Shown here: piece after piece, positions 1 to 64,000 of the stretch | How positions within the stretch are numbered: position 1 is the first letter of the stretch | How the letters are laid out: each line of letters starts with the position of its first letter | Assembly (NCBI GenBank): GCA_041649115.1 | Contig: JBAZNT010000001.1 | Location: 140,325 to 204,324, forward strand | Direction of reading: 5' to 3' | Source of the DNA: Candidatus Omnitrophota bacterium | Lineage (GTDB): Bacteria > Omnitrophota > Gorgyraeia > Gygaellales > Profunditerraquicolaceae | DNA: 64,000 nucleotides | The notes under the pieces: model-generated | Told to the model about the DNA's origin: nothing | What the model saw: the letters and a program-made list of their open reading frames with translations, nothing else | Database searches by the model: none | Made by a program: the position numbers and the translations under genes

Positions 1-2580
1 GTTTTGACCAGGCCCGAGGCAGCGGTATTTTTCAGGGAGCACCTTTTTGAATTTGACCTCTCTTATTACCGCCCTCTAGCCGAACCCACCCGTTTTATCG
101 AATCCATGATTTCGGTTTTCAGCCGCGCCAAGGACGAGGATATCTCTCCCCGGGATTACCTGGATTATGCCCGTGAACTTAACGCCAGGGCAGTCCATAA
201 TAACGATCCTGCCTTGCAGGAAGAGGCACGCCAGCAAATGGAGATAGCCTTGGCTTATGCCAGATACCAGGAGTTGTTTGCCAGCCACGGCGTAGTAGAT
301 TTCGGGAACCAGTTTTATCTGGCGCTTCGGCTCCTTAGGGAGCACCCGCTAGTTCTAAAGAGTTACCAGGAGCAGTTCAAGTATATACTCGTAGATGAAT
401 TTCAGGATACCAATTTTGCCCAGTTCCAGCTGGTGAAATTACTCGCAGGCAACGCCGGCAACATCACGGTGGTTGCAGACGACGACCAGTGTATCTACAG
501 GTGGCGCGGGGCCGCCTACAGCAACGTGATGAATTTTACCGAGACTTTTCCGCAGTCAGACAGGATTAGCCTTATACGCAATTACCGTTCCACCCAGGTT
601 ATCCTGGATTCCGCCTATCGCCTGATTCAGAATAATAACCCGGAGCGCTTTGAGGTCAAGGCCGGCATAGACAAAAAACTTGTCAGCGCCGATAAGGCCA
701 AGGGGCATTCTCCGCAGCATTTGCATTTTGATACGAATTCGGCGGAGGCCGACTGGGTGGCCTCGACTATCCAGGAGAAGGTCAAGACCGGCAGGTTTAA
801 ATACCGTGATTTTGCAATATTGGTGCGTTCCAATTCCGATGCCAAGGCGTACCTGCAGGCCCTTAATATGCAGGCTATTCCCTGGCAGTTCAGCGGTAAC
901 CAGGGGCTTTATTCCCGCGAAGAAGTGAAACTTTGCATTAGTTTCCTGCGCGCAGTGGCAAACCAGTCGGATTCGCTAAGCCTCTATTATCTGGCGACGA
1001 GCGAGGTATATTCGCTTGAGCTTTCGGATATAGGTCTGTGCATGCATTATGCCAGGCGCAGCAATAAACCGCTCTTTACGGTATTCAAGAGCCTGGCTGA
1101 TATAGAGGAATTAGCGGAGGTCAAAGAGGGATCCCGCAGAAAGATTAAAGAAATACTGGAGGACCTGGATAAATTTCTCAGGCTTTCGCGGCAGGATACC
1201 ACCGGCAGGCTATTGTATAGCTTTTTGACCGATACCGGCTACCTTAAAAGGCTCGCCAGGGATATGAATCTCGAGAAGGAAGCCAAGATCCAGAACCTCG
1301 CCAAGTTTTTTAATATCGTAGGAGATTTTGAGTTGGTGGCAAAAGAGGACCGGGTAATCAACTTTGTAGGTTACCTCGACCTTTTGATCGAAGCGGGGGA
1401 CGACCCCGAGACCGCCGAGAACGACCCGAACGCAGATTTGGTAAACGTCCTTACCATCCATAAGGCAAAGGGGCTTGAGTTTAAGACCGTATTCATGGTC
1501 AGCCTGGTAAATACCAAATTTCCAGTTTCGGCGCGCAGGCAGTCCATTCCCCTGCCCGGCTCCCTTATCAAGGAGATAATTCCGGAGGGCGATTTTCATA
1601 TCCAGGAGGAGCGGCGTCTTTTTTATGTCGGGATGACCCGCGCCGAGAGGGAGCTTTATTTTACCTCTGCCATGGATTACGGTGGCGCTCGTACGCGCCG
1701 CGTCAGCCAATTTGTGTCCGAATCGCTGGGGGGGGAGGGCAAGGAGAAGGGGGCGCGCAGCAGGAGCGCCCTTGAGGCGATACGGAGATTTGCCCCGTCA
1801 AGGCATTCGGCTAATCCGGTCCCGGCTTCTCTCGGCGATGGACAGATTCTGCCTCTTAGTTTTTACCAGATTGACGATTACCTTACCTGCCCCTTAAAAT
1901 ACAAATACGTACATATCCTGCGCGTGCCTATTATGGAGCACCATACCGTTATCTACGGCCGCGCCATGCACGAAGCGGTAACGAAATACTTCCAGTTTAA
2001 GATGGCTGGCAAAAAAATACAGCCGGGTGAGCTCCTGGAGGCATTCCGCTTGAGTTTTGACCCGCGGGGTTTTATCAGCGAGGAGCACCAGGAGGAACGT
2101 TTTCGCATCGGCCAGGAGGCGCTGCTGCGTTTTTACGGCGCCGAAGAAAAACGCGGCTCCCGCCCCCTCTATATCGAAAAAGATTTTTCTTTCATGCTTG
2201 ATGATAATAAGATTCGCGGGCGCTTTGACCGTATTGATAAAGATGAGGGGGGAGCGATTATCATGGATTTTAAGACCTCCGAACTTAGCAGGCAGCAGGA
2301 TGCCGATAAGCGCAGCCGCGACAGCCTCCAACTTAGTATATATGCCTTGGCATATCGGAATATTTTCGGCGAACTTCCGAAGCTGGTGCAACTGTATTTT
2401 TTGGAGTCTGGTTTAATCGGAAGCTCCGAGAGAGATGAGGAAGGCCTCCGTAAAATCCAGGATAAAATCAGGGTAGTAGCGGCAGGTATCCGTTCCCGCC
2501 TTTTCGAGGCCAAGCCCGAATACATGGCATGCAGATACTGCGCCTACAACCAGATCTGCCCTTCGGCAAGCATAAGGTAA
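1..2580 (+). CDS. UvrD/PcrA-type SF1 helicase fused to a C-terminal PD-(D/E)XK (RecB/AddB/Cas4-like) nuclease domain; the 5' end lies outside the window
   Basis: The frame is open from base 1. Helicase motifs VDEFQDTNFAQ, TVVADDDQCIYRWRGA, NYRST, TIHKAKGLEF and RRLFYVGMTRAEREL are present. The C-terminal region has DRIDK...MDFKTS and the Cys pattern CPLKY...CRYCAYNQIC (C-Xn-CxxCxxxxxC), the Fe-S arrangement of AddB/Cas4/Dna2-type nucleases. Confidence 0.8.
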   Translation, partial: VLTRPEAAVFFREHLFEFDLSYYRPLAEPTRFIESMISVFSRAKDEDISPRDYLDYARELNARAVHNNDPALQEEARQQMEIALAYARYQELFASHGVVDFGNQFYLALRLLREHPLVLKSYQEQFKYILVDEFQDTNFAQFQLVKLLAGNAGNITVVADDDQCIYRWRGAAYSNVMNFTETFPQSDRISLIRNYRSTQVILDSAYRLIQNNNPERFEVKAGIDKKLVSADKAKGHSPQHLHFDTNSAEADWVASTIQEKVKTGRFKYRDFAILVRSNSDAKAYLQALNMQAIPWQFSGNQGLYSREEVKLCISFLRAVANQSDSLSLYYLATSEVYSLELSDIGLCMHYARRSNKPLFTVFKSLADIEELAEVKEGSRRKIKEILEDLDKFLRLSRQDTTGRLLYSFLTDTGYLKRLARDMNLEKEAKIQNLAKFFNIVGDFELVAKEDRVINFVGYLDLLIEAGDDPETAENDPNADLVNVLTIHKAKGLEFKTVFMVSLVNTKFPVSARRQSIPLPGSLIKEIIPEGDFHIQEERRLFYVGMTRAERELYFTSAMDYGGARTRRVSQFVSESLGGEGKEKGARSRSALEAIRRFAPSRHSANPVPASLGDGQILPLSFYQIDDYLTCPLKYKYVHILRVPIMEHHTVIYGRAMHEAVTKYFQFKMAGKKIQPGELLEAFRLSFDPRGFISEEHQEERFRIGQEALLRFYGAEEKRGSRPLYIEKDFSFMLDDNKIRGRFDRIDKDEGGAIIMDFKTSELSRQQDADKRSRDSLQLSIYALAYRNIFGELPKLVQLYFLESGLIGSSERDEEGLRKIQDKIRVVAAGIRSRLFEAKPEYMACRYCAYNQICPSASIR

Positions 2581-2584
2581 AAAG

Positions 2585-3793
2585 ATGATTGATTTTGGCC
2601 CGTGGGAAGCAAGTCCCCCTGAGGTGAGATTGACGCTTCTGGCAGCAAGGGCCTTAGTCAGCGGCGCCGATAAGGAAACAACCCAGGAACTTTTAAACCG
2701 TCAATCCCTGGATTGGGGCCAGTTCAACAGACTCATCAGATACCACGAATTATCGCCTTCCGCTTATATCATCCTAAAAGAATTTCCTGCGTTAGTCTCT
2801 CAGGAAGAGCTAAGATTACTGGAGCAGCAGTTTTACTGCAACCTCCTGCGTTTAAGTTTGCTGCAGCAGGAGCTGATTGAAATCATGGGTAATCTTCAAG
2901 CGCGCAACATTACGGTTTTACCATTAAAGGGAGCGCATTTTCTTTTGGATCCCGAGCCCTACGGCGACAAGGCTTATTTAAGACCGATGCTCGATATGGA
3001 TATCCTGGTCAAGAAGGGCGACTATCATGAGGCGCAGCGTATCCTGGAATCCAGAGGATATCTCAAGGAGCTATACGACAGAAAAGAAGAATACTGGCGC
3101 AGCAGAAGCTACCATCTTGCTTTCAGGAAAAAGTCCGGCGGTAGAATCAACTATATGGTAGAGTTGCACTGGGGATTGGACTATCCTAAGAATAATCATT
3201 TGTTGCCGCAATTCTGGGAGAGAAGTATAAAGAGGCAAAGGGAAGGGGGGTGTATCTATCTTTGTTCTCCGGAGGACACGCTCCTGAGTCTTGCCTTGCA
3301 CCAGCGTCGTTTCGGCAAGATGCTTTTATTGAAGAACGCCTGTGACGTAGCTTTATTATTGCGCAGATATAAAGATGCGTTGGATTGGGATTACCTCCTG
3401 CGGGAGGCAAAGGAGGCGCGGATGCTCACCGTGCTTTATTTTGTCCTTTTTCAGGCAGAGTTTCTGTTTGGCCCCCGGATACCGGACGCCTTTTTAAAGA
3501 CATCGGGGGTGGCGGGGTATAAAAGAAAATTAATCCGTGATTTTATCCTGGAAGATACCTTTAGCTGTCGTCCGGACTTAAAGAGGCTTTATCTCAAGGC
3601 CCATTTTTTGCTTTATGATAATTTTGCGCAACCCCTAAGGGTCGTGTTAAATATTCCGCAGGAACAATTTGCCAAATTCTACGGTTTATCGCCTTATGTT
3701 TTTACCACCGTTATCCGTTATCATTTTCGCTGGTTTTATTTTATTAAAAGTTGCGTAGAAATTCTGCATAAAACATCCATTCGCAGGCGATAG
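2585..3793 (+). CDS. Uncharacterised nucleotidyltransferase-family protein (NTP_transf_5-like)
   Basis: 402-aa ORF starting 5 nt after the helicase stop. The pattern LPLKGAHF...LRPMLDMDILV...ELHW resembles the 'uncharacterised nucleotidyltransferase' family. Recognition is from memory only. Confidence 0.5.
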   Translation: MIDFGPWEASPPEVRLTLLAARALVSGADKETTQELLNRQSLDWGQFNRLIRYHELSPSAYIILKEFPALVSQEELRLLEQQFYCNLLRLSLLQQELIEIMGNLQARNITVLPLKGAHFLLDPEPYGDKAYLRPMLDMDILVKKGDYHEAQRILESRGYLKELYDRKEEYWRSRSYHLAFRKKSGGRINYMVELHWGLDYPKNNHLLPQFWERSIKRQREGGCIYLCSPEDTLLSLALHQRRFGKMLLLKNACDVALLLRRYKDALDWDYLLREAKEARMLTVLYFVLFQAEFLFGPRIPDAFLKTSGVAGYKRKLIRDFILEDTFSCRPDLKRLYLKAHFLLYDNFAQPLRVVLNIPQEQFAKFYGLSPYVFTTVIRYHFRWFYFIKSCVEILHKTSIRRR

Positions 3794-4111
3794 GGGCGTT
3801 TGGTTATTTGCAATTCTCCTTGATTTCGTCTCTCGGCGATAGTATCATGTTAGCTTAGGCAGTCGTATTTGTGGCGCACGCTTTGGCCGAAGAAAAGCGG
3901 AGATTTAGAGGCAACTGATAAAAACCCATCTCGAGCCGCTATAAAATCTCCGACATGAGCCTTTAGACAATACCAGGCCCTCCTGAAGATAGCCTGATTT
4001 TCTCCGGTCATTTTTGATCGTGGAAGTATCCGGATACGCCATTAAACGCGCTAGAATATCCGGGAGGTTCAGCTATTGCCGGTTCCCGAGAGAATATTAA
4101 TAATGAATATA

Positions 4112-4140
4112 TTGACTTGCCATGCAAAGTAGCGTATAAT
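4112..4140 (+). promoter_or_regulatory. Sigma70-type promoter of rpsO-pnp
   Basis: TTGACT (4112-4117), 17-nt spacer, TATAAT (4135-4140). GGAGG at 4155-4159 lies 9 nt before the TTG start at 4169. Confidence 0.6.
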
Positions 4141-4168
4141 GTTTAAAAAATGAAGGAGGTGAAGCAAG

Positions 4169-4438
4169 TTGGCGTTGGTAAAAGAACAAAAAAAGCAGCT
4201 TATTGATGATTTTAAGGTTCACCCCAGGGATACGGGTTCTCCCGAAGTGCAGATCGCGTTGCTTACAAGCAGGATCAATAACCTGGGAGATCATTTCAAG
4301 AATCACAAGAAGGATTTTCATTCCCGCCGTGGTCTCTTGATACTGGTAGGAAGAAGGCGCAGGCTTTTGGATTATCTCAAGACCAAAGACATCAAGAAGT
4401 ACGAGGATGTCCTGGAAAAACTCGACCTGAGGAAATAA
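4169..4438 (+). CDS. rpsO: 30S ribosomal protein S15
   Basis: 89 aa. The sequence [48 protein letters not shown] is typical S15. TTG start with a strong RBS. Confidence 0.95.
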
Positions 4439-4486
4439 GAGCTTTCCGCTATTATCCTTATAAAATCATAACAATGAGGGGGCATA

Positions 4487-6565
4487 ATGCAAATTAAGTT
4501 CGGCGAGAGGGAATTAGTTTTAGATACCGGTAAGGTTGCCCGTCAGGCCAACGGCTCGGTTGTCGTTACCTACGGTGGTACGGTAGTATTGGTTACTGCC
4601 TGCATGTCCAAAGAGCCGCGTGAAGGGCAGGATTTTTTCCCTTTGACCGTGGAATACCAAGAGAAGACCTATGCCGCCGGCAGGATACCGGGGGGGTTTT
4701 TTAAGCGCGAAGGCAGGCCTTCCGAAAGCGAGATATTGACATCGCGTCTGATAGACCGTCCTATCAGGCCGCTGTTCCCGAAGGGGATGTTTAATGATGT
4801 GCAGGTAATGGCAATTGTTATCTCCAGCGACGGAGAGAACGACCCCGACGTGTTGGCGGTCAACGGCGCCTCGGCGGCCTTGTCCATTTCAGACATACCT
4901 TTCGCAGGACCGCTTGCATGCTGCAGGGTAGGCAGGACGGACGGCAGGTTTGTGCTTAATCCCACCTACGCGCAGTTAGAAAATTCCGACCTCGACATCG
5001 TGGTGGTAATGAACAAAAAAGGCGTGGTAATGCTGGAGTCCAAACTCAAGGAGGTAGGCGAGGATGTTTTTATAGAGGCGGTAAGGTTTGCCTGCGATAA
5101 CCTGAAGGGGATTATTGCGATGCAGGAAGAGTTCGTTGGGAAATTCGCAAAGCCCAAAAACGAAACCGTTGCCTACCGGAAGATCGATTCTTCCCTGCAA
5201 AATAAGGTCGAGGAGCTCTCGGCCGGGAGATTCAAGGCTATTTATGACTTAAGCGAAAAGCAGGAGCGCGAGGAGGCAGTAGACATTCTTTCCAAGGAGC
5301 TCGAGGCCAAGCTTGCGGAAGATGGGTTTGAGGCCGCTGATATCAAGACGGCCCTCTCAGAAGCAGAGAGAAAAGAGCTGCGTAAAAAAATATTGGAGGA
5401 GGGAATCCGCCCGGATAAAAGGGGTTTTAAGGATATCCGGACCATTACCTGCGAGGTTGCGGTATTGCCGCGTACCCACGGTTCAAGCCTTTTTACCCGC
5501 GGGCAGACCCAGAGCCTGGCGGTTACTACGCTTGGTACCGGAGACGACGAGCAGTTAATCGAGGCCCTGGAGGGCGAGAAATACAAAACTTTCATGTTGC
5601 ATTACAGCTTTCCTCCTTTTAGCGTAGGAGAGACTGCTCCGGTGCGCGGCCCGGGGCGCCGCGAGATCGGCCACGGCGCGTTGGCGGAGAAGGCGCTTTT
5701 GGCAGTGATGCCTTCCAAAGATAAATTCCCATACACCATCCGGGTGGTATCCGAGATTTTAGAATCCAACGGTTCTTCCAGTATGGCTACGGTATGTTCC
5801 GCAACCCTTTCTCTTATGGATGCCGGCGTGCCCATTAAAGAGGCAGTTGCGGGAATTGCCCTTGGTCTTGTAAAAGAGGGCGCTAAAGCGGTAATATTGA
5901 GCGATATCACGGGGGTGGAGGATCATTTCGGAGATATGGATTTTAAGGTTGCCGGCACCAGAAGCGGCTTGACCGCAGTGCAGTTGGATTTAAAGATTGA
6001 CGGCATCGCTACGGAGCTCCTTGAGAAATGCCTGTTTCAAGGAAAAGAGGGCAGGGATTTCATATTGAGCAAGATTAATGCCGCGCTTGCAGGACCGCGT
6101 CAGGATCTATCGTCTTATGCGCCGCGCATCGAGGTGCTTAAGATTAACACTGAGAAGATCGGCGAGCTTATCGGTCCAGGAGGCAAGAACGTCAAGGCTA
6201 TCATAGCCGCTACCGGAGCCAGCGTCGACATCAAGGACGACGGTACGGTCCTGGTAGGCTCTACCGATTCGGCCGCTTCGGCAGAGGCAATCAAGATGAT
6301 CAAGCTTATTGTAGAAGATGTTGAGGTGGGTCGTATATATTCCGCCAAGGTTAAGCGTATCATGGCCTTTGGGGCATTTTGCGAGATCGCCCCGCGCAAG
6401 GAAGGCCTGGTTCACGTCTCGGAATTAGCCAACCGCTTTGTCAAGAACGTGGAGGACGAAGTCAAGATAGGAGACGAGATCAAGGTAAAGGTTATCGGCA
6501 TAGACGAAATGGGCAGGATTAACCTCAGCAAAAAACAGGCAGAAGAAAATAATAGTGAGAAGTGA
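4487..6565 (+). CDS. pnp: Polyribonucleotide nucleotidyltransferase (PNPase)
   Basis: 692 aa with two RNase PH-like halves (FFKREGRPSE, GSSSMATVCSATLSLMDAGVPI), then KH and S1 (GRIYSAKVKRIMAFGAFCEI). Canonical rpsO-pnp synteny. Confidence 0.95.
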   Translation: MQIKFGERELVLDTGKVARQANGSVVVTYGGTVVLVTACMSKEPREGQDFFPLTVEYQEKTYAAGRIPGGFFKREGRPSESEILTSRLIDRPIRPLFPKGMFNDVQVMAIVISSDGENDPDVLAVNGASAALSISDIPFAGPLACCRVGRTDGRFVLNPTYAQLENSDLDIVVVMNKKGVVMLESKLKEVGEDVFIEAVRFACDNLKGIIAMQEEFVGKFAKPKNETVAYRKIDSSLQNKVEELSAGRFKAIYDLSEKQEREEAVDILSKELEAKLAEDGFEAADIKTALSEAERKELRKKILEEGIRPDKRGFKDIRTITCEVAVLPRTHGSSLFTRGQTQSLAVTTLGTGDDEQLIEALEGEKYKTFMLHYSFPPFSVGETAPVRGPGRREIGHGALAEKALLAVMPSKDKFPYTIRVVSEILESNGSSSMATVCSATLSLMDAGVPIKEAVAGIALGLVKEGAKAVILSDITGVEDHFGDMDFKVAGTRSGLTAVQLDLKIDGIATELLEKCLFQGKEGRDFILSKINAALAGPRQDLSSYAPRIEVLKINTEKIGELIGPGGKNVKAIIAATGASVDIKDDGTVLVGSTDSAASAEAIKMIKLIVEDVEVGRIYSAKVKRIMAFGAFCEIAPRKEGLVHVSELANRFVKNVEDEVKIGDEIKVKVIGIDEMGRINLSKKQAEENNSEK

Positions 6566-8751
6566 GAGAAAAGCGACTAAACGAAATCAAAGGAGTTCTT
6601 CTCATCGCGTTAGGCTTGATGCTGCTGGCGAGCCTCATCAGGCCAGAGCGCCTGGATCTCTCTTTTTATACCTCTTACCCAAATAACCCCCCCCTGAATC
6701 CCCTGGGAATTTTCGGAGCATATCTCGGCGGCATCCTGGTTCTTCTTATCGGGCGCATTACCAGCCTTGTTTTGCCGCTCTTGATTCTGTTCCTGGGGAT
6801 AAGCATGTTCAGGCAAAAGGAGCATGACCTGCGTTTGGCGCGCGTCGTGGGAGGATTAGTATTTCTTATATCCCTGAGTTCTCTGGCGGGGATGGTTTTT
6901 ATAGGCAACGAGACAAGCGCTTTTTACCTGGCAGGCTTTTTGGGTTTTAGCCTATCCCGCCTTGTTACGACATACCTGGGGCGCCTCGGAGGATATATCG
7001 TTTTTACGACCCTCGCCGTGCTTTCCTTCGTGTTGGTTACCGATATCCTCTTGTCTATGCTGATCTCGCGCGCCTTGGAAAAAATCAAGGGTTTCAAGAA
7101 ACCGGTGTTCCGCTTCAAGAGAAGCGCCAGGTCTGCGGGGGTTAAGTCCATTATTATGGAAAACAGCGGGCCCCGTCGGGAATCGTTGGTTTCCGAGCCC
7201 AAGATCATTACCCGTGAACCCAGGGTTGCCGCAGGGGCCATCCCAAAGCCAAAAATCCAGATTAAGTTAAAAGAAAACAAGGAGCCGCTGCAGCCTAAGA
7301 TTAAGCCTTCCGAGGTTAAGGTCGGCGATTACCACTTGCCTTCGCTCGAGCTTTTAGATTCCCCTCCTCCCTTAGAGGCAAGGCAGATTAAGGAGGATCT
7401 CCAGGCGAGCGCCCGCATACTGGAAGAGACCCTGGAGGATTTCGGAATTTCCGCAAAGGTAACGGACATAGAGAGAGGGCCGGTTATTACGCGCTATGAA
7501 CTGGAGCCCGCCCCCGGAGTTAAATTAAACCGGATTGTAGCGCTGGGTGACGATATCGCCTTGGCCATGAAGGCGCAGTCAGTGCGTATTGTAGCGCCTA
7601 TCCCCGGTAAAGGCAGGGTGGGGGTAGAGGTCCCCAACACCCAGAGCAGCTTTGTTTATTTAAAAGAGGTGCTTTCCTCGGCGGAGTTCCAGGATTCCAA
7701 GTCCAGGCTTGCCCTTGCGTTGGGCAAGGACATCTCAGGGCATCCCGTAGTCACCGATCTCTCCGATATGCCGCATCTGTTGATCGCAGGCACCACCGGT
7801 TCGGGTAAGACCGTTTGCGTTAATTCCCTCATATTATCCATGCTGCTTAAAAATACCCCCCAGGAATTAAAATTCTTGATGGTTGATCCCAAGATGGTAG
7901 AATTAATGCCTTTTAACGGTCTGCCGCACTTATTGTGCCCCGTCATCACCGATGCCAAAAAAGCCGCGGTAGCCTTGACCTGGGCCCTCGGCGAAATGGA
8001 AGAGCGCTATCGGCTTTTTTCCAAGGTAAGTGCCCGTAATATCGATTCCTATAACCAGAAGCAGGAAAGGATTCCGTATATCGTTATTATTATTGACGAG
8101 CTGGCAGATTTAATGATGGTTTCCCGCGACCAGATTGAGAACGCCATTACCAGGCTCGCGCAACTTTCACGTGCCGTCGGCATACACCTCGTTCTGGCCA
8201 CCCAGCGGCCCTCTGTGGATGTGGTCACGGGGGTTATCAAGGCGAATTTCCCGGCCCGCATTTCGTTTAAGGTGGCATCAAAGGTTGATTCCCGCACCGT
8301 GCTGGATATGAACGGCGCGGATAAATTGCTTGGTAAAGGGGATATGCTTTTTCTAAGGCCGGGCGAATCCAAGTTGGTGCGAGCCCAGGGGTGCCTTGTT
8401 ACCGATAAAGAGATTGAGCGCCTGGGGGATTTTATAAAGTCCCAGGCAGAGCCGATTTATGACGAGGAGATACTCCAGGGGCAGGAGAAGGCCGAGCTGC
8501 ATTCCGGCGTCTACGAGAAAGACGAACTCTATGAAGATGCAGTGCGAATCATTATGGAGAGTAACCAGGCTTCGGTTTCCATCCTGCAGAGGAGGCTCCG
8601 GCTTGGTTATACCCGCGCCGCGCGCATCATCGATACCATGGAGCAGGAAGGCATGATCGGTCCTTTTGAAGGAAGTAAGCCGCGCAAGATTCTCGTTGAC
8701 CGCGAGAACTGGCTTGAAGACAAGGTAATCCCCCAGGAGGAAGAGAGCTAG
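6562..8751 (+). CDS. ftsK: DNA translocase FtsK
   Basis: N-terminal TM segments, Walker A IAGTTGSGKTVCVN, Walker B VIIIDELADLMM, and a gamma winged-helix tail SILQRRLRLGYTRAARIIDTMEQEGMIGP. GTGA overlap with the pnp stop. Confidence 0.93.
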   Translation: MREKRLNEIKGVLLIALGLMLLASLIRPERLDLSFYTSYPNNPPLNPLGIFGAYLGGILVLLIGRITSLVLPLLILFLGISMFRQKEHDLRLARVVGGLVFLISLSSLAGMVFIGNETSAFYLAGFLGFSLSRLVTTYLGRLGGYIVFTTLAVLSFVLVTDILLSMLISRALEKIKGFKKPVFRFKRSARSAGVKSIIMENSGPRRESLVSEPKIITREPRVAAGAIPKPKIQIKLKENKEPLQPKIKPSEVKVGDYHLPSLELLDSPPPLEARQIKEDLQASARILEETLEDFGISAKVTDIERGPVITRYELEPAPGVKLNRIVALGDDIALAMKAQSVRIVAPIPGKGRVGVEVPNTQSSFVYLKEVLSSAEFQDSKSRLALALGKDISGHPVVTDLSDMPHLLIAGTTGSGKTVCVNSLILSMLLKNTPQELKFLMVDPKMVELMPFNGLPHLLCPVITDAKKAAVALTWALGEMEERYRLFSKVSARNIDSYNQKQERIPYIVIIIDELADLMMVSRDQIENAITRLAQLSRAVGIHLVLATQRPSVDVVTGVIKANFPARISFKVASKVDSRTVLDMNGADKLLGKGDMLFLRPGESKLVRAQGCLVTDKEIERLGDFIKSQAEPIYDEEILQGQEKAELHSGVYEKDELYEDAVRIIMESNQASVSILQRRLRLGYTRAARIIDTMEQEGMIGPFEGSKPRKILVDRENWLEDKVIPQEEES

Positions 8752-8756
8752 AAGGC

Positions 8757-9548
8757 ATGGAATCCATAGGTGCAAGGCTAAAAAAGATACGTCTGGAAAA
8801 AGGATTTACCCTGGAGGACGTTCACAAGGCCACCCGTATACATATCAGTATCCTCAAGGGCATTGAGGAGGACGGGCTTATAAACATCAGCCCTATCTAT
8901 ACCAGGGGTTTTTTGAAGAATTACTGCAAATTTTTAGGAGAAAACCCTGCCGACTATATCACCGATTACAGAGAATCGCAGGCGCCGTTAATAGCCAAGA
9001 GCGGGCAAAAACATAAAAAGTCCTCCTTGCTTAGATATGCCTCCTTGAGCATCCTTTCCATCAAGTCCCGCTTTAAGGCTAAGGCGTTCCTCGCCGTTAT
9101 CGCTGGTATATTTGCGGTTGTCATTGTATTTAATTTAGGCAAGGCCATCGTGACGAAGATAGGTTCGTTTTTACACCGTCCGCGCCAGGCCTCGACCGTT
9201 GCTTCCGGGAGGGCGCAAAAGACCGGCCAGGCGGCAGCGGCAGTCAACCCCAGGCAGCGCGAGATCTCGTTGCCGGCCAATAGTGGCAGCGGCGTAAGGC
9301 TCACTATCTATGCCAGAGAAAACTGTTTTCTGGAGGTGAAGTCTGACGGCAAGGTAATGTTTAAAGGCAGGCTAAGAAAAGGCAGGTCAGAGAGCTGGCG
9401 GGCTAATAGTAGGATAGAACTTTCTTTGAGCAACGCCGGCGCAGTGGACCTGCAGATTAACAGCAGGCACATCGCCAGCCTCGGCGCAAAAGGACAATCC
9501 CTCAAGAATATCGTCATTACCAAGGACAGCCTTGTTATACCGCGATGA
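8757..9548 (+). CDS. rodZ: RodZ-like cytoskeleton protein (HTH + TM + DUF4115-like C-terminus)
   Basis: N-terminal HTH IGARLKKIRLEKGFTLEDVHKATRIHISILKGIEED, one TM segment (FLAVIAGIFAVVIVF), and a C-terminal beta-rich domain. Confidence 0.7.
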   Translation: MESIGARLKKIRLEKGFTLEDVHKATRIHISILKGIEEDGLINISPIYTRGFLKNYCKFLGENPADYITDYRESQAPLIAKSGQKHKKSSLLRYASLSILSIKSRFKAKAFLAVIAGIFAVVIVFNLGKAIVTKIGSFLHRPRQASTVASGRAQKTGQAAAAVNPRQREISLPANSGSGVRLTIYARENCFLEVKSDGKVMFKGRLRKGRSESWRANSRIELSLSNAGAVDLQINSRHIASLGAKGQSLKNIVITKDSLVIPR

Positions 9549-10804
9549 AGGGGCTCCCGAGCGGCAAGATCGGAATCGTTAGTCTCGGCTGTCCCCGCAA
9601 TCTGGTAGATGCTGAAGCCATGCTGGGCAGGTTACGGGTAAAGGGGTATTCGGTGGTGGATATCCATAAGGCCGATGTCGGCATCGTCAATACCTGCGCT
9701 TTTATCGAAGATGCCAAGGCCGAGTCTATCAACGCCATCCTTGACCTGATTGAGCTGAAGAAAGAGGGCAGGCTTAAGAAGGTTATCGTTTCAGGGTGCC
9801 TCCCGCAGCGCTATAAAAAGGAATTAATCAGGGAGTTGCCCGAGGTGGATGCCTTCATAGGCGCCCCGGCGCTCGATCATTATGCGCAGCGGTTTCCGAT
9901 AACGCCGGCCCACTACGCCTATCTTAAGATCTGCGAGGGCTGTATCAGCAATTGCAGTTATTGCGCTATACCGCGGATAAAGGGTAGGCTTAGAAGCCTT
10001 GAGCCCGCAGATGTCCTGGCAAAGGTAGAGGCATTAAACCGTCAGGGTATAGCAGAGCTTAACGTTATCGGACAGGACACCACCGGCTACGGAATGGATC
10101 TGTACGGCTCGCCGCAGTTGGGTCGCATCCTGAAAGGAATAGTTAAAAAAAGCACTGCTATCGGATGGCTGAGGTTGCTTTATCTCTATCCTAGCCGGGT
10201 CAGCGAAGAGGTGCTTGATATTATAAGAGGAGAGGAGAAGGTCTGCAGGTATCTGGATCTTCCTCTGCAGCACATTAACGACCGCATCCTTAAGCTGATG
10301 CGGCGTAATACCAAAAAGAAGGATATCATGCGCCTAATAAAAAACGTGCGCAGCAGGATACCGGATGTAGCAATACGCACTTCTCTGCTTGTGGGGTTTC
10401 CTTCGGAAACGGATAAAGAATTCAGGGAATTGCTGGATTTCGTCAAAGAGGTAAAATTTGAAAGGCTGGGAGTCTTTGCCTATTCGTGCGAAGAAGGTAC
10501 GCCCGCCGCAGGGCTCGGAGGGCAGCTTCCGCAGAAGATAAAAGAAGAACGGCTGGGGGCCGTGATGTCTCTGCAGCAGGAGATTTCATCCGGGTTGAAC
10601 CGGGAATTTTTAGGGAAAATAATCAAGGTGTTAATCGATGAAAAGGACAGCGATGGTATCTACCTTGGGCGCAGCCAGTATGATGCGCCGGAGGTCGACG
10701 GCCTGGTTTACGTAAGGTCTAGGAAGCCGTTAAGAGCCGGCGATTTTGCCGATGTCAGGATCACGGATACCTTGGAGTACGATTTAACAGGGGAGGTTGT
10801 TTAA
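9545..10804 (+). CDS. rimO: Ribosomal protein S12 methylthiotransferase RimO
   Basis: UPF0004 N-domain SLGCPRNLVDAE, radical SAM CISNCSYC, and a C-terminal TRAM domain. 419 aa. Confidence 0.88.
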   Translation: MKGLPSGKIGIVSLGCPRNLVDAEAMLGRLRVKGYSVVDIHKADVGIVNTCAFIEDAKAESINAILDLIELKKEGRLKKVIVSGCLPQRYKKELIRELPEVDAFIGAPALDHYAQRFPITPAHYAYLKICEGCISNCSYCAIPRIKGRLRSLEPADVLAKVEALNRQGIAELNVIGQDTTGYGMDLYGSPQLGRILKGIVKKSTAIGWLRLLYLYPSRVSEEVLDIIRGEEKVCRYLDLPLQHINDRILKLMRRNTKKKDIMRLIKNVRSRIPDVAIRTSLLVGFPSETDKEFRELLDFVKEVKFERLGVFAYSCEEGTPAAGLGGQLPQKIKEERLGAVMSLQQEISSGLNREFLGKIIKVLIDEKDSDGIYLGRSQYDAPEVDGLVYVRSRKPLRAGDFADVRITDTLEYDLTGEVV

Positions 10805-10805
10805 G

Positions 10806-11384
10806 ATGAACATTGCAAACCGTCTTACCGTTTTAAGGATTATCCTGACCTTCGTATTCATGTTTTTTCTGTTTTGTCACGGTCTCTGGGCCAAGACCCT
10901 AAGCCTCCTTATCTTTATTTTTGCAGCGCTTTCGGATTTCTTTGACGGCAGGATAGCGCAGAAGAAAAACATGGTTACGGATTTCGGAAGGCTGATGGAT
11001 CCCATTGCCGATAAGGTCCTGGTTCTGGCGGCGTTTGCGGCATTCGTACAGATGCAGCTTATTGATGCCTGGATGTTCGTGATCATCATTTTCCGCGAGA
11101 TACTCATTACGTCCTTGAGGCTATTCGCGCTGAACAAGGGGAAGGTATTGTCGGCAGGAAAGGCGGGAAAGCATAAGACATTCTCGCAGATGTCGGTGAT
11201 CTTCTTTATATTGCTTTTTATCATATTAAAAGAGACGATGCTGGCTTTCTTCACCTGGAATCCCGCCTGGGAGAAACTATTTAGCCGCAGCATATACGTC
11301 CTGATGCTCATGACTGTTGTGCTGACGCTTTATTCCGGGCTTTCCTACCTTTGGGAGAATCGCAAGGTCATCGCTAAATTATAA
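10806..11384 (+). CDS. pgsA: CDP-diacylglycerol--glycerol-3-phosphate 3-phosphatidyltransferase
   Basis: CDP-alcohol phosphatidyltransferase motif DFFDGRIAQKKNMVTDFGRLMDPIADK. I prefer the ATG at 10806 (GGAGG at 10792-10796) to the TTG at 10797 used in the ORF track. Confidence 0.88.
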   Translation: MNIANRLTVLRIILTFVFMFFLFCHGLWAKTLSLLIFIFAALSDFFDGRIAQKKNMVTDFGRLMDPIADKVLVLAAFAAFVQMQLIDAWMFVIIIFREILITSLRLFALNKGKVLSAGKAGKHKTFSQMSVIFFILLFIILKETMLAFFTWNPAWEKLFSRSIYVLMLMTVVLTLYSGLSYLWENRKVIAKL

Positions 11385-11388
11385 TTCT

Positions 11389-11859
11389 ATGACGAGAATC
11401 CCGGCATTTTTTATAAAGACGGCGGCTACCTTTTTGGGCTTGGGCTATCTGCCTTTTATGCCCGGGACATTTGCCAGCATTGCCGGGTTTTTAATATTTA
11501 TCTTAATCGGGGCCAACAGCACGGCGTATCTCCTGGTTGCTGCCGCAATATTGGCTGTGGGTTTTTTCTCCTGCGGCAGGGCAGAAGAGATGTTTGGACG
11601 CAAGGATTCCTCTCGTATCGTGATAGACGAAGTGGCGGGGATGCTGGTAGCGCTGATTTGTATTCCTTATGATTTGAAGATAGCGGTTCTGGCCCTTGTA
11701 TTATTCAGGATCCTGGATATTGTCAAACCCTTCCCTGCCAACGGCCTCCAGCGTCTCCGCGGCAGCCTCGGAGTCATGGCCGATGATATCGTAGCCGGAT
11801 TATACACAAATTTTATCCTTCAGCTGGTTTTGAGGTTTGCCTTCTTGAGGCGTTCGTAG
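11389..11859 (+). CDS. pgpA: Phosphatidylglycerophosphatase A
   Basis: 156 aa. Contains GLGYLPFMPGTFAS...VIDEVAGM...FRILDIVKPFP, typical of PgpA. Confidence 0.88.
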   Translation: MTRIPAFFIKTAATFLGLGYLPFMPGTFASIAGFLIFILIGANSTAYLLVAAAILAVGFFSCGRAEEMFGRKDSSRIVIDEVAGMLVALICIPYDLKIAVLALVLFRILDIVKPFPANGLQRLRGSLGVMADDIVAGLYTNFILQLVLRFAFLRRS

Positions 11860-12392
11860 AGCGGGCCCTGCGGCGTGAGGGTGCTTTTGATTAAGAAGAC
11901 CTTCGAGGACCTAAACTCTAGTTTTTTCTCCTGAGGCATGAGCCGGCAGTCGTTTAGGCATTGAATAAGCGAGGTCATATTCAGAACGGACCTGGTCCTT
12001 GCGATGGTAAGGTGCGGGGAGAATTCTTTTTTTTCTTTCGGTATCCCGAAAAGAGAGATTCTTTCGTCGAGTTGCGCTGCCAGTCGCGTCGCCTCCTGGG
12101 CCCCGCGACTTAAACCTACCCATATTATCCGCGGAGAGCTCAGCCGCGGGAAAGCCCCCAGTTCTCCCAGCGCGATAATAAAGTCGTCCTGGAGAGAGCA
12201 TATTTCTTCCATCGCCTCCCCGACCTGCCCTGCCTGTTCATCGCCTATCTCTCCGAGGAATTTCAGGGTAAGATGGATATTCTCTGGCTCGACCCACTTT
12301 ACGTCCGCGCCGGACCTGCGCAGTTTATCCTGCAGGGCCCCTAGAAAAACCTTGATTTCGGCAGGGACTTCAATTGCGAGGAAGGCGCGCAT
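11820..12392 (-). CDS. thpR: RNA 2',3'-cyclic phosphodiesterase (2H phosphoesterase, LigT/ThpR)
   Basis: Two HxTx motifs (HLTLKFLG and HLTIAR). 190 aa. Its 3' end overlaps the pgpA 3' end convergently by 40 nt. Confidence 0.85.
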   Translation of the reverse strand: MRAFLAIEVPAEIKVFLGALQDKLRRSGADVKWVEPENIHLTLKFLGEIGDEQAGQVGEAMEEICSLQDDFIIALGELGAFPRLSSPRIIWVGLSRGAQEATRLAAQLDERISLFGIPKEKKEFSPHLTIARTRSVLNMTSLIQCLNDCRLMPQEKKLEFRSSKVFLIKSTLTPQGPLYERLKKANLKTS

Positions 12393-12862
12393 TATTTAAT
12401 GATGGTCTCCAGGAGTTTGAGGGATTCCAGGGCCGCCATTTTTCTTACGGCGTTTCGGCTTGAGCGGAAGGTAAATTTACGCCAGACTGTCCGCTCTTTG
12501 CCTGATACCGCAATGAATACCGTTCCTACCGGTTTGCCGCGGGTTGCGCCAGACGGTCCCGCAATCCCGGTGATGCCGATCCCTAAATCAGCACGGATAA
12601 TACTGCGTACGTTTTGCGCCATCATTACCGCTATTTCTTTCGAGACAGCTCCTTTGGCAGAGATAAGGCGGTGCGGGATATTCAGGAGAGATTCTTTGGT
12701 TTTGTTGCTGTAGGCGCTTATTCCCATAAGGAAATATCTGGAACTGCCGGGATAACGGGTGATTAGATAGGAAACCAGCCCTGCGGTACATGATTCTGCG
12801 ACAGCCAGGGTTTGGTTCTTTTTAAGGAGCAGGCTGTGTATCCTGCGTGTCGGATCTCTCAT
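12392..12862 (-). CDS. pncC: CinA-family C-terminal domain protein (nicotinamide-nucleotide amidohydrolase PncC-like)
   Basis: Contains LAVAESCTAGLVSYL...GAVSKEIAVMMA...GITGIAGPSG. The ORF track starts at a TTG at 12898; I prefer the ATG at 12862 (MRDPTRR...). The stop overlaps the thpR ATG (TAATG). Confidence 0.85.
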   Translation of the reverse strand: MRDPTRRIHSLLLKKNQTLAVAESCTAGLVSYLITRYPGSSRYFLMGISAYSNKTKESLLNIPHRLISAKGAVSKEIAVMMAQNVRSIIRADLGIGITGIAGPSGATRGKPVGTVFIAVSGKERTVWRKFTFRSSRNAVRKMAALESLKLLETIIK

Positions 12863-12891
12863 GAGGAGTATTATAAGAGTTTTTAAAGCTA

Positions 12892-12919
12892 TTGACAAGC
12901 GCAGTTTTTCTGTTAAAAT
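12892..12919 (+). promoter_or_regulatory. Sigma70-type promoter of the rib operon
   Basis: TTGACA (12892-12897), 16-nt spacer, TAAAAT (12914-12919), directly upstream of the FMN aptamer. Confidence 0.55.
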
Positions 12920-12927
12920 ACTTTCAT

Positions 12928-13200
12928 TAATCTTCGGGGCAAGGTGACCCGCCTCTTAGAGGCGGATATTCCTGACCGGCGGTAGCGTAGAAACGCACAC
13001 CGATTCGTCGTTTTGAATCGGGTGTTAGCGCAGAAGCGCATACTAATCCATCATTTTGGATTAGGTGTTAGCGCGAAGAACGCATTCCAGTCTATCTTTA
13101 GATTGGATATAAAGCCCGCGAGCCTCCGCGTTAATATCGGCGGAGGCGGACCTGGCGGAATTCCAGGGCCGATGGTAAAGTCCAGATGGGAGAAGATGAG
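12928..13200 (+). promoter_or_regulatory. FMN riboswitch (RFN element), unusually long aptamer
   Basis: The conserved RFN core strings are present in order: CUUCGGGGCAAGGUGA...AUAUUCCUGACCGGCGGUA...AAAGCCCGCGAGCC...GGACCUGGCGGAAUUCCAGGGCCGAUGGUAAAGUCCAGAUGGGAGAAGAUGAG. It lies directly upstream of ribBA and is followed by an intrinsic terminator. Confidence 0.9.
12982..13110 (+). repeat. Three tandem ~43-nt two-hairpin modules inserted in the P3 arm of the FMN riboswitch
   Basis: Units lie at about 12982-13023, 13024-13066 and 13067-13110. Each has GCGy-AGAA-rCGC plus a 7-bp hairpin: CCGATTC/GAATCGG, CTAATCC/GGATTAG, CCAGTCT/AGATTGG. The stems differ in sequence but keep their pairing. Confidence 0.8.
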
Positions 13201-13212
13201 GAGAATTTTTTT

Positions 13213-13240
13213 ACCCGAAGATCATCTCTTCGGGTTTTTT
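13213..13240 (+). terminator. Riboswitch expression-platform intrinsic terminator
   Basis: ACCCGAAGA (13213-13221), loop TCATC, TCTTCGGGT (13227-13235), then TTTTT. It ends 17 nt before the ribBA ATG. Confidence 0.85.
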
Positions 13241-13256
13241 AATAGGCAGGTGATAA

Positions 13257-14471
13257 ATGTTAAACCCCATAACTGAAATAATCAAGGACCTCAAAGAAGG
13301 CAGGATGGTAATCGTGGTTGATGACGAGGACCGCGAGAACGAAGGGGACCTTATGATGGCCGCCTCTTTTGCCAGGGCCGAGCACATAAATTTCATGGTA
13401 AAATACGGCCGTGGAATACTATGCTTCCCGATGGAGGAGGAGAGGCTTAATAAGCTGGAGCTTATGCCCATGTTTGAAGGTAAATTGCAGAAACAGGGAT
13501 ATAAGAGGGATGCGTTTTCTACCGCCTGGACGGTCTCGGTGGACGCCGCCCGGGGCGTTACAACCGGCATCTCGGCTTTTGATCGTGCCCGCACCCTTGA
13601 GGTTTTGATAGATCCCGAGACCAGGCCTGAGGACCTGGTGCGGCCGGGGCATACCTTTCCTTTGCAGTCGCGTAAAGGAGGAGTCCTGGTACGCGCCGGC
13701 CATACCGAAGCGACGGTGGATTTGATGAGGCTGGCCGGGCTCTACCCGGCGGGGGTGATATGCGAGATTATGAACGAAGATGGAAGTATGTCGCGTCTGC
13801 CGCAGCTTAAGGAGTTCGCCCGGGAACACCGGCTTAAGATATGCTCTATTGCCGACCTTATTGAGTATCGCCGGCGTTCCGAGAAACTCATTGAGCGGTT
13901 ATCAGAGACTACCTTGCCTACTGAGTTCGGCACTTACAGGCTTATTATTTACCGTGACCTCCTCAGCGGGCAGACGCACGTGGTTCTTACTATGGGAGAC
14001 TGGGAGGAAGAGGCGGTGCTGGTGCGGGTGCACTCGGAATGCCTTACCGGAGACGTTTTCGGTTCGCTGCGCTGCGATTGCGGCAGGCAGCTTAAAAAGG
14101 CAATGCAGATTATAGGCAAGGAAGGCAAGGGTGTTATCCTTTATATGAGCCAGGAAGGCCGCGGCATAGGACTGGTTGAGAAGATCCGTGCCTACAGCCT
14201 GCAGGATAAAGGGCTTGATACCGTTGAGGCAAACGAGGCACTGGGATATCAGGCTGACCTGAGGGATTATGGTATTGGGGCCCAGATACTGGCTGAGCTG
14301 GGCCTCAAGAACATACGGCTACTTACCAATAATCCGCGCAAGATTGTAGGTCTGGAGGGCTACAGCCTCAAGGTCACAGAGCGCATCCCGTTAGAGATAG
14401 AGCCTAATAGCGTTAACTACCGTTATCTAAAGACAAAGAAGGATAAGCTCGGCCACAACCTGAACATTTGA
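13257..14471 (+). CDS. ribBA: Bifunctional 3,4-dihydroxy-2-butanone-4-phosphate synthase / GTP cyclohydrolase II
   Basis: DHBP synthase motif [13 protein letters not shown]...GHTEA and GCH II motif [20 protein letters not shown]. 404 aa. Confidence 0.95.
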
Positions 14472-14480
14472 CGGTCCGGA

Positions 14481-14541
14481 GTTGTTTAACTAACGTTACG
14501 CCCAACGCTAAGTGGAATTGTGTTGGCGTTGTTTAACTAAC
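14481..14541 (+). repeat. Perfect 14-nt direct repeat flanking an imperfect hairpin in the ribBA-ribH spacer
   Basis: GTTGTTTAACTAAC occurs at 14481-14494 and 14528-14541. Between the copies, ACGCCCAAC...GTTGGCGT can pair. The second copy abuts the ribH RBS (AAAGGAGGG). Confidence 0.7.
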
Positions 14542-14554
14542 AAAGGAGGGAAAG

Positions 14555-15022
14555 ATGGTAAAGGTTATTGAGGGAAATCTTATTGCTAAAGGCAGGAGAT
14601 TTGCGATCGTCGCTTCCCGCTTCAACGATTTTATCACTAAGGAACTGGTTGCGGGTTGCCTTGATGCACTTACCCGCCACGGAGCAGAGGATAGCGCCAT
14701 TTCGCTTACCTGGGTTCCCGGGGCATTCGAGATACCCGCCGTAGCGGCAAGACTTGCCAGGTCCAAGTCTTACGATGCATTGATATGTCTGGGTACGGTA
14801 ATACGCGGAGCAACCCCGCATTTTGAATACGTGGCATCCGAGGTTTCCAAGGGCGTAGCGCGCCTGTCGCAGGATACCGGATTGCCGGTTATATTCGGCA
14901 TTATTACCGCCGATACCATCGAGCAGGCGATTGAGCGCGCCGGGACAAAAGACGGAAATAAAGGCCGCGATGCCGCATTGAACGCCATAGAGATGGCAAA
15001 CCTTATGGATAAGGTGAAATAG
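14555..15022 (+). CDS. ribH: 6,7-dimethyl-8-ribityllumazine synthase
   Basis: Contains [28 protein letters not shown] and TPHFEYV. 155 aa. Confidence 0.95.
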
Positions 15023-15436
15023 ATGCGCAAACGCACCCAGTCCCGCGAATTTGCCCTGCAGCTTCTTTATCAAATTGACATCAGCGGAGACAAAGATTGC
15101 GATGCCGCCTTGAATAATCTCTGGGAAAGGCAGGAGAAGGATACGGCTGCTGACGTGAAGGATTTTGCGGCCGAGCTCTTCCGGGGAGTGGTTGCAAATC
15201 TTAAAGAGATAGATTCCAGGATTGCTCAATATGCCAGCAATTGGCAGATCGGGCGCATGGCAGTAGTAGACCGCAATATCCTGCGCCTTGCGAGTTATGA
15301 GCTCATCTTCCGCGACGATATCCCGCCGAAGGTTTCCATCAATGAAGCAATTGAGCTGGCAAAGAAGTATTCTGGCCCGGAGGCCGCTAAATTTGTCAAC
15401 GGCATCCTGGATAAGGTCAAATCGGAGAAAAAATGA
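15023..15436 (+). CDS. nusB: Transcription antitermination factor NusB
   Basis: Contains RSREFALQLLYQ...VDRNILRLASYEL...INEAIELAK. It starts immediately after the ribH stop. Confidence 0.92.
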   Translation: MRKRTQSREFALQLLYQIDISGDKDCDAALNNLWERQEKDTAADVKDFAAELFRGVVANLKEIDSRIAQYASNWQIGRMAVVDRNILRLASYELIFRDDIPPKVSINEAIELAKKYSGPEAAKFVNGILDKVKSEKK

Positions 15437-16266
15437 TGAGGACAGCCGACCTGCATCTTCATACCTGTTTCTCCGACGGTACCTATACGCCCGAGGAACT
15501 GGTAAGAGAGGCCTCAAGGAGCGAACTTTCCTGCATCGCGATAGCGGACCACGATACGGTTGAGGCTATAGAGCCGGCCTTGGCAGCGGCTAAATCCAGG
15601 GAACTGGAGGTTATCCCCGCGATAGAGCTGACCGCTGACTACGGAGGAAACGAGTTGCATATCCTGGGTTACCTTTTTGACCATAAGAACAAATTCCTGC
15701 AGGAGAGACTTTCCTCCTTGAAGTCCGACCGTGCCGAGAGGATGCAGAAGATTCTTTCCAAATTGCGGGATAACGGGGTAATCCTGGAGGCCGAGGACGT
15801 CTTTAGCTTTTCTCGGGTCGGCACAGTCGGAAGGCTGCATATTGCGCAGGCAATGGTAAAACGGGGGATTGTGAATTCTACGCAGGAGGCCTTTCAGAGA
15901 TATATCGGAGACAAGTCACCGGCCTATGTCTCGGGTTTCCGCTCTTCGCCTCAGGAGGCGATCGCGCTCATACGCCGGACCGGCGGCATCGCGGTATTGG
16001 CGCATCCTTATACCTTAAGCCGCGATGAAATGCTGACGCAGCTTCTTGAATGGGGGCTCCAGGGGCTGGAGGCGTATTATCCCGAACACAGCCAGTCGCA
16101 GGTCAACTTCTACCTGAAGTACGCCCAGGAGCACAATCTTCTCGTTACGGGAGGTTCGGATTGCCACGGGGATGCCAAGCCCGAAGTGCGCATCGGAACC
16201 TTTAGGATTCCTTACGCATTGGTAGAGAAATTAAAAGAGGCCAAGAGGTTAGCTGATGGCAGATAA
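15433..16266 (+). CDS. PHP-domain metal-dependent phosphoesterase (TrpH/YciV-like)
   Basis: Contains ADLHLHTCFSDGT...IAIADHD...LHILGY...LAHP...GGSDCHG, the PHP His/Asp ligand pattern. ATGA overlap with nusB and 11-nt overlap with ribD. Confidence 0.85.
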   Translation: MMRTADLHLHTCFSDGTYTPEELVREASRSELSCIAIADHDTVEAIEPALAAAKSRELEVIPAIELTADYGGNELHILGYLFDHKNKFLQERLSSLKSDRAERMQKILSKLRDNGVILEAEDVFSFSRVGTVGRLHIAQAMVKRGIVNSTQEAFQRYIGDKSPAYVSGFRSSPQEAIALIRRTGGIAVLAHPYTLSRDEMLTQLLEWGLQGLEAYYPEHSQSQVNFYLKYAQEHNLLVTGGSDCHGDAKPEVRIGTFRIPYALVEKLKEAKRLADGR

Positions 16267-17356
16267 ACCTGGAAGCATCCATCAAGAATATATGGCGTCG
16301 GCTTTAAGATTAGCGCTAAAAGCCAAGGGCATGACCAGTCCTAATCCTATGGTAGGGGCGCTGGTAGTCAAAGATAAACGCATCATCTCCCAGGGGTACC
16401 ATGAAAAGGCAGGGCTTGCGCATGCCGAGATTGTGGCTTTGGATAAAGCAGGCGAGAAGGCCCGCGGCGGGAGCCTTTATGTTACGCTGGAGCCATGCAC
16501 CCATTTTGGCAAGACCCCTCCCTGCGTGGACAGGATTATCAAAAGCGGCATCAAAGAGGTCTTTATAGGCATGATTGACCCTAACCCCCTGAATAACGGC
16601 AGGGGGGTAGAGATGCTCCGGCAGCACCGCATCAAGGTTCATGCCGGTATATTAGAGGGGAGGATTAGAAAAACAAACGAGGTCTTTATAAAATACATCA
16701 CTAAAAAACTCCCCTTTATTACGGTTAAGATCGCAGAATCGCTTGACGGCAGGATTGCCACCCGTAGCGGAGATTCCAAATGGATAACGTCCGATAAAGC
16801 CAGGTTATATGCCCATCGCATCAGGGCGGATTACGATGCCGTTGCAATGGGCGTGAATACCGTTTTGCGCGATAATCCCAAGATGGACGCTTGGTTTTCT
16901 AAAAGGCAGCCGGTTAAGGTCGTGGTGGATAGCCAGTTAAGCACCCCGCAGGATGCCGATATCTTCTTGCACTGCACCAAAGTGATAATAGTAACCCTGC
17001 CGGTGAGATCCGGTCAAGAGACCGAAAACAGAAAGATACTCTCCCGACGGGCCATGATACTTGAGGTCAGGGAAAAGGCAGGGCAGGTTAATCTTAAGGA
17101 TATGATGAAGAAACTCGCAAGGCTTGGAATAACCAATCTTCTGGTAGAAGGAGGAGGGACGTTGATAGGCTCCTTATTTGACGAGGGGCTGGTGGACAAG
17201 GTGCTGTTTTTTATCAGCCCCAAGATTATCGGAGGCAAGGATGCCATCGGTTCCGTGATGGGCCGCGGCGTGAGCCGTATTGATAAGGCCCTAAGATTGC
17301 GGGATGTCAGCCTAAGGCGCATAGGAGAAGATTTTCTGGTGGAGGGTTATGTTTAG
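16256..17356 (+). CDS. ribD: Bifunctional diaminohydroxyphosphoribosylaminopyrimidine deaminase / 5-amino-6-(5-phosphoribosylamino)uracil reductase
   Basis: Deaminase motif HAEIVAL...PCTHFGKTPPC and a C-terminal RibD reductase domain (SLDGRIA...GGGTL). Confidence 0.93.
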   Translation: MADKPGSIHQEYMASALRLALKAKGMTSPNPMVGALVVKDKRIISQGYHEKAGLAHAEIVALDKAGEKARGGSLYVTLEPCTHFGKTPPCVDRIIKSGIKEVFIGMIDPNPLNNGRGVEMLRQHRIKVHAGILEGRIRKTNEVFIKYITKKLPFITVKIAESLDGRIATRSGDSKWITSDKARLYAHRIRADYDAVAMGVNTVLRDNPKMDAWFSKRQPVKVVVDSQLSTPQDADIFLHCTKVIIVTLPVRSGQETENRKILSRRAMILEVREKAGQVNLKDMMKKLARLGITNLLVEGGGTLIGSLFDEGLVDKVLFFISPKIIGGKDAIGSVMGRGVSRIDKALRLRDVSLRRIGEDFLVEGYV

Positions 17357-17930
17357 CGGGATTATCGAAGAACTGGGCGAGGTAAAGGGCCTCCTGGCCG
17401 CCGGGAGAAACAGTACCCTTGAGGTTGATGCCCGCATAGCCTCTTGCGATGTTAAGATAGGCGATAGCGTTGCCGTTAACGGTGTTTGCCTGACGCTGGT
17501 GGAGAATAACCGCACAACATTGGGTTTCCAGGTAATGCCAGAGACCTTAAGGGGCACGAACCTCAGGTATTTAAAAAGGGGCGATAAGGTTAATCTGGAG
17601 CGGGCCTTGCGGTTAGGTGACAGAGTCTCCGGGCATTTTGTATTGGGGCACGTAGATTGCATCGGTAGCATACGCCGCAAGGGGTACCGTCAAGGCAGTC
17701 TCTGTTTCCAGATTGCAGTTCCGCCGGGGCCGGCGCGGTATATATTGCCGAAGGGCTCCATTGCAGTCGACGGTATAAGCCTCACTGTAGCGGAGAAAAA
17801 ATCAACTGTTTTTAGCGTTTATCTTATTCCGCACACCGCAAAGAATACGACCCTGGGATTTAAGGGGGCATCCGGCCTGGTCAACGTTGAATTTGACATC
17901 CTTGCCAAGAAATCCGAAAGCGTACCTTAA
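17349..17930 (+). CDS. ribE: Riboflavin synthase (alpha chain)
   Basis: MFSGIIEELGEV N-terminus with an internal duplication (GDSVAVNGVCLT / GSIAVDGISLT). Confidence 0.93.
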   Translation: MFSGIIEELGEVKGLLAAGRNSTLEVDARIASCDVKIGDSVAVNGVCLTLVENNRTTLGFQVMPETLRGTNLRYLKRGDKVNLERALRLGDRVSGHFVLGHVDCIGSIRRKGYRQGSLCFQIAVPPGPARYILPKGSIAVDGISLTVAEKKSTVFSVYLIPHTAKNTTLGFKGASGLVNVEFDILAKKSESVP

Positions 17931-17949
17931 AGTTATGTTAACTTAAGGA

Positions 17950-17979
17950 TTGCGCACCCACCTTATTTTTGTTATACTA
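17950..17979 (+). promoter_or_regulatory. Possible promoter of tRNA-Pro
   Basis: TTGCGC (17950-17955), 18-nt spacer, TATACT (17974-17979), about 15 nt before the tRNA 5' end. Confidence 0.4.
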
Positions 17980-17993
17980 ATTTGATACGCAAT

Positions 17994-18071
17994 CGGGGCG
18001 TGGCTCAGTTTGGCTAGAGCGCAGCGTTCGGGACGCTGAGGTCGGTGGTTCAAGTCCACTCGCCCCGACCA
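17994..18071 (+). tRNA. tRNA-Pro (anticodon CGG), 3' CCA encoded
   Basis: Acceptor stem CGGGGCG/CGCCCCG, D arm GCTC...GAGC, anticodon stem CAGCG/CGCTG with loop TTCGGGA, T arm GGTGG-TTCAAGT-CCACT, discriminator A, then CCA. Confidence 0.93.
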
Positions 18072-18139
18072 TTTCAGGTAAACACTTTCCAGATTAGCTC
18101 AGAGGACGTTTCTGCTTTGGGCCGGAAAACGTTTCTGTA

Positions 18140-18411
18140 ATGATGAAACAGGCGCATGTTTATTATAGCGGCAGGGTGCACGGCGTAGGTTTCCGCTTTA
18201 CCGCCAGAAACATCGCCGCTGAACTTGGCGTCAAGGGTTGGGTCAGGAATATTTCCGGCGGCAGGGTAGAGATTTTAGCAGAGGCAGAGGAGAGGACGTT
18301 AGAGGAATTCCTGCAGCGAATCAGCCGGGAATTTTCATATTACATCCAGGATAGCGATATTGAATGGCAGCCGGCCGGCGGTAATTTTAAGGATTTTACA
18401 GTTTCTTTCTG

Positions 18412-18412
<1 letters not shown>
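18140..18412 (+). CDS. acyP: Acylphosphatase
   Basis: 90 aa. Contains YSGRVHGVGFRFTARNIAAELGVKGWVRN, the V-x-G-x-V-Q-G-V-x-F-R-type signature. Confidence 0.88.
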
Positions 18413-21134
<2,722 letters not shown>

Positions 21135-21160
21135 GCGGCAGGCAAGGAAGGAGAATTTGT

Positions 21161-21661
21161 ATGCAGGGATTAATGCGGAAATCGCTGGTTGTTTGTTTGA
21201 TAGGCGTAATCGTCGGCTGGCTTTACGGATGCGAGGCAGTTGCGCGTAAATTTACCAGAAAATCCAAAAAAGAAGCTCCTCAGGAAGAGATGGTGCTGGC
21301 TCCCGAGGAATACCAGGGCCTCAAGATGAGCAAGGAGGAGCTCTACCGGCAGTATTTTCTTTACTGGAAGTCCTGGCACGATGAGTTAATCCAGTCATTG
21401 ACAGACGGTAAGAACCGCAAGAAGCAGATTGACTGCATCGAGGAAGAACTTAAGAACCTCTATCAGTTAAGGTCGATGCTTAATTCAGATATGCAGGGGC
21501 GGCTCGACACGTATATCAACAAGGTTCAGGATTTAAAGGGTTCGCTTGCGCGCGATATCTACGGCAGCGACCTGGCGGACAACCGCCAGCGCGCCGAACG
21601 CATCCGTATGGATATTTTTAGGGATTTCCCCTACCCCAAGATAAAGGATAGCATGCGATGA
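21161..21661 (+). CDS. Hypothetical lipoprotein
   Basis: Signal peptide with a lipobox-like WLYGC; the rest is charged and helical. No family recognised. Confidence 0.5.
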   Translation: MQGLMRKSLVVCLIGVIVGWLYGCEAVARKFTRKSKKEAPQEEMVLAPEEYQGLKMSKEELYRQYFLYWKSWHDELIQSLTDGKNRKKQIDCIEEELKNLYQLRSMLNSDMQGRLDTYINKVQDLKGSLARDIYGSDLADNRQRAERIRMDIFRDFPYPKIKDSMR

Positions 21662-22281
21662 TACTGGAGACGGTTACCGTCGGACCATACCAGGCCAACT
21701 GTTATGTCCTTTCAGCGCGCGCCGGAGGCGAGGCGGCCATCATTGACCCGGGCGGCGATGAAGATAAGATACGCCGGGCGCTTTTCAGGCACAAGTTAAA
21801 AGCCCAAGCAGTCATTAACACCCACGGTCATTTTGACCATATCGGATGCGATGACGCCTTTGGCGTTGTGATTTACGTCCATCAACTGGATGAGCCACTT
21901 CTTAAGGACGCCAGGCTTAACCTTTCCTATTTTTTTTCCAAGCCTTATACCGTAGGCAAGGCAGCAGTAAAGACCGTCAGAGACGGCGATTGCATAGAGA
22001 TAGGCGGCATGCGGATGGAGGTAATCGCTACCCCCGGACACAGCCCCGGGGGAATCTGCCTGTTGCTGAAGAAGCCCGTTGACAACATGCTTTTTAGCGG
22101 AGATACCCTGTTTTTCGGGGGGGTAGGCAGGACCGATTTCCTGGGCGCAAAAGAGGAGGACCTTATAAGGTCCATCAGGGAAAAGCTCCTGGGATTAAGA
22201 GACGATACCCTGGTTTATCCGGGGCATGGCCCTTCTTCCACCATAGGAAAAGAGAAAACCGGCAATCCTTTTTTAAGCTGA
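21658..22281 (+). CDS. MBL-fold metallo-hydrolase (glyoxalase II-like)
   Basis: Contains NTHGHFDHIG...TPGHSPG...GDTLF...GRTD...PGHG. Confidence 0.85.
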   Translation: MILETVTVGPYQANCYVLSARAGGEAAIIDPGGDEDKIRRALFRHKLKAQAVINTHGHFDHIGCDDAFGVVIYVHQLDEPLLKDARLNLSYFFSKPYTVGKAAVKTVRDGDCIEIGGMRMEVIATPGHSPGGICLLLKKPVDNMLFSGDTLFFGGVGRTDFLGAKEEDLIRSIREKLLGLRDDTLVYPGHGPSSTIGKEKTGNPFLS

Positions 22282-22282
22282 T

Positions 22283-23170
22283 ATGCGCGAGCTTATCGAG
22301 ACCTTTCTTAATTATTTATCGGTAGAGCGGGGGTTGTCCCGCAATACCATTATTTCTTACCAGGAAGATTTGAATTATTACATGGACTACCTGGAATCCG
22401 CAGGTATCAACAGCCTCTCGCGTACCACCAGGGACGACATCTCAAATTTTATGTTTCTTCAGAAGGATAAAGGGCTATCGGCCAATTCCGTTGCGCGCAG
22501 GCTCGCGGCGATCAAGTCCTTTTACCGTTTCCTGGTGAAGGAAAGGATATTGAAATCCGACCCCAGCAGCCTTATTGATTCCCCGAAGCTTTGGAAGAAG
22601 ATACCCGATGCCTTATCCGTCAATGAAATTACGAGGCTCCTGGATCAGCCCAATATTCGCGAGCTGCAGGGGATAAGGGACAGGGCAGTCCTGGAGGCGC
22701 TCTACGCTACCGGCATGCGCGTATCCGAGGCAGCTAATCTCAAAAAGGACAATCTGAATCTCCAGGTAGGATTCCTGCGTTGCATCGGCAAGGGCAATAA
22801 GGAGCGCGTCATCCCCCTGGGGAAAAAGGCAATTCAGAGCCTCCAGAGATACCTGGCAATAGGGAGGCCTAAATTATTGAAAGGCAGGGAAAGCGAATAT
22901 CTTTTTTTAAGCCGTTTAGGCAAGAGGATTTCCAGGCAGTCCCTCTGGAAGATTATCAGGAGATACGCCCGTCAGGCAGGGATTAAAAAACCCATCCGGC
23001 CGCATATCCTGCGTCATTCGTTTGCCACGCACCTGTTGGAACGGGGGGCAGACCTGCGTTCGGTTCAGGAGATGCTGGGGCACAGCAATATTTCTACTAC
23101 CCAGATATATACGCATATTAATAAGGACAGGCTTAAGACTATTCATCGGATGTTCCATCCCCGTCCTTAG
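22283..23170 (+). CDS. xerD: Site-specific tyrosine recombinase XerD/XerC
   Basis: N-terminal SAM-like domain FLNYLSVERGLSRNTIISYQEDL. Catalytic residues lie in ATGMRVSEA...RHSFATHLL...LGHSNISTTQIYTH. Confidence 0.85.
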   Translation: MRELIETFLNYLSVERGLSRNTIISYQEDLNYYMDYLESAGINSLSRTTRDDISNFMFLQKDKGLSANSVARRLAAIKSFYRFLVKERILKSDPSSLIDSPKLWKKIPDALSVNEITRLLDQPNIRELQGIRDRAVLEALYATGMRVSEAANLKKDNLNLQVGFLRCIGKGNKERVIPLGKKAIQSLQRYLAIGRPKLLKGRESEYLFLSRLGKRISRQSLWKIIRRYARQAGIKKPIRPHILRHSFATHLLERGADLRSVQEMLGHSNISTTQIYTHINKDRLKTIHRMFHPRP

Positions 23171-23177
23171 CGGCGAT

Positions 23178-23213
23178 AGAGGCGCTTTCCGGACCAATCG
23201 GGAAAGCGCCTCT
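23178..23213 (+). terminator. Perfect 13-bp stem-loop after xerD (terminator-like, no U tract)
   Basis: AGAGGCGCTTTCC (23178-23190), 10-nt loop, GGAAAGCGCCTCT (23201-23213). It starts 8 nt after the xerD stop. Confidence 0.45.
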
Positions 23214-23251
23214 GCAATGCGTTTAGGCGCAAGGGTTATCCGAGATAAACG

Positions 23252-24535
23252 ATGGAGAGCCAGATGGATAAATATCTTAGGAAGATGCCGCAAGAGTTGC
23301 GGGGGCTTATTGCGCTCGCCAGAGAGACTGCCGAAGAGGAGGGGGTATCGGCGTATCTGGTAGGGGGGTTTGTGCGCGATCTGATTATGGGTTTCAGGAA
23401 CCTTGATTCCGATATCGCGATAGAAGGGGACGGCATAAAATTTTCCGAGGCGTTGGCTGCCAAGACATCAGCCAGGCTGGTAAGGCACCACAGGTTTGCT
23501 ACCGCGACAGTCGTCTTCGGCCCGCATCTTAAATTTGATGTCTCTACCGCGCGCAGGGAGTCCTATCCTTTCCCGGCGGCCCTGCCGGTCATAGAAGCCG
23601 GAGCCATAGGCGAGGATCTGGGGCGGCGCGATTTTACCATCAACGCTATGGCCGTCAGCATCAATAGGCGGACCTTCGGGGAGCTGATGGATATCTACGG
23701 CGGCAGGCGTGATATTGCCGCTAGGAATATTCGCGTCTTGCACGATTTAAGTTTTATCGATGACCCCACCCGCATGCTTCGGGCAGTGCGTTTTAGCAGG
23801 CGTTACAATTTCAGGATTGAACCGCGCACCATGCGCCTGTTTAAAGAGGCGGCGCGCCTCAGGATGCTGGAGAGGGTACACCCCCACCGTGTGCGCGATG
23901 AATTGGTATTAATCTTGAAGGAAGACGAGCCCCTTAAGCCCCTGAAGGCCATTCAGGAACTGACGGGCCTCGGGTTCATAGATAAAAAATTGAAGTTTTC
24001 AAAATCCACCGAGAGCCTTATGTGGGCGCTCAAGAGGCAGATCCGTTGGTTCAGGAATGCTCATCCGCGGCGTCGGCACCTGGATACGTGGGTGATTTAT
24101 TTTTCCGCATTGCTTGAATCCCTGGGCGCGGCGGGCGCAAGGAGGGTGGCGAGGAAATTCGCCCTTTCAAAAGGAGAGGCCAAAAGGATACTTACCGCCA
24201 ATGATTTCAAGCCGGATTTCTTGCGCAGATTATCCTCTGCCGATACCAAGCCGAGCCGTATATACCGCATGCTTGAGCCTTTGAGTTACGAGGCTATCAT
24301 AATGCTAAGGGCCAAATACCCCAAGAGGGGCCTTTTAAAACATATCGATAATTTCTTCGCTGTTTATAACGGGATGCGCATTTCCGTCTCGGGGCATGAC
24401 CTGCGCAAGCTTGGGGTTGCCCCGGGGCCGCGTTACCAGAAGATATTCCGCAGGATCCTGGATGCCCGCTTAAACGGCACTGTCAGGACGAAAGAAGAGG
24501 AGAATGCCTTAGCAAAGAGGTTAGCGGGGCATTAG
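23252..24535 (+). CDS. cca: tRNA nucleotidyltransferase / poly(A) polymerase family protein (CCA-adding enzyme-like)
   Basis: Head-domain motif YLVGGFVRDLIMG...DSDIAIEGD, then RRDFTINAM...DDPTRMLRAVRF. Confidence 0.82.
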   Translation: MESQMDKYLRKMPQELRGLIALARETAEEEGVSAYLVGGFVRDLIMGFRNLDSDIAIEGDGIKFSEALAAKTSARLVRHHRFATATVVFGPHLKFDVSTARRESYPFPAALPVIEAGAIGEDLGRRDFTINAMAVSINRRTFGELMDIYGGRRDIAARNIRVLHDLSFIDDPTRMLRAVRFSRRYNFRIEPRTMRLFKEAARLRMLERVHPHRVRDELVLILKEDEPLKPLKAIQELTGLGFIDKKLKFSKSTESLMWALKRQIRWFRNAHPRRRHLDTWVIYFSALLESLGAAGARRVARKFALSKGEAKRILTANDFKPDFLRRLSSADTKPSRIYRMLEPLSYEAIIMLRAKYPKRGLLKHIDNFFAVYNGMRISVSGHDLRKLGVAPGPRYQKIFRRILDARLNGTVRTKEEENALAKRLAGH

Positions 24536-24541
24536 CTCGGG

Positions 24542-24823
24542 GTGACTATCGGAATCTTGAGATTACCATTGTTTATCTCGGATAGCAATTCCCTTAAAGA
24601 CAGGAGAATGGCCCTTAAGAGCCTCAAGGCTAAGTTGCGCAATTGCTTTAATGTTTCCGTTTGCGAGGTGGACGATGAGGGTAAATGGCGCAAGGCGACC
24701 CTGGCAGCGGTAGGGGTAAACAGGAGCCCCGCGTCCGTAAACAGCGCCCTTGCGGAGGTAGTTAGTTTTGTGGAAGTATTTCAGAGAGCGCAATTACTGG
24801 GCTACGAAATGGAGATGGTTTGA
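24542..24823 (+). CDS. DUF503 (YlxP-like) protein
   Basis: 93 aa. The pattern SDSNSLKDRRMALKSLKAKLRNCFNVSVCEVD, located just upstream of rbfA, is typical of DUF503. Confidence 0.7.
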   Translation: MTIGILRLPLFISDSNSLKDRRMALKSLKAKLRNCFNVSVCEVDDEGKWRKATLAAVGVNRSPASVNSALAEVVSFVEVFQRAQLLGYEMEMV

Positions 24824-24826
24824 GAT

Positions 24827-25207
24827 ATGGCAAGAGCAGAGAAGGTAGCGCAGAACCTAAAGAAAGAAATAAGCAGTATCCTGCACGATGAACTTAACGA
24901 TCCCAGGCTAGGATTCATTACCATCACTCGCGTAGAATTGACGGCAGACCTGCAGTATGCCAGAGTTTTCTACAGCGTCCTGGGGGGCGAGGAGGAGCGC
25001 CTTCGCACCAGGCAGGCCCTGGATTCCGCCCTGGGGTTTATCCGCAGGTTGATCGGGCAGCGTATCAGGCTGAGGTTTACGCCCGAGCTGGTTTTTAAGG
25101 AGGACCATTCCAGCGAGTATAGCATCAAGATCGAAGAGGTGCTTGACCAGATAAGGGGGTTAGATGAGTCTAAAAAAATTAATCGCCGCCATAAAAAAAC
25201 AAAATAA
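24827..25207 (+). CDS. rbfA: Ribosome-binding factor A
   Basis: Contains DPRLGFITITRVELTADLQYARVFYSV...LRFTPELVF. Confidence 0.92.
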   Translation: MARAEKVAQNLKKEISSILHDELNDPRLGFITITRVELTADLQYARVFYSVLGGEEERLRTRQALDSALGFIRRLIGQRIRLRFTPELVFKEDHSSEYSIKIEEVLDQIRGLDESKKINRRHKKTK

Positions 25208-26132
25208 CTTTTTGGTTACCGCCCATACCAACCTGGAAGGCGATGCTATCGGCTCAGAGGTGGCATTTTGCATGCTTTTGAAATATCTCGGTAAGAACGC
25301 CACCGTCATCAATAGCGACCGCGTGCCGGCGGCCTACCGTTTTCTGCCTCTCTTGGAAAATATCAGGATATTGCGCAGGGGGCGTTTCGTGCCGTTTGAC
25401 TGCTTGGTCCTCCTGGATTGTTCGGATCTCCATCGGGCAGGAGTGGTGGGCGGCTTGAATCTTGAAGGCAAATCCGTTATCAACATCGACCACCATACGA
25501 GCAATTCTTATTTCGGAGACATCAATTGGGTATTGCCTCACGCCTCCTCGGCATCCGAAATGGTTTATACCTTATACCGGAAATTAGGCGTCCCTTTCAG
25601 CCGCGATATCGCAACCCTTCTTTACGCCGGCATGGTCAGCGATACCGGCTCGTTTCGTTATTCCAATACCGCTTCCTCTACCCATAGGGCTGCGGCAGAA
25701 CTTATGGAGTACGGCCTGGACGTTAAGAATATCTACCGTCGCATATACGAGGACATAAATTTCAATGATATGCGGCTTTTAAATAAAATAGCGCTTTCTA
25801 TAAAACGGGACCGCTCCGGCAAGATTGTTTGGTGTATCATACCGCGGAGGCTGATAAGGAGGAATTCGTCCCTGGATTTAAGCGAACAGGTTTTAAGTTT
25901 CTGCCGCGCCGTCAAAGGGGCGGAGGTGGCAGTATTATTTAAAGAGAATCTCGGCATCAAAAATGAGGTCCGCGTGAATCTGCGTTCACAGGGCAAGGTT
26001 GACGTCAATGCTATTGCCGCTTTTTTTGGAGGGGGAGGACACAGGACCGCCAGCGGATGCACCATGAGGGGGAGCACCGATTCCGTAAAGAATAAGGTCT
26101 TGAGGAGGCTCGGTAAGGCGCTGGCCAGATGA
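25164..26132 (+). CDS. nrnA: DHH-family phosphoesterase NrnA (oligoribonuclease / pAp phosphatase)
   Basis: Contains HTNLEGDAIGS, NIDHHTSN, and DHHA1 GGGGHRTASG. Its start overlaps the rbfA 3' end by 44 nt in another frame. Confidence 0.85.
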   Translation: MSLKKLIAAIKKQNNFLVTAHTNLEGDAIGSEVAFCMLLKYLGKNATVINSDRVPAAYRFLPLLENIRILRRGRFVPFDCLVLLDCSDLHRAGVVGGLNLEGKSVINIDHHTSNSYFGDINWVLPHASSASEMVYTLYRKLGVPFSRDIATLLYAGMVSDTGSFRYSNTASSTHRAAAELMEYGLDVKNIYRRIYEDINFNDMRLLNKIALSIKRDRSGKIVWCIIPRRLIRRNSSLDLSEQVLSFCRAVKGAEVAVLFKENLGIKNEVRVNLRSQGKVDVNAIAAFFGGGGHRTASGCTMRGSTDSVKNKVLRRLGKALAR

Positions 26133-27073
26133 AGATTGTTTACGGTATCGGCAATATCGGTAATTACCGCAGGCCGGTAGTGGCATTGGGGGTTTTTGAC
26201 GGGATGCACCGCGGCCACCGTCGCATCCTTAAGGAGGCGGCAGCCAAGGCGCGGCGGATAAAAGGCAGAAGCGTGGTTTTGACATTCTGGCCGCACCCCC
26301 AGAAAGAAGCCAGCCTCTATTCGCTGAAGCACCGTTTAAAATTTATTCGAGATCTCGGTATCGATGTGTGCGTGGTAATGCATTTTAATGCCGCCTTCTC
26401 GCGCATCAGACCGGAGGTTTTTGTAAGAAAGGTATTAAAGGAGAAGCTCGGCGCAGCCTATGTATATGTAGGCAGGAACTTCAAATTCGGACATCGAGGC
26501 ACTGGCAATCTGCGTCTTCTTGAGAGGATGAGCCCCGAATCCCGCTTTATGGTAAGGCCATTTGATATTATGCGCGTTAACGGCGTGCCTATCAGCAGCA
26601 GCCGTATCCGCAGGCTTATTACGCGAGGCAGTCTCCTGGATGCAGAGCGCCTTTTATCAGAGCCTGTGACGGTGCTGGGAACGGTGGTAAAAGGCGATTC
26701 ATTCGCCGCCACAAAATTGGGGTTTGCGACCGCCAATATTAATCCGCACCACGAGATCCTTCCGCCTGCCGGCATATACGCCGTGCGCGTTATTATCGGC
26801 AGGAAGATTTTTCAGGGGGCATGCTATATCGGCACAAGGCCGACTCTCGGCAAAAAAGTGCAGAAGGGCAGGGACAGAAACATCGAGGTGCACATCCTTG
26901 ATTTTAATAGGAATATCTACGGGCGCGAAATAGAGGTGCAGTTTTTAAGAAGGCTCAGAAGCGAAAAAACATTTTCTACCCCGCGTGATTTAGCGCGGCA
27001 GATTGAAATTGACATCCTGCAGGCAAGGGCTGTTTTTTCTTCCCACCAAACCACCACAACATCTAGAAATTAG
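26129..27073 (+). CDS. ribF: Bifunctional riboflavin kinase / FAD synthetase
   Basis: FAD synthetase motif LGVFDGMHRGHRRI and a riboflavin kinase domain (GFATANI...GIYAV...EVHILDF). Confidence 0.93.
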   Translation: MKIVYGIGNIGNYRRPVVALGVFDGMHRGHRRILKEAAAKARRIKGRSVVLTFWPHPQKEASLYSLKHRLKFIRDLGIDVCVVMHFNAAFSRIRPEVFVRKVLKEKLGAAYVYVGRNFKFGHRGTGNLRLLERMSPESRFMVRPFDIMRVNGVPISSSRIRRLITRGSLLDAERLLSEPVTVLGTVVKGDSFAATKLGFATANINPHHEILPPAGIYAVRVIIGRKIFQGACYIGTRPTLGKKVQKGRDRNIEVHILDFNRNIYGREIEVQFLRRLRSEKTFSTPRDLARQIEIDILQARAVFSSHQTTTTSRN

Positions 27074-27126
27074 CCTCCCTTTAGACACTATCCATTGTAT
27101 CTAAGTAAGTTAGGAAAAATTTTATC

Positions 27127-27155
27127 TTGACAAAATCTTTGATTTTATCTATACT
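27127..27155 (+). promoter_or_regulatory. dcw cluster promoter (Pmra-like)
   Basis: TTGACA (27127-27132), 17-nt spacer, TATACT (27150-27155). Confidence 0.6.
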
Positions 27156-27162
27156 TGATTAC

Positions 27163-27190
27163 AAAGTGGATATAAGTGGAGTAAAGTGGA
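27163..27190 (+). promoter_or_regulatory. Putative MraZ operator: three 10-bp-phased AAGTGGA boxes
   Basis: GTGGA occurs at 27166-27170, 27176-27180 and 27186-27190, between the -10 box and the mraZ ATG (27203). This matches the known arrangement of three direct GTGG-type repeats bound by MraZ. Confidence 0.7.
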
Positions 27191-27202
27191 AAGGATAGTT
27201 TC

Positions 27203-27640
27203 ATGTTTTACGGCGAATACATTCACTCTATAGACCGTAAGGGCCGTCTGATATTGCCTTCCAGGTTCAGGGAGGTAAGTAAGGCCCATTTTATAGATAA
27301 ATTCTTTGTAACCCGCGGTCTGGACAATTGCCTCTTTATGTTTTCCGAAGAGGAATGGCACGCCCAAGAGAATAAATTCAAGGCGATGTCTTTTACGAAG
27401 CAAGAATCGCGCACCTTTAACCGTCTTTATTTTTCGGGGGCGGTTGACATAGCCGCTGACAGGCAGGGCAGGATTCTCCTGCCGCAATACCTTAAGGATT
27501 ACGCCGGGATTAAACGCGAGGTGGTGTTAGTCGGCGTATCGAACAGAATTGAGATCTGGGCCAGGGAAAACTGGAATAAATTCTACGGCAACTGCCGGCA
27601 GTCGTTTGAGGAGATTGCCGAGAAGCTCATGGACATATAA
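27203..27640 (+). CDS. mraZ: Transcriptional regulator MraZ
   Basis: Contains GEYIHSIDRKGRLILPSRFRE and a second SpoVT/AbrB-like half, DRQGRILLPQYLKDYAGI. Confidence 0.93.
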   Translation: MFYGEYIHSIDRKGRLILPSRFREVSKAHFIDKFFVTRGLDNCLFMFSEEEWHAQENKFKAMSFTKQESRTFNRLYFSGAVDIAADRQGRILLPQYLKDYAGIKREVVLVGVSNRIEIWARENWNKFYGNCRQSFEEIAEKLMDI

Positions 27641-27644
27641 GGAT

Positions 27645-28565
27645 ATGCTGGAAGTCTTGGCAGAAGACGTCATGCTTAACAAATATCATATGCCGGTAAT
27701 GCTGGGTGAGATCATGCGCTATCTGGATCCGCGGCCGGGGGAGACCATCGTTGACGCTACCGTAGGAACAGCGGGCCATAGTCTTGAGATTGCCAGGCAG
27801 ATTGTCCCTTCAGGCAGGTTGATTGCCATTGACCGCGACCGGCAATCTCTCTCCGTAGCCAGCGAGAGACTTTCTTCATCCGGGATAAATTGCGAATTCG
27901 TACACGCTAATTTTATGGAGTTGGATGCCGTATTGTCGGGTTTAGGCGTCTCCAGGATTGACGGCATAGTTTTCGACCTGGGGATTTCCTCTTTTCAGCT
28001 TGAGGATGCCCAGAGGGGCTTTAGTTTTCAGAGCCGGGGTCCGCTGGATATGCGCCTTGATACCGACAGCTACATCTCTGCCTATGACCTGGTGAATAAC
28101 CTTAACGAAGAAGAGATATCCGCGATACTTTGGAATTTCGGGCAGGAACGTTGGCATAACCGCATCGCCCATCTCTTGGTGAAGGAGAGGCAGAGGCATC
28201 CTATCAGCACTACTGCGGAATTATCGGATATCGTATTGCGGGCTATCCCGCACCGCTACCGCTCTTACCGGATACACCCGGCTACCCGCACATTTCAGGC
28301 CGTGCGCATTGCGGTTAACCGCGAGTTGGAGGCCTTGGGGACGGCAATAGAGAAGGCGATTGCGTTATTGGATAAAGGCGGCAGGATATGCGTTATTTCC
28401 TTCCATTCCCTGGAGGACCGTATCGTAAAGCTGAGTTTTCGTAAGGCAGCCCTGGAGGAAGCGCTCAGGATTATTACCCCTAAGCCGCTGCCTCCTTCGC
28501 GCGGGGAGGTAGAAGAGAATCCTTCCAGCCGCAGTGCAAAGCTAAGAGTGGGAGAAAGGCTATAA
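27645..28565 (+). CDS. rsmH: 16S rRNA (cytosine1402-N4)-methyltransferase
   Basis: Contains HMPVMLGEI, DATVGTAGHS, FDLGISSFQL, FHSLEDRIVK. I prefer the ATG at 27645 (5 nt after the mraZ stop) to the track start at 27549, which overlaps mraZ. Confidence 0.92.
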   Translation: MLEVLAEDVMLNKYHMPVMLGEIMRYLDPRPGETIVDATVGTAGHSLEIARQIVPSGRLIAIDRDRQSLSVASERLSSSGINCEFVHANFMELDAVLSGLGVSRIDGIVFDLGISSFQLEDAQRGFSFQSRGPLDMRLDTDSYISAYDLVNNLNEEEISAILWNFGQERWHNRIAHLLVKERQRHPISTTAELSDIVLRAIPHRYRSYRIHPATRTFQAVRIAVNRELEALGTAIEKAIALLDKGGRICVISFHSLEDRIVKLSFRKAALEEALRIITPKPLPPSRGEVEENPSSRSAKLRVGERL

Positions 28566-28567
28566 CC

Positions 28568-28933
28568 ATGAGGTTTTCCAGGTTCTTATCTCTTATCTTG
28601 ATGGTTACCTTTTTGTCCGTCATCTATGTCTATCAGCAAACAGAGATATTCCGTTTCGGCTACCTCGGCCAGAAGAAACTGAGCGAGTTCCATGAATTGC
28701 AGGATAAGAATGCCACGTTAAGGTACAGCATCGAGAGGGGTGCTTCTTTGATCCGGGTAGGAGACCAGATTTCCGGCAGCGTGGATTTTCAGATGCCGGA
28801 CAGCTACCGTTTGGTAAAGCTCAGCGCTGACCAGGCGGCAGCCGCGGGAAGTATTTTTTACCGCGGGGACACCTTCCTCTCCCGCATCCTTGGCGTTAAA
28901 AGAGAGGCTCAGGCAAAAACCGTCAACCCCTAA
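28568..28933 (+). CDS. ftsL: Cell division protein FtsL-like
   Basis: 121 aa with a single N-terminal TM then a coiled-coil-like segment. It sits in the conserved position between rsmH and ftsI. Confidence 0.65.
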   Translation: MRFSRFLSLILMVTFLSVIYVYQQTEIFRFGYLGQKKLSEFHELQDKNATLRYSIERGASLIRVGDQISGSVDFQMPDSYRLVKLSADQAAAAGSIFYRGDTFLSRILGVKREAQAKTVNP

Positions 28934-28945
28934 AAGCCTATAGTT

Positions 28946-30670
28946 GTGTATATCAGTGACTATCGCCGCAAAGCCAAAGCGGTTTTTTTGTTTTTCCTTT
29001 TGTTTCTCGTCCTTTGCATTGCCCGCCTTTTTTATATTCAGTTTTTCCGTTGGAGCTATCTTGCGGAGATTGCCCGTAAACAACATAGCCTATTGGTAGA
29101 ATTGGAACCGCGCCGCGGCACCATCTATGATTCAAACCTAAAGCCGCAGGCAGTCAATATTGCCGCGGATTCGGTATACGCCTGCCCCAATGAAATTAAG
29201 GATAAGGATAAAGATGCGATTATACGCCAGCTTATGCCGATACTCGGGCTTGATTACGACTACCTTAAGGGCCGGCTTTACCGCCGGAAGTCTTTTATAT
29301 GGCTTGCCAGGAAGATTACCTCCGAGCAGGGCGAGGCGATCAGGAAATTAAACATCAAGGGTATTGATTTTATCAAGGAGAGCAGGCGTTCCTATCCTAA
29401 TGCGTACCTCGCCAGCCACCTTTTGGGGTTTGCCGGGCTGGATAATAACGGCCTGGAGGGGCTAGAGCTTTATTACGATAAGTATTTAAAGGGCAAAAAG
29501 GGTTGGGCCCTTCTGCTACGGGATGCCAGGCAGAAGAAGCTGGACATTTCAGATAAGACGGTTATGGCAGAAGACGGATATGACCTGGTGCTTACCATTG
29601 ATGAGGTCATTCAGTATATCGCAGAAAGGGAACTGGAGAAGGCTTGCCGCATCTACCATGCCAAGGGTGCCAGCATCGTGGTGCTCGACCCGCATACCGG
29701 GGCGATACTGGCGATGGCCAACCGCCCGACCTTTGATTTGAATAATCCTGCCGTTGCCTCAAAGGACCAGATGCGCAACCGCGCAGTCTGCGATTTATTT
29801 GAGCCCGGTTCGGTATTCAAGATTGTTACCGCTTCCGCTGCCCTGGATGAGAAGAAAGTAACCGAGGAGGATAAATTTTTTTGCGAAAACGGCTCATACA
29901 AGGTCGCTACGCATATCCTTCATGACCACCGGCCGCACGGCGAACTCACCTTCCGTGAGGTTATCGAACAATCCAGCAATATCGGAGTAGCCAAGGTTGC
30001 GCAACTCCTGGGGCCGGCGGTTGTCTATCGCTACGGGCGTCTATTCGGATTCGGGCAGAAGAGCGGGGTAGACCTGCCGGGAGAGATACCCGGGGTCTTC
30101 AAGGAGCCCCGCTTGTGGTCCAGGGTTTCTATTGCTACCGTGCCGATGGGGCAGGAGGTCGGCGTTACTGCTATCCAGTTGGCCGATGCCGTATCCGTAA
30201 TTGCCAACGGCGGGCAGCTCATGCGTCCTTACGTCGTAAGAGAGATCCGCGACAATCGCGGGTACGTCATTAAAAAAATCCAGCCCAGGATGATTGATAA
30301 GGCTATATCGCTGGATACCTCCGCGCGCATGAAAAAGATAATGATCGGCGTAGTAGAGAACGGCACCGGAAAGCTTGCCAGGCTTAAAGGATTTAGCGCC
30401 GCGGGAAAGACCGGGACTGCCCAGAAGATAGAGCCCAACGGCACCTACTCGCACACTAAGTTTATGGCGTCTTTCATCGGATTTGCGCCTGCGGAGGACC
30501 CGGTGGTGGCGATTGCCGTAGTAGTGGATGAACCCAGGCCTGTTTATTACGGAGGGGTAGTGGCTGCCCCGGTATTTAAAAACGTAGCCGGAGACGTTTT
30601 AAAATATCTTAAGGCCAGAGAGCCGCTTCAGGAGGCAGCGGCATTCTATGAGACTACTGCCCTTAATTAA
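28946..30670 (+). CDS. ftsI: Peptidoglycan D,D-transpeptidase FtsI (class B PBP)
   Basis: N-terminal TM, PBP dimerisation domain, and the SxxK (GSVFKIVT), SSN and KTGTA motifs. Confidence 0.92.
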   Translation: MYISDYRRKAKAVFLFFLLFLVLCIARLFYIQFFRWSYLAEIARKQHSLLVELEPRRGTIYDSNLKPQAVNIAADSVYACPNEIKDKDKDAIIRQLMPILGLDYDYLKGRLYRRKSFIWLARKITSEQGEAIRKLNIKGIDFIKESRRSYPNAYLASHLLGFAGLDNNGLEGLELYYDKYLKGKKGWALLLRDARQKKLDISDKTVMAEDGYDLVLTIDEVIQYIAERELEKACRIYHAKGASIVVLDPHTGAILAMANRPTFDLNNPAVASKDQMRNRAVCDLFEPGSVFKIVTASAALDEKKVTEEDKFFCENGSYKVATHILHDHRPHGELTFREVIEQSSNIGVAKVAQLLGPAVVYRYGRLFGFGQKSGVDLPGEIPGVFKEPRLWSRVSIATVPMGQEVGVTAIQLADAVSVIANGGQLMRPYVVREIRDNRGYVIKKIQPRMIDKAISLDTSARMKKIMIGVVENGTGKLARLKGFSAAGKTGTAQKIEPNGTYSHTKFMASFIGFAPAEDPVVAIAVVVDEPRPVYYGGVVAAPVFKNVAGDVLKYLKAREPLQEAAAFYETTALN

Positions 30671-32120
30671 AGCATTAGGAGACTGCCGCATCAGCGGAAG
30701 GTTTGAGGATTTTCCGGTGCCTGGCATAAGCTCGGACTCCAGGATGGTAAGGAAGGATTTTATCTTTATGGCAATAAAGGGCGTATGCCGGGACGGGGGG
30801 GCTTTTATAGAGGAGGCCGTTCGCAGGGGGGCGAGGGTTATTGTAACCCAAGACGCGCATATCGGGTTGCGGGATAACGCCGGGGTGACGCTCATTACCG
30901 TAACCGACGACCGCCTTGCCCTGGCAAGGCTGGCGGATGCCTTCTACAAACATCCTTCGGAAAAGATGAAGGTTGTCGGGATAACCGGCACAAACGGCAA
31001 GACCACGATATTGTATTTACTGGAGGCGTTATTGAAAGAGGGTGGCCTTACCAGCGGAGCCATCGGCACCATTAATTACCGTTTCAGGGATAAGGTTGTA
31101 GATTCCAAGAATACCACCCCCGGACCGCTTGAATTGCAATCCCTTTTGGCAGGGATGAGAAAAAGCGGCGTTGATTTTGCGGTAATGGAAGTATCCTCGC
31201 ATGCGCTTAAGCAACAGAGGGTGGCGGGCGTTGATTTCCACAGCGCAATATTTACCAATTTGACACAGGACCACCTGGATTATCACGGAACGCTGGAGGA
31301 TTATTTTCGGGTTAAGGCCGGGCTTTTTGAGGGACTGGGGCCTTCTGCCTTAGCGGTTCTTAATAATGACGATGAGTACGGCCGGAAGCTGAAGGAGCTG
31401 ACAAAGGCCAGGGTAGTTACCTATGCAATAGATAATCTGGCTGACGTAATGGCAGAGGACATCAGGATGGAAATGGGGCAGACAAACTTTATTCTTAAAT
31501 TTGCCGAAGGCGGAATTCCTGTCCGTATCCCGCTTATCGGAAGACACAATGTTTATAACGTCCTGGCATCGGCTGCCTGGTGGATAGCGGCAGGGTTTAA
31601 GCCGAGACAGTTGAGGACCGCTTTAGAGAGGTTCCCGTCTGTTCCCGGCAGACTGGAGAAGATTGAAAATAACAGGGGCATAAATATCTTTGTTGATTAC
31701 GCCCATACCGAAGACGCCCTCTGCAACGTCATCAGCTCCTTAAGACAGCTTGGCCCTAAGAATGCCAGAATGGTGGTGGTCTTCGGTTGCGGAGGGGAGA
31801 GGGATAAGACAAAGAGGCCGAAGATGGGCAGGGTAGTAACAGATCTGGCGGATTACGCCGTGATTACCAGCGATAACCCCCGCTGCGAGGATCCTGCCTT
31901 AATAGCAGAGGATATTAAAAAAGGCATCAAGGCTAATAATTACGAAGTGGTCCTGGACCGGCGCCTGGCCATTGCCAAGGCGTTATCTTTAGCGGCCAGG
32001 GGGGATGTGGTTCTGATTGCCGGTAAAGGCCATGAGAGTTCCCAGGTATCAGGGGATTCCGCCGTCCATTTCGACGATAGAGAGGTTGCCAGAGAGTGTT
32101 TAAGACAAGCGAAATCCTAA
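30648..32120 (+). CDS. murE: UDP-N-acetylmuramoyl-L-alanyl-D-glutamate--2,6-diaminopimelate ligase
   Basis: Contains GITGTNGKTT and a C-terminal DNPR motif (TSDNPRCEDP). Confidence 0.92.
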   Translation: MRLLPLIKALGDCRISGRFEDFPVPGISSDSRMVRKDFIFMAIKGVCRDGGAFIEEAVRRGARVIVTQDAHIGLRDNAGVTLITVTDDRLALARLADAFYKHPSEKMKVVGITGTNGKTTILYLLEALLKEGGLTSGAIGTINYRFRDKVVDSKNTTPGPLELQSLLAGMRKSGVDFAVMEVSSHALKQQRVAGVDFHSAIFTNLTQDHLDYHGTLEDYFRVKAGLFEGLGPSALAVLNNDDEYGRKLKELTKARVVTYAIDNLADVMAEDIRMEMGQTNFILKFAEGGIPVRIPLIGRHNVYNVLASAAWWIAAGFKPRQLRTALERFPSVPGRLEKIENNRGINIFVDYAHTEDALCNVISSLRQLGPKNARMVVVFGCGGERDKTKRPKMGRVVTDLADYAVITSDNPRCEDPALIAEDIKKGIKANNYEVVLDRRLAIAKALSLAARGDVVLIAGKGHESSQVSGDSAVHFDDREVARECLRQAKS

Positions 32121-33454
32121 AAGCTACTGGCGGTAAGCTGCTTGCCGGTTCGCCCGACGGCGTGCTGGCAGGCGTATCGCTGGACAGCCGTACCATTAAT
32201 AAAGGAGAGATTTTTATTGCCATCAGGGGGGAGAATTTTGACGGGCACGATTTTATAAGTAAGGCCATACGCAAAGGGGCGGCATGCATTGTTAGCGAAA
32301 GGGCGGTGCAGCTTCCGAAAACCAGGCCCCCCGTTTTTGTTAAGGTCGATAACAGTCAAAGGGCCCTGGGGGATATTGCTTCTTACCACCGCAGGAGGTT
32401 TGATCTGCCTTTTATCGCGGTTACCGGTTCCAACGGCAAGACTACTGCCAAAGATATGATAGCCTGGGTTTTGTCGGCGCGTTACCGGGTTCTGAAGAAC
32501 GAAGGCACAAAGAACAACCAGATCGGCTTACCGCTTGCGCTTTTGAATCTAAACCGCAAGCATCAGGCAGCGGTATTGGAGATAGGCACCAATCACCCCG
32601 GAGAGGTCGGGTATCTTTGCGGTATCTACAGGCCCAACATCGGGATCATTACCAACATCGGCCCTTCGCATCTTGAGCATTTCGGAGGCCTTAAATCCGT
32701 ATTTAATGAAAAGATCAGTCTTGTCCGGAATCTCGCGCCGCCTTACCTGTCTATCTTAAACCGCGACGATAAATTCCTGAGCCCTCTCCTGGATAAAAAC
32801 GCAAGAGTGCCGTTTAGGTTAGGCTTCGGTTTTAGCGGCCGCAGTGATTTTTTAGCTTCCGATGTCAAGGAGTTCAGCAGGGGATTTGAGTTTGCGATAA
32901 ATGGCCATAAGGGGATGGTTTTGAATACCCTTGCCCGGCATAATATCTATAATGCCCTTTGCGCAGCCGCAGTAGCGCGTATCATGGGAATGGAATACGG
33001 CGAGATCGCCTTAAGGCTCAGGGGTTTTGATTTTCCGCAAGGGAGGTTTAAGCCTTTCAGGCGCAATAACGTTAATTTTATCGACGATACTTATAATTCC
33101 AACCCGTTGTCCCTTAAGGCCGCCCTGGAGGCCTTCGGTGGTTTAGCCTGCCGCGGAAGGAAGGTTTTTATTATGGGCGATATGCTTGAGTTGGGCAGGA
33201 AGGAGAGGGATTTTCACCGCCAGGCAGGCAGGGATGCCCTGCGGGTTTCTGACGTCATGATTTTTACGGGAAGGCTTTCCAGGTTTGCGGCGGAGGCGGC
33301 ATTAAGAAAAAAGAGGCGCTCCGGGGATATATTCGTCTGCCGCAACAGCAGGGAGGCGCGCAGGGTTCTTTTTAAAAAGGTCATTCCCGACAGCCGCGAC
33401 ATAATATTAGTCAAGGGGTCGCGCTTGATGAAAATGGAATATATCTTTAGTTAA
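32096..33454 (+). CDS. murF: UDP-N-acetylmuramoyl-tripeptide--D-alanyl-D-alanine ligase
   Basis: Contains VTGSNGKTT, IDDTYNSNP and MGDMLELG. GTG start. Confidence 0.92.
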   Translation: MFKTSEILKATGGKLLAGSPDGVLAGVSLDSRTINKGEIFIAIRGENFDGHDFISKAIRKGAACIVSERAVQLPKTRPPVFVKVDNSQRALGDIASYHRRRFDLPFIAVTGSNGKTTAKDMIAWVLSARYRVLKNEGTKNNQIGLPLALLNLNRKHQAAVLEIGTNHPGEVGYLCGIYRPNIGIITNIGPSHLEHFGGLKSVFNEKISLVRNLAPPYLSILNRDDKFLSPLLDKNARVPFRLGFGFSGRSDFLASDVKEFSRGFEFAINGHKGMVLNTLARHNIYNALCAAAVARIMGMEYGEIALRLRGFDFPQGRFKPFRRNNVNFIDDTYNSNPLSLKAALEAFGGLACRGRKVFIMGDMLELGRKERDFHRQAGRDALRVSDVMIFTGRLSRFAAEAALRKKRRSGDIFVCRNSREARRVLFKKVIPDSRDIILVKGSRLMKMEYIFS

Positions 33455-33494
33455 GGGGCGCTTTAGGGCTGCCGGCCGGCATCCAGGGATTGGC

Positions 33495-33524
33495 TTGGAA
33501 AGTGCGCCTGGTTTGTGTTATAAT
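33495..33524 (+). promoter_or_regulatory. Possible internal promoter upstream of mraY
   Basis: TTGGAA (33495-33500), 18-nt spacer, TGT-TATAAT (extended -10, TATAAT at 33519-33524). It lies in the 78-nt murF-mraY gap. Confidence 0.4.
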
Positions 33525-33532
33525 AACTATTT

Positions 33533-34621
33533 ATGCTGTATTACCTTTTATACTCCTTTCACGAGTCATTATCATCATTCAATATCTTCCGCTACATTAC
33601 CTTCCGTGCGGCACTGGCAGCCGTTACCAGCTTCCTGGTCTGCCTGGCATTGGGCCCGGTGATCATTAATGCCCTTAAAAAAATGAAGGTCGGCGAAAAC
33701 GTAAGGAAGGAAGATAGCAAACAGCTCTATGAGCTGCACGGCAAGAAGCAGGATACCCCCACGATGGGGGGGATATTGATACTGTTGGCGATGCTTTCCT
33801 CGACGCTTCTGTGGGCGGATATCTTAAACCCGCAGATACTCCTGGCGCTTTTTACGACGGTCTGGCTCGGCATCACCGGTTTTGTCGACGATTACCTCAA
33901 ACACATAGGGAAATGTTCTAAAGGGCTTACCGCCAGCACCAAATTCAGCAGCCAGATCGTGCTGGGCCTAATCCTGGGGATCTTCCTTCTTTTTGACCCG
34001 CAGAACAGCACCAATCTGGACCTCCCGTTTTTAAAGGATGTCTCGCTGAATCTCGGGATATTCTATATCATTTTTGTGATTATCGTGATTACCGGCTCTT
34101 CCAATGCGGTTAATCTCACCGACGGACTGGACGGTCTGGCAATAGGCTGCGTGATTATGGTAGCGCTTACCTACGCAGTTTTAACCTATGTCTCCGGCAA
34201 CATAAAATTCAGCGACTATCTTTTTATACCTTATATACGCGGTGCCGGGGAACTGACGGTATTCTGCGCCAGCATCCTTGGGGCAGGGTTGGGTTTTTTA
34301 TGGTTTAACTGTTATCCGGCTTCCATCTTTATGGGGGATACCGGTTCTTTATCCCTGGGTGGGGCATTGGGAATAGTAGCGCTTTTAGTCAAGAAGGAGC
34401 TGCTCTTGGTCGTTGTAGGAGGAATATTCGTCCTGGAGGCTGCTTCGGTAATATTGCAGGTAGCGTCCTTCCGTTTTACCGGCAGGAGAATTTTCAGGAT
34501 TGCGCCCCTGCACCATCATTTTCAATTCCTGGGCTGGCCGGAGAGCAAGGTGATTACGCGTTTTTGGATATTGGCCAGTCTCCTGGCGTTGCTTACATTG
34601 GTTACGCTCAAGATAAGATAA
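33533..34621 (+). CDS. mraY: Phospho-N-acetylmuramoyl-pentapeptide-transferase
   Basis: Contains TPTMGGILIL, NAVNLTDGLDGLA, MGDTGSLSLGG and APLHHHF. Confidence 0.95.
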   Translation: MLYYLLYSFHESLSSFNIFRYITFRAALAAVTSFLVCLALGPVIINALKKMKVGENVRKEDSKQLYELHGKKQDTPTMGGILILLAMLSSTLLWADILNPQILLALFTTVWLGITGFVDDYLKHIGKCSKGLTASTKFSSQIVLGLILGIFLLFDPQNSTNLDLPFLKDVSLNLGIFYIIFVIIVITGSSNAVNLTDGLDGLAIGCVIMVALTYAVLTYVSGNIKFSDYLFIPYIRGAGELTVFCASILGAGLGFLWFNCYPASIFMGDTGSLSLGGALGIVALLVKKELLLVVVGGIFVLEAASVILQVASFRFTGRRIFRIAPLHHHFQFLGWPESKVITRFWILASLLALLTLVTLKIR

Positions 34622-34628
34622 GCCGTTT

Positions 34629-35900
34629 TTGCGAATGCGCAACAAGGATTATTTCAAGGGTAAGAAGGTTACTGTCGTCGGCCTGGCACGTTCGGGGATA
34701 AGCTGTGCCAGGCTGCTTGCTAAATCGGGGGCGCTCGTCGGTGTTACCGACAGCCAGGATAATGCGGCAATCCGTGCTGCAGGCAGTCAATTGAAGTCGC
34801 ACGGTATCAAGGTTGAGCTTGGGCGGCATACTATTGGTTTTCTCAGGGGCCGCGACCTGGTAGTTACTTCTCCGGGAGTACCGGATAAATCCCCGCCTCT
34901 TAAGTGGGCGGCAAGTTTTGGCATACCGGTGATAAGCGAGATAGAAGCGGCTTGGCTGCTTTCTCCGGCTGAGGTTATTGCGGTTACCGGCTCAAACGGA
35001 AAAACCACGGTTACCACTCTCATCGGGATGGTCTTAAAAGAAGCCGGTAAAAGGGCGGTGACCTGCGGCAACATCGGAAACCCATTCAGCGGGGAAGTAG
35101 AAAGGTTAAGGGCGGGCGATTTCGTATCGCTTGAGGTGAGCTCTTTTCAGTTGGAGACAATCAGCAATTTCAAGCCTCGTATCGCAGTTATCCTGAATTT
35201 CAGCCGCAATCACCTGGACAGATACCGCAGCATGCGTCAGTACCTGGCGGCGAAGGCGCGTATCTTTATGAATCAGGATAACGCAGATTTCCTGGTGATC
35301 AACCGGCAGGAGGAGGTCCTAAAAATTATCGCGGGCAGGGCAAGGTCCCGCATTGTTTATTTTTCACCCTCGAAGGAGTTTAATGCCAATCAGGCTGCGG
35401 TTATGGCAGTAGCTTCGATACTGGGAATAGGCAAGGACAAGGTCATTCGGGCATTCCGGAGATTTAAGGGCATCGAGCACCGCCTGGAAGAAGCTGGCCG
35501 AGTCAGGGGGGTAAGGTTTATAAATGATTCGAAATCTACCACCGTGGATGCGACTGTCTGGGCCTTAAGGAATATCGACTATCCCTGCATACTTATCGCC
35601 GGAGGAAGGGAGAAGGGCAATGATTATGCGACGGTGCGGGGTTTGGTGCGCCGTAAGGTCAGGGAAGCGGTGTTGATAGGAGAGGCAAGGGGAAAAATCC
35701 GCAGGGCATTCAGGGGGGTTGTCCCTTTGCGCGAGGCCGTGGATTTAGAAGAGGCGGTCCGCATTGCATTCTCCCTTGCCGTAAGGGGCGAGAGCGTGCT
35801 TTTTTCGCCGATGTGTAAGAGCTTTGATATGTTTGCTAATTACGAGGAACGCGGCAGGGTCTTTAAGTCCGCCGTAGGCCTCCTCGCCAGAGGTAGCTGA
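34629..35900 (+). CDS. murD: UDP-N-acetylmuramoylalanine--D-glutamate ligase
   Basis: Contains KKVTVVGLARSG and VTGSNGKTTV. Conserved position in the cluster. Confidence 0.92.
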   Translation: MRMRNKDYFKGKKVTVVGLARSGISCARLLAKSGALVGVTDSQDNAAIRAAGSQLKSHGIKVELGRHTIGFLRGRDLVVTSPGVPDKSPPLKWAASFGIPVISEIEAAWLLSPAEVIAVTGSNGKTTVTTLIGMVLKEAGKRAVTCGNIGNPFSGEVERLRAGDFVSLEVSSFQLETISNFKPRIAVILNFSRNHLDRYRSMRQYLAAKARIFMNQDNADFLVINRQEEVLKIIAGRARSRIVYFSPSKEFNANQAAVMAVASILGIGKDKVIRAFRRFKGIEHRLEEAGRVRGVRFINDSKSTTVDATVWALRNIDYPCILIAGGREKGNDYATVRGLVRRKVREAVLIGEARGKIRRAFRGVVPLREAVDLEEAVRIAFSLAVRGESVLFSPMCKSFDMFANYEERGRVFKSAVGLLARGS

Positions 35901-35903
35901 ATT

Positions 35904-36998
35904 ATGATCCGCGACGTCCGTATACGCCTGTTCAACGTTACCGTAATCCTTATTTGCATAGGCGTGATTATGATTTACAGTGCTTCAAGCATCTATGCCT
36001 GGGAAAGATACAACGACAGCTTTTTCTTTTTTAAAAGGCATCTGAGCTTCGTGATGATTGGCGTGGCATTTGCGTTTCTGGCAATGAGTGTGGATTATCG
36101 CAGGCTGCGTCCATATGCCAGGCCCCTGCTTTTGACATCGTTTCTGCTATTGGTGCTGGTGCTTGTGCCGGGGCTCGGCAGAGAAGTCTCCGGAGCCCGG
36201 CGCTGGTTCAGGTTCAGGTTCCTCAGTTTTCAGCCTTCGGAGTTGGCCAGCATCGCCCTGATCGTATATATTTCCGATTTTATCGCCAGGCGGGGGAGTA
36301 TGATCAAGAGTTTCTGGCGTGGTTTTCTGCCTCCGGTGATAGTAGTAGGGGGCATGCTTTCCATAATACTTCTGCAGCCGGACCTTGGTACGGTGATTGC
36401 CCTGGGCAGTGTGGTATTTTTGATGCTTCTTATATCCGGAGTCAAGGTGTCTTACCTTCTGTCGCTGGCGCTTTTGAGCCTGCCGGCATTATACGTGCTG
36501 GTCTTTAGCGTTCCTTACCGGCGCATGCGCATCCTGGCATTTTTAAATCCCTGGGCTGACCCCAAGGGGAGCGGTTTCCAGATTATTCAGTCTCAGATTG
36601 CCCTGGGCTCCGGCGGGCTATTCGGGACCGGCCTGGGGCATTCCAGGCAGAAACTGTTTTACCTTCCTGCGGCGCATACGGATTTCATTTTTTCCATTAT
36701 CGGCGAGGAACTTGGTTTACTGGGGACGATGGCGGTGATAGTGCTTTTTATAATTTTTATCCAGCAGTGCCTGAAGATTCTCAAGAATACCCAGGACAGG
36801 TTCGGTTATTTCCTGGCGCTGGGTCTTACGCTGATGATTTGCCTCAAGGCCATTATTAATATCGGCGTCTCTTGCGGGCTTCTTCCCACCAAGGGGTTGC
36901 CGCTGCCTTTTATCAGCTACGGCGGCTCGTCTTTTGTCTTTGATATCATCAGTGTCGGTATTCTTATGAATATCGCCCGCACCGGAGAATATCCATGA
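35904..36998 (+). CDS. ftsW: Peptidoglycan glycosyltransferase FtsW (SEDS family)
   Basis: Polytopic membrane protein with FQPSELA and LLPTKGLPLPFISYGGSS. Confidence 0.9.
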   Translation: MIRDVRIRLFNVTVILICIGVIMIYSASSIYAWERYNDSFFFFKRHLSFVMIGVAFAFLAMSVDYRRLRPYARPLLLTSFLLLVLVLVPGLGREVSGARRWFRFRFLSFQPSELASIALIVYISDFIARRGSMIKSFWRGFLPPVIVVGGMLSIILLQPDLGTVIALGSVVFLMLLISGVKVSYLLSLALLSLPALYVLVFSVPYRRMRILAFLNPWADPKGSGFQIIQSQIALGSGGLFGTGLGHSRQKLFYLPAAHTDFIFSIIGEELGLLGTMAVIVLFIIFIQQCLKILKNTQDRFGYFLALGLTLMICLKAIINIGVSCGLLPTKGLPLPFISYGGSSFVFDIISVGILMNIARTGEYP

Positions 36999-38119
36999 TG
37001 GGCGCACCTGGCGCAAAAACGGCGAAGGTCCTGGCAGTCACAGGCTCAAGCGGCGGGCATATCTTTCCGGCGATAAGTCTCTTGGATAGCCTGAAGGAAA
37101 ACGAGCCTTCTGCCGAAGTCCTTTTAGTTTTACCCAGCCGCAGCATCAAAGACCTTATCGGGTCCCTCGGATATCCGGCTGCGTCTGTATCCATCGTTCC
37201 GCTAAGATTAAGCCTTGGCCCGCGCAACATCTTCGCAGCATTAAAATTTTTAAAAGGCTCCCTCGAGGAGTTGGCGGTGTTGTTGAGATTCCGGCCTGAC
37301 CTGGTAGTAGGGTTTGGCAGCCTTTCCTCGGTACCGATGGTTTTATTCGCCCGCATCGGGGGCATTAAAACCATGATGCATGAGCAGAACGTAATGCCCG
37401 GCATGGCAAACAGGCTTCTGGCTTTTTTTGCCGATAGGGTTGCGCTTTCTTTTGCGGATACCGCAGATTATCTTAAATGCCCGCGGCATAAGATAATTGT
37501 TACCGGAAACCCCCTGCGCCGCCAGATGGCTCTTTTGGATAAAGCGGAGGCGAGGGATTATTTCGGATTAAGCCGTGATAAATTTACAATTCTCGTAAGC
37601 GGAGGCAGTCAATCCAGCAGCAATGTCAACGAGGGGTTCCTTAAGGCAGTAAGGCAGCTGAGGGAGAGATCCTCTTTTCAACTGATACATCTGGCCGGCC
37701 GTGATGACTGCCGGCGTTTAAGGGAGGAATACGAGAAAAACGGTATAGAGGCGCGGGTTTTTTCTTTCCTGGACTCCATGCAATACGCCTACAGTGCCTC
37801 GGATGTAGCGGTCTCGCGCTCCGGGGCAACTACGATAGCGGAGCTCATTTTTTTCAGGATCCCCGCGATACTGGTGCCTTATCCCCACGCCCGCAAGCAT
37901 CAGTATGCCAATGCCGAGGTGTTAAGGAGGAGCGGTTGCGCCGTTATTGTTGAGGATGAAGAATTCGGTAAAAGCGGGGCAGCCAGGATATTGGAAGGCC
38001 TGTTGCAGAATAAAGAAGAATTGAGCAGGATGCGCAGTAATTACCAGGGGCTGGAGAGTCGCTCTTCAAGAGAGAGGATGCGCGAGGCAGCATCAGAGAT
38101 GCTGAAATCAAATGGTTAA
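36995..38119 (+). CDS. murG: UDP-N-acetylglucosamine--N-acetylmuramyl-(pentapeptide) pyrophosphoryl-undecaprenol N-acetylglucosamine transferase
   Basis: Contains GSSGGHIFPA and SRSGATTIAEL...PAILVPYP...HQYANA. Confidence 0.92.
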   Translation: MMGAPGAKTAKVLAVTGSSGGHIFPAISLLDSLKENEPSAEVLLVLPSRSIKDLIGSLGYPAASVSIVPLRLSLGPRNIFAALKFLKGSLEELAVLLRFRPDLVVGFGSLSSVPMVLFARIGGIKTMMHEQNVMPGMANRLLAFFADRVALSFADTADYLKCPRHKIIVTGNPLRRQMALLDKAEARDYFGLSRDKFTILVSGGSQSSSNVNEGFLKAVRQLRERSSFQLIHLAGRDDCRRLREEYEKNGIEARVFSFLDSMQYAYSASDVAVSRSGATTIAELIFFRIPAILVPYPHARKHQYANAEVLRRSGCAVIVEDEEFGKSGAARILEGLLQNKEELSRMRSNYQGLESRSSRERMREAASEMLKSNG

Positions 38120-39488
38120 GCATTACCACCTTATCGGCATCGGAGGCATCGGTATGAGCGGGATTGCCCGGCTTCTGCTCTGCAGGGGGTTTAAGGTCAG
38201 CGGCTCGGATATTAAAGAGAGCGATTCTACCGTTGAGCTTAGGCGCAGGGGGGCTGAGGTGCTGCTTGGGCATGACCCCGCCAACGTCAACGGAGCGGAT
38301 GAGGTAATTTATTCTTCTGCGATAGGAGAAGATAATCCTGAAGTGCGCCAGGCAGTGGCAGTTGGCGTAGCAGTCAAGAAAAGGGCCGAGGCCCTGGCAG
38401 AGTTGATGCAGGATAAGACGGTGATTACGGTTACCGGCAGCCACGGCAAGACTACCACCTCCTCGCTAATCTCTTATCTTCTCCTGGAGGCAGGATTGAG
38501 GCCTACTATCGCGGTAGGCGGGATATTGAAAAATATCGACAGCAATGCCCGCATGGGGGACGGTCAATTCTTTGTGGCAGAGGCCGACGAGTCAGACGGC
38601 TCCTTCTTATGCTATCAGCCCGATTATTCCGTTATTACTAATGTTGACCGCGAGCACCTTGATTATTACCGGGATTTTGGCTCCGAGATAAAGGCCTTTT
38701 CTAAATTTATCGACCAGACCAAGGCAGGAGGATGCGTTTTTGCTTGCAGCGATGACCCGGTATTGAAAGGTCTCCTCGACGATTACGAAGGCAGGAGGGT
38801 GTTCTTCGGCTTAAAGGAAAACGCGGATATCTTCCCTCGTAACATTTCCATTGCCGCCCTTAGTTCGGAGTTTGATTGTTTTTACAAAGGTGCCTGCCTG
38901 GGGAGGTTTTGTCTTTCCCTGGGCGGAATGCACAATATCTCTAATTCCCTGGCAGTGATTGCCATAGGTCTGGAGTTAGGCCTGGAGGCAGGGCTTATCA
39001 GGCGCGCCCTTGGCAATTACCAGGGGGCCCGCCGGAGAATGGAGACGAAATTCAAGAGTCCGGCCTACCTGGTTATTGACGATTATGCACATCACCCCAG
39101 CGAGATAAAGGCCACCCTGGAGGCCACCGAGAGATTAAAGTCTAAAAGGGTAATCGTGGTTTTCCAGCCTCACCGCTATAGCCGTACCAAGCTGCTCTGG
39201 GATGAATTCCCGGTGAGTTTCGGGAAGGCGGATTACCTGGTCCTTACTGATATCTATCCTGCCAGCGAGAAGGCCATTGCGGGGATAGACGGAGAATCCC
39301 TGTGCCTGCGCATAAAAAAGGATACCCCCGGTAAAGAAGTCCGTTTTTTAAATAAAGAGAAAATCGTCGGCCACATATTAGAGATTATTGAACCCGGAGA
39401 CCTGGTTGTTGTGATGGGGGCAGGGGATATCGTGAGGATAGCAGATGAGTTGGCTCTACGGCTCAGGGGCGAGGATAAGGTATCTTGA
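38112..39488 (+). CDS. murC: UDP-N-acetylmuramate--L-alanine ligase
   Basis: Contains GIGGIGMSGIARLL, VTGSHGKTTT and DDYAHHP. Confidence 0.93.
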   Translation: MVKHYHLIGIGGIGMSGIARLLLCRGFKVSGSDIKESDSTVELRRRGAEVLLGHDPANVNGADEVIYSSAIGEDNPEVRQAVAVGVAVKKRAEALAELMQDKTVITVTGSHGKTTTSSLISYLLLEAGLRPTIAVGGILKNIDSNARMGDGQFFVAEADESDGSFLCYQPDYSVITNVDREHLDYYRDFGSEIKAFSKFIDQTKAGGCVFACSDDPVLKGLLDDYEGRRVFFGLKENADIFPRNISIAALSSEFDCFYKGACLGRFCLSLGGMHNISNSLAVIAIGLELGLEAGLIRRALGNYQGARRRMETKFKSPAYLVIDDYAHHPSEIKATLEATERLKSKRVIVVFQPHRYSRTKLLWDEFPVSFGKADYLVLTDIYPASEKAIAGIDGESLCLRIKKDTPGKEVRFLNKEKIVGHILEIIEPGDLVVVMGAGDIVRIADELALRLRGEDKVS

Positions 39489-40341
39489 GCCTCTAAAGGA
39501 TAAGACGACCTTTAAGATAGGCGGCCGGGCGCGTTATTTTGCAGAGCCGGCTGGCGAGGAAGAATTGCGGTTCCTTATTTGCTTGGCGCGCAGGCATAAG
39601 GAACGCGTCCTGATCCTGGGCGCAGGCAGTAACCTGTTGGTAGATGACAGCGGCGTAGAGGCACTCGTGATACGTTTAGGCTCGCCGTATTTCAAAAAGA
39701 TATTTTTCAAGGGCAACTCCGTTGAGGCCGGCTCAGGGGTAATGCTGGGGCGGTTTCTCAGGGATACGGCTGCAAGAGGATTGGGGGGGATAGAGTTCCT
39801 GGCGGGCATCCCGGGGACCATCGGGGGAGCCCTGCTTATGAATGCCGGAGAGGGTCGGGGTGCTCGCGCCATCGGAGATTTGATAGACAGGGTGCGGGTT
39901 ATGGATTATAATGGCAATATTAAAATCCTTACCCAAAAGAAGGCAGGGTTCGGCTATCGCTCTTCAGGATTAGACAAGTATGTGATCCTGAGCGTTTCTT
40001 TTAGATTGAAGAGGTCCGCAAAAGACAGGATATGCGCCGATATCAGGGAGTACCTGAGGCAGCGCAGACATAGCCAGGATTTATGCCTTCCTTCGGCCGG
40101 CTGCGTATTCCGCAATCCTCGCCGCAGCCCTGCGGGAATGTTGATCGAACTCGCCGGATTCAAGGGCAGGAGCTCGGGGGGCGCGGCGGTTTCCGCGCGT
40201 CATGCAAATTTTATCGTCAACCGCAGGAATGCCACCGCTAGAGATGTCTTAAAGCTGATGCGCGAAGTGAAAAGCGCGGTAAAGAGAAAATTCCAGGTGG
40301 AGCTGGAACCGGAAGTCAAGATATGGCGCAGTCGAAAATGA
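39445..40341 (+). CDS. murB: UDP-N-acetylenolpyruvoylglucosamine reductase
   Basis: Contains TTFKIGGRARYF, GAGSNLLV and SAGCVFRNP. The start is uncertain because the ATG at 39445 overlaps murC by 44 nt. Confidence 0.88.
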   Translation: MSWLYGSGARIRYLEPLKDKTTFKIGGRARYFAEPAGEEELRFLICLARRHKERVLILGAGSNLLVDDSGVEALVIRLGSPYFKKIFFKGNSVEAGSGVMLGRFLRDTAARGLGGIEFLAGIPGTIGGALLMNAGEGRGARAIGDLIDRVRVMDYNGNIKILTQKKAGFGYRSSGLDKYVILSVSFRLKRSAKDRICADIREYLRQRRHSQDLCLPSAGCVFRNPRRSPAGMLIELAGFKGRSSGGAAVSARHANFIVNRRNATARDVLKLMREVKSAVKRKFQVELEPEVKIWRSRK

Positions 40342-41318
40342 ATCGCGATAGTGCAATGCCGTTGTGCGGCAGTAAATTCGGAAGGGTAGGAGTGCTCATG
40401 GGCGGGCCTTCCACCGAAAGGGAAATCTCGCTGAAGTCCGGTAAGGCGGTTTATGAGGCCCTGGAGGCATTAGGGCTTGACGTCGTTGCCATAGATATCA
40501 CGAGCGATAATATTGAAGAGAATTTACGGCTCCTTAAGTCAGGGCGTCTTGATTGCGCATTCGTCGCCCTCCACGGCCGTTTCGGGGAAGACGGCCAGAT
40601 ACAGGATATCTTGGAGCGATTGCATGTTCCTTACAGCGGTTCAGGGGTTTCTGCGAGCAGGCTGGCAATGGATAAGATTTCATCGCGCCGCATCTTCCAG
40701 GAGAACGGTCTGGCAGTGCCTCCCTGCGAGGTAGTGGAAAAGGTCTATTATGCCGACGGCTGGAGTTTTGACGGGAGGTTCCCGCCGCCTTTGGTGGTTA
40801 AGCCCGCCGGCCACGGCTCCAGCATCGGGCTGTCCCTCGTCGATAAAATATCCGAACTTCCCGTTGCCCTTGATAATGCGTTTGCTTTTGATAATCGCGT
40901 GATAATCGAGAAATACATAAAAGGCAGGGAGCTTACGGTCGGCATCCTTGGCGAGAGTCCCCTGCCGGTAATAGAGATTATCCCCAAGCAGAGATTTTTT
41001 GATTATCACGCCAAGTATCATGCCGGCATTACCGAGTACGTTGTCCCTGCAAAACTAGAAGGGGTTCTCAACGGCAGGGTCCAGGAAGCGGCCCTGGCGT
41101 CTCATAGGTTGTTAGGGTGTTTTGGGTGCTCCAGGGTTGACATTATTCTGGATAGTGATAATATACCAGTTATTTTAGAGGTGAATACCATACCGGGATT
41201 TACTGCTACCAGCCTTTTGCCTAAGGCAGCCGGGGTAGCGGGAATAGATTTTGGCGCGCTTTGCGTAAAGCTTCTGGAGTCGGCATATGAAAAAAACAGG
41301 GTTTCGGATACCGTTTAA
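40323..41318 (+). CDS. ddl: D-alanine--D-alanine ligase
   Basis: Contains VGVLMGGPSTEREISLKSG, LHGRFGEDGQIQ and LEVNTIPG. Confidence 0.93.
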   Translation: MAQSKMNRDSAMPLCGSKFGRVGVLMGGPSTEREISLKSGKAVYEALEALGLDVVAIDITSDNIEENLRLLKSGRLDCAFVALHGRFGEDGQIQDILERLHVPYSGSGVSASRLAMDKISSRRIFQENGLAVPPCEVVEKVYYADGWSFDGRFPPPLVVKPAGHGSSIGLSLVDKISELPVALDNAFAFDNRVIIEKYIKGRELTVGILGESPLPVIEIIPKQRFFDYHAKYHAGITEYVVPAKLEGVLNGRVQEAALASHRLLGCFGCSRVDIILDSDNIPVILEVNTIPGFTATSLLPKAAGVAGIDFGALCVKLLESAYEKNRVSDTV

Positions 41319-42033
41319 AGCGGTACTATTACTGGTGTTTTTGGCTGTTGCCTATTTCGGGCTGGCAGCTTTAATAAAAGGATTGAAGAACCTCGATTAC
41401 TTTAAGGTCCGGGAGGTGGTAGTTTCCTCCGGAGAAGAGGCTTCGGATTTCGCTTATTTTAAAGGCCAGGGCATATTCAATATCGACCTGGATAGCGAAG
41501 CCGGACGCATCTGGCAGTTATACCCCAGTTACAAAAGAGTAATGATTATCAGGGTTCTTCCCAACCGCCTATTCATAAAATTTGTTAGACGTCAACCCCT
41601 TGCCTACGTTAAACTCTACCGCTATTTCTGCGTTGATGAAGAGTTGGTTCTTTTGGATGCGCCTGGCGGACCAGAGGGCGGCGACCTCCCGGTAATCCTG
41701 GGGCTTGAGACTAGGATCTTCGGCCCTAAGGTGGGCAGGAGGTATAATGTGCCGGAGCTCGCGCTGGCAATCGGCATCATCAATGAAATCCAGAAGAACC
41801 GCCTTAACCGTTATATAAAGGTCAAGGCCATAAATGTCTCCGATGCGGCCAATGCCTCTTTTATCACCGATAGCGGCATCGAGGTAAAGGTGGGGCGGGA
41901 AAACGCAAAAAGCAGGATGGCCGTTTTGCGTGACATCTTGAGTCACAGCAGGAATGAGCTCTCCAATATAAAATACATCGACCTGAGATTTAAGGACCCC
42001 GTGATAAAACTGAAAGAAGATGTTAAGCGATAA
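41287..42033 (+). CDS. ftsQ: Cell division protein FtsQ (POTRA domain)
   Basis: N-terminal TM then a POTRA-like region (FKVREVVVSSGEE...). Conserved position between ddl and ftsA. Confidence 0.75.
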   Translation: MKKTGFRIPFKAVLLLVFLAVAYFGLAALIKGLKNLDYFKVREVVVSSGEEASDFAYFKGQGIFNIDLDSEAGRIWQLYPSYKRVMIIRVLPNRLFIKFVRRQPLAYVKLYRYFCVDEELVLLDAPGGPEGGDLPVILGLETRIFGPKVGRRYNVPELALAIGIINEIQKNRLNRYIKVKAINVSDAANASFITDSGIEVKVGRENAKSRMAVLRDILSHSRNELSNIKYIDLRFKDPVIKLKEDVKR

Positions 42034-43276
42034 TTATATCTCTGCGTTAGATATCAGCTCCAGCAAGATTGCCGCCGTAGTAGCCAGGATCAGCAAAAAG
42101 CGGATAAACGAGTTATTCTTTGAGGTCGGCCCCTCCAAGGGCGTCAGGAAAGGAGTAGTGGCTGACCCGATTGAATTGGTAAGTTCTATTTCGGCGGTCA
42201 TCAAGAGCCTCAGGGCATCATCGGGCATTAATATCAGGACCCTTAACGTTAATATTTCCGGAGAGGATATCTCTACCCGTCATAGCCGCGCAATTATCCC
42301 TCTTGCCGAAAGAGGCAATAAGGTTATTACGCCTTCCGACGTCTCCAGGGTTAACGAACAGGCTCGTATTTTGGGCTCCAGCCTTCAGGAGGAAATAATA
42401 CACTGCCTGCCTTACAGCTATGCCATTGACTCCAAGGCAAATATAACCAATCCGATAGGTCTCTATAGCCACCGTCTTGAGGTGGACCTTTACCTTATCT
42501 TTGCAAAACTCTCGGGCGTGCAGAGCCTCGCCCGTGCCGTCAACCAGTGCGGTTTTGATATCGGGGATATCTTTTTCTCAGGCCTCGCTACCAGCGTTGC
42601 GGTATTCGATAACGGACCGCGCGAGGGCGTAGAGGTGCTTTGCGACATCGGCAGCGATACCACCGATATGCTTGTTTTCCGCAACGGCAGGCTTTCGGAC
42701 ATCGACGTCGTTTACTGCGGAGGAGACGACATTACCCTTAGGATTTCGGATGAACTGAAGATCCCTTTCGAGCTGGCCGAAGAGGTGAAGCGTTCGCACG
42801 CCTTCATGGGAGAGCATAGCCATCTTGCAGAGGACAAGGAGATATTAGTCAAGAAACAGGATATCTACAAACCTATTCCTGAAAAGAGGGTGGTGGAGAT
42901 TGCTTCCCGGGAAGGCAGGCGCCTCTGTGAGGCCATCAAGGATAAGCTGGAAAGGATGGTTCCTTCCCAGAGGGTAACCAATTTTCTCTGCGTCGGCAGG
43001 ACCGTAATGCTTGATGGTTTTCTGGAATCCTTGGAAAATGCCCTCGCTACCACCGTCAAACTCGGCCGCATCAGGAATCCCGAGATAGCCGGACTGATTA
43101 ACCGCTACGATTCGCTTTCCGGACAGCGCTACCTGACCTACCTGACAGCACTCGGCCTTACCTGCCAGTCCCTGCATCGTGAGCAGGCGCATACCTTGTA
43201 TGCCGTTGCCTCTGCGCGTAATATCTTTGCCCGGGCTTTTTTCAAGGCCCAGGAGATATACCAGGAATACTTCTAA
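42020..43276 (+). CDS. ftsA: Cell division protein FtsA
   Basis: Actin-like ATPase (LDISSSKIAAVVA, DIGSDTTDMLVF) with a C-terminal amphipathic helix NIFARAFFKAQEIYQEYF. Confidence 0.9.
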   Translation: MLSDNYISALDISSSKIAAVVARISKKRINELFFEVGPSKGVRKGVVADPIELVSSISAVIKSLRASSGINIRTLNVNISGEDISTRHSRAIIPLAERGNKVITPSDVSRVNEQARILGSSLQEEIIHCLPYSYAIDSKANITNPIGLYSHRLEVDLYLIFAKLSGVQSLARAVNQCGFDIGDIFFSGLATSVAVFDNGPREGVEVLCDIGSDTTDMLVFRNGRLSDIDVVYCGGDDITLRISDELKIPFELAEEVKRSHAFMGEHSHLAEDKEILVKKQDIYKPIPEKRVVEIASREGRRLCEAIKDKLERMVPSQRVTNFLCVGRTVMLDGFLESLENALATTVKLGRIRNPEIAGLINRYDSLSGQRYLTYLTALGLTCQSLHREQAHTLYAVASARNIFARAFFKAQEIYQEYF

Positions 43277-43314
43277 CGCGGGGCTTCCCTCGTTAATCAT
43301 TGAGATAAGCGGTA

Positions 43315-43408
43315 CTTTTAGCGGGTGGCTTGGCTTGATTTCAGGCAGCATCTTGCGAAAATTCGAACGGTGCTGCGAGAAACAAGACAAGACGGGGCCC
43401 GCTAAAAG
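43315..43408 (+). other. Nested inverted-repeat element in the ftsA-yggS spacer (possible structured RNA)
   Basis: Outer 11-bp perfect arms are CTTTTAGCGGG (43315-43325) and CCCGCTAAAAG (43398-43408). Inner 6-bp arms are GCAGCA (43345-43350) and TGCTGC (43371-43376), enclosing CGAAAATTCG. No U tract follows. Confidence 0.4.
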
Positions 43409-43450
43409 ATGCAGGTTATGAATTATAAATGCGAGAACCGCCTATTCCTA

Positions 43451-43478
43451 TTGACCTCGCCATTTTATTAGATATAAT
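43451..43478 (+). promoter_or_regulatory. Sigma70-type promoter of yggS-proC
   Basis: TTGACC (43451-43456), 16-nt spacer, TATAAT (43473-43478). Confidence 0.55.
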
Positions 43479-43490
43479 ATATTAGCTTAA

Positions 43491-44210
43491 GTGATGATTA
43501 GGGATAATATTTTTAAAGTAAGGAACCGGGTTTTGGCCGCCTGTGCCAGGGTGGGGCGCGACCCCGGCAGGGTGACCGTGGTAGCAGTAGCCAAGACCCG
43601 TACCTCAAGAGAGGTAGAGGAGGCGCTTGAGGCCGGGATATCCGATATCGGAGAAAACAGGGTGCAGGAGGCAGTTCTCAAATATCGCCAACTCCTCGGG
43701 GCAGGGCAGAATGTCCCTGCGGTCTCCGGAAATACCAACTGGCACCTCGTCGGGCACCTCCAGACCAATAAGGTCAAAGAGGCAGTTGCAATTTTTGACC
43801 TCATACATTCCGTGGACAGTCTCCGCCTGGCCCGGAAGATTGACAGGGAGGCTGGCAGGATTAAGAAGGTTCAGAGGATACTCTTGGAAGTTAATGTCTC
43901 CGGGGAAGCAAGCAAGTGTGGTTTTGCGGCCGGGGACTTAAGCGTTTCAGTCAAAGACATCTCTGGTTTAACCAACCTGAGGGTTTGCGGTTTGATGACA
44001 GTTACGCCGATAACGGGCAACCCGGAGCATTCCAGGGGTTATTTCAAGGCCCTGAAAGGACTTCGGGATAACATTGATGCCTTAGGGCTGACGGGCTGCC
44101 GTCCGGGGATTTTATCCATGGGTATGACCGGCGACTTTGAAGTTGCAATCGAGGAAGGGGCAGATATAGTTCGTCTAGGCCGGGCGATATTCGAGGGTCA
44201 AAATGCATGA
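43491..44210 (+). CDS. yggS: YggS-family pyridoxal-phosphate homeostasis protein
   Basis: Contains VAVAKTRTSREVEEALEAGISDIGENRVQE...WHLVGHLQTNK...LSMGMTGDFEVAIEEGADIVRLG. Confidence 0.9.
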   Translation: MMIRDNIFKVRNRVLAACARVGRDPGRVTVVAVAKTRTSREVEEALEAGISDIGENRVQEAVLKYRQLLGAGQNVPAVSGNTNWHLVGHLQTNKVKEAVAIFDLIHSVDSLRLARKIDREAGRIKKVQRILLEVNVSGEASKCGFAAGDLSVSVKDISGLTNLRVCGLMTVTPITGNPEHSRGYFKALKGLRDNIDALGLTGCRPGILSMGMTGDFEVAIEEGADIVRLGRAIFEGQNA

Positions 44211-45033
44211 TACGATAGGGATTATCGGTTTCGGAAATATGGGGTCGGCTATGGCAGAACAGTTGAAGCCGCACTCTCGGGTTTGCGTCTTTGATAAAGA
44301 TAAGAGCAAGACCCGTACGGCCAAGGATGTTACGGTTACGGATACCATGGCAGGGGTTGCGGAGAAGTCCGATCTGTTGATATTGGCAGTCAAGCCGCAG
44401 GATATTGACGGAGTCTTGAAGTCTTTGCGCGAGCACCTCAAGGGTAAATTACTGCTTTCGATTGCAGCAGGCATCAGCACCGGGCATATTGAGAGAATAG
44501 CGGGCCAGGCGAGGGTAGTCAGGGCAATGCCCAATATCGGCGTTAAGATTTCAGAGTCCGTGACCTGCCTGAGTAAAGGCGCCTTTGCCAGCGAGGAGGA
44601 CCTGGAAGCAGCCCAGGAACTTTTCTATTACCTGGGAGCCACCCGCATTATAGACGAGAATATGATGAATGCCGCTACTGCTATTTCAGGCAGCGGACCG
44701 GCATATGTTTTTTATTTCCTGGAAGACAGCGATATGGACGCCGTCAATGTCCCGGAGCATGCGCGTCATGACATGATTAAGCGTCTGGCGCAGGCAGCCG
44801 AAGGCACCGGTTTTAAGCATGAGGACGCCATGTTTCTGGCGGTCAACACGGTAAATATGAGCCTCAGCCTTATCAGGAAGACGCGCATGAGCCCCGCGGA
44901 ATTGCGTCTCCAGGTTACTTCTAAAGGGGGGACTACCGAGGCAGCGCTGGCGGCGTTGCGTCGGTCGGGTTCCTGGGGTGATGCCGCCGGGGCGGCACTT
45001 AAACGCGCCGAAGAATTAGCGCGGAGGGATTAG
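44203..45033 (+). CDS. proC: Pyrroline-5-carboxylate reductase
   Basis: Contains IGIIGFGNMGSAM, AVKPQD and SKGGTTEAAL. Confidence 0.9.
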   Translation: MHDTIGIIGFGNMGSAMAEQLKPHSRVCVFDKDKSKTRTAKDVTVTDTMAGVAEKSDLLILAVKPQDIDGVLKSLREHLKGKLLLSIAAGISTGHIERIAGQARVVRAMPNIGVKISESVTCLSKGAFASEEDLEAAQELFYYLGATRIIDENMMNAATAISGSGPAYVFYFLEDSDMDAVNVPEHARHDMIKRLAQAAEGTGFKHEDAMFLAVNTVNMSLSLIRKTRMSPAELRLQVTSKGGTTEAALAALRRSGSWGDAAGAALKRAEELARRD

Positions 45034-45035
45034 CA

Positions 45036-45896
45036 ATGGAGCGTGTCGGGATTATCGGAGGGAGCGGCTTATACCAGATCGACGGATTAAAAGTCAAAAA
45101 GAAATTTTACCTAAAGACTCCTTTTGGCTGTCCTTCCGGCCAGTTCGTTATCGGATACCTGGAGGGCAGAGAGGTGGTTTTTCTCCCCCGCCACGATGTG
45201 GGGCACCGCATTCCTCCCGGCCACATCAATTACCGGGCAAATATCTATGCCATGAAGAAGCTGGGGGTAAGCCGCATTATCTCGCTGGCTGCCTGCGGAA
45301 GCCTCAAGGAAGAGATGAGACCGATGGACTTTGTAGCGGTGGATCAGTTTGTCGACCGCACCAATTACGCCCGGGACATGAGCTTTTTTGAAAACGGCAT
45401 TGTCGCGCATATTGAATTTTCGCATCCGGTCTGCGAGGAATTAAGGGGCATTTTGTACCAGTCCGCCAAAGAGGTTACCGGCCGGGCGCATAACGGAGGC
45501 ACCTATATCAATATGGAAGGCCCGGCATTCTCAACCTTGGCGGAATCCGAGCTCTACCGCAGTTGGAAAATGGACGTTATCGGCATGACTAATTTTGCCG
45601 AGGCCAAACTCGCACGCGAGGCCGAAATTTGTTATGCTACCCTCGCTGCGGTAACCGACTATGACTGCTGGCATCCGTCTCACGACTCCGTCAGTATCGA
45701 TATGATAACCAAAAGCCTTTCCCGGAATATTGATAATTCTAAAAAAATACTCTTGAGAGTTATCAAGACTCTGCCCTGCAGGAGGGAGTGTTCCTGCGGC
45801 TCTGCCCTGGAGCACGCGATTGTCACCGACCATCGGCATATCCCCAGGCGCATTAAAAAGAAGCTGAATATCATTATCGGTAAATATGTCAAATAG
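45036..45896 (+). CDS. mtnP: S-methyl-5'-thioadenosine phosphorylase
   Basis: Contains GIIGGSGLY, FLPRHDVGHRIPPGHINYRANIYAMKKLGV and EGPAFST..E...MDVIGMT. Confidence 0.88.
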   Translation: MERVGIIGGSGLYQIDGLKVKKKFYLKTPFGCPSGQFVIGYLEGREVVFLPRHDVGHRIPPGHINYRANIYAMKKLGVSRIISLAACGSLKEEMRPMDFVAVDQFVDRTNYARDMSFFENGIVAHIEFSHPVCEELRGILYQSAKEVTGRAHNGGTYINMEGPAFSTLAESELYRSWKMDVIGMTNFAEAKLAREAEICYATLAAVTDYDCWHPSHDSVSIDMITKSLSRNIDNSKKILLRVIKTLPCRRECSCGSALEHAIVTDHRHIPRRIKKKLNIIIGKYVK

Positions 45897-48687
45897 CGCT
45901 GACTACAAGAATACCTTAAACCTCCCCCAGACCGCCTTTCCCATGAAAGGCGAACTGCCCAGGCGCGAACCTTTAATCCTGAAATCCTGGCAGCAGGAGG
46001 GGGTCTACGGAGCTATCTGTAAAAAGGACAGCTCGCCCGGCAAGAAATATATCCTTCATGACGGCCCCCCGTACGCCAACGGCAACATACATATCGGCCA
46101 CGCCCTCAACAAGACCCTGAAGGACATCATCGTAAAATACAAGACCATGCAGGGTTTTCATGCTCCTTACGTGCCGGGATGGGACTGTCATGGTCTGCCG
46201 GTGGAGCATCAGCTTTTCAAGGAGCTAAAGATTAACAAATCCCAGATCGACCAGCTTGAATTCCGCAGGAAGGCCTACAAATATGCCTCCAGGTATGTTG
46301 AGATCCAGAAGGAAGAGTTTAAGCGCTTAGGCATTTTCGGGGAGTGGGATAATCCTTATCTTACCTTGAGCCGGGAGTATGAAGAGGGGATTGTCCGTTC
46401 CTTCGCGGGGCTGGTAAAGGAAGGATATGTTTACCGCGGGCTTAAGCCGGTGAACTGGTGTTATAGATGTGAGACCGCGCTTGCCGAGGCAGAGGTAGAA
46501 TACGAAGACCATGATTCCCCTTCAATATTCGTTAAATTCAAGATTAAGGCGGGAGGGGATTTCGGCGAGGATAGTAATTTGGTTATTTGGACCACTACCC
46601 CTTGGACGCTGGTTGCCAATGTGGCAGTGGCAGTGCATCCGGATTTCGTGTATTCTTATATCAAGACCCCCAAAGGCAAACTGATTATTGCAAATGTAAG
46701 GCTGGGCATTTTAGGCCGGATAGGGGTTGATAAATACGAGGTTATCCGGGAAATCAAGGGCAACAAGCTCGAGGGGCTGGTTTACGAGCACCCCTTTGGC
46801 CTGCGCGAGGGCAGGGTGGTGTCTGCCGATTACGTTTCGGCGCAGGAGGGCAGCGGGCTGGTGCATACCGCTCCCGGCCACGGTGCCGAAGATTACCTTA
46901 CCGGAATCAAATACAAGCTTCCCATCCTGATGCCGGTTGATTCCGGGGGGAACTTTGACGGCTCGGCCGGGGAATTCCGCGGGCTTAACGTATATGATGC
47001 AAATAAAAATATTATCGATAAGCTTCAGAGTTCAGGCGCCTTACTCTTGGCTGAGAGGCTGCGTCATTCATATCCGCACTGCTGGCGCTGCAAGAAACCG
47101 ATAATCTTCAGGGCTACCAACCAATGGTTCCTGGCTATTGACCATAAGAAGGGTGGCGCAGGCCTTCCGTTGCGGAGGAAACTTTTGGATGCGATAAATA
47201 ACGATGTTGAGTGGATACCTGCGGCAGGCAGGGAGCGTATCTGGGCGATGGTAGAGTCTAGGCCGGACTGGTGCCTCTCAAGGCAGCGTTATTGGGGCGT
47301 GCCTATCCCGTCCTTAATCTGTAACGAATGCAAAAAGGAAACCCTGGAGCCCGAGGTAATTGAGAGATTCGCGGCATTAGTGGCTCAAGAGGGGTCGGAT
47401 TGCTGGTTTAGCCGCGAGGTGACTGATTTTATCCCGGAGGGATTCAGGTGCAGTTGCGGAGGAAGCAGTTTCTCAAAGGGCAGGGATATCATGGATGTCT
47501 GGTTTGATTCCGGAGTAAGCGCCGAGGCGGTATTAAAAAAAAGAAAAGAACTTTCCTACCCGGCCGACCTGTATCTGGAAGGCTCAGACCAGCACCGGGG
47601 ATGGTTCCAGTCTTCCTTAATCCCGGCAATATGCATCAACGGCAGGCCTCCTTTCCGTTGCGTACTTACGCACGGCCACGTAGTGGACGGGGAGGGGCGG
47701 AAGATGTCAAAATCGCTCGGCAACGTCATCTCTCCGCAGGATATCATTAAGGACTACGGGGCGGATATCGTGCGCCTGTGGGTAGCTGCCAGCGATTACA
47801 ATGAAGATATCCGTATCTCAAAGGAGATGCTGGCGCGTTTGTCGGAATCATACCGTAAGATACGCAATACCGCCCGTTTTATCTTAAGCAACCTCTATGA
47901 TTTTAATCCGGATAAAGACAAGGTCAGTTACGATAAAATGCGGTTTATAGATAAATGGATTCTAAGCGTTAAGGAATCCGTATTGATAGATATTGAGTCA
48001 GCCTATGATTCCTTTGAATTTTATAAGGCTTATAAATCCATCTATAACTTCTGCAATGAGCAGCTATCCATGTATTACCTGGATATGGCCAAGGGCAGGC
48101 TTTATACTTTTCGGGCGGATTCTGTGGAGCGGCGCGCGGCACAGACGGCGATGTATGAAATATTAAATACGTTCGTTAGGACAATGGCGCCTATTTTAGT
48201 GTTTACTGCCGAGGAGATTTGGCAACATTTGCCAAAAGAAAATTCCGATAAGAATGTGGCTAGTGTGCATATGCTGGGATGGCCTAAAAGTAATGAAGAG
48301 TTTAAGAATTTTGAAGGCAGCTCAAACATGCTTTTATTTTCCAAGACCATCGCTTTAGTTCCGGAGGTGGCTAAATTACTGGAGGAGCTGCGCGGAAAGG
48401 GCCAGATAGGGAGTTCCTTTGATGCCAGAATAAATATATTGACAAACGACCCCAAACGTTATACATTCTTATCCAGTCTTAAATCCGATCTCTGCGAGAT
48501 ATTCAAGGTTTCGCAGGTAGAGGTGACAAAAGAAGATAAGGCCGGCGGCGGTGATATCAGGATCGAGGTCGCCAAGGCCGAGGGCAGTAAATGCCTGCGT
48601 TGCTGGAATTATTCTCCCAGCGTCGGGAAAGACCAGAGGCATCCGTTAATCTGCGAAAGGTGCATATCGGCCATAGGAGGCAACTAA
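45886..48687 (+). CDS. ileS: Isoleucine--tRNA ligase
   Basis: HIGH (PYANGNIHIGHALN), KMSKS, CP1 editing domain, and a C-terminal Zn motif CLRCWNY...CERC. 933 aa. Confidence 0.95.
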   Translation: MSNSADYKNTLNLPQTAFPMKGELPRREPLILKSWQQEGVYGAICKKDSSPGKKYILHDGPPYANGNIHIGHALNKTLKDIIVKYKTMQGFHAPYVPGWDCHGLPVEHQLFKELKINKSQIDQLEFRRKAYKYASRYVEIQKEEFKRLGIFGEWDNPYLTLSREYEEGIVRSFAGLVKEGYVYRGLKPVNWCYRCETALAEAEVEYEDHDSPSIFVKFKIKAGGDFGEDSNLVIWTTTPWTLVANVAVAVHPDFVYSYIKTPKGKLIIANVRLGILGRIGVDKYEVIREIKGNKLEGLVYEHPFGLREGRVVSADYVSAQEGSGLVHTAPGHGAEDYLTGIKYKLPILMPVDSGGNFDGSAGEFRGLNVYDANKNIIDKLQSSGALLLAERLRHSYPHCWRCKKPIIFRATNQWFLAIDHKKGGAGLPLRRKLLDAINNDVEWIPAAGRERIWAMVESRPDWCLSRQRYWGVPIPSLICNECKKETLEPEVIERFAALVAQEGSDCWFSREVTDFIPEGFRCSCGGSSFSKGRDIMDVWFDSGVSAEAVLKKRKELSYPADLYLEGSDQHRGWFQSSLIPAICINGRPPFRCVLTHGHVVDGEGRKMSKSLGNVISPQDIIKDYGADIVRLWVAASDYNEDIRISKEMLARLSESYRKIRNTARFILSNLYDFNPDKDKVSYDKMRFIDKWILSVKESVLIDIESAYDSFEFYKAYKSIYNFCNEQLSMYYLDMAKGRLYTFRADSVERRAAQTAMYEILNTFVRTMAPILVFTAEEIWQHLPKENSDKNVASVHMLGWPKSNEEFKNFEGSSNMLLFSKTIALVPEVAKLLEELRGKGQIGSSFDARINILTNDPKRYTFLSSLKSDLCEIFKVSQVEVTKEDKAGGGDIRIEVAKAEGSKCLRCWNYSPSVGKDQRHPLICERCISAIGGN

Positions 48688-48688
48688 A

Positions 48689-49072
48689 TTGAAGAAGAAA
48701 TTCAATAAGAAGGAACTGGCGGAATTTAAGAAGATAATACTGAAGAAAAAAGAGGATATCCTCGAGGAGATCAAAAGCATCTCTGAAGACGTGCTGAAGA
48801 AATCCCAGAAGGACGCCTCGGGCGACATCTCCGGATACAGTTATCACATGGCTGACGTCGCCACCGATAACTACGACCGGGAGTTCTCGCTGGGGCTGGC
48901 ATCCAACGAGATGGAGGTCCTCTATGTTTTAGACGATGCCCTGAAAAGAATCGATGAGGGGAGCTACGGCATCTGCGAGGATTGCAAACAGCCGATCTCA
49001 AAGACGCGCCTGAAGGCTCTCCCCCAGGCTTCCCTTTGCATAAAGTGTCAGGAGAAAAGGGAAAAGAAATAG
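48689..49072 (+). CDS. DksA/TraR-family C4 zinc-finger protein
   Basis: Contains CEDCKQPISKTRLKALPQASLCIKC. 127 aa. TTG start 2 nt after the ileS stop. Confidence 0.8.
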   Translation: MKKKFNKKELAEFKKIILKKKEDILEEIKSISEDVLKKSQKDASGDISGYSYHMADVATDNYDREFSLGLASNEMEVLYVLDDALKRIDEGSYGICEDCKQPISKTRLKALPQASLCIKCQEKREKK

Positions 49073-49091
49073 GGCATAGGATATTTTTGCG

Positions 49092-49526
49092 ATGGCATTG
49101 ATTGTCGCGGCATCCGTGCTTTTCCTGGATCAACTCACAAAATTCCTCGCCACCAAATACCTCTCTTTTAATCAAAGTCTCCCGCTCGTTAAGGGCGTAT
49201 TGTATCTTTCCCTGGTGCACAACCGCGGCGCAGCCTTCGGGATGCTTAAAGGGCTGAACATTTTTTTTATATTGGCGGCGCTGGCGGCAATAACGTTAAT
49301 TTACCTAAATTTAAGGAAACTCGGATGGCGGAGGATTGCCATTACGACAGCATCCTTGAGCCTTATCCTGGCGGGGGCGCTAGGCAACCTGATAGATCGC
49401 CTTGCCTTCGGATATGTCATTGATTTCATAGACCTGCGCATCTGGCCGGTATTCAACGTTGCGGACAGCGCCATAACTATTGGGGCGCTATTGTGGGCGT
49501 TTTCCATCATCAAGGCAAGAAAATAG
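49092..49526 (+). CDS. lspA: Lipoprotein signal peptidase (signal peptidase II)
   Basis: Contains NRGAAFG, GNLIDR and FNVADSAI. Confidence 0.92.
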   Translation: MALIVAASVLFLDQLTKFLATKYLSFNQSLPLVKGVLYLSLVHNRGAAFGMLKGLNIFFILAALAAITLIYLNLRKLGWRRIAITTASLSLILAGALGNLIDRLAFGYVIDFIDLRIWPVFNVADSAITIGALLWAFSIIKARK

Positions 49527-49571
49527 ATATTATTTTTATCCCGAGGTCATGACCGGGAATTGGAAAGTTTA

Positions 49572-49602
49572 TTGCCGACAGGCCCGATGAGTGTGCTATA
49601 AT
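49572..49602 (+). promoter_or_regulatory. Possible extended -10 promoter of lgt
   Basis: TG-C-TATAAT (TATAAT at 49597-49602), with a weak -35 TTGCCG at 49572-49577 and a 19-nt spacer. Confidence 0.35.
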
Positions 49603-49613
49603 AGAAATCCGAA

Positions 49614-50348
49614 ATGCATCCCATAATCTGCAAGATAGGTTTTTTAAATATCTATTCGTACGGCCTGGCATTGGCAGTCGCATTTATGCTGGGTTCATTG
49701 CTGGCCAGCCGCCAGGCAGCCAGGGTCCACGCTGTCCCCGAGACGGTATTTAACCTTTGTTTCCTGATTTTCGTGGCCGGCATCATCGGCGCGCGATTGT
49801 TCTACGTAAGCTACCACCTTTTTTATTACCTCAAGAATCCCCTGGAGATAATTATGTTACAGCAGGGCGGCCTTTCCTGGTTCGGAGGCCTGATGCTGGG
49901 CGCCGGTTCCGGGTTTTTCTACCTGAAAAAGAAGAAGCTCCCCATCGGAAAGACAATAGACCTGCTTGCTCCGTATCTTGCCCTCGGACAGGCCATTGGA
50001 AGGATAGGATGTTTTCTTAACGGTTGCTGCTATGGCAGGGTTTCGCATTTCGGGATTTACTTCCCGGTGCACGACGCCGTCCTTATTCCCACCCAACTTT
50101 ACTCGTCAATCCTGCTGCTGTTTATCTTTATGCTGCTGAGGTTCTTGCGCGAGAGGCCTCATCGCGACGGCCAGATATTTTTGCTCTACCTTTTATTTTA
50201 TTGCATCGGCAGGTTTTTTATCGAGTTCTTCAGGGCCGATAACCCGGCGTTATTCTGGGGGCTAACCATCTTTCACCTTATGAGCATCGCGGGGATTACG
50301 GTTGCCGTTACAGGTATCATTCTTCTGACAAGGACCCGCCGCAAATAA
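49614..50348 (+). CDS. lgt: Phosphatidylglycerol--prolipoprotein diacylglyceryl transferase
   Basis: Contains YGLALAVAF, GGLSWFGG and GRIGCFLNGCCYG. Confidence 0.92.
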   Translation: MHPIICKIGFLNIYSYGLALAVAFMLGSLLASRQAARVHAVPETVFNLCFLIFVAGIIGARLFYVSYHLFYYLKNPLEIIMLQQGGLSWFGGLMLGAGSGFFYLKKKKLPIGKTIDLLAPYLALGQAIGRIGCFLNGCCYGRVSHFGIYFPVHDAVLIPTQLYSSILLLFIFMLLRFLRERPHRDGQIFLLYLLFYCIGRFFIEFFRADNPALFWGLTIFHLMSIAGITVAVTGIILLTRTRRK

Positions 50349-50350
50349 AA

Positions 50351-51274
50351 ATGCAGGAATATACCGTCAAGGCAGATCTGGAAGAGACAGGCAGGCGCCT
50401 GGACGTATTTCTTTCCCGTTATTTCAAGGACATCAGGCTGGGGTACTCGCGGAATTTTATCCAGAGGCTGATCCGCGAGGGCGGCGTTACCTTAGGCGGC
50501 GTGTCGCTGAAACCCCACCATAAGGTGAAATCCGGAGAAGAATTTTGCATAACGGTAAACGAGAGAAAAGCCAGGGATTTAGAGCCACGCGAGATTGCGC
50601 TGGATGTGGTTTATGAGGATGATGAACTGGCGGTAGTAAACAAACCCTGCGGCATGGTAGTGCATCCGGGTGCGGGCAGGGAGCAGGATAGCCTGGCAAG
50701 CGGCCTCCTCTGCCGGTTTAAAAAATTATCCGATGTTAATCCCGAGAGGCCGGGCATTGTCCATCGGCTGGATAAGGATACTTCGGGGCTCTTGGTGGTA
50801 GCGAAGACCAACCCTGTTCATCTTGAGCTGGCGCGTCAGTTTGCAGAACACTCCATCAAGCGAAAATACCTTGCGCTGGTTGAAGGCAAGATGGAGTTTG
50901 ACGAGAACATAATCGAAGCGCCCATCGGCAGGCATCCTACCCAAAGAAAGAGCATGGCGGTCAACTTCAGCGCGGGCGCCCGGTATGCCAAGACCTATTA
51001 CCGCACCCTGGAACGCCTCGGGGGATTTAGTTTAGTAGAGTTGGAGCCTTTTACCGGCAGGACGCACCAGCTGCGGGTGCATTTGGCATATATCGGTCAC
51101 CCTGTCTTGGGAGACGCTAAATACGGCAAGCGCGGTAATTTTAGACGCCTGGCGCTTCATGCCGTATATTTAGGATTTACGCATCCGGTCAGCGGCAGAT
51201 CCCTGGAATTTAGATGCGATATGCCCGCCGAATTCAAAGAACATCTGCATAAAACAAAAACCCCCGTCCTATGA
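50351..51274 (+). CDS. rluD: RluA-family 23S rRNA pseudouridine synthase (RluD-like)
   Basis: N-terminal S4 domain, catalytic HRLDKDTSGLLVVAK, and GRTHQLRVH. Confidence 0.9.
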   Translation: MQEYTVKADLEETGRRLDVFLSRYFKDIRLGYSRNFIQRLIREGGVTLGGVSLKPHHKVKSGEEFCITVNERKARDLEPREIALDVVYEDDELAVVNKPCGMVVHPGAGREQDSLASGLLCRFKKLSDVNPERPGIVHRLDKDTSGLLVVAKTNPVHLELARQFAEHSIKRKYLALVEGKMEFDENIIEAPIGRHPTQRKSMAVNFSAGARYAKTYYRTLERLGGFSLVELEPFTGRTHQLRVHLAYIGHPVLGDAKYGKRGNFRRLALHAVYLGFTHPVSGRSLEFRCDMPAEFKEHLHKTKTPVL

Positions 51275-53049
51275 GCGGGTTTTCCGCAATGGACTCGATG
51301 ACATCTCCCGGGCAAGAGAAAAGGTGTTTTTTGGGAGGCGTAATGCAGAGCTTAGCGTTATTCTTCCGCAAGAACGCCGTCCTCGTGTTAGTGATTTCCT
51401 TTTTTGTCTTCGCCAACCTCATCTGGTGGCAACAGAATAAGTTTATTCAGGGGCCGGACGAAGGCGAACACTTGTATAAGAGCATCGAACTTTATGAATC
51501 CGGCGGTTATCTCCGTGAGTTCCTGCATCCTAAGGCCCACCATTCTTCTTACAACGGGCCTTTCTTTTACTCTACCGCCGGCATATTCTACCGCCTCTTT
51601 AACAGCAGCGCCTACCGGGTCTCCATCCTCAACATCCTTATTTATGCCGTCATTTTATTAATCGGCATAAGCAGGTTAGAGCGCTTATTCTTTAATACCG
51701 CCGGTATCCTTTCGCCGATGTTTTGCATGTTGATATATACCGGCGGCGTCTATTCAAGGTTCTTTAACCCCGACATAGCGGTGTGCGCCATACTGGTATG
51801 GTTTATGTATTTTCTTAAAAAACTGAATGATACCGTTAACCCGAAGTATTTCTTTATGTCCGCCCTGCTGATATTAATCGGAGGATATACCAAGGTAATG
51901 TTTTATTTATACGCTGCATTCCCCCTGTTATCTTATTTGCTTATGGCGTTTAGAAGGGGGGAAGTCAAAAAAATAACCTTTAACCTCATGTTAATCGCAT
52001 TCCTGCCTGTTCTCTTTTGGTTTATATATCCGGTTCCTTTTGAAAGAATAATCCTTGGGAGGCAGCTTAATTGTCAAGACATGCTGCAACAAGACAATCT
52101 TTCTGTTGCATATACCGCGGGAGGCTGCCTCGGTAACCTTAAGGAACTGGTTTTGATTATCGTCAATTCTCAATTCGGCGGGATAATGTTTTTATTCTTT
52201 ATTTTTAGTTTATTAGTTTTTATCTTTTCAACTGGCGAAAAAGAAGACAGATTCAGTATAATTGCGTGTTTTTTAGGTCCGCTCCTTGCATTTTTTATTT
52301 CAACATTTTCTTCATTGAGGATTAAATCTTTCGAAGACAGATATTTCATGCCCCTGGTCATTACCGAAGCTATAATAATGAGCTTTGCTTTGAATCGGTT
52401 TTTCCGCAGGAGGATTGTTCTTAGATTTGCGGCAGCGCTTTTTATCCTGTTTTTTTTCGTTCAATACCTGGGGTTTTCTTTTTCAAGAACCTGGATAGAT
52501 TTTTTTAACAGGCATACGGTTTTAAAAGGCGCGATAAATCTCTCGCATAAGCCGACGCTTTTCATTGCGCCTTCCCTGCCGATACGTTCCAACCCACTGG
52601 ATGGGATGTTGCAGATATTGAGGAGCGCTCAAGAGAATGGCGTGCCGGGGACCGCCTGTTTTATATACGACTTTGAGAAAGAGCCGTTTACCGATTTATT
52701 ATCCAAAAGGTTAGGATACTATACCCGCAGGAATCAGCATTTTATTTATACCGTCTGCGACGGATACCTTACCTGTACCGCCGGCTCTGTATCCGAAGCC
52801 AATTTCATCATAGTCAGCCGTTCCTACCTCAAAGAAAAAACAGAGGTCCTGTCCCCCGAATCCCTATTTTACAGGAAGGGCTGCCTTGATAACCCGGAGG
52901 CATACCAGCCCTTTCTGGAAGAGTTCGAGAGCTTCTTGAGGGAGGGGAGGTTTAGGCTTTACAGGCAGGTCGGTGCCTATGACCATATCCTGAATAGAAA
53001 AGAAGATTTTTTTATGTACCTCAAGGAAGAGATGCTGAAGCTGCTGTAA
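51271..53049 (+). CDS. Polytopic membrane protein, GT-C fold glycosyltransferase-like (ArnT/PMT family 39-like)
   Basis: At least 10 predicted TM segments. The first extracytoplasmic loop has a DE motif (QGPDEGEHLYKSIELYESGGY), as in ArnT/PMT enzymes, followed by a soluble C-terminal domain. The start may instead be the ATG at 51343 (MQSLALFF...). Confidence 0.6.
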   Translation: MSGFSAMDSMTSPGQEKRCFLGGVMQSLALFFRKNAVLVLVISFFVFANLIWWQQNKFIQGPDEGEHLYKSIELYESGGYLREFLHPKAHHSSYNGPFFYSTAGIFYRLFNSSAYRVSILNILIYAVILLIGISRLERLFFNTAGILSPMFCMLIYTGGVYSRFFNPDIAVCAILVWFMYFLKKLNDTVNPKYFFMSALLILIGGYTKVMFYLYAAFPLLSYLLMAFRRGEVKKITFNLMLIAFLPVLFWFIYPVPFERIILGRQLNCQDMLQQDNLSVAYTAGGCLGNLKELVLIIVNSQFGGIMFLFFIFSLLVFIFSTGEKEDRFSIIACFLGPLLAFFISTFSSLRIKSFEDRYFMPLVITEAIIMSFALNRFFRRRIVLRFAAALFILFFFVQYLGFSFSRTWIDFFNRHTVLKGAINLSHKPTLFIAPSLPIRSNPLDGMLQILRSAQENGVPGTACFIYDFEKEPFTDLLSKRLGYYTRRNQHFIYTVCDGYLTCTAGSVSEANFIIVSRSYLKEKTEVLSPESLFYRKGCLDNPEAYQPFLEEFESFLREGRFRLYRQVGAYDHILNRKEDFFMYLKEEMLKLL

Positions 53050-53117
53050 AATAAATAAAAAAGCATCTTCCTCCCTCTGCATTCCTGCCCTAAAGATCCC
53101 GTATACCCCGAATATTA

Positions 53118-53146
53118 TTGAAAAATATAAGTGTAACTGTTATAAT
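53118..53146 (+). promoter_or_regulatory. Near-consensus sigma70 promoter upstream of the SPASM radical SAM gene
   Basis: TTGAAA (53118-53123), 17-nt spacer, TATAAT (53141-53146). The 5' UTR carries 9-bp inverted repeats AGAAATAAA (53152-53160) and TTTATTTCT (53182-53190), which abut the RBS. Confidence 0.55.
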
Positions 53147-53204
53147 ATGTTAGAAATAAATAAAGACCCGCGAAGACCTGTTTTATTTCTAAAAGGAAGA
53201 TATT

Positions 53205-54191
53205 ATGAAGAGCGCCCCCTATATAAAATCATGTTTTGCCAATGACGGTTTGCGGAGGTTTTTAAATCTTGCACAGGCGTATTTGGTTTTTAAGACAAGG
53301 CCTCGATATGTGCGGGGTCAGCCTGTGATGGCTGTCCTGGAACCGACAAACCAATGCCCCTTAAAATGCGAAATGTGCGTGCGTCCTAAGCTGGGGTCTT
53401 TAAAGCTCGGGAGCATGAGTTATGACAATTTTGTCTGTTTGCTCGGTCAGTTTGATTACCTTGTCAGTCTCGCCTTAGTGGGGCTGGGAGAGCCTTTTTT
53501 GAATCAGGATTTGCCAAAAATGATTCACTATGCCAAGAGAGCCAGAAAAATTCCCTACATCTGGGTTTCTACAAACGGGATGGTTCTGGATAATATCGGC
53601 TACAAAGAGGTAAATTCCATGCCTGTTGAGGATATGCTTATTTCTTTTGACGCGGCATCCGCGGATACCTACGAAAAAATAAGAAAAGGCGCTTCCTTCA
53701 GCAGGCTTATAAAGAATATCGAAGGATTAATGGAGGTCAAGCGCAGCAGCGGAAAAGGGCCCAAGATAATCCTGGTTACCGTTGCCACAAATACCAATTC
53801 CGAGGAGCTTTTCGAAGTGGTCAAGGTAGCCGCTTCTCTCGGGGTGGATAAATTACGGATGATTACCGTAAACTCAGATTATCCGAATTCTCCCGGGATG
53901 GTCTTTAATGATCCCTCGAAGGAAGCCGGAAAACTGCAGGCCTTGGCGAGGCGTCTGCATTTGGCTTTTGAATATTCCAAGTTTGCCGAGTGTTTTGAGC
54001 CCTGGTTGCGTCCGTATATTACCTGGGATGGCTATCTAACGCCCTGCGCCTCCCGGCCTAACGCCGAGGAGATTAATTTTGGGAATGTCTTTGAGAAGCC
54101 GCTTGCCGAGATTTGGAACAGTAAGGATTTCCAGGCATTCAGGTCTTCCAGGCCTTCAATTTGCCGTCGCTGCCCACGCACATGGAAATAA
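53205..54191 (+). CDS. Radical SAM protein with a C-terminal SPASM/twitch-like Cys region
   Basis: Radical SAM motif EPTNQCPLKCEMC and GGEP-like VGLGEPFLN. C-terminal cysteines lie in AECFEPW...LTPCASRP...SICRRCPR. Confidence 0.75.
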   Translation: MKSAPYIKSCFANDGLRRFLNLAQAYLVFKTRPRYVRGQPVMAVLEPTNQCPLKCEMCVRPKLGSLKLGSMSYDNFVCLLGQFDYLVSLALVGLGEPFLNQDLPKMIHYAKRARKIPYIWVSTNGMVLDNIGYKEVNSMPVEDMLISFDAASADTYEKIRKGASFSRLIKNIEGLMEVKRSSGKGPKIILVTVATNTNSEELFEVVKVAASLGVDKLRMITVNSDYPNSPGMVFNDPSKEAGKLQALARRLHLAFEYSKFAECFEPWLRPYITWDGYLTPCASRPNAEEINFGNVFEKPLAEIWNSKDFQAFRSSRPSICRRCPRTWK

Positions 54192-54399
54192 AGAGATATC
54201 AGAAATGACAGGTTTTTTATCAATTCAGATTTAGGCGGCTCTCCCGTACCCGATCTTGGTTTTGCCTATGCGCTCTCTAGGGATACCGGTAGTCCTTAGG
54301 CGTCAGCTTAGCGTCAAGGGGGAAGCTTTATCTTTGGGATAGATTATTTGTGGATAGGGTAAGAAGTTGTTGGCCGGCCATTCAATATGAGGCTATGAT

Positions 54400-55137
54400 A
54401 TGTTGCGCAAGATAGAAGGTCTTTCCGTAATCGTCCCCGTTCGCGATGAAGGAGGGACCATCAGGTCGGTCGTTCAGGATTGCTTGGCGCAGCTTGATGC
54501 GCTTGCATCCCGATATGAAGTTATCGTAGTAGACGACCACTCTTCGGAAGACGTGGAATTTCTGCTTGATGGGTTACCTTGCAGGGTAGTGAAGAATGTG
54601 TCCCGGGCCGGCAAAGGTAATGCCATAAGGAGCGGATTGAAGGAATGCCGTTACGGCACGGTTGTTATGCTGGATGGGGATTATTCCCACAGGCCCGAAG
54701 ACCTGCCTGTCTTGGCAAAGGAGTTTGAAAAGGGGTTTGGGTTGGTTGTGGCTAGCAGGGCATTAGGGGGAAGCGATGAATATAGCCTGATGAGAAGCAC
54801 GGGGAATATGCTGGCCACGTCTATGTTCAACTTGCTCTTTGGAGTGCATCTTAGCGATGCGCTCAACGGTTTTAAGATCTTTGACAGGCTTATAGCGGAT
54901 ACCTTTGCCTATGTCTCAGAGGGTTTTGATATAGAAATCGAGCTCCTTGCAAATGCAAGGAACCTGGGGTTAAGCATCGGTCAAGTCCCTTCTCATGAGC
55001 GCAGGAGGTCGCAGGGCATAGCCAAGAGCATGCCGTTTGTCATGGTCTTTTCGGTACCTTACCGGATATTATACGAGCGAATGCGTTACGGTAAGAAAAA
55101 GAGAATTGACGGCCCGCAGGCGCCTTCTTCCAGATGA
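54400..55137 (+). CDS. Family 2 glycosyltransferase, polyprenyl-phosphate sugar synthase-like (Dpm1/Ppm1/ArnC-like)
   Basis: Contains SVIVPVRDEGGTI, VVDDHSSED, LDGDYSH (DxD) and VVASRALGGSDEY...SDALNGFKIF. 245 aa. Confidence 0.78.
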   Translation: MLRKIEGLSVIVPVRDEGGTIRSVVQDCLAQLDALASRYEVIVVDDHSSEDVEFLLDGLPCRVVKNVSRAGKGNAIRSGLKECRYGTVVMLDGDYSHRPEDLPVLAKEFEKGFGLVVASRALGGSDEYSLMRSTGNMLATSMFNLLFGVHLSDALNGFKIFDRLIADTFAYVSEGFDIEIELLANARNLGLSIGQVPSHERRRSQGIAKSMPFVMVFSVPYRILYERMRYGKKKRIDGPQAPSSR

Positions 55138-56666
55138 AAAAAAACACACTTATCGTTTTTTGTATTTTGTTGGTTTCTCTTAACGTCGGGCTTCAGGCAG
55201 GAAAATTTGCAGCAGGCTGGGAAAAGCTGGTTACGCGCTGCCCCGTGTTCTATGCAATAGAAGCAAAGAACATCGCTCGTTTTGGCCTTCTCGGGATAGA
55301 CGGCTCGACCATTTTTGCGACTGGAGCCTACGGCCTCAAGAGAAGATTTGACGTGCCGATGTGCAACCATCCTCTCCTGACTTCAGCGATATGCGCTTTT
55401 TTCTTCAGGGTATTCGGAGTGCATGTCTGGGTTACCCAGCTATTGGCGCTGCTATTTGGCATAGGTATTTCCTTGATGGCAATGCTTCTTGCATGGCGTA
55501 TGAGCGGGATGTGGTTATGCGCCTTACTGGCGGGGGCATTGGCGAGCCTTGTCCCGGCGGCATTATATTACAACCATATCTTGGACCGTTGGTGGCTGGA
55601 TATCTTTTGGTTTCTGGCTGTTATTATTCTTTATCGCAGGGTATCGGAAGACGGATTTTTAAATTTCAAGGAAAAGGCCTGGCTTTATTTTTTCACCCTC
55701 CTGGCATGTCTTAATGGATGGCGTCTTCTGGCGCTGCCGCCGCTTCTTATGCTTCATTCCGCCGTTAAGATAAAAGAGGTAAGCGCCGACCGTAAGAATG
55801 CGGGGGCCAGTTTCCTGAGAGAGTACGGTTTTCTTTTGGCGTTGATTACTGTCGCCCTGCTATGGTTCATGCAGCGGATGCACGCGATGAATCTCGCTGA
55901 TTATTTAAGACTCGCATACCTTAAGACGGAGCCCAAGCCGGCAGATATTACCATATGGCAGTGGGCGTGGAAGTATTTCCGTATTCAGACGGATTCTTAC
56001 ACGTCTGTTCTCTACGTTCTTATTCTGCCCGGGCTGGCAGCATTTTTTTTCAACAGGCGCGTTACGCCTTCGGACAAGACGCTGATGGCAATAATCATCA
56101 TTTGGGGCGTCCTCACGAGCGCGTTTCTGACAAAACACGCCTATTACATCTATAGCCTCCACAATGCCTTTTTTATCCCGGTAGTTCTCTCGAGCGCGTA
56201 CCTTCTGGCCAGGCTCATATACCTGATTCCCAAACGCTATCTAGTTTTTCGGTTCGTTTTTTCGGTTTTTTTCTTTGTTTTCTTCATTCTCTCGACACAG
56301 CATGTTGTTGCGAGATGGCCTTTTAAGCGCTTTCCGTTGCGCAGTTTCGAAAGCGAAATAAATCGCGTTACCCTGCCGGAGGATATTATTGCAACCAATT
56401 CTGACCTTACGGGGCAGCATGATTATTCAACGGATATAAGAAATCCCGTCAATCTCCATAACATGTTTTACATGGACAGGGAGATTGAAATTTTCAAATC
56501 CAAAGGCGATTTTCTGAAAAAGGGCGGTAGGTATAAATATTTTGTTTTTGAAAAGAGCGAATCCGGCGTATCTGGCGAGGAAGAGGATCTTTTTGAATAC
56601 CTGAAGTTCAACTCGGCAGACATGAAAGAAGAAGGCCGTTTTTACATATTCAGGCTGAAGGAATGA
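55134..56666 (+). CDS. Polytopic membrane protein, possible second GT-C-type glycosyltransferase
   Basis: About 11 hydrophobic segments followed by a ~140-aa soluble tail. ATGA overlap with the GT2 gene. No clear catalytic motif recognised, so the family call is tentative. Confidence 0.4.
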   Translation: MKKNTLIVFCILLVSLNVGLQAGKFAAGWEKLVTRCPVFYAIEAKNIARFGLLGIDGSTIFATGAYGLKRRFDVPMCNHPLLTSAICAFFFRVFGVHVWVTQLLALLFGIGISLMAMLLAWRMSGMWLCALLAGALASLVPAALYYNHILDRWWLDIFWFLAVIILYRRVSEDGFLNFKEKAWLYFFTLLACLNGWRLLALPPLLMLHSAVKIKEVSADRKNAGASFLREYGFLLALITVALLWFMQRMHAMNLADYLRLAYLKTEPKPADITIWQWAWKYFRIQTDSYTSVLYVLILPGLAAFFFNRRVTPSDKTLMAIIIIWGVLTSAFLTKHAYYIYSLHNAFFIPVVLSSAYLLARLIYLIPKRYLVFRFVFSVFFFVFFILSTQHVVARWPFKRFPLRSFESEINRVTLPEDIIATNSDLTGQHDYSTDIRNPVNLHNMFYMDREIEIFKSKGDFLKKGGRYKYFVFEKSESGVSGEEEDLFEYLKFNSADMKEEGRFYIFRLKE

Positions 56667-56759
56667 TTCGGCGTCAGCCGCGCCGGGTCCAACATCGCTG
56701 CATTTCGTTGTCCCGGCGAAGGATGCAATCATGATTCGCATGGTTGCGGAGGTTCCCAT

Positions 56760-58268
56760 ATGCGCGTAGTTCTGATAAACCCAAATCTTGACGGCTCACC
56801 CATCCCCAATATCGGACTTGCCTACGTTATCTCTTCCGTAGAACGCGATCATCAGGTGCGGCTCTTAGATATGGTTTTCCACACCGGGGATTACCGCCGT
56901 TATCTTGCCGCCAGTTTTAAGGAATTCAGGCCCGAGGTAATTGGGTTTTCAGTAAATAGCTTTACCTTCCACTATGCCCTTAAGATAGCCTCTTTCATAC
57001 GCGCAGAATATCCTGCAATCCCGCTGGTCTACGGAGGCATACATACGAGCCTTCTTCCGGAAGAAACAATCCGGAACCCGCTGGTTGATGCCATCTGCAT
57101 AGGGGAGGGGGAAGATTCATTCCGCGAATATCTCCGGAAGCTTGAGCGTGGCGAGCGCCCCCGGGATGTGGCAGGCATCTGGTATAAGGACGATACCGGT
57201 GCGGTCGTCAGGAACATCTTGCGTCCTTTTAGGGAGGATCTCGATTCGCTTCCTTTTCCTAACTGGGCACACTGGGACATGGACAGATATTTGAAGACGA
57301 ACCTCTATTTTGTAGGCGGGATAGGATACATGTTTTCCCGCGGCTGCCCGTATACGTGCAGTTTTTGTTCTAATCCCGCCATGCAACGGGCAATCCCCGG
57401 AAGGTTCTATCGCCATAGGAGCCCAGCTAACATTATAGAGGAGATAAAATTAAACAGAGACAGGTATGCCTCGCGCGGGTTCAGGAATGTCGCGTTTGGG
57501 GATGCAACCTTCGGTCTTAATAAGAGATTCCTGGAGGAATTCTGCGAACTCTACATGGGAGAACGGCTGCATCTTGATTTTCCGTGGGTGTGCCAGACAA
57601 GGGTAGATGTAATCACCGAGGAATGGGCGCGCCTTGTCGCCCGCGCAGGATGTTGTATGGTAACGCTGGGGATCGAGTCGGCCGACGATTACATACGCAC
57701 CAAGGTATTCAGGAAAACTATTTCTGCCGAGGCGATTGCAAATGCGATAGATAGATTGAAGAGAAATGATATAATGTATGCCATCAATATTATCATCGGT
57801 TGCCCTGATGAGACCAGGGAGAGCATAAAGAGGGTCTTGACCTTGTTGCGGAAGGCCAAGCCCGTCAATACCTACTTTTCTTTTTACCAGCCTTTGCCGA
57901 AGACCGAGCTCGGCGAGGCAACGAGAGAGTATATCGTAGTCAGCGAGGATAAGCTTACGAAGCCCTGGAATACCCCGCGCATATCCGTAAAATATATAAA
58001 GATTTCTGAATTAAAAAGGCTTATGCTGAGGATAAGGATAGCGAAGGTATTGAAGTTTTTTATTTCCGGGATAAGATTGAAAGGGGCGCGTTTTATCGTG
58101 ACAGTCATCAAGTACCTCTTTTCTATAGGCGGGTACCGGACGATGTCGCTGCGCAATCCCTATATGGAAGTAGACCTCGAGCAGAGGACCTTCTATCACT
58201 ACCTGCTTAATAACTGGAGGCGTTCTTACCTCAAGAAGATCTCGCAAGAAAAGGCGGAAGGTCGATGA
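56760..58268 (+). CDS. B12-binding-domain radical SAM protein (class B)
   Basis: N-terminal Rossmann-like B12 domain (VVLINPN...IGLAYV...VIGFSV...PLVYGGIHTS...ICIGEGE). Radical SAM motif FSRGCPYTCSFCSN. Confidence 0.8.
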   Translation: MRVVLINPNLDGSPIPNIGLAYVISSVERDHQVRLLDMVFHTGDYRRYLAASFKEFRPEVIGFSVNSFTFHYALKIASFIRAEYPAIPLVYGGIHTSLLPEETIRNPLVDAICIGEGEDSFREYLRKLERGERPRDVAGIWYKDDTGAVVRNILRPFREDLDSLPFPNWAHWDMDRYLKTNLYFVGGIGYMFSRGCPYTCSFCSNPAMQRAIPGRFYRHRSPANIIEEIKLNRDRYASRGFRNVAFGDATFGLNKRFLEEFCELYMGERLHLDFPWVCQTRVDVITEEWARLVARAGCCMVTLGIESADDYIRTKVFRKTISAEAIANAIDRLKRNDIMYAINIIIGCPDETRESIKRVLTLLRKAKPVNTYFSFYQPLPKTELGEATREYIVVSEDKLTKPWNTPRISVKYIKISELKRLMLRIRIAKVLKFFISGIRLKGARFIVTVIKYLFSIGGYRTMSLRNPYMEVDLEQRTFYHYLLNNWRRSYLKKISQEKAEGR

Positions 58269-59716
58269 AAACACTATTTATTGCGCCGTCAATAAAACAT
58301 AGCGCTTCCGCTGATTTTCCCGACGGCATACCTCGCAGCATCAGCAGGAATTTCGGTATTTATCCCTGGATCGGAATCTGTTCGATCGCGAGCTACCTGA
58401 GGCAGCATAATTTCGAATCCGACATTCTGGACATTGACGCCGAAGGGCTTTCCTTGAGGGGGGTTATCAGGAGGATACGGGAGAGCAATCCCCAGCTTAT
58501 CGGGATTTCCACTATTTCGTTTACATTTCTTTACGCGTTGAGGCTTGCCAGGGAGATCAAAAAACATTTCGATTGCCCTATCGTTATGGGGGGGCCGCAT
58601 GTCTCGATATATCCGAGAGAGGTGATGACGCACGGGTGTATCGATGTGGGCGTAATCGGGGAGGGAGAGCAGACATTCCTGGAGCTTGCGACTGCCTTTG
58701 CCGGCAATAGCGGCAACGAGGATGCGATACATAAGGAATTTTCAAGGATAGACGGCATTGCCTTCAGGTCAAACGCAAAAACGGTCGTCACGGCTCCGAG
58801 AAAACTATTCGATAATATCGATGAACTTCCGTTCCCGGCGATAGAGAAACTCAAGATACAGCGTTACTACGGATGCAATATAGGCAGGCCATATATAACG
58901 ATGGTAACGGCGCGGGGATGCCCTTTCTCCTGCAGCTTTTGTTCCAAGCAGCACTGGGGGGACAGCTTTAGGTTTCTCAGCGCAAGGAGGGTTGTTGATG
59001 AAATAGAATATTACATTAAACACCTCGGGATAAGGGCGGTTGACTTCTATGATGATACCTTTACCATCCCGCGTTCCAGGATACTTGAAATAACGGATTT
59101 AGTAAAAAAGCGCAATCTTAAATTTGATTTCGGCATGATGACGCGCGTCGACTGCGTGGACGCCGAATTGATTACCGCCTTAAAGGAAGCCGGCTGCAGG
59201 TCCCTGGCGTATGGGGTTGAATTCGGCGATGCCGATATCCAAAAAAAGGTAGATAAGGAATTTTCGTTTGCAGAGATAGACGGGGCCTTCCGGCTAGCCA
59301 GGCAGGCAGGTCTGGCAACGGTAGGATTTTTTATGGTAGGCCACCCCGAGGAGAGCGAGGATGCCGTAGGCAATACCATCAGGCTCATTAAACAGCTCGA
59401 TGTCGGCTATGTCAAAGCCAATATCCTCATACCATATCCGGGTTCGAAGCTATATCTTCAGCAGTTAAGATCCGGGAATCTAAAGGTAGATTTTTGGTCC
59501 GAATTAACCAGGGGGAAGATATTGCCTCTGGCCTCTTTGATAAAAACCAAGATAAGCATCCCCCGGTTAATAGAATTAAGAAATTATATCAACCGCCTTC
59601 CGTATTTGAAATTCAAGAGAAACAGCATTTCAAAGATACAGAAGATTAAATTATTCCAGGATATAAAACGGGCGTTTTCTATCTTAACCGGCTCTTACCT
59701 TGACAGGAGGGTATAG
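58265..59716 (+). CDS. B12-binding-domain radical SAM protein (class B), paralog of the preceding gene
   Basis: Contains IGICSIASYL...LIGISTISF...PIVMGGPHVS...GVIGEGE and radical SAM TARGCPFSCSFCSK. ATGA overlap with the upstream paralog. Confidence 0.8.
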   Translation: MKTLFIAPSIKHSASADFPDGIPRSISRNFGIYPWIGICSIASYLRQHNFESDILDIDAEGLSLRGVIRRIRESNPQLIGISTISFTFLYALRLAREIKKHFDCPIVMGGPHVSIYPREVMTHGCIDVGVIGEGEQTFLELATAFAGNSGNEDAIHKEFSRIDGIAFRSNAKTVVTAPRKLFDNIDELPFPAIEKLKIQRYYGCNIGRPYITMVTARGCPFSCSFCSKQHWGDSFRFLSARRVVDEIEYYIKHLGIRAVDFYDDTFTIPRSRILEITDLVKKRNLKFDFGMMTRVDCVDAELITALKEAGCRSLAYGVEFGDADIQKKVDKEFSFAEIDGAFRLARQAGLATVGFFMVGHPEESEDAVGNTIRLIKQLDVGYVKANILIPYPGSKLYLQQLRSGNLKVDFWSELTRGKILPLASLIKTKISIPRLIELRNYINRLPYLKFKRNSISKIQKIKLFQDIKRAFSILTGSYLDRRV

Positions 59717-59720
59717 GGGC

Positions 59721-60962
59721 TTGAGACTTATTAAGACCAGTACGAGTCTGTCCGCGTTTACGCTTCAAGAGGTTAGCTGCCGTATCTATGAAGATGAGGG
59801 GCGCGTTTTTTTAAATAAGGACGATTCTCCCGGCGAAAGACACCTCATTGAGAAGGCCCCGTCTTTTTATAAAAAAATGGATGTGGATTACGGTAGCATA
59901 TCGCAGGGGTTCGATAGGATAATGGTTGATGTTACTACCAGATGCAATTTGCATTGTTCAGTATGCTACCGCAAGCTTAATTCCAGGGAGGACGTTCCGC
60001 TGGCTACGCTCAGGGAATTTGCCGCCGGATGTCGCGGAAAGATTATTTCTCTCTGCGGAGGAGAACCGACAATGAGGGATGACCTGCCGGAGATTATCAG
60101 GTCCTTCGGCAGGAGGAATGCCGTGTTTCTGATTACCAACGGGATAAAACTTGCAGATTTCGATTACGCCTATAAACTCAAGATGAGCGGCCTGCGTTAC
60201 GTTTCGTTTTCCTTGAGCGGTTTTTCAGAGGGGACCCTGGGGCGCATAAACGAAGCCGGACTTCTTAGCGCCAAACTAAAGGCCCTGGGAAATCTTAAGC
60301 GTTTGAAGATAAAGACTGTTTTGGCGGCAGTATTAATCAAGGGGGTCAACGATAAAGAACTAAAGGATATTTTTGATTTTTGCCTGGATAACAGAGACTT
60401 TATCTACGAGCTCAGGGTAAGGGCAATGGCGCCTTTAGGCGCACATCTGGATTATGAAAGGATGTGCATCTCGCAGATGTTAGATACCGTAAGCGGGGAG
60501 TTGGGGATTGATAAAGGCGACATCCTGGGAGAATTTGAACTCAAGAGAGAAGCCAATGTTCTGTTTCGACGCGAGATTTTTAACATAAAAAGCTGCACCT
60601 TTGATTTCCATCTTAAGCTCCGGAAGAACGGTTTTTCTCCTGTTTGGAACAAATCCTTCAGCGTACACCCGCGCGCCTATCATCCGCTTTTACGGAAGGC
60701 ATCCGTTTTCTTAAGACTGATGAAGGTATTTGGGGCAGCAACGGTGTTGAGGGGCGCATTAAAGAAGGTTTTTAAAATAGATTTTTTGCCGTGGATTTAT
60801 CCCAAAAATATTTTTAAGGTCGGACTTAGATCCTGGCCCGATATTAACACCATAGACCTTCAGGAAAATTACCGCTGCAGAACCGGTTATTGGCTCGATG
60901 GTACGCTTGTTTCGTTTTGCCGCGCCAATATAATCAGAGATGGTTTTAAAAATGACCGATAA
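59721..60962 (+). CDS. Radical SAM protein, COG1964 / Tes (MJ0619)-like architecture with a degenerate N-terminal metal knuckle
   Basis: Radical SAM motif DVTTRCNLHCSVCY, GGEP (LCGGEPTM), and a C-terminal WPDINTIDLQENYRCRTGYWLDGTLVSFCRAN. The likely start is TTG 59721, after AGGAGG at 59704-59709; the track ORF begins at 59700. The family call rests on remembered motif patterns only. Confidence 0.55.
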   Translation: MRLIKTSTSLSAFTLQEVSCRIYEDEGRVFLNKDDSPGERHLIEKAPSFYKKMDVDYGSISQGFDRIMVDVTTRCNLHCSVCYRKLNSREDVPLATLREFAAGCRGKIISLCGGEPTMRDDLPEIIRSFGRRNAVFLITNGIKLADFDYAYKLKMSGLRYVSFSLSGFSEGTLGRINEAGLLSAKLKALGNLKRLKIKTVLAAVLIKGVNDKELKDIFDFCLDNRDFIYELRVRAMAPLGAHLDYERMCISQMLDTVSGELGIDKGDILGEFELKREANVLFRREIFNIKSCTFDFHLKLRKNGFSPVWNKSFSVHPRAYHPLLRKASVFLRLMKVFGAATVLRGALKKVFKIDFLPWIYPKNIFKVGLRSWPDINTIDLQENYRCRTGYWLDGTLVSFCRANIIRDGFKNDR

Positions 60963-61869
60963 GCTGTATGCTTGGATAGACGGACGGGTATCCTCCCAGG
61001 AGGTGGCGTTATTCAACCTTCGGCTTGGCGCTTTCCATTATGGCCTGGCGGCATTTGAGGGCATTCTGGCTGTGAGGGCGAGAGGCAAAGGAAGAAACGG
61101 CGTAGCTTTATTCAGGGCACCGGAACACATCGCCAGGCTTTTAGAATCGGCGCAAGCATTGCATCTGGACGTTCGCTATTCGCCGCAAGATATTCTTGAG
61201 GCCATAAGGGAAATCGTCATCCGCAACGGCTCACGCACCTGCTACGTACGCCCGTTGCTGTTTGGAGGCAACGATTATCTGCATTTAGCCCGTAAAAATA
61301 TGCCGGCGAGTCTGGCGGTGATGGTCAGGCCGTTTAACTTTTTGGCCTTTTCGCTTAAGATGAAAATTCCAGTTTCCCTGACGACCTTCGGAGGCAGGGA
61401 CAATCCTTCCGCCGGGGCACTCGGTTCTTTAAAGGTCTCGGGCAGATACGCGATGAATATGCTGGCAAAAAGATATGCCCTTGACCGGGGCTGTGCCGAT
61501 GCGGTTCTTTTTGATTCTTCAGGCAGCGTTGCGGAGGCAACGTCGTCAAACATATTTATAATATGCAAAAACAAAATATCTACCCCTGCGCCCGGGAAGA
61601 TTATAGATGGCATTACCAGAAAGACAGTGATATCCATTCTGGAGCAGATGGGCCTCAAGGTTGCCGTGAGGGTTATTGGCAGGGAGGAGCTGCTTGAGAG
61701 CGATGCGATATTTCTGACAGGAACGGCCAGCGGCATAGTCTGCGCTAGAAACATAGAGGGGCATAAGCTTAATGCCGCTGCCTTTGTTCCGGCGAAATTG
61801 CGCAGCAGATATATAGACATTATCAGCGGTCGCGATGACAAGAATAGCAGTTACCTTAATTATTGTTAA
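60940..61869 (+). CDS. Class IV (branched-chain amino acid / D-amino acid) aminotransferase family protein
   Basis: Contains FHYGLAAFEG, YVRPLLFGG, Lys region GSLKVSGRYAMNMLAKRYALDRGCADAVLFD, SVAEATSSNIF, DGITRKTVI and FLTGTASGI. The start is 60940 or 60952. Confidence 0.8.
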   Translation: MVLKMTDKLYAWIDGRVSSQEVALFNLRLGAFHYGLAAFEGILAVRARGKGRNGVALFRAPEHIARLLESAQALHLDVRYSPQDILEAIREIVIRNGSRTCYVRPLLFGGNDYLHLARKNMPASLAVMVRPFNFLAFSLKMKIPVSLTTFGGRDNPSAGALGSLKVSGRYAMNMLAKRYALDRGCADAVLFDSSGSVAEATSSNIFIICKNKISTPAPGKIIDGITRKTVISILEQMGLKVAVRVIGREELLESDAIFLTGTASGIVCARNIEGHKLNAAAFVPAKLRSRYIDIISGRDDKNSSYLNYC

Positions 61870-61881
61870 ACGCATAATACG

Positions 61882-63333
61882 ATGAGGGGCCCGTTTTTAG
61901 CAGAGCTTTCGGGAGGCGATGTCGCGCCTGGTTTATCAAGGCCGTTAAGAAAAACGGAAGAGATAGGCCGCACTTTAAGCGTTTGTCCGCGGTGCCTACG
62001 GACGGTTGAGGCCGCTGTCGTTAATAACAACGGTACCGTTATGATTGAAAAAATATGCCCGCGGCACGGCATATTTAAAGCGGTGCACATCTGGGATTCC
62101 GAACGTGTTTACCGGGGATTATCGGAGATTTTTGGGGGGCAGCAGGCGCGTGCAGCCAACGGCCTAGTATTGAACGTTACCAATAACTGCAACCTTCATT
62201 GTTCTTTTTGTTTTGCCAGGGCAAATGAAAGAACGGCGAATTCCTTGTCGCGCGACGCCATCGAGAAAATACTCGCCAGGCACCGGGGAGGGATCGTGTA
62301 CTTTTCGGGAGGGGAGCCGACGGTGCATCGGGGGTTGCTTGCGGATATGCGTCTCGTCAAGGAGCGCGGCCGTTCGGTAGGACTTTTCAGCAACGGCAAA
62401 AAACTTCAGCAGGTCAGTTATGTCAATCAGCTCCGCGAGGCAGGGGTAGATTTTGTAATCCTGCAGTTCGATTCCCTACGCGACGAGCATTATATATTCA
62501 TGCGGGGGGAAGCGTTGCTCCAGCAGAAGATGCGGGCCTTGGACAACCTGAGGTCTGCCCGTATACCCGTATACCTGTTTGTGATGCTTTTGGAAGGAAG
62601 AAATATAACAGAAATCGCTTCTTTGATACGGTTTGTTTCCGCTAAAAGCGATTTTATTAAAATAATCAATTTTAACCCGGTTTGGGATATTGGCAGGGTC
62701 GGCGCGCATCAAAAGATAACCACCTCGAAGATACTGAGCGCTATTGAGTCGCAGACAGGATTGACGACCGGAGATTTCCTGGATTCCACCGCGTTTTCCT
62801 TTTATTTATTTGAGGCCCTTGGGAAATTAAGCAAGAAAAGCGTGAATCTGCAGCCGGCCTGCGAACTACGCTGCTACGTGATGTTCAGGCGCGGCAGGCC
62901 AGTCCCGCTTACGAAAATAGTAGATATCAAAAGGCTTAATTTTTATTTGATGAAAATCGTCAAGGGCAGCGGAGCTGAGCGGATTTCGCGTTTGTTGCTG
63001 CTGCCGGTTTTTTTTCTGGAGGCCTTTATCGCCAACGGGAATTTCCGGTTTCTCTCGCGGCTTATTCTTAAGAACCTTGTAAGAAATTTACTCGGTATTT
63101 CATTGTTGCGCCTTTCCCCCTTTGCGAGCATAATCGTAGGAACATTCCAGACTGCGGAGAACCTGGATTTCAATTCAGTTAAGACCTGCAACCTTTATTC
63201 TGATTACCCGCAGGGAGAATTTATTTTTTCAGCTTGCATCAGGCAGATTTTAATGGATGGGATTGACGGGGCGGAGGGGGTTGATATGCAGGACCTCCTG
63301 TCTTCTTACAGAAAATCCGTCTTTGGTCCTTGA
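61882..63333 (+). CDS. Radical SAM protein, COG1964 / Tes (MJ0619)-like, with an intact N-terminal CPxC...CPxHG knuckle
   Basis: N-terminal CPRCLRTVEAAVVNNNGTVMIEKICPRHG, radical SAM NVTNNCNLHCSFCF, FSGGEPT, and C-terminal FQTAENLDFNSVKTCNLYSDYPQGEFIFSAC. The family call rests on remembered motif patterns only. Confidence 0.6.
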   Translation: MRGPFLAELSGGDVAPGLSRPLRKTEEIGRTLSVCPRCLRTVEAAVVNNNGTVMIEKICPRHGIFKAVHIWDSERVYRGLSEIFGGQQARAANGLVLNVTNNCNLHCSFCFARANERTANSLSRDAIEKILARHRGGIVYFSGGEPTVHRGLLADMRLVKERGRSVGLFSNGKKLQQVSYVNQLREAGVDFVILQFDSLRDEHYIFMRGEALLQQKMRALDNLRSARIPVYLFVMLLEGRNITEIASLIRFVSAKSDFIKIINFNPVWDIGRVGAHQKITTSKILSAIESQTGLTTGDFLDSTAFSFYLFEALGKLSKKSVNLQPACELRCYVMFRRGRPVPLTKIVDIKRLNFYLMKIVKGSGAERISRLLLLPVFFLEAFIANGNFRFLSRLILKNLVRNLLGISLLRLSPFASIIVGTFQTAENLDFNSVKTCNLYSDYPQGEFIFSACIRQILMDGIDGAEGVDMQDLLSSYRKSVFGP

Positions 63334-63410
63334 TGCTGATAAGGCGGTTTAATGGCCGTTAGAGTCAAAATGATGCCTTTTTAACGTGTTTCATCATACG
63401 GGGATATCCG

Positions 63411-64000
63411 ATGCCTGGAGAGCAAAGATATAGTCTTACGCAGCTGTTGAGGGTTAAAGACTGGCTGCATATCTTAGGTATTACTCTTCTTGGGATGCTG
63501 TATGTTTCCAGGGAAATGCCCTCCGGGATGTTTCCGTTATGGGCGTTGATTGTTGCTTCGCTGTACCTAGCCCACGGTTATTCCATGAATACCTGTCTTG
63601 ATTTGCGCTACGGCGGCATTATATCCGCAGAATATTTTTACAGGGGGCTGGCCTTTTCTTATTGCCTGTTTTTATTGAATTGCCTCATCGCCTACCATCT
63701 CTCGCTTTATATTTTAGGCATTGTGATTATCGGCAGCCTGGCGTGCCTGGCTTATTCTGCCAGGCCCCTTAGGTTGAAAAGGTTCATCGCGTCCAATCTT
63801 GCGCTTAATTCTTTTGGTTTTTCCATGCTTTTCCTTTTAGGGGTTGTTGCGGCATCCGGCAGGATAGGGCCGGCATCGTTTATCGCCACCGCATTTTTCT
63901 TTCTTATTTTTATCCCGTTGCAGCTCGTGCACCACATTGCGCATACGGAGGAAGACAGGGGCCAGCGGATATCGGCTTTACATATAAGATACGGCATGAA
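63411..64000 (+). CDS. UbiA-family prenyltransferase-like membrane protein (3' end outside the window; not in the supplied ORF track)
   Basis: I translated it by hand from the ATG at 63411; the frame is open to base 64000: MPGEQRYSLTQLLRVKDWLHILGITLLG...AYSARPLRLKRFIASNL...HHIAHTEEDRGQRISAL. The YSxxPxRLKR and ExxD-x-G motifs are typical of UbiA enzymes. The first Asp-rich motif is atypical (NTCLDLRY). Confidence 0.6.
   Translation, partial: MPGEQRYSLTQLLRVKDWLHILGITLLGMLYVSREMPSGMFPLWALIVASLYLAHGYSMNTCLDLRYGGIISAEYFYRGLAFSYCLFLLNCLIAYHLSLYILGIVIIGSLACLAYSARPLRLKRFIASNLALNSFGFSMLFLLGVVAASGRIGPASFIATAFFFLIFIPLQLVHHIAHTEEDRGQRISALHIRYGM

What the first reader, a model, noticed from the sequence alone, without database searches (positions are those of the whole stretch)
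12928..13200. FMN riboswitch about twice the usual length: triplicated two-hairpin module in P3 and an extra hairpin in the P2 loop
All conserved RFN core segments are present and are followed by a clean terminator. The aptamer nevertheless spans about 270 nt.

Between ACCGGCGGUA and AAAGCCCGCGAGC, which is the P3 arm, lie three tandem ~43-nt units (12982-13110). Each unit contains a GCGy-AGAA-rCGC mini-hairpin plus a 7-bp hairpin.

The 7-bp stems are CCGATTC/GAATCGG, CTAATCC/GGATTAG and CCAGTCT/AGATTGG. Their sequences have diverged while pairing is preserved, and the first mini-hairpin also shows a U-A to C-G swap. This argues for selection on RNA structure and against a recent slippage duplication.

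In addition, a perfect 7-bp hairpin CCGCCTC-TTA-GAGGCGG (12949-12965) is inserted in the P2 loop, which normally makes a tertiary contact in FMN aptamers.

The modules could be protein- or RNA-binding sites added to the riboswitch, or a lineage-specific peripheral scaffold.
Basis: seen in the sequence. Interest (0 to 1): 0.6.

Follow-up and report, generated by a model that had tools for sequence, protein, structure and literature searches.

The report
FMN riboswitch swollen by hairpin repeats
This is a genuine vitamin-B2 (FMN) riboswitch in an Omnitrophota bacterium, about twice the normal size because one of its outer loops holds three copies of a small two-hairpin repeat; the same repeat also sits in other loops and in a nearby spacer in related genomes, so it is most likely a tolerated, proliferating insert and not a new sensing domain.

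Summary
Window 12926-13201(+) is a full-length RF00050 FMN riboswitch (80.5 bits, 276 nt; 20 aptamers from other phyla measure 113-153 nt). It has a promoter, an antiterminator and a terminator, and sits upstream of ribBA-ribH-nusB-PHP-ribD-ribE. The P3 loop holds three 43/43/42-nt units, each a GCG-stem mini-hairpin plus a 7-bp hairpin. The P2 loop holds a 7-bp hairpin.

Relatives change the interpretation. Among Omnitrophota with 72-99% identical RibBA, the P3 loop carries 0, 1, 1.5 or 3 units. The same unit also occurs in P4 and in the P6 loop, nested inside its own loops. It occurs in reverse orientation in the P6 loop of one relative and in the ribBA-ribH spacer of two others. Both insertion sites are known permissive T-loop positions (the optional P3a helix).

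The long hairpin covaries (9 of 9 pairs). G-U and A-C cells are equally frequent, so the stems behave as DNA-level palindromes. In the three-copy lineage the stems are frozen (0 of 64 paired positions changed, against 48% change at fourfold sites).

Best reading: a lineage-specific structured insertion built from a proliferating palindromic repeat. It is a new variant of a known riboswitch. An accessory function is not excluded.

The parts
12892..12919 (+). sigma-70-type promoter: TTGACA, 16-nt spacer, TG-extended TAAAAT. The inferred transcript start is near 12926.
   Evidence: 11 of 12 matches. It is conserved in L081 and L082.
12926..13201 (+). FMN riboswitch aptamer (RF00050), 276 nt. P1 is 12928-35/13192-99, P2 12942-44/12971-73, P3 12979-82/13116-19, P4 13122-29/13140-47, P5 13151-55/13163-67 and P6 13173-75/13182-84.
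   Evidence: 80.5 bits, full model 1-138. The minimum-free-energy fold reproduces the helices.
12948..12970 (+). Insert in the P2 T-loop: a 7-bp hairpin CCGCCUC-UUA-GAGGCGG (12949-12965) between the conserved GGUGA and AUUCC.
   Evidence: -13 kcal/mol, z -4.0. Similar 24-27-nt inserts are at the same position in L208, L213, L014 and L017, with different stem sequences.
12983..13025 (+). Repeat unit 1 in the P3 T-loop. Mini-hairpin GCGU-AGAA-ACGC (12985-96) and long hairpin CCGAUUC/GAAUCGG (13000-06/13015-21), extended by CA/UG around a bulged G.
   Evidence: (50.9 bits).
13026..13068 (+). Repeat unit 2. Mini-hairpin GCGC-AGAA-GCGC (13028-39) and long hairpin CUAAUCC/GGAUUAG (13043-49/13058-64). 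It is the unit closest to the single P3 copy of relatives (86% identical to L208's).
   Evidence: (52.5 bits).
13069..13110 (+). Repeat unit 3. Mini-hairpin GCG-CGAAGAA-CGC (13071-83) and long hairpin CCAGUCU/AGAUUGG (13087-93/13100-06). It is followed by the T-loop 3' part AAAGC (13111-15).
   Evidence: (39.3 bits).
13213..13241 (+). Intrinsic terminator: a 9-bp stem ACCCGAAGA/UCUUCGGGU with a 5-nt loop, then a U run.
   Evidence: and (repeat I3).
12930..12938 (+). The 5' strand of P1 plus J1/2 (AUCUUCGGG). It is perfectly complementary to the terminator's 5' arm at 13214-13222 and is the inferred antiterminator partner.
   Evidence: repeat I2: 9 nt, 100% complementary. The switching mechanism is inferred from the known FMN riboswitch design.
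13257..17930 (+). The controlled operon: ribBA (13257-14471), ribH (14555-15022), nusB (15023-15436), a PHP-domain gene (15433-16266), ribD (16256-17356) and ribE (17349-17930).
   Evidence: Pfam. The same gene order is found in relatives.

Best explanation
The element is an ordinary FMN-sensing, transcription-terminating riboswitch that controls the riboflavin operon.

Switching (inferred from the known design):
- When FMN binds, P1 (12928-35/13192-99) is held shut, the terminator at 13213-35 forms, and transcription stops.
- Without FMN, the 5' strand of P1 (12930-38) pairs with the terminator's 5' arm (13214-22), and RNA polymerase reads into ribBA.

Origin of the extra length:
- About 140 extra nucleotides sit at two positions where the FMN fold is known to accept extra helices. 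These are the tips of the T-loops that cap P2 and P3 (the site of the optional P3a helix).
- The P3 insert is three head-to-tail copies of a roughly 43-nt two-hairpin palindromic repeat unit.
- The unit belongs to a small repeat family confined, as far as sampled, to rib-operon non-coding DNA in one Omnitrophota subclade. There it has multiplied at the DNA level by an unknown route: local or inverted duplication, template switching, or an unidentified mobilising enzyme.
- The unit is found in P3, P4, the P6 loop, inside its own loops and in the ribBA-ribH spacer, in either orientation.

Role (inferred): each copy folds on its own into stable hairpins that point away from the FMN-binding core, so the sensor still works. 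Once fixed, the stems are held by purifying selection, because a broken hairpin in the middle of the aptamer would misfold it. The copies are therefore structured passengers, comparable to expansion segments. They are not part of ligand sensing.
For: The riboswitch itself:
- RF00050 full-length hit.
- Promoter, terminator and antiterminator complementarity.
- Riboflavin operon downstream.

Permissive sites:
- Inserts lie between the intact GGUGA...AUUCC and GGCGGU(A)...AAAGCCCGCG.
- PMC3201879 describes P3a/L3a of the F. nucleatum aptamer as becoming solvent-exposed on folding.

Copy number and position vary among close relatives (percentages are RibBA identity to the window):
- L209 and L210 (77%): no insert, aptamers of 134-137 nt.
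- L208 (79%), L083 (82%), L084 (80%), L001 (73%), L110 and L156: one unit in P3.
- L213 (77%): one unit plus an extra mini-hairpin.
- Window, L081 (99%) and L082 (84%): three units.
- Units also occur in P4 (L001, L213) and in the P6 loop (L003, L084, L213), and nested in L003 P3.

DNA-level behaviour:
- Reverse-orientation copies are in the L213 P6 loop (local alignment score 50 on the minus strand against 27.5 on the plus strand) and in the ribBA-ribH spacer of L207 (32 bits) and L211 (49.3, 26.9, 18.9 and 18.8 bits, tandem and nested).
- A 26-nt stretch spanning a unit junction is 100% identical between the window's P3 array and L211's minus-strand spacer array.
- G-U equals A-C (7 and 7 of 233 paired cells).
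- Both strands of the L211 array fold equally well (z -7.35 and -7.39).

Structure and selection:
- Long hairpin: 9 of 9 pairs have changes on both sides, 88.8% of cells are paired against 19-48% when the partner is slid by 1-3 columns.
- Window against L082: 0 of 64 paired module positions changed; unpaired module positions are 84% identical; P4 is 65% identical; fourfold sites of ribBA are 52% identical.

Specificity:
- No module hit in FMN leaders of other phyla, and none elsewhere in about 560 kb of loci.
- None elsewhere in the window.
Against: - The mini-hairpin stem GCG/CGC is invariant. Its loop nearly always ends in AA. The linker and long-hairpin loop (AUCNNUUU-like) are well conserved across copies and species. 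This is more than a pure filler needs.
- Module stems in the three-copy lineage are more conserved than P4 (0 of 64 against 9 of 26 positions changed; Fisher p 4e-6). This could reflect a sequence-specific function.
- No copy was found outside rib-operon non-coding DNA in 64 kb (window) plus 21 kb (L214), so a genuinely dispersed repeat family is not shown.
- No mobilising gene, target-site duplication or terminal inverted repeat was found.
- FMN binding, and the dispensability of the units, are inferred and not measured.
Confidence: 0.6

Rival explanations
1. The modules are a selected accessory RNA domain of the riboswitch. One version is a multivalent binding platform for a protein or RNA that adds a second regulatory input, as RibR does on Bacillus FMN riboswitches. 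Another is a tertiary scaffold whose A-rich mini-hairpin loops dock on neighbouring helices and stabilise the P3-P5 and P2-P6 peripheral contacts.
For: - Invariant GCG/CGC mini-stem and NNAA-type loops (GCAA, GUAA, UGAA, GGAA, AGAA, ACAA) in all copies.
- Placement in both pseudo-symmetric T-loops (the P3 and P6 loops), next to the known loop-loop contacts (PMC3201879).
- Frozen stems and 84% identical unpaired positions, against 52% identity at fourfold sites, between the window and L082.
- Three copies would suit an oligomeric binder (inference).
Against: - Relatives with 77% identical RibBA and near-identical aptamer cores have no module at all (L209, L210).
- Copy number is 0, 1, 1.5 or 3.
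- Reverse-complement copies, which have a different RNA sequence, are tolerated in the L213 P6 loop and in the L207 and L211 spacers.
- The long-hairpin sequence and loop differ completely between some close pairs, for example L083 and L156.
- No gene in the neighbourhood co-varies with module presence.
Confidence: 0.2
2. The unit is a bona fide mobile, genome-wide repeat (REP/RAYT-like, or a palindrome-associated element derived from IS200/IS605). On this reading it happens to survive in riboswitch loops only because these compact genomes offer few other non-coding sites.
For: - Both orientations, tandem and nested arrays, and insertion twice at the same point of the AUCCGAUA loop in L211.
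- A 26-nt identical unit junction in different loci of genomes whose synonymous sites are saturated.
- Stems are almost purely Watson-Crick.
- The window is about 94% covered by ORFs, with only about eight gaps over 100 nt, so the absence of copies elsewhere is weak evidence.
Against: - No copy outside the rib leader and the ribBA-ribH spacer in 64 kb plus 21 kb plus about 20 relatives' flanks.
- No terminal inverted repeats and no consistent target-site duplication. A flanking UA appears only in L208 and the window (sequence inspection).
- The REP-type 5' GTAG is not a consistent feature.
- No transposase was looked for or seen.
- The P4 copy in L213 carries the AAAAGCC flank typical of the P3 site, which suggests segmental copying and not a defined-end element.
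Confidence: 0.15
3. The array is recent slippage junk, unstructured filler, or an assembly artefact of a repeat.
For: Tandem head-to-tail arrangement; the copy number differs between relatives.
Against: - The same three units, each with its own stem sequence, occur in three independent assemblies: the window, L081 (ENA ERZ27315056, 7 substitutions counted by eye) and L082 (Logan SRR9855028).
- The units are only 61-74% identical to each other.
- Each unit folds well below shuffled controls.
- 0 of 64 paired positions changed over a divergence that altered 48% of fourfold sites.
Confidence: 0.03

Closest known systems
FMN riboswitch (RFN element, Rfam RF00050), e.g. Bacillus subtilis ribD and Fusobacterium nucleatum impX aptamers
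   Same: Full six-helix core and all conserved junction segments. T-loop nucleotides of the P2, P3, P5 and P6 loops are intact. Terminator/antiterminator expression platform. Location upstream of riboflavin synthesis genes.
   Different: 276 nt, against 113-153 nt in 20 comparators. The P3 loop carries six hairpins (3 x 2) instead of none or one P3a hairpin. The P2 loop carries an extra hairpin.
Riboswitch 'variable insertions' and the optional helix interrupting FMN/AdoCbl T-loops (Barrick & Breaker 2007, PMC2258182); P3a/L3a of the F. nucleatum aptamer (PMC3201879)
   Same: Same insertion points. The inserts fold into stable stem-loops. They are present or absent among relatives without loss of the core.
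   Different: Here the insert is not an arbitrary hairpin. It is a recognisable repeat unit with a conserved sequence, shared between different loops, different genomes and a non-riboswitch spacer, in both orientations, and multiplied in tandem.
REP/BIME elements and other small palindromic intergenic repeats of bacteria (own knowledge)
   Same: Short imperfect palindromes in non-coding DNA. They occur in either orientation and in clusters, with compensated stems, and are carried inside transcripts.
   Different: No dispersed high copy number was seen. Units are direct (head-to-tail) and nested, not inverted pairs. Each unit has two hairpins. There is no consistent GTAG head and no known mobilising gene. 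Residence inside a riboswitch aptamer was not found in the literature searched.
Expansion segments of ribosomal RNA (own knowledge)
   Same: Lineage-specific helical additions at solvent-exposed tips of a conserved RNA fold, leaving the functional core untouched.
   Different: Much smaller scale, in a cis-regulatory mRNA leader, and built from one repeated unit.
RibR protein acting on Bacillus subtilis FMN riboswitches (own knowledge)
   Same: A precedent for a second, protein-mediated input on an FMN riboswitch.
   Different: No RibR-like gene or any binder was identified here, and module-free relatives argue against a required partner.

Membership tests
FMN riboswitch (RF00050) | Covariance-model score at or above Rfam's gathering threshold over the full model | tested here: met
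   80.5 bits against 66.2, model positions 1-138, E 1.1e-16.
FMN riboswitch (RF00050) | Six helices P1-P6 around a conserved junction, with T-loop-type P2, P3, P5 and P6 loops | tested here: met
   The alignment to the consensus shows every helix and junction segment. The minimum-free-energy fold of the 276 nt reproduces P1-P6.
FMN riboswitch (RF00050) | Cis position upstream of riboflavin synthesis or transport genes, with an expression platform | tested here: met
   ribBA-ribH-nusB-PHP-ribD-ribE lie downstream. Terminator and a 9-nt antiterminator complementarity are present.
FMN riboswitch (RF00050) | Binds FMN and switches | not testable with these tools
   Requires in-line probing or termination assays.
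Variable insertion / optional P3a-type helix at a T-loop | Lies at the specific permissive point of the T-loop, with the flanking T-loop nucleotides intact | tested here: met
   GGUGA[23 nt]AUUCC and GGCGGU(A)[units]AAAGCCCGCG. The empty sites in L209, L210 and L211 read GGCGGUAGCAAAGCC, GGCGGUAAAGCC and GGCGGUUAAGCC. Site description is in PMC2258182.
Variable insertion / optional P3a-type helix at a T-loop | Folds into independent stem-loops | tested here: met
   Covariation in the long hairpin: 9 of 9 pairs.
Variable insertion / optional P3a-type helix at a T-loop | Sequence not conserved | tested here: not met
   Copies from different loops and genomes are 74-88% identical to a common consensus, with an invariant GCG/CGC mini-stem.
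REP/BIME-type repetitive extragenic palindromes | Many dispersed copies in extragenic DNA of the genome | tested here: not met
   No copy outside 12983-13110 in 64 kb (filters off). In L214 (21 kb) copies occur only in the ribBA-ribH spacer. Complete genomes could not be scanned.
REP/BIME-type repetitive extragenic palindromes | Occurs in both orientations and in clusters | tested here: met
   Minus-strand copies in L207, L211 and the L213 P6 loop; tandem and nested arrays.
REP/BIME-type repetitive extragenic palindromes | Associated RAYT (Y1/HUH) transposase and a conserved GTAG head | not tested
   No transposase search was made. GTAG is present only by context in unit 1 (GGTAGCG) and is not a consistent unit feature.
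MITE (miniature inverted-repeat transposable element) | Terminal inverted repeats and a target-site duplication | tested here: not met
   The unit ends GCGC... and ...GUGU are not inverted repeats. A flanking UA repeat is seen only in L208 and the window, and not in L083, L084, L001 or L003 (sequences).
Tandem riboswitch / tandem aptamers | Two or more complete aptamer cores in series | tested here: not met
   There is a single RF00050 hit in the window. The repeated part is only the P3-loop insert.

The most novel reading that the evidence does not exclude
The 43-nt two-hairpin unit is a previously undescribed self-propagating element. In one version it preferentially enters hairpin or T-loop tips of structured non-coding DNA or RNA. 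The shared minimal site GGUAAAG in the P3 and P6 loops, and the repeated AU^CCGAUA site in its own loop, would fit this. In the other version it is a multivalent landing pad for a rib-operon-specific factor, which would give these FMN riboswitches a second input.
Probability: 0.15. Interest if true: 0.75.

Novelty: new variant of a known kind. Interest (0 to 1): 0.45.

Why it matters
- The FMN aptamer can carry a 125-nt, six-hairpin array at its P3 T-loop, and further inserts at the P2, P4, P5 and P6 loops in relatives, while staying under strong purifying selection. This gives a natural map of insertion-tolerant sites for engineering.
- It warns annotators. Several expanded relatives fall below Rfam's gathering score (57.8, 60, 45.5 and 44.9 bits) and would be missed.
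- I found no published report of a small palindromic repeat family multiplying inside a riboswitch aptamer, in either orientation. It offers a simple route by which structured RNAs could acquire 'expansion segments'.
- If the modules turn out to bind a factor, this would be a rare case of a natural riboswitch with an added input.

Tried and rejected
- Metagenome pattern scan CCTKACCGGCGGTNGCG. The pattern was too GC-rich. Of the 80 loci returned, 78 were unrelated coding DNA, and only L110 and L156 were FMN riboswitches with a module. The single metagenome scan was largely wasted.
- Viral-contig scan for TAGCGCAGAAGCGCAYAC: no match.
- Tandem Repeats Finder: does not detect the array.
- Rfam at a permissive E-value on the L211 module array: only chance-level hits (mir-314 at E 0.61), so the unit is not a described RNA family.
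- BoxA/NusB idea for the U-rich long-hairpin loops (AUCUUUA resembles the boxA core): rejected, because the loops differ completely in L083, L084, L001 and L110.
- MITE reading: rejected, with no terminal inverted repeats and no consistent target-site duplication.
- Antisense RNA from the L211 spacer: no minus-strand promoter-like site was found. Only a terminator-like hairpin was found, and both strands fold equally well. This is left open.
- Recent horizontal replacement of the leader as the cause of its conservation: not supported. Flanking cinA is 61-67% identical and ribBA 41-57% identical at fourfold sites right up to the leader; only the first 50 ribBA codons are higher, at 10 of 13.
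- Other intergenic gaps of the window contain no comparable hairpin elements.
- The look-up of encoding contigs for P0009 returned no DNA, and L207 lacks the leader because the contig ends there.

Full report
**What is there.** Rfam's FMN model (RF00050) matches window 12926-13201(+) end to end at 80.5 bits (gathering score 66.2). The match has two large inserts: 23 nt in the P2 loop where the model has 4, and 125 nt in the P3 loop where it has 10.

A near-consensus promoter lies just upstream (TTGACA, 16-nt spacer, TG-TAAAAT; 12892-12919). A 9-bp terminator with a U run lies just downstream (13213-13241). The 5' strand of P1 (12930-38, AUCUUCGGG) is perfectly complementary to the terminator's 5' arm (13214-22). 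This is the usual antiterminator arrangement.

The genes that follow are ribBA, ribH, nusB, a PHP-domain gene, ribD and ribE. The 276-nt aptamer folds in silico into P1-P6 plus the extra hairpins (z -5.3). The basic identification is therefore secure.

- The P3 insert consists of three units at 12983-13025, 13026-13068 and 13069-13110.
- Each unit has a 3-4-bp GCG(Y)/(R)CGC mini-hairpin with an A-rich loop, and a 7-bp hairpin that is often extended by two pairs around a bulged purine.
- The P2 loop carries CCGCCUC-UUA-GAGGCGG.
- Twenty FMN aptamers upstream of ribBA in other phyla measure 113-153 nt, so this one is about twice the usual size.

**Organism and relatives.** The closest RibBA proteins belong to Candidatus Omnitrophota. 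I fetched leaders from relatives found by protein search. Synteny is conserved (cinA divergent, then ribBA-ribH-nusB). The table lists what each leader carries.

| Locus | RibBA identity to window | Aptamer content |
|---|---|---|
| L081 | 99% | The same three units in P3 |
| L082 | 84% | The same three units in P3 |
| L208 | 79% | One P3 unit (86% identical to the window's unit 2), a P2-loop hairpin, and a large P6 insert |
| L083 | 82% | One P3 unit; a plain hairpin in the P6 loop |
| L084 | 80% | One P3 unit and a second unit in the P6 loop |
| L213 | 77% | One unit plus an extra mini-hairpin in P3; units in P4 and in the P6 loop |
| L001 | 73% | Units in P3 and P4, plus a 47-nt P6-loop insert |
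| L003 | 72% | Units in P3 (one nested) and the P6 loop |
| L209, L210 | 77% | No insert at all; 134-137-nt aptamers |
| L211 | 76% | No P3 insert; only a plain hairpin in the P6 loop |
| L004, L007 | 68%, 66% | Plain long hairpins in the P5 loop |
| L009, L010, L013, L015, L022 | 61-63% | No riboswitch upstream of ribBA |

Peripheral expansion is therefore common and labile in this clade. The triplication is specific to the window's species group.

**The unit is a repeat family and not a P3 domain.** I built a covariance model from 13 copies.
- It finds copies only in these Omnitrophota leaders. It finds none in FMN leaders of other phyla, and none elsewhere in about 560 kb of loci.
- It finds none elsewhere in the 64-kb window.
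- It does find copies outside any aptamer. The 347-nt ribBA-ribH spacer of L211 holds at least four units on the minus strand, in tandem and nested (best 49.3 bits). The same spacer of L207 holds one minus-strand unit (32 bits).
- The P6 insert of L213 holds a complete unit in reverse orientation (alignment score 50 on the minus strand against 27.5 on the plus strand).
- A 26-nt stretch spanning a unit junction (UCGGGUGU|UAGCGCAGAAGCGCAUAC) is identical between the window's P3 array and L211's minus-strand spacer array. RibBA is only 76% identical between these two genomes; fourfold sites were not measured for L211, but they are only 31-45% identical to the window in relatives at 77-82% RibBA identity.
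- In 21 kb around L211's operon, the units occur only in that spacer.
- No Rfam family matches the unit.

**Structure against sequence constraint.**
- On a MAFFT alignment of 13 copies, the long hairpin shows changes on both sides at 9 of 9 pairs. 88.8% of cells are paired, against 19-48% when the 3' partner is slid by 1-3 columns.
- The GCG/CGC mini-stem never varies. Only its fourth pair switches, between C-G and U-A.
- G-U and A-C cells are equally frequent (7 each of 233), and both strands of the L211 array fold equally well. The stems therefore behave as near-perfect DNA palindromes and show no RNA-strand asymmetry.

Conservation between the window and L082 varies by segment:

| Segment | Identity, window vs L082 |
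|---|---|
| Module paired positions | 100% (0 of 64 changed) |
| Aptamer core | 97% |
| Module unpaired positions | 84% (9 substitutions, 1 deleted and 6 inserted nt) |
| P4 | 65% |
| Fourfold sites of cinA | about 63% |
| Fourfold sites of ribBA | 52% |

Once in place, the hairpins are clearly under purifying selection.

The three units are 61-74% identical to each other. Their orthologues in L082 are 98, 84 and 90% identical to the window's. The triplication therefore predates that split.

**Relation to what is known.**
[quoted passage not shown] They noted that riboswitches tolerate 'variable insertions' that form stem-loops.
- Vicens et al. (PMC3201879) name the optional helix in P3 as P3a/L3a. 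They report that it becomes solvent-exposed on folding, while the L2-L6 and L3-L5 T-loop contacts hold the periphery together.
- Both inserts in the window sit exactly at these points, with the flanking T-loop nucleotides intact. The empty sites in L210 and L211 read GGCGGUAAAGCC and GGCGGUUAAGCC.
- The location is therefore ordinary. What is unusual is the content: a conserved two-hairpin repeat, multiplied in tandem, shared between loops, genomes and a spacer, in both orientations.
- Full-text searches found no report of palindromic repeats inside riboswitch aptamers, and none on Omnitrophota riboswitches.

**Interpretation.** The best-supported reading (confidence about 0.6) is a normal FMN off-switch carrying structured passengers. 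A clade-specific palindromic repeat has proliferated at the DNA level into the few positions where extra helices do not disturb the fold, and is then kept cleanly folding by selection.
- Shown: identity as an FMN riboswitch; the anatomy; the site; variation among relatives; orientation flips; covariation; in-situ conservation.
- Inferred: FMN response; dispensability of the units; the DNA-level mechanism of spread.

An accessory function (protein binding or tertiary bracing) stays possible at about 0.2, because of the invariant mini-hairpin and the frozen stems. A truly mobile, genome-wide element is possible at about 0.15, but was not seen outside rib non-coding DNA. The window is about 94% ORF-covered, however, so it offers few other sites. 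Slippage junk or an assembly artefact is excluded by three independent assemblies and by the divergence between units.

**Verdict.** This is a new variant of a known kind, of moderate interest.

Noticed in passing
window 14481-14494 and 14528-14541 (+): Two exact copies of GTTGTTTAACTAAC flank a hairpin in the 83-nt ribBA-ribH spacer (0.01 expected by chance). The sequence resembles the boxA core (GCUCUUUAACAA in E. coli, from own knowledge), and nusB lies just after ribH. PMC5725501 reports putative boxA upstream of ribH-nusB in Pseudomonas and proposes nusB autoregulation. L207 has three copies.
   Followed up: partly
L211 2781-3045 (-), same as L214 11281-11545 (-): The ribBA-ribH spacer (347 nt, against 30-110 nt in most relatives) is almost entirely an array of the two-hairpin units on the minus strand. 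Two copies are inserted at the same point (AU^CCGAUA) of another copy's loop. L211's own riboswitch has no unit in P3.
   Followed up: yes
L213 about 1319-1385: The P6-loop insert contains a complete unit in reverse orientation next to a plus-oriented mini-hairpin. The same aptamer also has units in P3 and P4, and would be about 300 nt long.
   Followed up: yes
L004 2613-2801, L007 2585-2791, L082 about 1167-1447, L213 1095-about 1400: Expanded FMN riboswitches score below Rfam's gathering threshold (60.0, 57.8, 45.5 and 44.9 bits against 66.2) or are misaligned. Standard annotation would miss them.
   Followed up: partly
L084/L085/L086 about 1402-1470: Two extra GC-rich hairpins (CCGCCAUAAUUCAUGGCGG and CCCGCCGGGAAGCCUGGCGGG) lie between the aptamer and the terminator. 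They would lengthen the interval between aptamer completion and the termination decision.
   Followed up: no
L211 about 1290-1500: About 210 nt of long, unrelated palindromes lie between the riboswitch terminator and the ribBA start codon. L208 and L213 have shorter conserved sequences at the same place (...GAGCGACGATGGGAGC...).
   Followed up: no
L009, L010, L013, L015, L022 (upstream of position 3001, or 1506 in L010): More distant Omnitrophota (RibBA 61-63% identical) have a promoter directly upstream of ribBA and no FMN riboswitch at all.
   Followed up: partly
window 12983-12997, 13026-13040: The start of each unit (UAGCGCAGAAGCGCA) resembles a tRNA D-arm with a minimal loop: U8-A9, a 4-bp G10-C25-type stem, then A26 (own knowledge of tRNA numbering). 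It sits inside a T-loop. This is probably coincidence.
   Followed up: no
window 17994-18068 (+): A tRNA gene (Rfam 61.5 bits) lies immediately after ribE, at the end of the riboflavin operon.
   Followed up: no
window 12983-13110: The mini-hairpin stems of the three units are nearly identical, so they can cross-pair. The minimum-free-energy fold of the isolated array pairs unit 1's 5' arm with unit 3's 3' arm. The long-hairpin stems are mutually orthogonal.
   Followed up: partly

Follow-up and report, generated by a model that had tools for sequence, protein, structure and literature searches.

Organization of the gene cluster

The window analysed here is a 64,000-nucleotide stretch from a Candidatus Omnitrophota MAG. 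A preliminary description of this DNA had placed housekeeping genes in the first 51 kb, and PNPase, FtsK, RibBA, LigA, the dcw cluster, IleS, LspA, Lgt and RluD are indeed found there. From 51271 to 64000 follow ten ORFs, all in the same direction, whose predicted domains were checked with ORF calls and Pfam (Table 1); their existing annotation is generic only. The co-directional arrangement and the assigned domains agree with the earlier account, as do the ATGA overlaps at 55134 and 58265, the intergenic gaps of 12-208 nt, a ribosome-binding site embedded in the end of the preceding gene (AGGAGG, 59705-59710, 10 nt 5' of TTG 59721) and five of five CxxxCxxC strings in the translations. The first GT-C gene also overlaps rluD by ATGA at 51271, and Met at 51343, where the similarity to its paralog begins, may be its true start. 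The island had looked AT-richer by eye, and the drop in GC is genuine but modest (47.2% vs 51.1% upstream; GC3 55.5% vs 60.4%, Mann-Whitney p about 2e-5).

The island runs on past 64000. In the contig sequence beyond the window, the cluster continues with the rest of the UbiA gene and, 4 nt downstream, with the start of an eleventh gene, a second GT-C gene with 87% DNA identity to the first. The cluster is operon-like and contains at least 11 genes over about 13.5 kb. The promoter-like site in Table 1 matches 11 of 12 consensus positions and is a candidate only, because such sites in the region do not exceed the number expected by chance.

Table 1. Genes and sites of the cluster within the window
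Feature	Coordinates	Strand	Basis
GT-C-type (PMT_2-like) polytopic glycosyltransferase, copy 1	51271..53049	+	Pfam PMT_2 35.3 bits, cut-off 26.1
Promoter-like site (candidate)	53118..53146	+	TTGAAA, 17 nt spacer, TG, TATAAT; in 155-nt gap 5' of SPASM gene
Radical SAM with short SPASM/twitch-like C-terminus	53205..54191	+	Pfam Radical_SAM + SPASM
GT2 polyprenyl-phosphate-sugar synthase-like glycosyltransferase (AglJ/DPM1/ArnC-like)	54400..55137	+	Pfam Glycos_transf_2 79.8 bits
Very divergent PMT_2/GT-C-like polytopic membrane protein	55134..56666	+	No direct Pfam match; relatives match PMT_2
Cobalamin-binding (class B) radical SAM a	56760..58268	+	Pfam B12-binding 66 bits + Radical_SAM 77 bits
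Cobalamin-binding (class B) radical SAM b	58265..59716	+	Pfam B12-binding 81 bits + Radical_SAM 80 bits
Short Tes-like radical SAM paralog, 413 aa	59700/59721-60962 (59721 as start)	+	Radical_SAM; best PDB match 7TOL, 80 bits
BCAT-derived class IV aminotransferase (AT4)	60940/60952-61869 (60952 as start)	+	Pfam Aminotran_4 143 bits
Tes/GDGT-MAS-like radical SAM, 483 aa	61882..63333	+	Zn_ribbon_HMPTM + Radical_SAM; rubredoxin-like site, RS cluster, C-terminal cluster
UbiA-superfamily prenyltransferase	63411..64000 (cut by window end)	+	Pfam UbiA 56 bits; full length 280 aa

Tes-like radical SAM enzymes

The 483-aa enzyme resembles archaeal Tes/GDGT-MAS (MJ0619, PDB 7TOL, NF045702) in its overall architecture, in its CX3CX2C radical SAM cluster and in its other metal sites. 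Its subfamily profile matched 7TOL with 245 bits over residues 21-502, and its AF2 model (pLDDT 87.9) aligned with 7TOL over the full length with a TM of 0.77, while the next PDB matches covered the radical SAM core only (TM 0.37 or less). The rubredoxin-like motif, C35-X2-C38-X20-C59-X2-H62, has a spacing identical to that of GDGT-MAS (C9X2C12X20C33X2H36). Three residues invariant in the subfamily, C327, C436 and C452, align with three cysteines of the GDGT-MAS C-terminal domain. The published ligands of [4Fe-4S]C in that enzyme are Met439 and three cysteines given without residue numbers, and we take the aligned cysteines to be these ligands. The [4Fe-4S] cluster of this domain carries the substrate-sulfur intermediate in GDGT-MAS, an enzyme that couples lipid tails and has hydrophobic pockets for lipid.

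However, the 483-aa enzyme is devoid of the [4Fe-4S]N cluster, its whole motif CPYDCGLCPNH being missing, and the position of the labile Met439 ligand is Gly in the subfamily. On the Tes model (NF045702) it scored 179.6 bits vs a cut-off of 450; members of the subfamily gave 180-218, acidobacterial "Tes homologs" 316-330 and canonical Tes 625-709. With the N-terminal cluster missing and a score so far below the cut-off, the 483-aa enzyme is not Tes proper. The protein, called COG1964/Tes-like in the earlier account, is a full-length Tes relative with the catalytic C-cluster cysteines, but of the four metal sites of Tes it has lost one.

In the short paralog, the rubredoxin domain is a vestige without cysteines, and the RS cluster and a C-terminal cysteine triad equivalent to that of the 483-aa enzyme are kept; C75, C79, C82, C292, C386 and C400 are invariant in its family (n = 17). 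Unlike archaeal Tes, the Tes-like subfamily occurs in bacteria, always near UbiA-like and B12 radical SAM genes, and its gene is often duplicated to give this shorter form without a metal-binding rubredoxin.

A Tes relative accompanied by SPASM-type and B12 radical SAM enzymes is also found, according to the accessible text of Zeng 2022 and Garcia 2024, in the Tes-homolog clusters of Acidobacteria and Planctomycetes, for which membrane-spanning products (brGDGT/brGMGT) are there predicted, not proven. Those homologs, in contrast, are nearer to Tes (316-330 bits) and about 600-650 aa long, and their clusters, as far as the same accessible text describes them, contain Gms, which is an extended homolog of AhbD carrying a COG4001 domain, and neither a UbiA-type gene nor a class IV aminotransferase. 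In the accessible part of a preprint on bacterial Tes homologs, Omnitrophota are placed among the phyla encoding mainly Mss.

UbiA-like prenyltransferase and class IV aminotransferase

In structure, the UbiA-like model came closest to archaeal DGGGPS (6M31, E 8e-8, TM 0.74), with a small lead over other UbiA structures (TM 0.74 vs 0.73). The protein also shares with DGGGPS (6M31/7BPU) a size of about 280 aa and the N-x3-D of the first motif, but the identity is 18% only, the NCBIfam DGGGPS model gave 20 bits vs a cut-off of 296, the second DxxxD is replaced and no GGGPS partner was seen nearby. In bacterial members of the family, this second motif has become H-x3-H-x3-D/E (H-x3-H-x3-D in the present protein). 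The loss of the canonical second Asp-rich motif means that the use of a prenyl diphosphate is not assured. The top sequence matches in NCBIfam were chlorophyll synthase (27 bits) and homogentisate phytyltransferase (23 bits), all far under cut-off.

It had alternatively been proposed that this UbiA acts like a decaprenyl-phosphate phosphoribosyltransferase. This is less supported, since no model of that name is among the NCBIfam matches listed at E <= 1, and PRTase structures rank only 15th-16th against the model (TM 0.59-0.61).

The aminotransferase is of fold type IV and keeps the BCAT catalytic Lys and the Y-x-R carboxylate site; its best PDB matches are all BCATs (150 bits). It differs from IlvE by a score below the equivalog cut-off (219 bits vs 279) and by altered "EGxGEN" and "TAAEV" motifs, a feature of the cluster-linked subfamily. 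The Arg of "FEGxR", which in E. coli BCAT helps to bind the side-chain carboxylate of glutamate, is Leu in the source enzyme; all 14 cluster-linked sequences having that stretch, and 5 further database homologs, show Leu, Val or Ser there. The loss of this Arg, kept by canonical BCATs, indicates that the aminotransferase is not a spare IlvE.

B12 and SPASM radical SAM enzymes, and glycosyltransferases

All NCBIfam equivalog scores of the cluster proteins lie far under the cut-offs, and none of the proteins was placed in a well-characterised unrelated family; this check had been proposed in the preliminary description, and its outcome favours the lipid reading given there. For B12 radical SAM a, the best match was BchE (156 bits vs 481). 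Orthologs of B12 radical SAM b with 50% identity adjoin AT4 and UbiA in Omnitrophota MAGs. The SPASM enzyme (328 aa) matched best the W-cofactor maturase (115.6 bits vs 380), with AhbD at 42 bits only; its SPASM domain has, by eye, only four cysteines (C263, C282, C319 and C322), and so probably binds one auxiliary cluster. Homologs of this enzyme are present in two related loci, L003 and L047.

The GT2 protein matched the NCBIfam AglJ (81 bits) and ArnC-type (44 bits) models, both under cut-off, and a "GPDEGEH" loop motif was seen by eye in GT-C copy 1. What had been called a second polytopic membrane protein is polytopic, and can be refined to a very divergent PMT_2/GT-C relative: only 18 relatives were found among 1.84 billion representatives, and 10 of the 10 scanned match PMT_2, 9 of them above the gathering score. 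A broken-up homolog lies after the SPASM gene in L003. The source cluster has one GT2 and three GT-C-like genes, the third just beyond the window.

A DPM1/AglJ/ArnC-like GT2 beside a PMT_2-type GT-C, a pairing that recurs in related loci, is reminiscent of Gtr/Arn-type periplasmic glycosylation. In contrast to these systems, the window is without GtrA, SMR or MATE flippase, there are three GT-C paralogs, and the genes are set within a radical SAM and UbiA cluster instead of an O-antigen locus.

Conservation across genomes

The same Tes-like subfamily was found at 32 non-redundant loci in Omnitrophota, Planctomycetia, Elusimicrobia and one Altiarchaeales MAG; none of the cluster-bearing organisms is cultured. 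Linkage was counted on the 16 of these 32 loci whose flanks reach 4 kb or more on each side: all 16 carry a UbiA-like gene, and all 16 carry one or more B12 radical SAM genes. AT4 never occurred without the short Tes-like paralog, and up to 7 B12 radical SAM paralogs were seen per locus. Starting reciprocally from a UbiA homolog recovered the short Tes-like gene, AT4, B12 radical SAM genes and PMT_2. The check on neighbourhood proposed in the preliminary description gave strong conservation across phyla, again in favour of its reading, with the gene order shuffled between loci. Only 2 of about 32 loci, L040 and L047, have FPP/GGPP-type short-chain prenyl-diphosphate synthases, which there adjoin the core.

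Among 132 non-core ORFs of the related loci, the commonest accessory families were GT2 (13 ORFs) and PMT_2 (10 ORFs). Glycan-assembly neighbours (Wzy_C, GT4, GT1 and pyruvyltransferase, PS_pyruv_trans) were frequent, and some loci were flanked by WecA-like, carbamoyltransferase and heptosyltransferase genes. The 25 commonest accessory Pfam families included no fatty-acid or ether-lipid genes and none of GGGPS, G1PDH, GGR and CarS, which could lie elsewhere in the genomes. At a distant UbiA locus without radical SAM genes, an overlapping polytopic protein directly follows UbiA.

Discussion

For the operon-like cluster, the most likely function is the synthesis and decoration of an unusual membrane lipid or glycolipid anchor built on isoprenoids, a reading to which we give about an even chance. 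An unusual tailored lipid had been suggested at the outset, and this is partly supported: the full-length Tes match with its C-cluster cysteines, the DGGGPS-like UbiA, the prenyl synthases in two loci and the prevalence of GT2 and PMT_2 argue for it. The failed Tes threshold, the missing metal site, the lack of archaeal- or ether-lipid genes among the 25 commonest families and the glycan neighbours argue against it.

The domain identities, metal-ligand conservation, fold matches and gene linkage described above suggest a route in which the substrates, the order of the steps and the product are all putative. The UbiA-type enzyme, with its DGGGP-synthase-like fold and altered metal and diphosphate site, would attach a short C15-C20 prenyl chain to an acceptor. 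The two Tes-derived enzymes (483 aa and 413 aa) would abstract hydrogen from unactivated terminal methyls and, as in archaeal Tes, would hold the first radical on the C-terminal [4Fe-4S] sulfide while the second radical is made, forging C(sp3)-C(sp3) bonds that could yield a macrocycle, a tail-to-tail dimer or a cross-link. The short paralog and the BCAT-derived aminotransferase may act on a 2-oxo or amino acid with a hydrophobic, probably isopropyl-ended side chain, and the two cobalamin radical SAM enzymes and the SPASM enzyme may add methyls, rings or further links. The GT2 would load a sugar on polyprenyl phosphate, which the three GT-C proteins would transfer on the membrane's outer face.

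Rather unlikely, in our estimate, is a glycan-centred role, in which the target of modification is a surface polysaccharide or the lipid-linked donor for it. The UbiA-like protein would then place a non-prenyl group on polyprenyl phosphate in the manner of the mycobacterial PRTase; methylation, epimerisation or cross-linking of the sugar would fall to the radical SAM enzymes, and delivery to a glycan beyond the membrane to the GT-C proteins. This explanation keeps its place because Wzy_C, GT4 and pyruvyltransferase (PS_pyruv_trans) neighbours are frequent; together with GT2, PMT_2 and GT1 they dominate the accessory genes, and the WecA-like, carbamoyltransferase and heptosyltransferase genes of some loci fit it too. 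So do the GT-C gene immediately 3' of UbiA in the source cluster, the UbiA and overlapping polytopic protein of the distant radical-SAM-free locus, and the altered prenyl-diphosphate-binding second motif. Yet the phosphoribosyltransferase comparison is poor, by NCBIfam names as by structure (0.59-0.61 vs 0.74 for DGGGPS), the window is without the phosphatase, epimerase or flippase of known three-component systems, the one structure related to the 483-aa enzyme over its whole length belongs to a lipid-tail coupler with hydrophobic pockets, and two loci carry short-chain prenyl-diphosphate synthases.

A prenylated small molecule, resembling a quinone, chromanol, pigment or cofactor or else belonging to the secondary metabolites, is an improbable product; it would be built anaerobically from an amino-acid-derived core, with radical SAM enzymes replacing oxygen-dependent steps. 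A transaminase does belong to the conserved core, and COG1964 was formerly assigned to pterin methylation, the origin of the Pfam HMPTM zinc-ribbon name; the chlorophyll synthase and homogentisate phytyltransferase matches of UbiA point the same way, but are all far under cut-off. Moreover, the accessory-family tally shows no linked ring-forming or aromatic-precursor genes, the Tes-like fold match includes the lipid-pocket domain, and the persistent association of GT2 with GT-C suits a membrane-surface product better.

Published proposals assign brGDGTs to bacterial Tes homologs, on the grounds that iso-acyl and phytanyl termini are identical. By analogy, the BCAT-like protein could supply iso-branched primers, the Tes-like enzymes could couple iso-fatty-acyl tails into diabolic-acid-type chains, and the B12 radical SAM enzymes could add methyl branches, giving a fatty-acid-based, branched-GDGT-like membrane-spanning lipid. 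The BCAT descent of the aminotransferase and the up to 7 B12 paralogs per locus, which would fit the "overly branched" GDGTs reported from anoxic waters, are in line with this scheme. We hold it to be quite improbable: strict linkage is seen with a UbiA-type enzyme, prenyl-diphosphate synthases occur in two loci, genes for fatty-acid synthesis or of the PlsA/Ger or ElbD type are absent from the commonest accessory families, the Arg of canonical BCATs is gone from the BCAT-like protein, and the Tes-like subfamily is farther from Tes than the acidobacterial candidates. Finally, a RiPP maturation cluster is barely credible: enzymes of the SPASM and class B radical SAM types often serve as RiPP maturases, and ApyD is among the top NCBIfam matches of the B12 enzymes (137-177 bits vs a cut-off of 750), but the gaps hold no plausible precursor ORF, in agreement with the preliminary description, the small ORFs beside the L003 SPASM gene are fragments of a GT-C-like gene, and neither the window domain scan nor the accessory families showed a protease, a transporter or a RiPP recognition element.

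The isoprenoid-based lipid or glycolipid anchor is thus the product that we favour. The cluster, which brings together Tes relatives, a prenyltransferase, B12 radical SAM enzymes and sugar-transfer enzymes in a bacterium, is undescribed as a system.

Organisation and extent of the island

We examined the ten plus-strand genes that the preliminary description had placed at 51271-64000, and all of them were present as claimed, together with the five CxxxCxxC strings in the translated proteins and the ATGA overlaps at 55134 and 58265. The ribosome-binding site described inside a preceding gene is an AGGAGG at 59705-59710, within the end of the upstream gene. The first 51 kb do hold housekeeping genes, and the island is more AT-rich, as had been judged by eye, with a GC content of 47.2% against 51.1% upstream and a GC3 of 55.5% against 60.4%, a significant but modest difference. 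Recent horizontal transfer was considered and rejected, the drop in GC being only about 4 points, mobility genes being absent and the first gene abutting rluD; the mild compositional bias is the only support found for it. An exact-sequence look-up placed the window on a 221-kb contig of the source MAG, whose proteins (MFA4983873-84) carry only generic names ('radical SAM protein', 'aminotransferase class IV', 'UbiA family prenyltransferase'), and no island protein reached the cut-off of any NCBIfam equivalog.

Coordinates of the features of the window and the matches on which they are based
Feature	Position	Strand	Basis
FMN riboswitch	12926-13201		80.5 bits
ribBA	13257-14471		
tRNA gene	17994-18068		Rfam, 61.5 bits
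dcw cell-division/peptidoglycan cluster	28946-43276		
PMT_2 (GT-C)	51271-53049	+	Pfam, 35.3 bits vs gathering score 26.1
Promoter-like site, extended -10	53118-53146		11/12 positions
Radical_SAM + SPASM	53205-54191	+	Pfam
GT2	54400-55137	+	Pfam
B12-binding + Radical_SAM	56760-58268	+	Pfam
B12-binding + Radical_SAM	58265-59716	+	Pfam
Radical_SAM (413-aa short Tes-like paralog)	59721-60962	+	Pfam
Aminotran_4	60952-61869	+	Pfam
Zn_ribbon_HMPTM + Radical_SAM (483-aa enzyme)	61882-63333	+	Pfam
UbiA	63411 to window end	+	Pfam

The island was also found at 100% identity in two other public assemblies, on a 13-kb ENA contig and an 11.6-kb Logan contig. One of the identical assemblies runs 745 nt beyond the window, which gives a full UbiA-like protein of 280 aa, followed after 4 nt by a second GT-C gene with DNA 87% identical to that of the first. 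This identity spans at least 345 nt (window 51343-51689 against 12403-12747 of the island contig L001, just beyond the window end). GT-C paralogs thus bracket the island, which is longer than the window: the genes originally assigned to 51271-64000 stand, but the end at 64000 does not, since the second GT-C gene lies beyond it. The 13-kb ENA contig begins and ends within the two GT-C genes, so this repeat is a probable cause of breaks in short-read assemblies.

The 510-aa 'second polytopic protein' had 18 relatives among 1.84 billion representatives. PMT_2 was matched by all ten relatives scanned, in nine cases above the gathering score, and for this reason we include it among the GT-C-like proteins as their third and very divergent member. 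The GT-C family assignment rests on Pfam and transitive matches rather than on direct homology to the PMT_2 family recurrent in related loci, to which the GT-C proteins of the window gave no BLAST or HMM match and hhalign probabilities of 33% and 16%. At one related locus (L003:17502-19773) the homolog of the 510-aa protein is broken into three ORFs (55, 61 and 522 aa), either because the gene is frameshifted or decaying or through an error in sequencing.

Promoter and terminator scans returned as many sites as shuffled sequence. The one near-consensus promoter-like site of note, in the gap before the SPASM gene, suggests that the genes from 53205 on form their own transcription unit, while transcription of the first GT-C gene may continue through from rluD.

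Elsewhere in the window, the FMN riboswitch upstream of ribBA spans 276 nt against the 138 positions of the model and therefore contains a large insertion, and the single tRNA gene lies among the housekeeping genes. The dcw cluster looks complete, from an FtsI-type PBP and MraY through to FtsA, so the source Omnitrophota MAG encodes a peptidoglycan wall.

Tes-like radical SAM enzymes

On the Tes equivalog model NF045702 (cut-off 450), the 483-aa enzyme scored 179.6 and the short paralog 93. Two other members of the 483-aa subfamily, P0018 and P0006, scored 218 and 183, in comparison with 625-709 for canonical Tes and 316-330 for the acidobacterial 'Tes homologs', which lie above the 180-218 of the subfamily. 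On these scores neither the 483-aa enzyme nor its short paralog would qualify as Tes. The subfamily is sharply bounded: about 40 proteins sharing 35-52% identity gave 276-540 bits, and the next matches, at 157 bits or less, are the canonical Tes proteins. TrsS, which ties with Tes as top NCBIfam match, was rejected as an identity, its neighbourhood being of selenoprotein/organometallic type, unlike that of the island; as canonical Tes proteins also score 374-422 on the TrsS model, this similarity is generic to COG1964.

The subfamily profile aligns to residues 21-502 of 7TOL, the structure of archaeal GDGT-MAS/Tes (MJ0619), with 245 bits. The AlphaFold (AF2) model of the 483-aa enzyme (pLDDT 87.9) matched 7TOL/7TOM with a TM of 0.77 over about 487 columns, the predicted full-length fold including the helical lipid-pocket domain, while all its other PDB matches covered the radical SAM core only (TM ≤0.37). 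The best PDB match of the short paralog is also 7TOL.

Four metal sites are reported for Tes. The radical SAM CX3CX2C is kept in both proteins, as C103, C107 and C110, invariant in 26 sequences of the 483-aa subfamily, and as C75, C79 and C82, invariant in 17 members of the short paralog family. The rubredoxin-like iron site CX2CX20CX2H is kept in the 483-aa subfamily, with C35, C38, C59 and H62 invariant and spaced as in C9X2C12X20C33X2H36 of Tes; in the short paralog this region is alignable but without Cys, a vestige of the site. The [4Fe-4S]N cluster (C73, C77, C80 and a His) is absent from the 483-aa subfamily: the CPYDCGLCPNH stretch of 7TOL corresponds to a gap in its profile, and the region from H62 to C103 has no further conserved Cys.

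The [4Fe-4S]C cluster of Tes is held, according to the published work, by three Cys and Met439, and carries the substrate-sulfur intermediate. In the 483-aa subfamily C327, C436 and C452 are invariant and correspond in the alignment to Cys from the HQHC, RCC and PFC stretches in the C-terminal domain of 7TOL, and the position of the labile Met439 aligns with the near-invariant G420. Since the papers do not number the Cys, we infer C327, C436 and C452 as putative [4Fe-4S]C ligands from the alignment. Three C-terminal Cys are invariant in the short paralog family as well. The retention of the radical SAM motif together with these three Cys leads to the prediction that both enzymes keep the C(sp3)-C(sp3) coupling apparatus.

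UbiA-like prenyltransferase

The 196 aa of the UbiA-like protein inside the window passed the PF01040 gathering score (56.3 bits vs 34.2), and its model (pLDDT 85.6) presents an all-helical fold matching UbiA-family structures. The protein is rare, with eight relatives in a word-indexed search of 5.8 billion clusters, and distant from every named subfamily, the top NCBIfam score being 27 bits; on NF009521, the DGGGP synthase equivalog (cut-off 296), it scored 20.4 bits. The best structural match of the model is archaeal DGGGP synthase (6M31, 7BPU; E 8e-8, TM 0.74), and AfUbiA gave E 2e-5 and TM 0.73. The decaprenyl-phosphate phosphoribosyltransferase put forward earlier as an alternative is less well supported: the mycobacterial enzyme (8J8J, 8J8K) ranks 15th-16th (E 4e-3 to 7e-3, TM 0.59-0.61), no partner phosphatase, epimerase or flippase accompanies the gene in the window, and among the NCBIfam matches listed at E ≤ 1 there is no model of that name.

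The canonical pair of Asp-rich motifs for Mg-diphosphate binding (NxxxDxxxD and DxxxD) is altered. N60 and D64 of the first motif are retained and its third Asp is variable; the second reads H174-x3-H178-x3-D182, with H174 invariant in an eight-sequence alignment. The closer, bacterial relatives have H-x3-H-x3-D/E, and an Altiarchaeales homolog has DxxxD. Prenyl-diphosphate synthases adjoin the core in two related loci and score best as FPP/GGPP/IdsA-type short-chain enzymes, which speaks for a C15-C20 donor and against a long polyprenol.

A distant UbiA relative with 30% identity (L116:10001-12237, a locus from Logan SRR12983605) stands without radical SAM neighbours and is followed by an overlapping gene for a polytopic protein of 476 aa, whose first loop has a GT-C-like 'LDES'. 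The arrangement is a hint that UbiA was paired with GT-C before it became associated with radical SAM genes.

B12, SPASM and glycosyltransferase proteins

Both B12 enzymes have the class B architecture (PF02310, 66 and 81 bits; PF04055, 77 and 80 bits), and neither reached the HpnR, HpnJ, BchE or ladderane-associated TIGR04072 equivalogs, with best scores of 85-177 bits against cut-offs of 360-750. Gms is defined as an extended AhbD homolog with a COG4001 domain, whereas the SPASM protein of the island has 328 aa and scores 41.8 bits on AhbD (cut-off 500); set apart by size and by this score, it is probably not Gms. Compared with three-component glycosylation of the Gtr/Arn type, GT2 and GT-C are present in the window but a flippase was not found within it. 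At the related locus L041 a small DMT_6 transporter adjoins GT2.

Conservation of the neighbourhood

The preliminary description had proposed comparing the gene neighbourhood in related genomes; through neighbourhood look-ups and genome and metagenome scans we recovered 32 non-redundant loci. The genome-derived ones belong to Omnitrophota, Planctomycetia, Elusimicrobia and one Altiarchaeales MAG, and the taxonomic spread rests on these, the metagenome contigs carrying no taxonomic label. Where at least 4 kb were available on both sides, a UbiA-like gene was present in 16/16 loci and at least one B12 radical SAM gene likewise in 16/16, with up to seven of the latter in one locus. Gene order and strand vary among the related loci, which argues that the linkage is functional rather than inherited. 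A reciprocal search starting from a UbiA homolog led back to the short paralog, the aminotransferase, three B12 enzymes and a PMT_2 gene.

By Pfam family, the 132 non-core ORFs of the related loci belong most often to GT2 (13), PMT_2 (10), class I methyltransferases (8), GT1/GT4 (6), Wzy_C (5), further radical SAM proteins (5) and polyprenyl synthetases (2). GGGPS, G1P dehydrogenase, GGR, CarS, fatty-acid synthesis and plasmalogen-type genes do not appear among the 25 commonest accessory families.

Several loci show arrangements of their own. A Planctomycetia MAG (GCA_964415355.1, contig CAYPYS010000003.1; L005/L012) has over more than 20 kb a run of 15 consecutive co-directional radical SAM genes, comprising seven B12-type, three Tes-like, one MiaB-like, two SPASM-type and two others. 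The UbiA-like gene stands at the head of this run, a GT2 gene and one unassigned gene are the only interruptions, and an aminotransferase is lacking. In the closest non-identical relative (L040, JGI 3300049914; 52% identity), one 1828-aa ORF (L040:1-3739) fuses a SPASM radical SAM module to two B12 radical SAM modules, and a farnesyl/geranylgeranyl-diphosphate synthase-like gene immediately precedes the aminotransferase. The Candidatus Altiarchaeales locus (L017, on the 536-kb contig WJMO01000006.1) holds, in addition to a B12 radical SAM gene and the UbiA-like gene with the canonical second motif, four paralogs of the 483-aa subfamily (167-256 bits), and represents either the ancestral state or an inter-domain transfer. 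In an Omnitrophota MAG, a YbhB/PEBP-family (phosphatidylethanolamine-binding-like) protein is encoded between the UbiA-like and GT2 genes (L013/L041:15920-16438). One related contig carries, a few genes from the cluster, an ORF of 74 aa that matches Pfam MamI (magnetosome protein; L042:17166-17390).

Aminotransferase

The class IV aminotransferase scored 219 on the IlvE equivalog against a cut-off of 279. Its best PDB matches are all branched-chain aminotransferases (BCATs), and the catalytic Lys and Y-x-R are conserved. The Arg of the BCAT 'FEGxR' stretch, which in the E. coli enzyme helps bind the glutamate side-chain carboxylate, has given way to Leu in this protein. Across the 14 cluster-linked sequences covering the stretch, and in five more relatives from the databases, the residue is Leu, Val or Ser; of the canonical BCATs in the search, the nearest retains Arg. 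The loss of this Arg suggests an altered substrate pair or a more hydrophobic pocket entrance.

The aminotransferase gene occurs in 12 loci, always together with the short Tes-like paralog. Iso-acyl and phytanyl chains and leucine-type side chains have a common isopropyl terminus, the part that Tes attacks. Since the terminus is shared and the short paralog is obligately paired with a BCAT-derived enzyme, one of the coupling partners may, speculatively, be the terminus of an amino acid or 2-oxo acid.

Discussion

The strict association of Tes-like, UbiA-like and B12 radical SAM enzymes, the archaeal lipid enzymes as the two closest structural relatives, and the short-chain prenyl-diphosphate synthases of two loci together with the recurrent GT2/GT-C pair fit best with a pathway for a glycosylated, radical-SAM-tailored isoprenoid lipid or lipoglycan anchor, a reading to which we give about even credence. 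In such a pathway the UbiA-like enzyme would transfer a prenyl group, the Tes-like enzymes would couple tails or macrocyclise, the B12 and SPASM enzymes would methylate or form rings, and glycosylation would take place at the outer face via a polyprenyl-P-sugar.

A cluster centred on glycan assembly is, in our view, unlikely, even with the many glycan-assembly genes among the neighbours, the altered diphosphate motif of UbiA and its position next to a GT-C gene, all of which speak for it; if true, it would represent a new route to the modification of surface glycans by radical chemistry. Little speaks for a prenylated small molecule, which we consider quite improbable. A fatty-acid-based, brGDGT-like lipid would agree with published ideas on bacterial Tes homologs, but the obligate UbiA partner does not fit, and we regard it as very improbable. 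Maturation of a RiPP is scarcely credible, little speaking for it and no precursor ORF having been found in the island gaps, in line with the preliminary description, and the small ORFs of L003 are fragments of its GT-C-like gene.

Extending the isoprenoid glycolipid reading, we put forward a wider proposal that, taken jointly, is improbable. Omnitrophota, Planctomycetota and Elusimicrobiota would make archaeal-style macrocyclic or membrane-spanning isoprenoid lipids by means of a stripped-down Tes lineage and a DGGGPS-like UbiA with a His motif. B12 radical SAM enzymes would methylate these lipids at several positions or cyclise them, and sugars would be added outside the membrane. In the present sub-clade, an isopropyl terminus of amino-acid origin would be joined to the lipid tail by the short Tes paralog together with its BCAT-derived partner. 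If true, the orphan tetraether-type biomarkers of anoxic settings would gain a bacterial source, and the 'lipid divide' would be crossed in a new way.

The literature reports bacterial Tes homologs, and the clusters they form with Gms/Grs homologs in Acidobacteria and Planctomycetes, as untested predictions. Such studies used cut-offs such as a BLASTP E <1e-50 against MA_1486. The 483-aa subfamily matched MJ0619 with E = 2e-43 among the far smaller set of PDB sequences, so the subfamily may not have been counted earlier. A preprint on bacterial Tes homologs groups Omnitrophota with phyla mainly encoding Mss. In a 2026 review of lipid radical SAM enzymes the words 'prenyltransferase' and 'aminotransferase' are absent throughout, and in full-text literature searches we found no account of a cluster of Tes-like, UbiA, B12 radical SAM and class IV aminotransferase genes, in line with the original remark that the author knew of no described pathway of this composition. 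On this basis the cluster would be a variant among the Tes-type radical SAM lipid-tailoring systems.

To enzymology the cluster offers natural variants: a Tes-like enzyme predicted to work with neither the N-terminal cluster nor the Met ligand, a Tes-like paralog without rubredoxin iron, a UbiA with His replacing Asp in the diphosphate-binding motif and a BCAT without the dicarboxylate-binding Arg. Uncertainty over which organisms produce the unusual tetraether and branched membrane-spanning lipids of anoxic waters and sediments restricts the value of these lipids as climate and environment proxies, and the extent of archaeal-type lipid synthesis by bacteria bears on the origin of the 'lipid divide'. 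On both matters the cluster is a concrete, compact and testable candidate of about 11 genes, conserved in at least three bacterial phyla with almost no cultured members, anchored by enzymes that have the archaeal tetraether synthase and DGGGP synthase as their only close structural relatives.

What the first reader, a model, noticed from the sequence alone, without database searches (positions are those of the whole stretch)
59700..63333. Two divergent Tes/COG1964-like radical SAM paralogs bracket a class IV aminotransferase; one keeps the CPxC...CPxHG knuckle and the other has lost it
The 61882-63333 protein starts with CPRCLRTVEAAVVNNNGTVMIEKICPRHG. This is the rubredoxin/zinc-ribbon-like N-terminal signature I associate with the MJ0619/Tes family.

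The 59721-60962 paralog aligns over the same stretch (SLSAFTLQEVSCRIYEDEGRVFLNKDDSPGERH) but has replaced the paired Cys and the CP-x-HG ligands.

Both keep the radical SAM core (CNLHCSxC, GGEPT) and the C-terminal D-x-N-x-x-D...C...(D/Q)G-x-x-(V/I)-(S/F)-(F/S)-(C/A)C block: WPDINTIDLQENYRCRTGYWLDGTLVSFC versus FQTAENLDFNSVKTCNLYSDYPQGEFIFSAC.

A catalytic subunit paired with a degenerate partner suggests a heteromer or two sequential C-C coupling steps.

The class IV aminotransferase wedged between them, with an apparently intact Lys, Glu and GITR-like region, has no obvious role in a pure hydrocarbon-coupling pathway. It could supply branched-chain 2-oxo-acid primers for iso-branched chains, which are the building blocks of bacterial branched tetraethers. 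It could also aminate an intermediate. Both ideas are speculation.
Basis: partly seen in the sequence, partly recalled or inferred. Interest (0 to 1): 0.7.

Follow-up and report, generated by a model that had tools for sequence, protein, structure and literature searches.

The report
Paired Tes-like radical SAM enzymes, prenyl-lipid cassette
Two distantly related copies of an enzyme that resembles the archaeal tetraether-lipid synthase sit with an aminotransferase, a membrane prenyltransferase and several B12-dependent radical enzymes in a gene cassette that recurs in uncultured bacteria, and it probably tailors an unknown isoprenoid envelope lipid.

Summary
The proteins at 59721-60962 ("A") and 61882-63333 ("B") are full-length homologues: BLASTP gives 27% identity at E 1e-25, and profile comparison gives E 2.7e-62. 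In the PDB, both are closest by sequence and by predicted fold (TM 0.75-0.78) to GDGT-MAS/Tes (7TOL).

B keeps the rubredoxin CX2CX20CX2H site. A keeps that fold but has lost all four ligands, and this is not a start-site artefact.

Neither protein is a true Tes:
- Both lack the N-terminal [4Fe-4S] domain.
- The labile Met439 is Gly in B and Arg in A.
- Both score far below the Tes and TrsS family cut-offs.

A is not a dead partner. Its radical SAM triad, GGE motif and three C-terminal cluster cysteines are invariant.

The pair belongs to a conserved cassette of A, B, a BCAT-like PLP enzyme, a B12-radical SAM enzyme and a divergent UbiA prenyltransferase. I found the cassette in about 15-20 distinct loci from MAGs labelled Omnitrophota, Elusimicrobia and Planctomycetia. 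It often lies beside glycosyltransferases and, in at least one locus, an FPP/GGPP synthase. The usual gene order is B-A-aminotransferase, so the bracketing seen here is local.

Most likely the cassette tailors a prenyl lipid by radical chemistry.

The parts
59721..60962 (+). Radical SAM protein A (413 aa): GDGT-MAS-like fold with rubredoxin ligands lost
   Evidence: PF04055 69.9 bits. Best PDB match 7tol, E 1.2e-21. AF2 pLDDT 91.7; Foldseek TMq to 7tol/7tom 0.75-0.77. 100% identical to P0057, named 'MAG: Candidatus Omnitrophota bacterium'.
59721..59852 (+). Degenerate rubredoxin-like N-domain of A (residues 1-44); ligand columns are S, T, D, G
   Evidence: Aligned to B residues 28-72 by BLASTP and hhalign. 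Ligand columns. Four beta-strands with pLDDT 93-97. In-frame stop at 59685-59687 excludes an N-terminal extension.
59943..59966 (+). A radical SAM motif C75-x3-C79-x2-C82
   Evidence: Read from the sequence. Invariant in 31 family members.
60594..60920 (+). A C-terminal auxiliary-cluster region: C292, R370 (in the Met439 column), C386, C400
   Evidence: These columns align with MJ0619 C338, M439, C455 and C470. C292, R370, C386 and C400 are invariant.
60952..61869 (+). Class IV (BCAT-like) PLP aminotransferase, 305 aa (309 aa if started at 60940)
   Evidence: PF01063 142.9 bits. NCBIfam BCAT 219.1 bits against a cut-off of 279. Best PDB matches are bacterial BCATs 4whx and 1wrv, E about 1e-42. 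Lys, Glu and YxR are kept and FEGxR is FEGIL.
61882..63333 (+). Radical SAM protein B (483 aa): GDGT-MAS-like with an intact rubredoxin site
   Evidence: PF23545 55.1 bits and PF04055 89.9 bits. 7tol E 2e-43. AF2 pLDDT 90.7; TMq 0.78.
61984..62067 (+). B rubredoxin-type site C35-x2-C38-x20-C59-x2-H62
   Evidence: Same spacing as MJ0619 C9X2C12X20C33X2H36 (PMC9433317). Invariant in the B family.
62188..62211 (+). B radical SAM motif C103-x3-C107-x2-C110
62860..63237 (+). B C-terminal auxiliary-cluster region: C327, G420 (in the Met439 column), C436, C452
   Evidence: Aligned with MJ0619 C338, M439, C455 and C470. C327, C436 and C452 are invariant and G420 is nearly invariant.
58265..59716 (+). 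B12-binding radical SAM protein 'B12b', a member of the conserved cassette core
   Evidence: PF02310 and PF04055. Below every NCBIfam cut-off (best ApyD 177, HpnJ 156). Adjacent to A/aminotransferase/UbiA in most loci.
56760..58268 (+). B12-binding radical SAM protein 'B12a'
   Evidence: PF02310 and PF04055. One to five or more copies in related loci.
63412..64000 (+). Divergent UbiA-family prenyltransferase (280 aa, runs off the window end)
   Evidence: Full gene seen in L009 11848-12690, which is identical to the window. PF01040. Only weak matches to ChlG, DGGGP synthase and homogentisate phytyltransferase models (27 bits or less).
53205..54191 (+). Radical SAM/SPASM protein
   Evidence: PF13186 62.8 bits and PF04055. 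Recurs in L001, L003 and L098.
54400..55137 (+). GT2 glycosyltransferase (polyprenyl-phosphate sugar synthase-like)
   Evidence: PF00535 79.8 bits. Best NCBIfam match AglJ, 81 bits.
55134..56666 (+). 510-aa membrane protein with no family match
   Evidence: No Pfam or NCBIfam hit.
51271..53049 (+). PMT_2 (GT-C type) membrane glycosyltransferase; left border of the cassette
   Evidence: PF13231 35.3 bits. The upstream genes are housekeeping: RluD-type pseudouridine synthase, Lgt, IleS.

Best explanation
A and B are two anciently diverged members of an uncharacterised group of short GDGT-MAS/Tes-like radical SAM enzymes that lack the N-terminal [4Fe-4S] domain. Each should bind a SAM-cleaving [4Fe-4S] cluster and a C-terminal auxiliary [4Fe-4S] cluster held by three Cys. 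The fourth iron of that auxiliary cluster is not capped by the labile Met of Tes (Gly in B, Arg in A). B also keeps the mononuclear rubredoxin-type site. A has lost it or, in many relatives, has deleted the whole domain.

The two proteins work inside a conserved cassette with a divergent UbiA prenyltransferase, one or more B12-dependent radical SAM enzymes, often a SPASM radical SAM enzyme, and a BCAT-like PLP enzyme.

Inferred mechanism:
1. UbiA attaches a C15-C20 prenyl chain to an acceptor.
2. A and B each abstract hydrogen from an unactivated carbon of the hydrophobic chain. As in Tes, they use the auxiliary cluster to hold the first radical, then form C-C (or C-S) links.
3. The B12 enzymes methylate or cyclise the chain.
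4. The neighbouring glycosyltransferases decorate or use the lipid in the cell envelope.
5. The PLP enzyme, which follows A most closely, interconverts an alpha-amino and alpha-keto acid that is the acceptor, the head group or an intermediate.

What is shown: homology, fold, ligand map, cassette conservation. What is inferred: substrate, reaction, order of steps, and any A-B complex.
For: Fold and family:
- 7tol/7tom is the best match by sequence and by fold, over the full length.
- Profile scores are A-B 467, A-Tes 394.5 and B-Tes 497.6.

Ligand map across 118 and then 263 sequences:
- The radical SAM triad and the three C-terminal Cys are invariant in both families.
- The N-cluster is deleted in both.
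- The Met439 column is invariant Gly in B and Arg in A.

Helical region: both proteins have a long helical insert before the C-terminal block (B H349-401, A H322-350). It occupies the region where GDGT-MAS builds its second lipid pocket from amphipathic helices (PMC9433317).

Cassette:
- A and B are adjacent in 15 distinct loci, and the trio with the aminotransferase is adjacent in at least 13.
- UbiA and a B12-radical SAM gene sit next to them in most loci, although gene order varies.
- The aminotransferase's nearest homologues lie on the same contigs as A's nearest homologues.
- B and A overlap by 4 bp or abut in L098, L005 and L102.

Isoprenoid and envelope context:
- An FPP/GGPP synthase lies beside the aminotransferase in L099 (271.6 bits), and a polyprenyl synthase was also found in the set surveyed.
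- GT2, GT4, PMT_2, YfhO, Wzy_C, WecA-like and carbamoyltransferase genes recur.

Published parallel: Tes, a SPASM radical SAM enzyme (Gms) and B12 radical SAM enzymes (Grs, Gmm) form the archaeal tetraether-modifying toolkit, and gms-tes clusters exist in Planctomycetes (PMC11214058).
Against: - There is no biochemical evidence for any member, and no bacterial Tes homologue has a confirmed function.
- Two Tes features tied to its mechanism, Met439 and the N-cluster, are missing, so the chemistry may differ.
- The invariant Arg in A next to the auxiliary cluster, together with a carboxylate-recognising PLP enzyme (YxR kept), would fit a small polar substrate as well as a lipid.
- The UbiA protein is so divergent that neither donor nor acceptor can be assigned.
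- No GGGP synthase or G1P dehydrogenase homologue turned up in the gene calls or in the Pfam survey of the neighbourhoods.
- Some loci have A without B (L027, L028, L031, L032, L103) or B-like copies without A or the aminotransferase (L003, L100). An obligate A-B pair is therefore not universal.
Confidence: 0.45

Rival explanations
1. Amino-acid or small-molecule tailoring. A, perhaps with B, acts on the side chain of an alpha-keto or alpha-amino acid that the BCAT-like enzyme interconverts, for example by radical C-C coupling or rearrangement at an isopropyl-type terminus. The B12 enzymes add methyl groups. UbiA then prenylates the product, or it becomes a lipid head group.
For: - The aminotransferase is the gene most tightly linked to A. 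They overlap or abut in most loci, and the two loci that have B-like copies but no A (L003, L100) also lack the aminotransferase.
- The aminotransferase keeps the Lys, the Glu and the YxR carboxylate-binding motif.
- A has an invariant Arg in the column of the cluster-capping Met.
- A PaaK-like adenylating enzyme is present in L098.
- The best NCBIfam match of B12b is a RiPP methylase-type protein (ApyD).
Against: - Both A and B model as the full GDGT-MAS fold, including the helical region.
- UbiA is a constant partner and a prenyl-diphosphate synthase appears in at least one locus.
- No NRPS genes turned up in the gene calls or Pfam survey, and no conserved small ORF was found.
- L026 and L029 have A and B but no aminotransferase.
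Confidence: 0.2
2. The pair couples iso-branched fatty acyl chains tail to tail (iso-diabolic acid or brGDGT type), and the aminotransferase supplies branched 2-oxo-acid primers.
For: - The proteins are homologous to Tes.
- Published work hypothesises that bacterial Tes homologues make brGDGTs (PMC8941075).
- The aminotransferase is closest to BCATs.
Against: - No fatty-acid synthase, FabH or branched-chain keto-acid dehydrogenase turned up in the gene calls or Pfam survey of the neighbourhoods.
- The constant partner is a prenyltransferase, and a short-chain prenyl-diphosphate synthase is present in L099.
- The aminotransferase lacks the BCAT FEGxR Arg in 16 of 16 copies and falls below all BCAT equivalog cut-offs.
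- Tes homologues were absent from most known iso-diabolic acid producers (PMC13159169).
Confidence: 0.1
3. A is a non-catalytic or purely structural subunit of B, that is, a pseudoenzyme partner.
For: - A has lost the rubredoxin site.
- The two genes are adjacent and often overlap.
Against: - The radical SAM Cys triad, GGEPT and three auxiliary-cluster Cys are invariant over 31 diverged sequences (34-60% identity to the window protein).
- A-type proteins occur without B in several loci.
- The exhaustive search finds dozens of 50%-identity clusters of the same rubredoxin-less type.
Confidence: 0.05
4. A RiPP or peptide-maturation cluster, or a pterin methylase as in the old HMPTM annotation of MJ0619.
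For: - The loci hold many B12 and SPASM radical SAM genes.
- Some database names for homologues read '7,8-dihydro-6-hydroxymethylpterin dimethyltransferase'.
Against: - No precursor-like conserved small ORF lies in or near the cassette.
- MJ0619 was reassigned to GDGT-MAS, and its authors could not corroborate the pterin methylation (PMC9433317).
- No pterin-pathway genes were seen among the neighbours.
- Membrane glycosyltransferases and UbiA dominate the context.
Confidence: 0.04

Closest known systems
GDGT-MAS / tetraether synthase Tes (MJ0619, PDB 7TOL/7TOM; NCBIfam NF045702)
   Same: - Same overall fold over the full length (TM 0.75-0.78).
- Same radical SAM motif.
- Same three Cys of the C-terminal auxiliary cluster (C338, C455, C470 columns).
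- B has the same CX2CX20CX2H rubredoxin site.
- Both have a helical region where Tes has its lipid pocket.
   Different: - The N-terminal [4Fe-4S] domain (C73/C77/C80 plus His) is deleted in both.
- Labile Met439 is Gly in B and Arg in A.
- Tyr459 is variable in the B family.
- A has no rubredoxin ligands.
- Scores are 179.6 and 93 bits against the 450-bit equivalog cut-off.
- The gene context has UbiA and a PLP aminotransferase, and the hosts are bacteria.
Bacterial Tes homologues proposed for brGDGT synthesis (Acidobacteria, Planctomycetes; PMC8941075, PMC11214058)
   Same: - They are bacterial.
- Their function is untested.
- They cluster with SPASM (Gms-like) and B12 radical SAM genes.
   Different: The sampled bacterial homologues that resemble archaeal Tes keep Met439, and most also keep the N-cluster Cys (the Acidobacteriota-type proteins lack them; groups O/Tb). 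A and B fall in a separate N-cluster-less group (bootstrap 75).
TrsS radical SAM (seleno)protein (NCBIfam NF045646)
   Same: It is the highest-scoring NCBIfam model for both proteins (180.9 and 108.2 bits).
   Different: The scores are far below its 490-bit cut-off. No function for TrsS was found in the searched literature.
Branched-chain amino acid aminotransferase IlvE (for example PDB 4WHX, 1WRV, 1I1K)
   Same: Full-length class IV fold with the catalytic Lys, the Glu, YxR and GITR-type motifs. E about 1e-42 to bacterial BCATs.
   Different: The FEGxR Arg is Leu in all cassette copies, the GSGEN loop is ATSSN-like, and the protein scores below every BCAT equivalog cut-off. It is encoded inside a radical SAM/UbiA cassette.
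Archaeal tetraether-modifying toolkit (Tes + Gms + GrsA/B + Gmm) and the hopanoid side-chain pathway (HpnH, HpnO, HpnI, HpnJ)
   Same: Both combine several radical SAM classes (auxiliary-cluster type, SPASM, B12) acting on an isoprenoid lipid. The hopanoid pathway also includes an aminotransferase and a GT2; this part is from my own knowledge.
   Different: None of the window's proteins reaches the cut-off of any named member (HpnJ 155.7 against 577.6). The aminotransferase is fold type IV, not the HpnO type.

Membership tests
Tes / GDGT-MAS | Rubredoxin-type site C9X2C12X20C33X2H36 | tested here: inconclusive
   Met in B (C35, C38, C59, H62) and in all 35 B-family sequences that include the N-terminus. 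Not met in A (S, T, D, G).
Tes / GDGT-MAS | N-terminal auxiliary [4Fe-4S] cluster (C73, C77, C80 plus His) | tested here: not met
   These columns are gaps in both families. There is no Cys between the ribbon and the radical SAM motif.
Tes / GDGT-MAS | Radical SAM CX3CX2C cluster and GGE SAM-binding motif | tested here: met
   A has C75/C79/C82 and G113-G114-E115. B has C103/C107/C110 and G143-G144-E145. The Cys triads, the GGE Glu, both B Gly and A G113 are invariant; A G114 is nearly invariant.
Tes / GDGT-MAS | C-terminal auxiliary [4Fe-4S] cluster cysteines | tested here: met
   A C292/C386/C400 and B C327/C436/C452 align with MJ0619 C338/C455/C470 and are invariant. Actual cluster binding was not tested.
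Tes / GDGT-MAS | Labile Met439 ligand (conserved in 1000 archaeal homologues) | tested here: not met
   Gly in B (G420) and Arg in A (R370), in an ungapped local alignment.
Tes / GDGT-MAS | Tyr459 near the substrate terminus | tested here: inconclusive
   Tyr in nearly all of the A family and in the window's B, but variable (Y/F/L/I/S/A) across the B family. The Y459F variant of Tes remains active.
Tes / GDGT-MAS | NCBIfam equivalog score of at least 450 bits (NF045702) | tested here: not met
   B 179.6 bits, A 93 bits.
Tes / GDGT-MAS | Overall three-dimensional fold | tested here: met
   Foldseek against 7tol/7tom: TMq 0.78 for B and 0.75-0.77 for A. The next best is 0.41 or lower. These are predicted models, with pLDDT about 91.
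Tes / GDGT-MAS | Csp3-Csp3 coupling of phytanyl termini of archaeal lipids | not testable with these tools
   Needs anaerobic enzymology or heterologous expression.
TrsS (NF045646) | Equivalog score of at least 490 bits | tested here: not met
   B 180.9 bits, A 108.2 bits.
Radical SAM superfamily (PF04055) | Pfam gathering score of 29.5 bits | tested here: met
   A 69.9 bits, B 89.9 bits.
PF23545 Zn_ribbon_HMPTM | Pfam gathering score of 27 bits | tested here: inconclusive
   B 55.1 bits (met). A gives no hit at E 0.01 (not met). A few A-family relatives still register the domain (P0064, P0089; 'faint' in P0146).
Branched-chain aminotransferase IlvE | NCBIfam equivalog cut-offs (NF005146 at 279 bits, TIGR01122 at 245.55 bits) | tested here: not met
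   219.1 and 193.7 bits.
Branched-chain aminotransferase IlvE | Catalytic Lys, cofactor Glu and YxR motif | tested here: met
   Conserved in 16-17 cassette copies.
Branched-chain aminotransferase IlvE | Arg of the FEGxR motif. That this Arg is a BCAT signature is recalled from memory (Hoehne et al. 2010) and was not re-read here. | tested here: not met
   FEGIL or a similar sequence without the Arg in 16 of 16 cassette copies; the Burkholderia BCAT 4whx has FEGVR.
MoaA (GTP 3',8-cyclase) | Equivalog cut-offs of 231-325 bits | tested here: not met
   67-78 bits over the radical SAM core only.

The most novel reading that the evidence does not exclude
The cassette lets bacteria of uncultured phyla (Omnitrophota, Elusimicrobia and others) build a macrocyclic or membrane-spanning isoprenoid lipid. 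UbiA would attach C15-C20 prenyl chains to an amino-acid-derived acceptor made by the PLP enzyme. A complex of B and A would then join unactivated chain carbons, with B as the rubredoxin-bearing entry point for electrons and A lacking that site. Each would use an auxiliary cluster with an open iron site in place of the Met-capped one of Tes. This would be a bacterial, non-glycerol counterpart of archaeal tetraether synthesis and a possible source of orphan lipid biomarkers.
Probability: 0.15. Interest if true: 0.85.

Novelty: new variant of a known kind. Interest (0 to 1): 0.55.

Why it matters
Tes is the only enzyme of this fold with known chemistry, which is joining two unactivated sp3 carbons through a cluster-bound intermediate. 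The role of its bacterial homologues is an open question for the origin of bacterial membrane-spanning lipids and for lipid-based palaeoclimate proxies.

This cassette defines two stable variants with a reduced cofactor set: no N-cluster, no capping Met, and with or without rubredoxin. That makes it a natural experiment on which metal sites the chemistry needs.

The fixed association with a UbiA prenyltransferase and a non-canonical BCAT-like enzyme points to an undescribed isoprenoid-based envelope lipid in phyla that have no cultured members. The cassette is compact (about 12 kb here), so it can be tested by anaerobic heterologous expression.

Tried and rejected
- Start-site or frameshift artefact for the missing Cys in A: rejected. 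There is an in-frame stop at 59685-59687, the upstream gene ends at 59716, homologues show the same pattern, and many relatives start directly at the stop codon of B.
- True Tes or TrsS membership: rejected on scores and on the ligand map.
- Recent tandem duplication of A and B: rejected by the NJ tree (an exclusive A+B clade has bootstrap 0), although both share the N-cluster deletion.
- RiPP cluster: no conserved small ORF. The small ORFs called in L001 and L099 are unrelated to each other, and those in L001 look like fragments of a membrane protein.
- Pterin methylase (HMPTM): this is only a legacy name.
- Assigning the UbiA acceptor: failed. Only weak hits were found, to ChlG, DGGGPS, HPT and EboC.
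- Literature search for this cassette, or for the function of TrsS: nothing found in 6 searches.
- The 221-kb NCBI contig that holds the window could not be fetched, so the right border of the cassette is unknown.
- The afdb50 fold library was not available.
- The genome scan used restrictive patterns and returned only 6 true loci, so the taxonomic range is a lower bound.
- A first tree script timed out. The tree used is a simple NJ tree with Kimura distances, not maximum likelihood.

Full report
**What is at the coordinates**

All the large ORFs from 51271 to the window end lie on the + strand:

| Coordinates | Product |
|---|---|
| 51271-53049 | PMT_2 (GT-C type) glycosyltransferase |
| 53205-54191 | radical SAM/SPASM protein |
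| 54400-55137 | GT2 glycosyltransferase |
| 55134-56666 | 510-aa membrane protein with no family match |
| 56760-58268 | B12-binding radical SAM protein |
| 58265-59716 | B12-binding radical SAM protein |
| 59721-60962 | radical SAM protein A |
| 60940/60952-61869 | class IV aminotransferase |
| 61882-63333 | radical SAM protein B |
| from 63412 | UbiA-family prenyltransferase, runs off the window |

The genes upstream of 51271 are housekeeping: IleS, Lgt and an RluD-type pseudouridine synthase. A is 100% identical to a protein named 'MAG: Candidatus Omnitrophota bacterium'.

**Check of the observation**

A and B are homologous along their whole length.
- BLASTP gives 27% identity at E 1e-25.
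- Family profiles (31 and 39 sequences) align with hhalign probability 100%, E 2.7e-62, over 410 columns.

B carries C35-x2-C38-x20-C59-x2-H62 and matches Pfam PF23545. In A these four columns are Ser, Thr, Asp and Gly.

A start-site artefact is excluded.
- The reading frame of A has a TAA at 59685-59687, and the upstream gene ends at 59716.
- Relatives at 50-60% identity show the same S/T/D/G pattern.
- The AlphaFold model folds residues 2-44 of A into beta-strands with pLDDT 93-97, laid out like the first four strands of B.

**Relation to Tes**

GDGT-MAS (7TOL/7TOM) is the best solved relative by sequence, with E 2e-43 for B and 1.2e-21 for A. It is also the best by fold. The models have pLDDT 90.7 and 91.7, and TM-scores normalised to the query are 0.78 for B and 0.75-0.77 for A. 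Every other radical SAM structure reaches 0.41 or less and covers only the core.

I rebuilt the MJ0619 sequence from a printed alignment and checked it against the residue numbers in the structure paper. I then mapped its ligands on 118 sequences.

| Feature (MJ0619 numbering) | Archaeal Tes and close bacterial homologues | B family | A family |
|---|---|---|---|
| Rubredoxin site C9, C12, C33, H36 | kept | kept | lost |
| N-terminal cluster C73, C77, C80 | kept | domain deleted | domain deleted |
| Radical SAM triad | kept | kept | kept |
| C338, C455, C470 | kept | kept | kept |
| Met439 | Met | invariant Gly | invariant Arg |
| Tyr459 | Tyr | variable | Tyr |

About 25 of the 36 A-family sequences also lack the whole N-domain. 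They are 340-365 aa long, and in the loci examined they start at or inside the stop codon of B.

Both proteins fall far below the NCBIfam cut-offs for Tes (179.6 and 93 against 450) and for TrsS (180.9 and 108.2 against 490). They share the Tes fold and probably its type of chemistry, but they are not members of the Tes equivalog.

**A is not a dead copy**

In the 31 A-family sequences the radical SAM Cys triad, the first Gly, the Glu, Pro and Thr of GGEPT (the second Gly is nearly invariant), the three C-terminal Cys and Arg370 are all invariant. Identity to the window protein falls as low as 34% in this set.

An exhaustive HMMER search with the A profile found 704 representatives at E 1e-30 or better. 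Most of the best 45 or so have the same rubredoxin-less pattern, with Arg or Lys in the Met439 column. Further down the list come short forms that keep the rubredoxin site.

A neighbour-joining tree gave these results:

| Grouping | Bootstrap |
|---|---|
| B family monophyletic | 91 |
| Rubredoxin-less A group | 68 |
| A group together with the rubredoxin-bearing short forms | 69 |
| All N-cluster-less short forms separated from Tes-type proteins | 75 |
| Exclusive A+B clade | 0 |

The loss in A is therefore secondary, old and stable. A and B are two old lineages rather than a recent duplicate pair. The tree method is simple, so this should be repeated with maximum likelihood.

**The cassette**

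I examined related loci from protein look-ups and from two collection scans. I annotated them with the window's proteins as queries.
- A and B are adjacent in 15 distinct loci.
- B, A and the aminotransferase are adjacent in at least 13.
- A B12-radical SAM gene and a UbiA gene flank them in most loci.
- The common order is B-A-aminotransferase-B12-UbiA(-). The window (B12, B12, A, aminotransferase, B, UbiA) and L001 (aminotransferase, B, B12, A, UbiA(-)) are rearranged. Even a 55%-identical relative of A (L102) has the order B-A-aminotransferase. The bracketing arrangement is thus local, while the gene content is conserved.
- B and A overlap by 4 bp or abut in L098, L005 and L102.

There are exceptions.
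- L003 and L100 have two or three B-like genes but no A and no aminotransferase.
- L026 and L029 have A and B but no aminotransferase.
- L027, L028, L031, L032 and L103 have an A-type gene without B.

The genome records name the hosts as Omnitrophota, an Elusimicrobia MAG and 'uncultured Planctomycetia' MAGs.

**The aminotransferase**

It aligns end to end with bacterial BCATs at E about 1e-42 but is below every NCBIfam BCAT cut-off. In 16-17 cassette copies the catalytic Lys, the Glu and the YxR motif are kept. The Arg of FEGxR is missing in all 16 copies that cover this motif (Leu in 15, Ser in one), and the GSGEN loop is replaced.

Its closest database homologues lie on the same contigs as the closest homologues of A. 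It is a dedicated, non-canonical member of the BCAT branch. The kept YxR suggests an alpha-carboxylate substrate; that reading of the motif is from memory.

**Context and likely function**

The UbiA protein is very divergent. Its best models are chlorophyll synthase, DGGGP synthase and homogentisate phytyltransferase at 56 bits or less. From my own knowledge, all three use C20 prenyl donors.
- L099 carries a short-chain prenyl-diphosphate synthase beside the aminotransferase (FPP synthase model 271.6 bits, GGPP synthase 254 bits). One was also found in the surveyed set.
- The neighbourhoods are rich in GT2, GT4, PMT_2, YfhO, Wzy_C, WecA-like, carbamoyltransferase, class I methyltransferase and FAD-oxidoreductase genes.
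- No fatty-acid synthesis genes turned up in the gene calls or the Pfam survey, and no conserved precursor peptide was found.
- The mix of enzyme classes (Tes-like, SPASM and B12 radical SAM) matches the published archaeal tetraether-modifying toolkit of Tes, Gms, Grs and Gmm. Gms-tes clusters have been reported in Planctomycetes and Acidobacteria (PMC11214058).
- Bacterial Tes homologues remain functionally unconfirmed.

**Best explanation and its limits**

I think the cassette tailors a prenyl (C15-C20) lipid of the cell envelope. UbiA would attach the chain, and A and B would each activate unactivated chain carbons. They would use the three-Cys auxiliary cluster, as Tes does, to store a radical and form C-C or C-S links. 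The B12 enzymes would methylate or cyclise, and the PLP enzyme would handle an amino or keto acid that serves as acceptor, head group or intermediate.

B's rubredoxin may be the entry point for electrons. A may depend on B or on another reductant.

The homology, fold, ligand map and gene linkage are shown. Everything about substrate and reaction is inference, and I give the mechanism a confidence of 0.45.

The main rival (confidence 0.2) is that A works on the amino or keto acid itself. This would fit the invariant Arg beside the auxiliary cluster and the tight link between A and the aminotransferase.

**Novelty**

Six literature searches found no paper that describes this cassette or these two subfamilies. 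The proteins are annotated only as 'radical SAM protein'. I rate it a new variant of a known kind: GDGT-MAS-like enzymes with a reduced and altered set of metal sites, in a new genetic context.

Noticed in passing
window 51549-51689, and the end of L009/L007 (just beyond window position 64000): An exact direct repeat of at least 141 nt links the PMT_2 gene at 51271-53049 with a second PMT_2 paralog that starts 4 nt after the UbiA gene. The paralogs are about 86% identical overall at the DNA level, with a stretch of 100% identity. The two copies bracket the whole cassette (about 12.9 kb), and the MEGAHIT k141 contig L009 starts and ends inside the repeat. This could reflect gene conversion, or it could make the cassette prone to excision or duplication.
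   Followed up: partly
window 50001-64000 compared with 1-48000: The cassette region has lower G+C (0.43-0.49, lowest at 52001-54000) than most of the rest of the window (about 0.49-0.53, apart from one 0.474 bin at 2001-4000). Together with its patchy spread over several phyla, this hints at horizontal transfer.
   Followed up: no
window 12926-13201 (+): An FMN riboswitch (80.5 bits, cut-off 66.2) spans 276 nt for a 138-position model, so it carries a large insertion. It lies upstream of a fused ribBA gene at 13257-14471.
   Followed up: no
window 55134-56666 (+): A 510-aa membrane protein (hydrophobic throughout, judged by eye from the translation) has no Pfam or NCBIfam match. Its start overlaps the end of the GT2 gene by 4 nt. 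No homologue (phmmer score of 60 bits or more) appeared in the other cassette loci, only in contigs identical to the window. It may be an unrecognised GT-C type transferase or a flippase.
   Followed up: partly
L003/L013 (GCA_964415355.1, contig CAYPYS010000003.1): This locus is extremely rich in radical SAM genes: about seven B12-radical SAM genes in the 21 kb, three B-type GDGT-MAS-like genes, a MiaB-like gene, SPASM genes, a UbiA and a GT2. It has no A-type gene and no aminotransferase.
   Followed up: partly
L098 14680-21071 and L103 2227-6906: A block of Wzy_C, GT4, WecA-like Glycos_transf_4 and an FAD amine-oxidase/UGM-like oxidoreductase recurs next to the UbiA gene in two different loci. 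L098 also has a carbamoyltransferase.
   Followed up: no
P0056, P0099 (database proteins): A large family fuses a class I methyltransferase to the zinc-ribbon and radical SAM architecture; one cluster alone has 2064 member sequences. Its function is unknown to me.
   Followed up: no
window 28946-43276 and 17994-18071: A cell-wall and division (dcw-type) gene block includes a PBP transpeptidase, a Mur ligase, MraY, MurG and FtsA. A tRNA-Pro(CGG) lies at 17994-18071. Both are ordinary.
   Followed up: no
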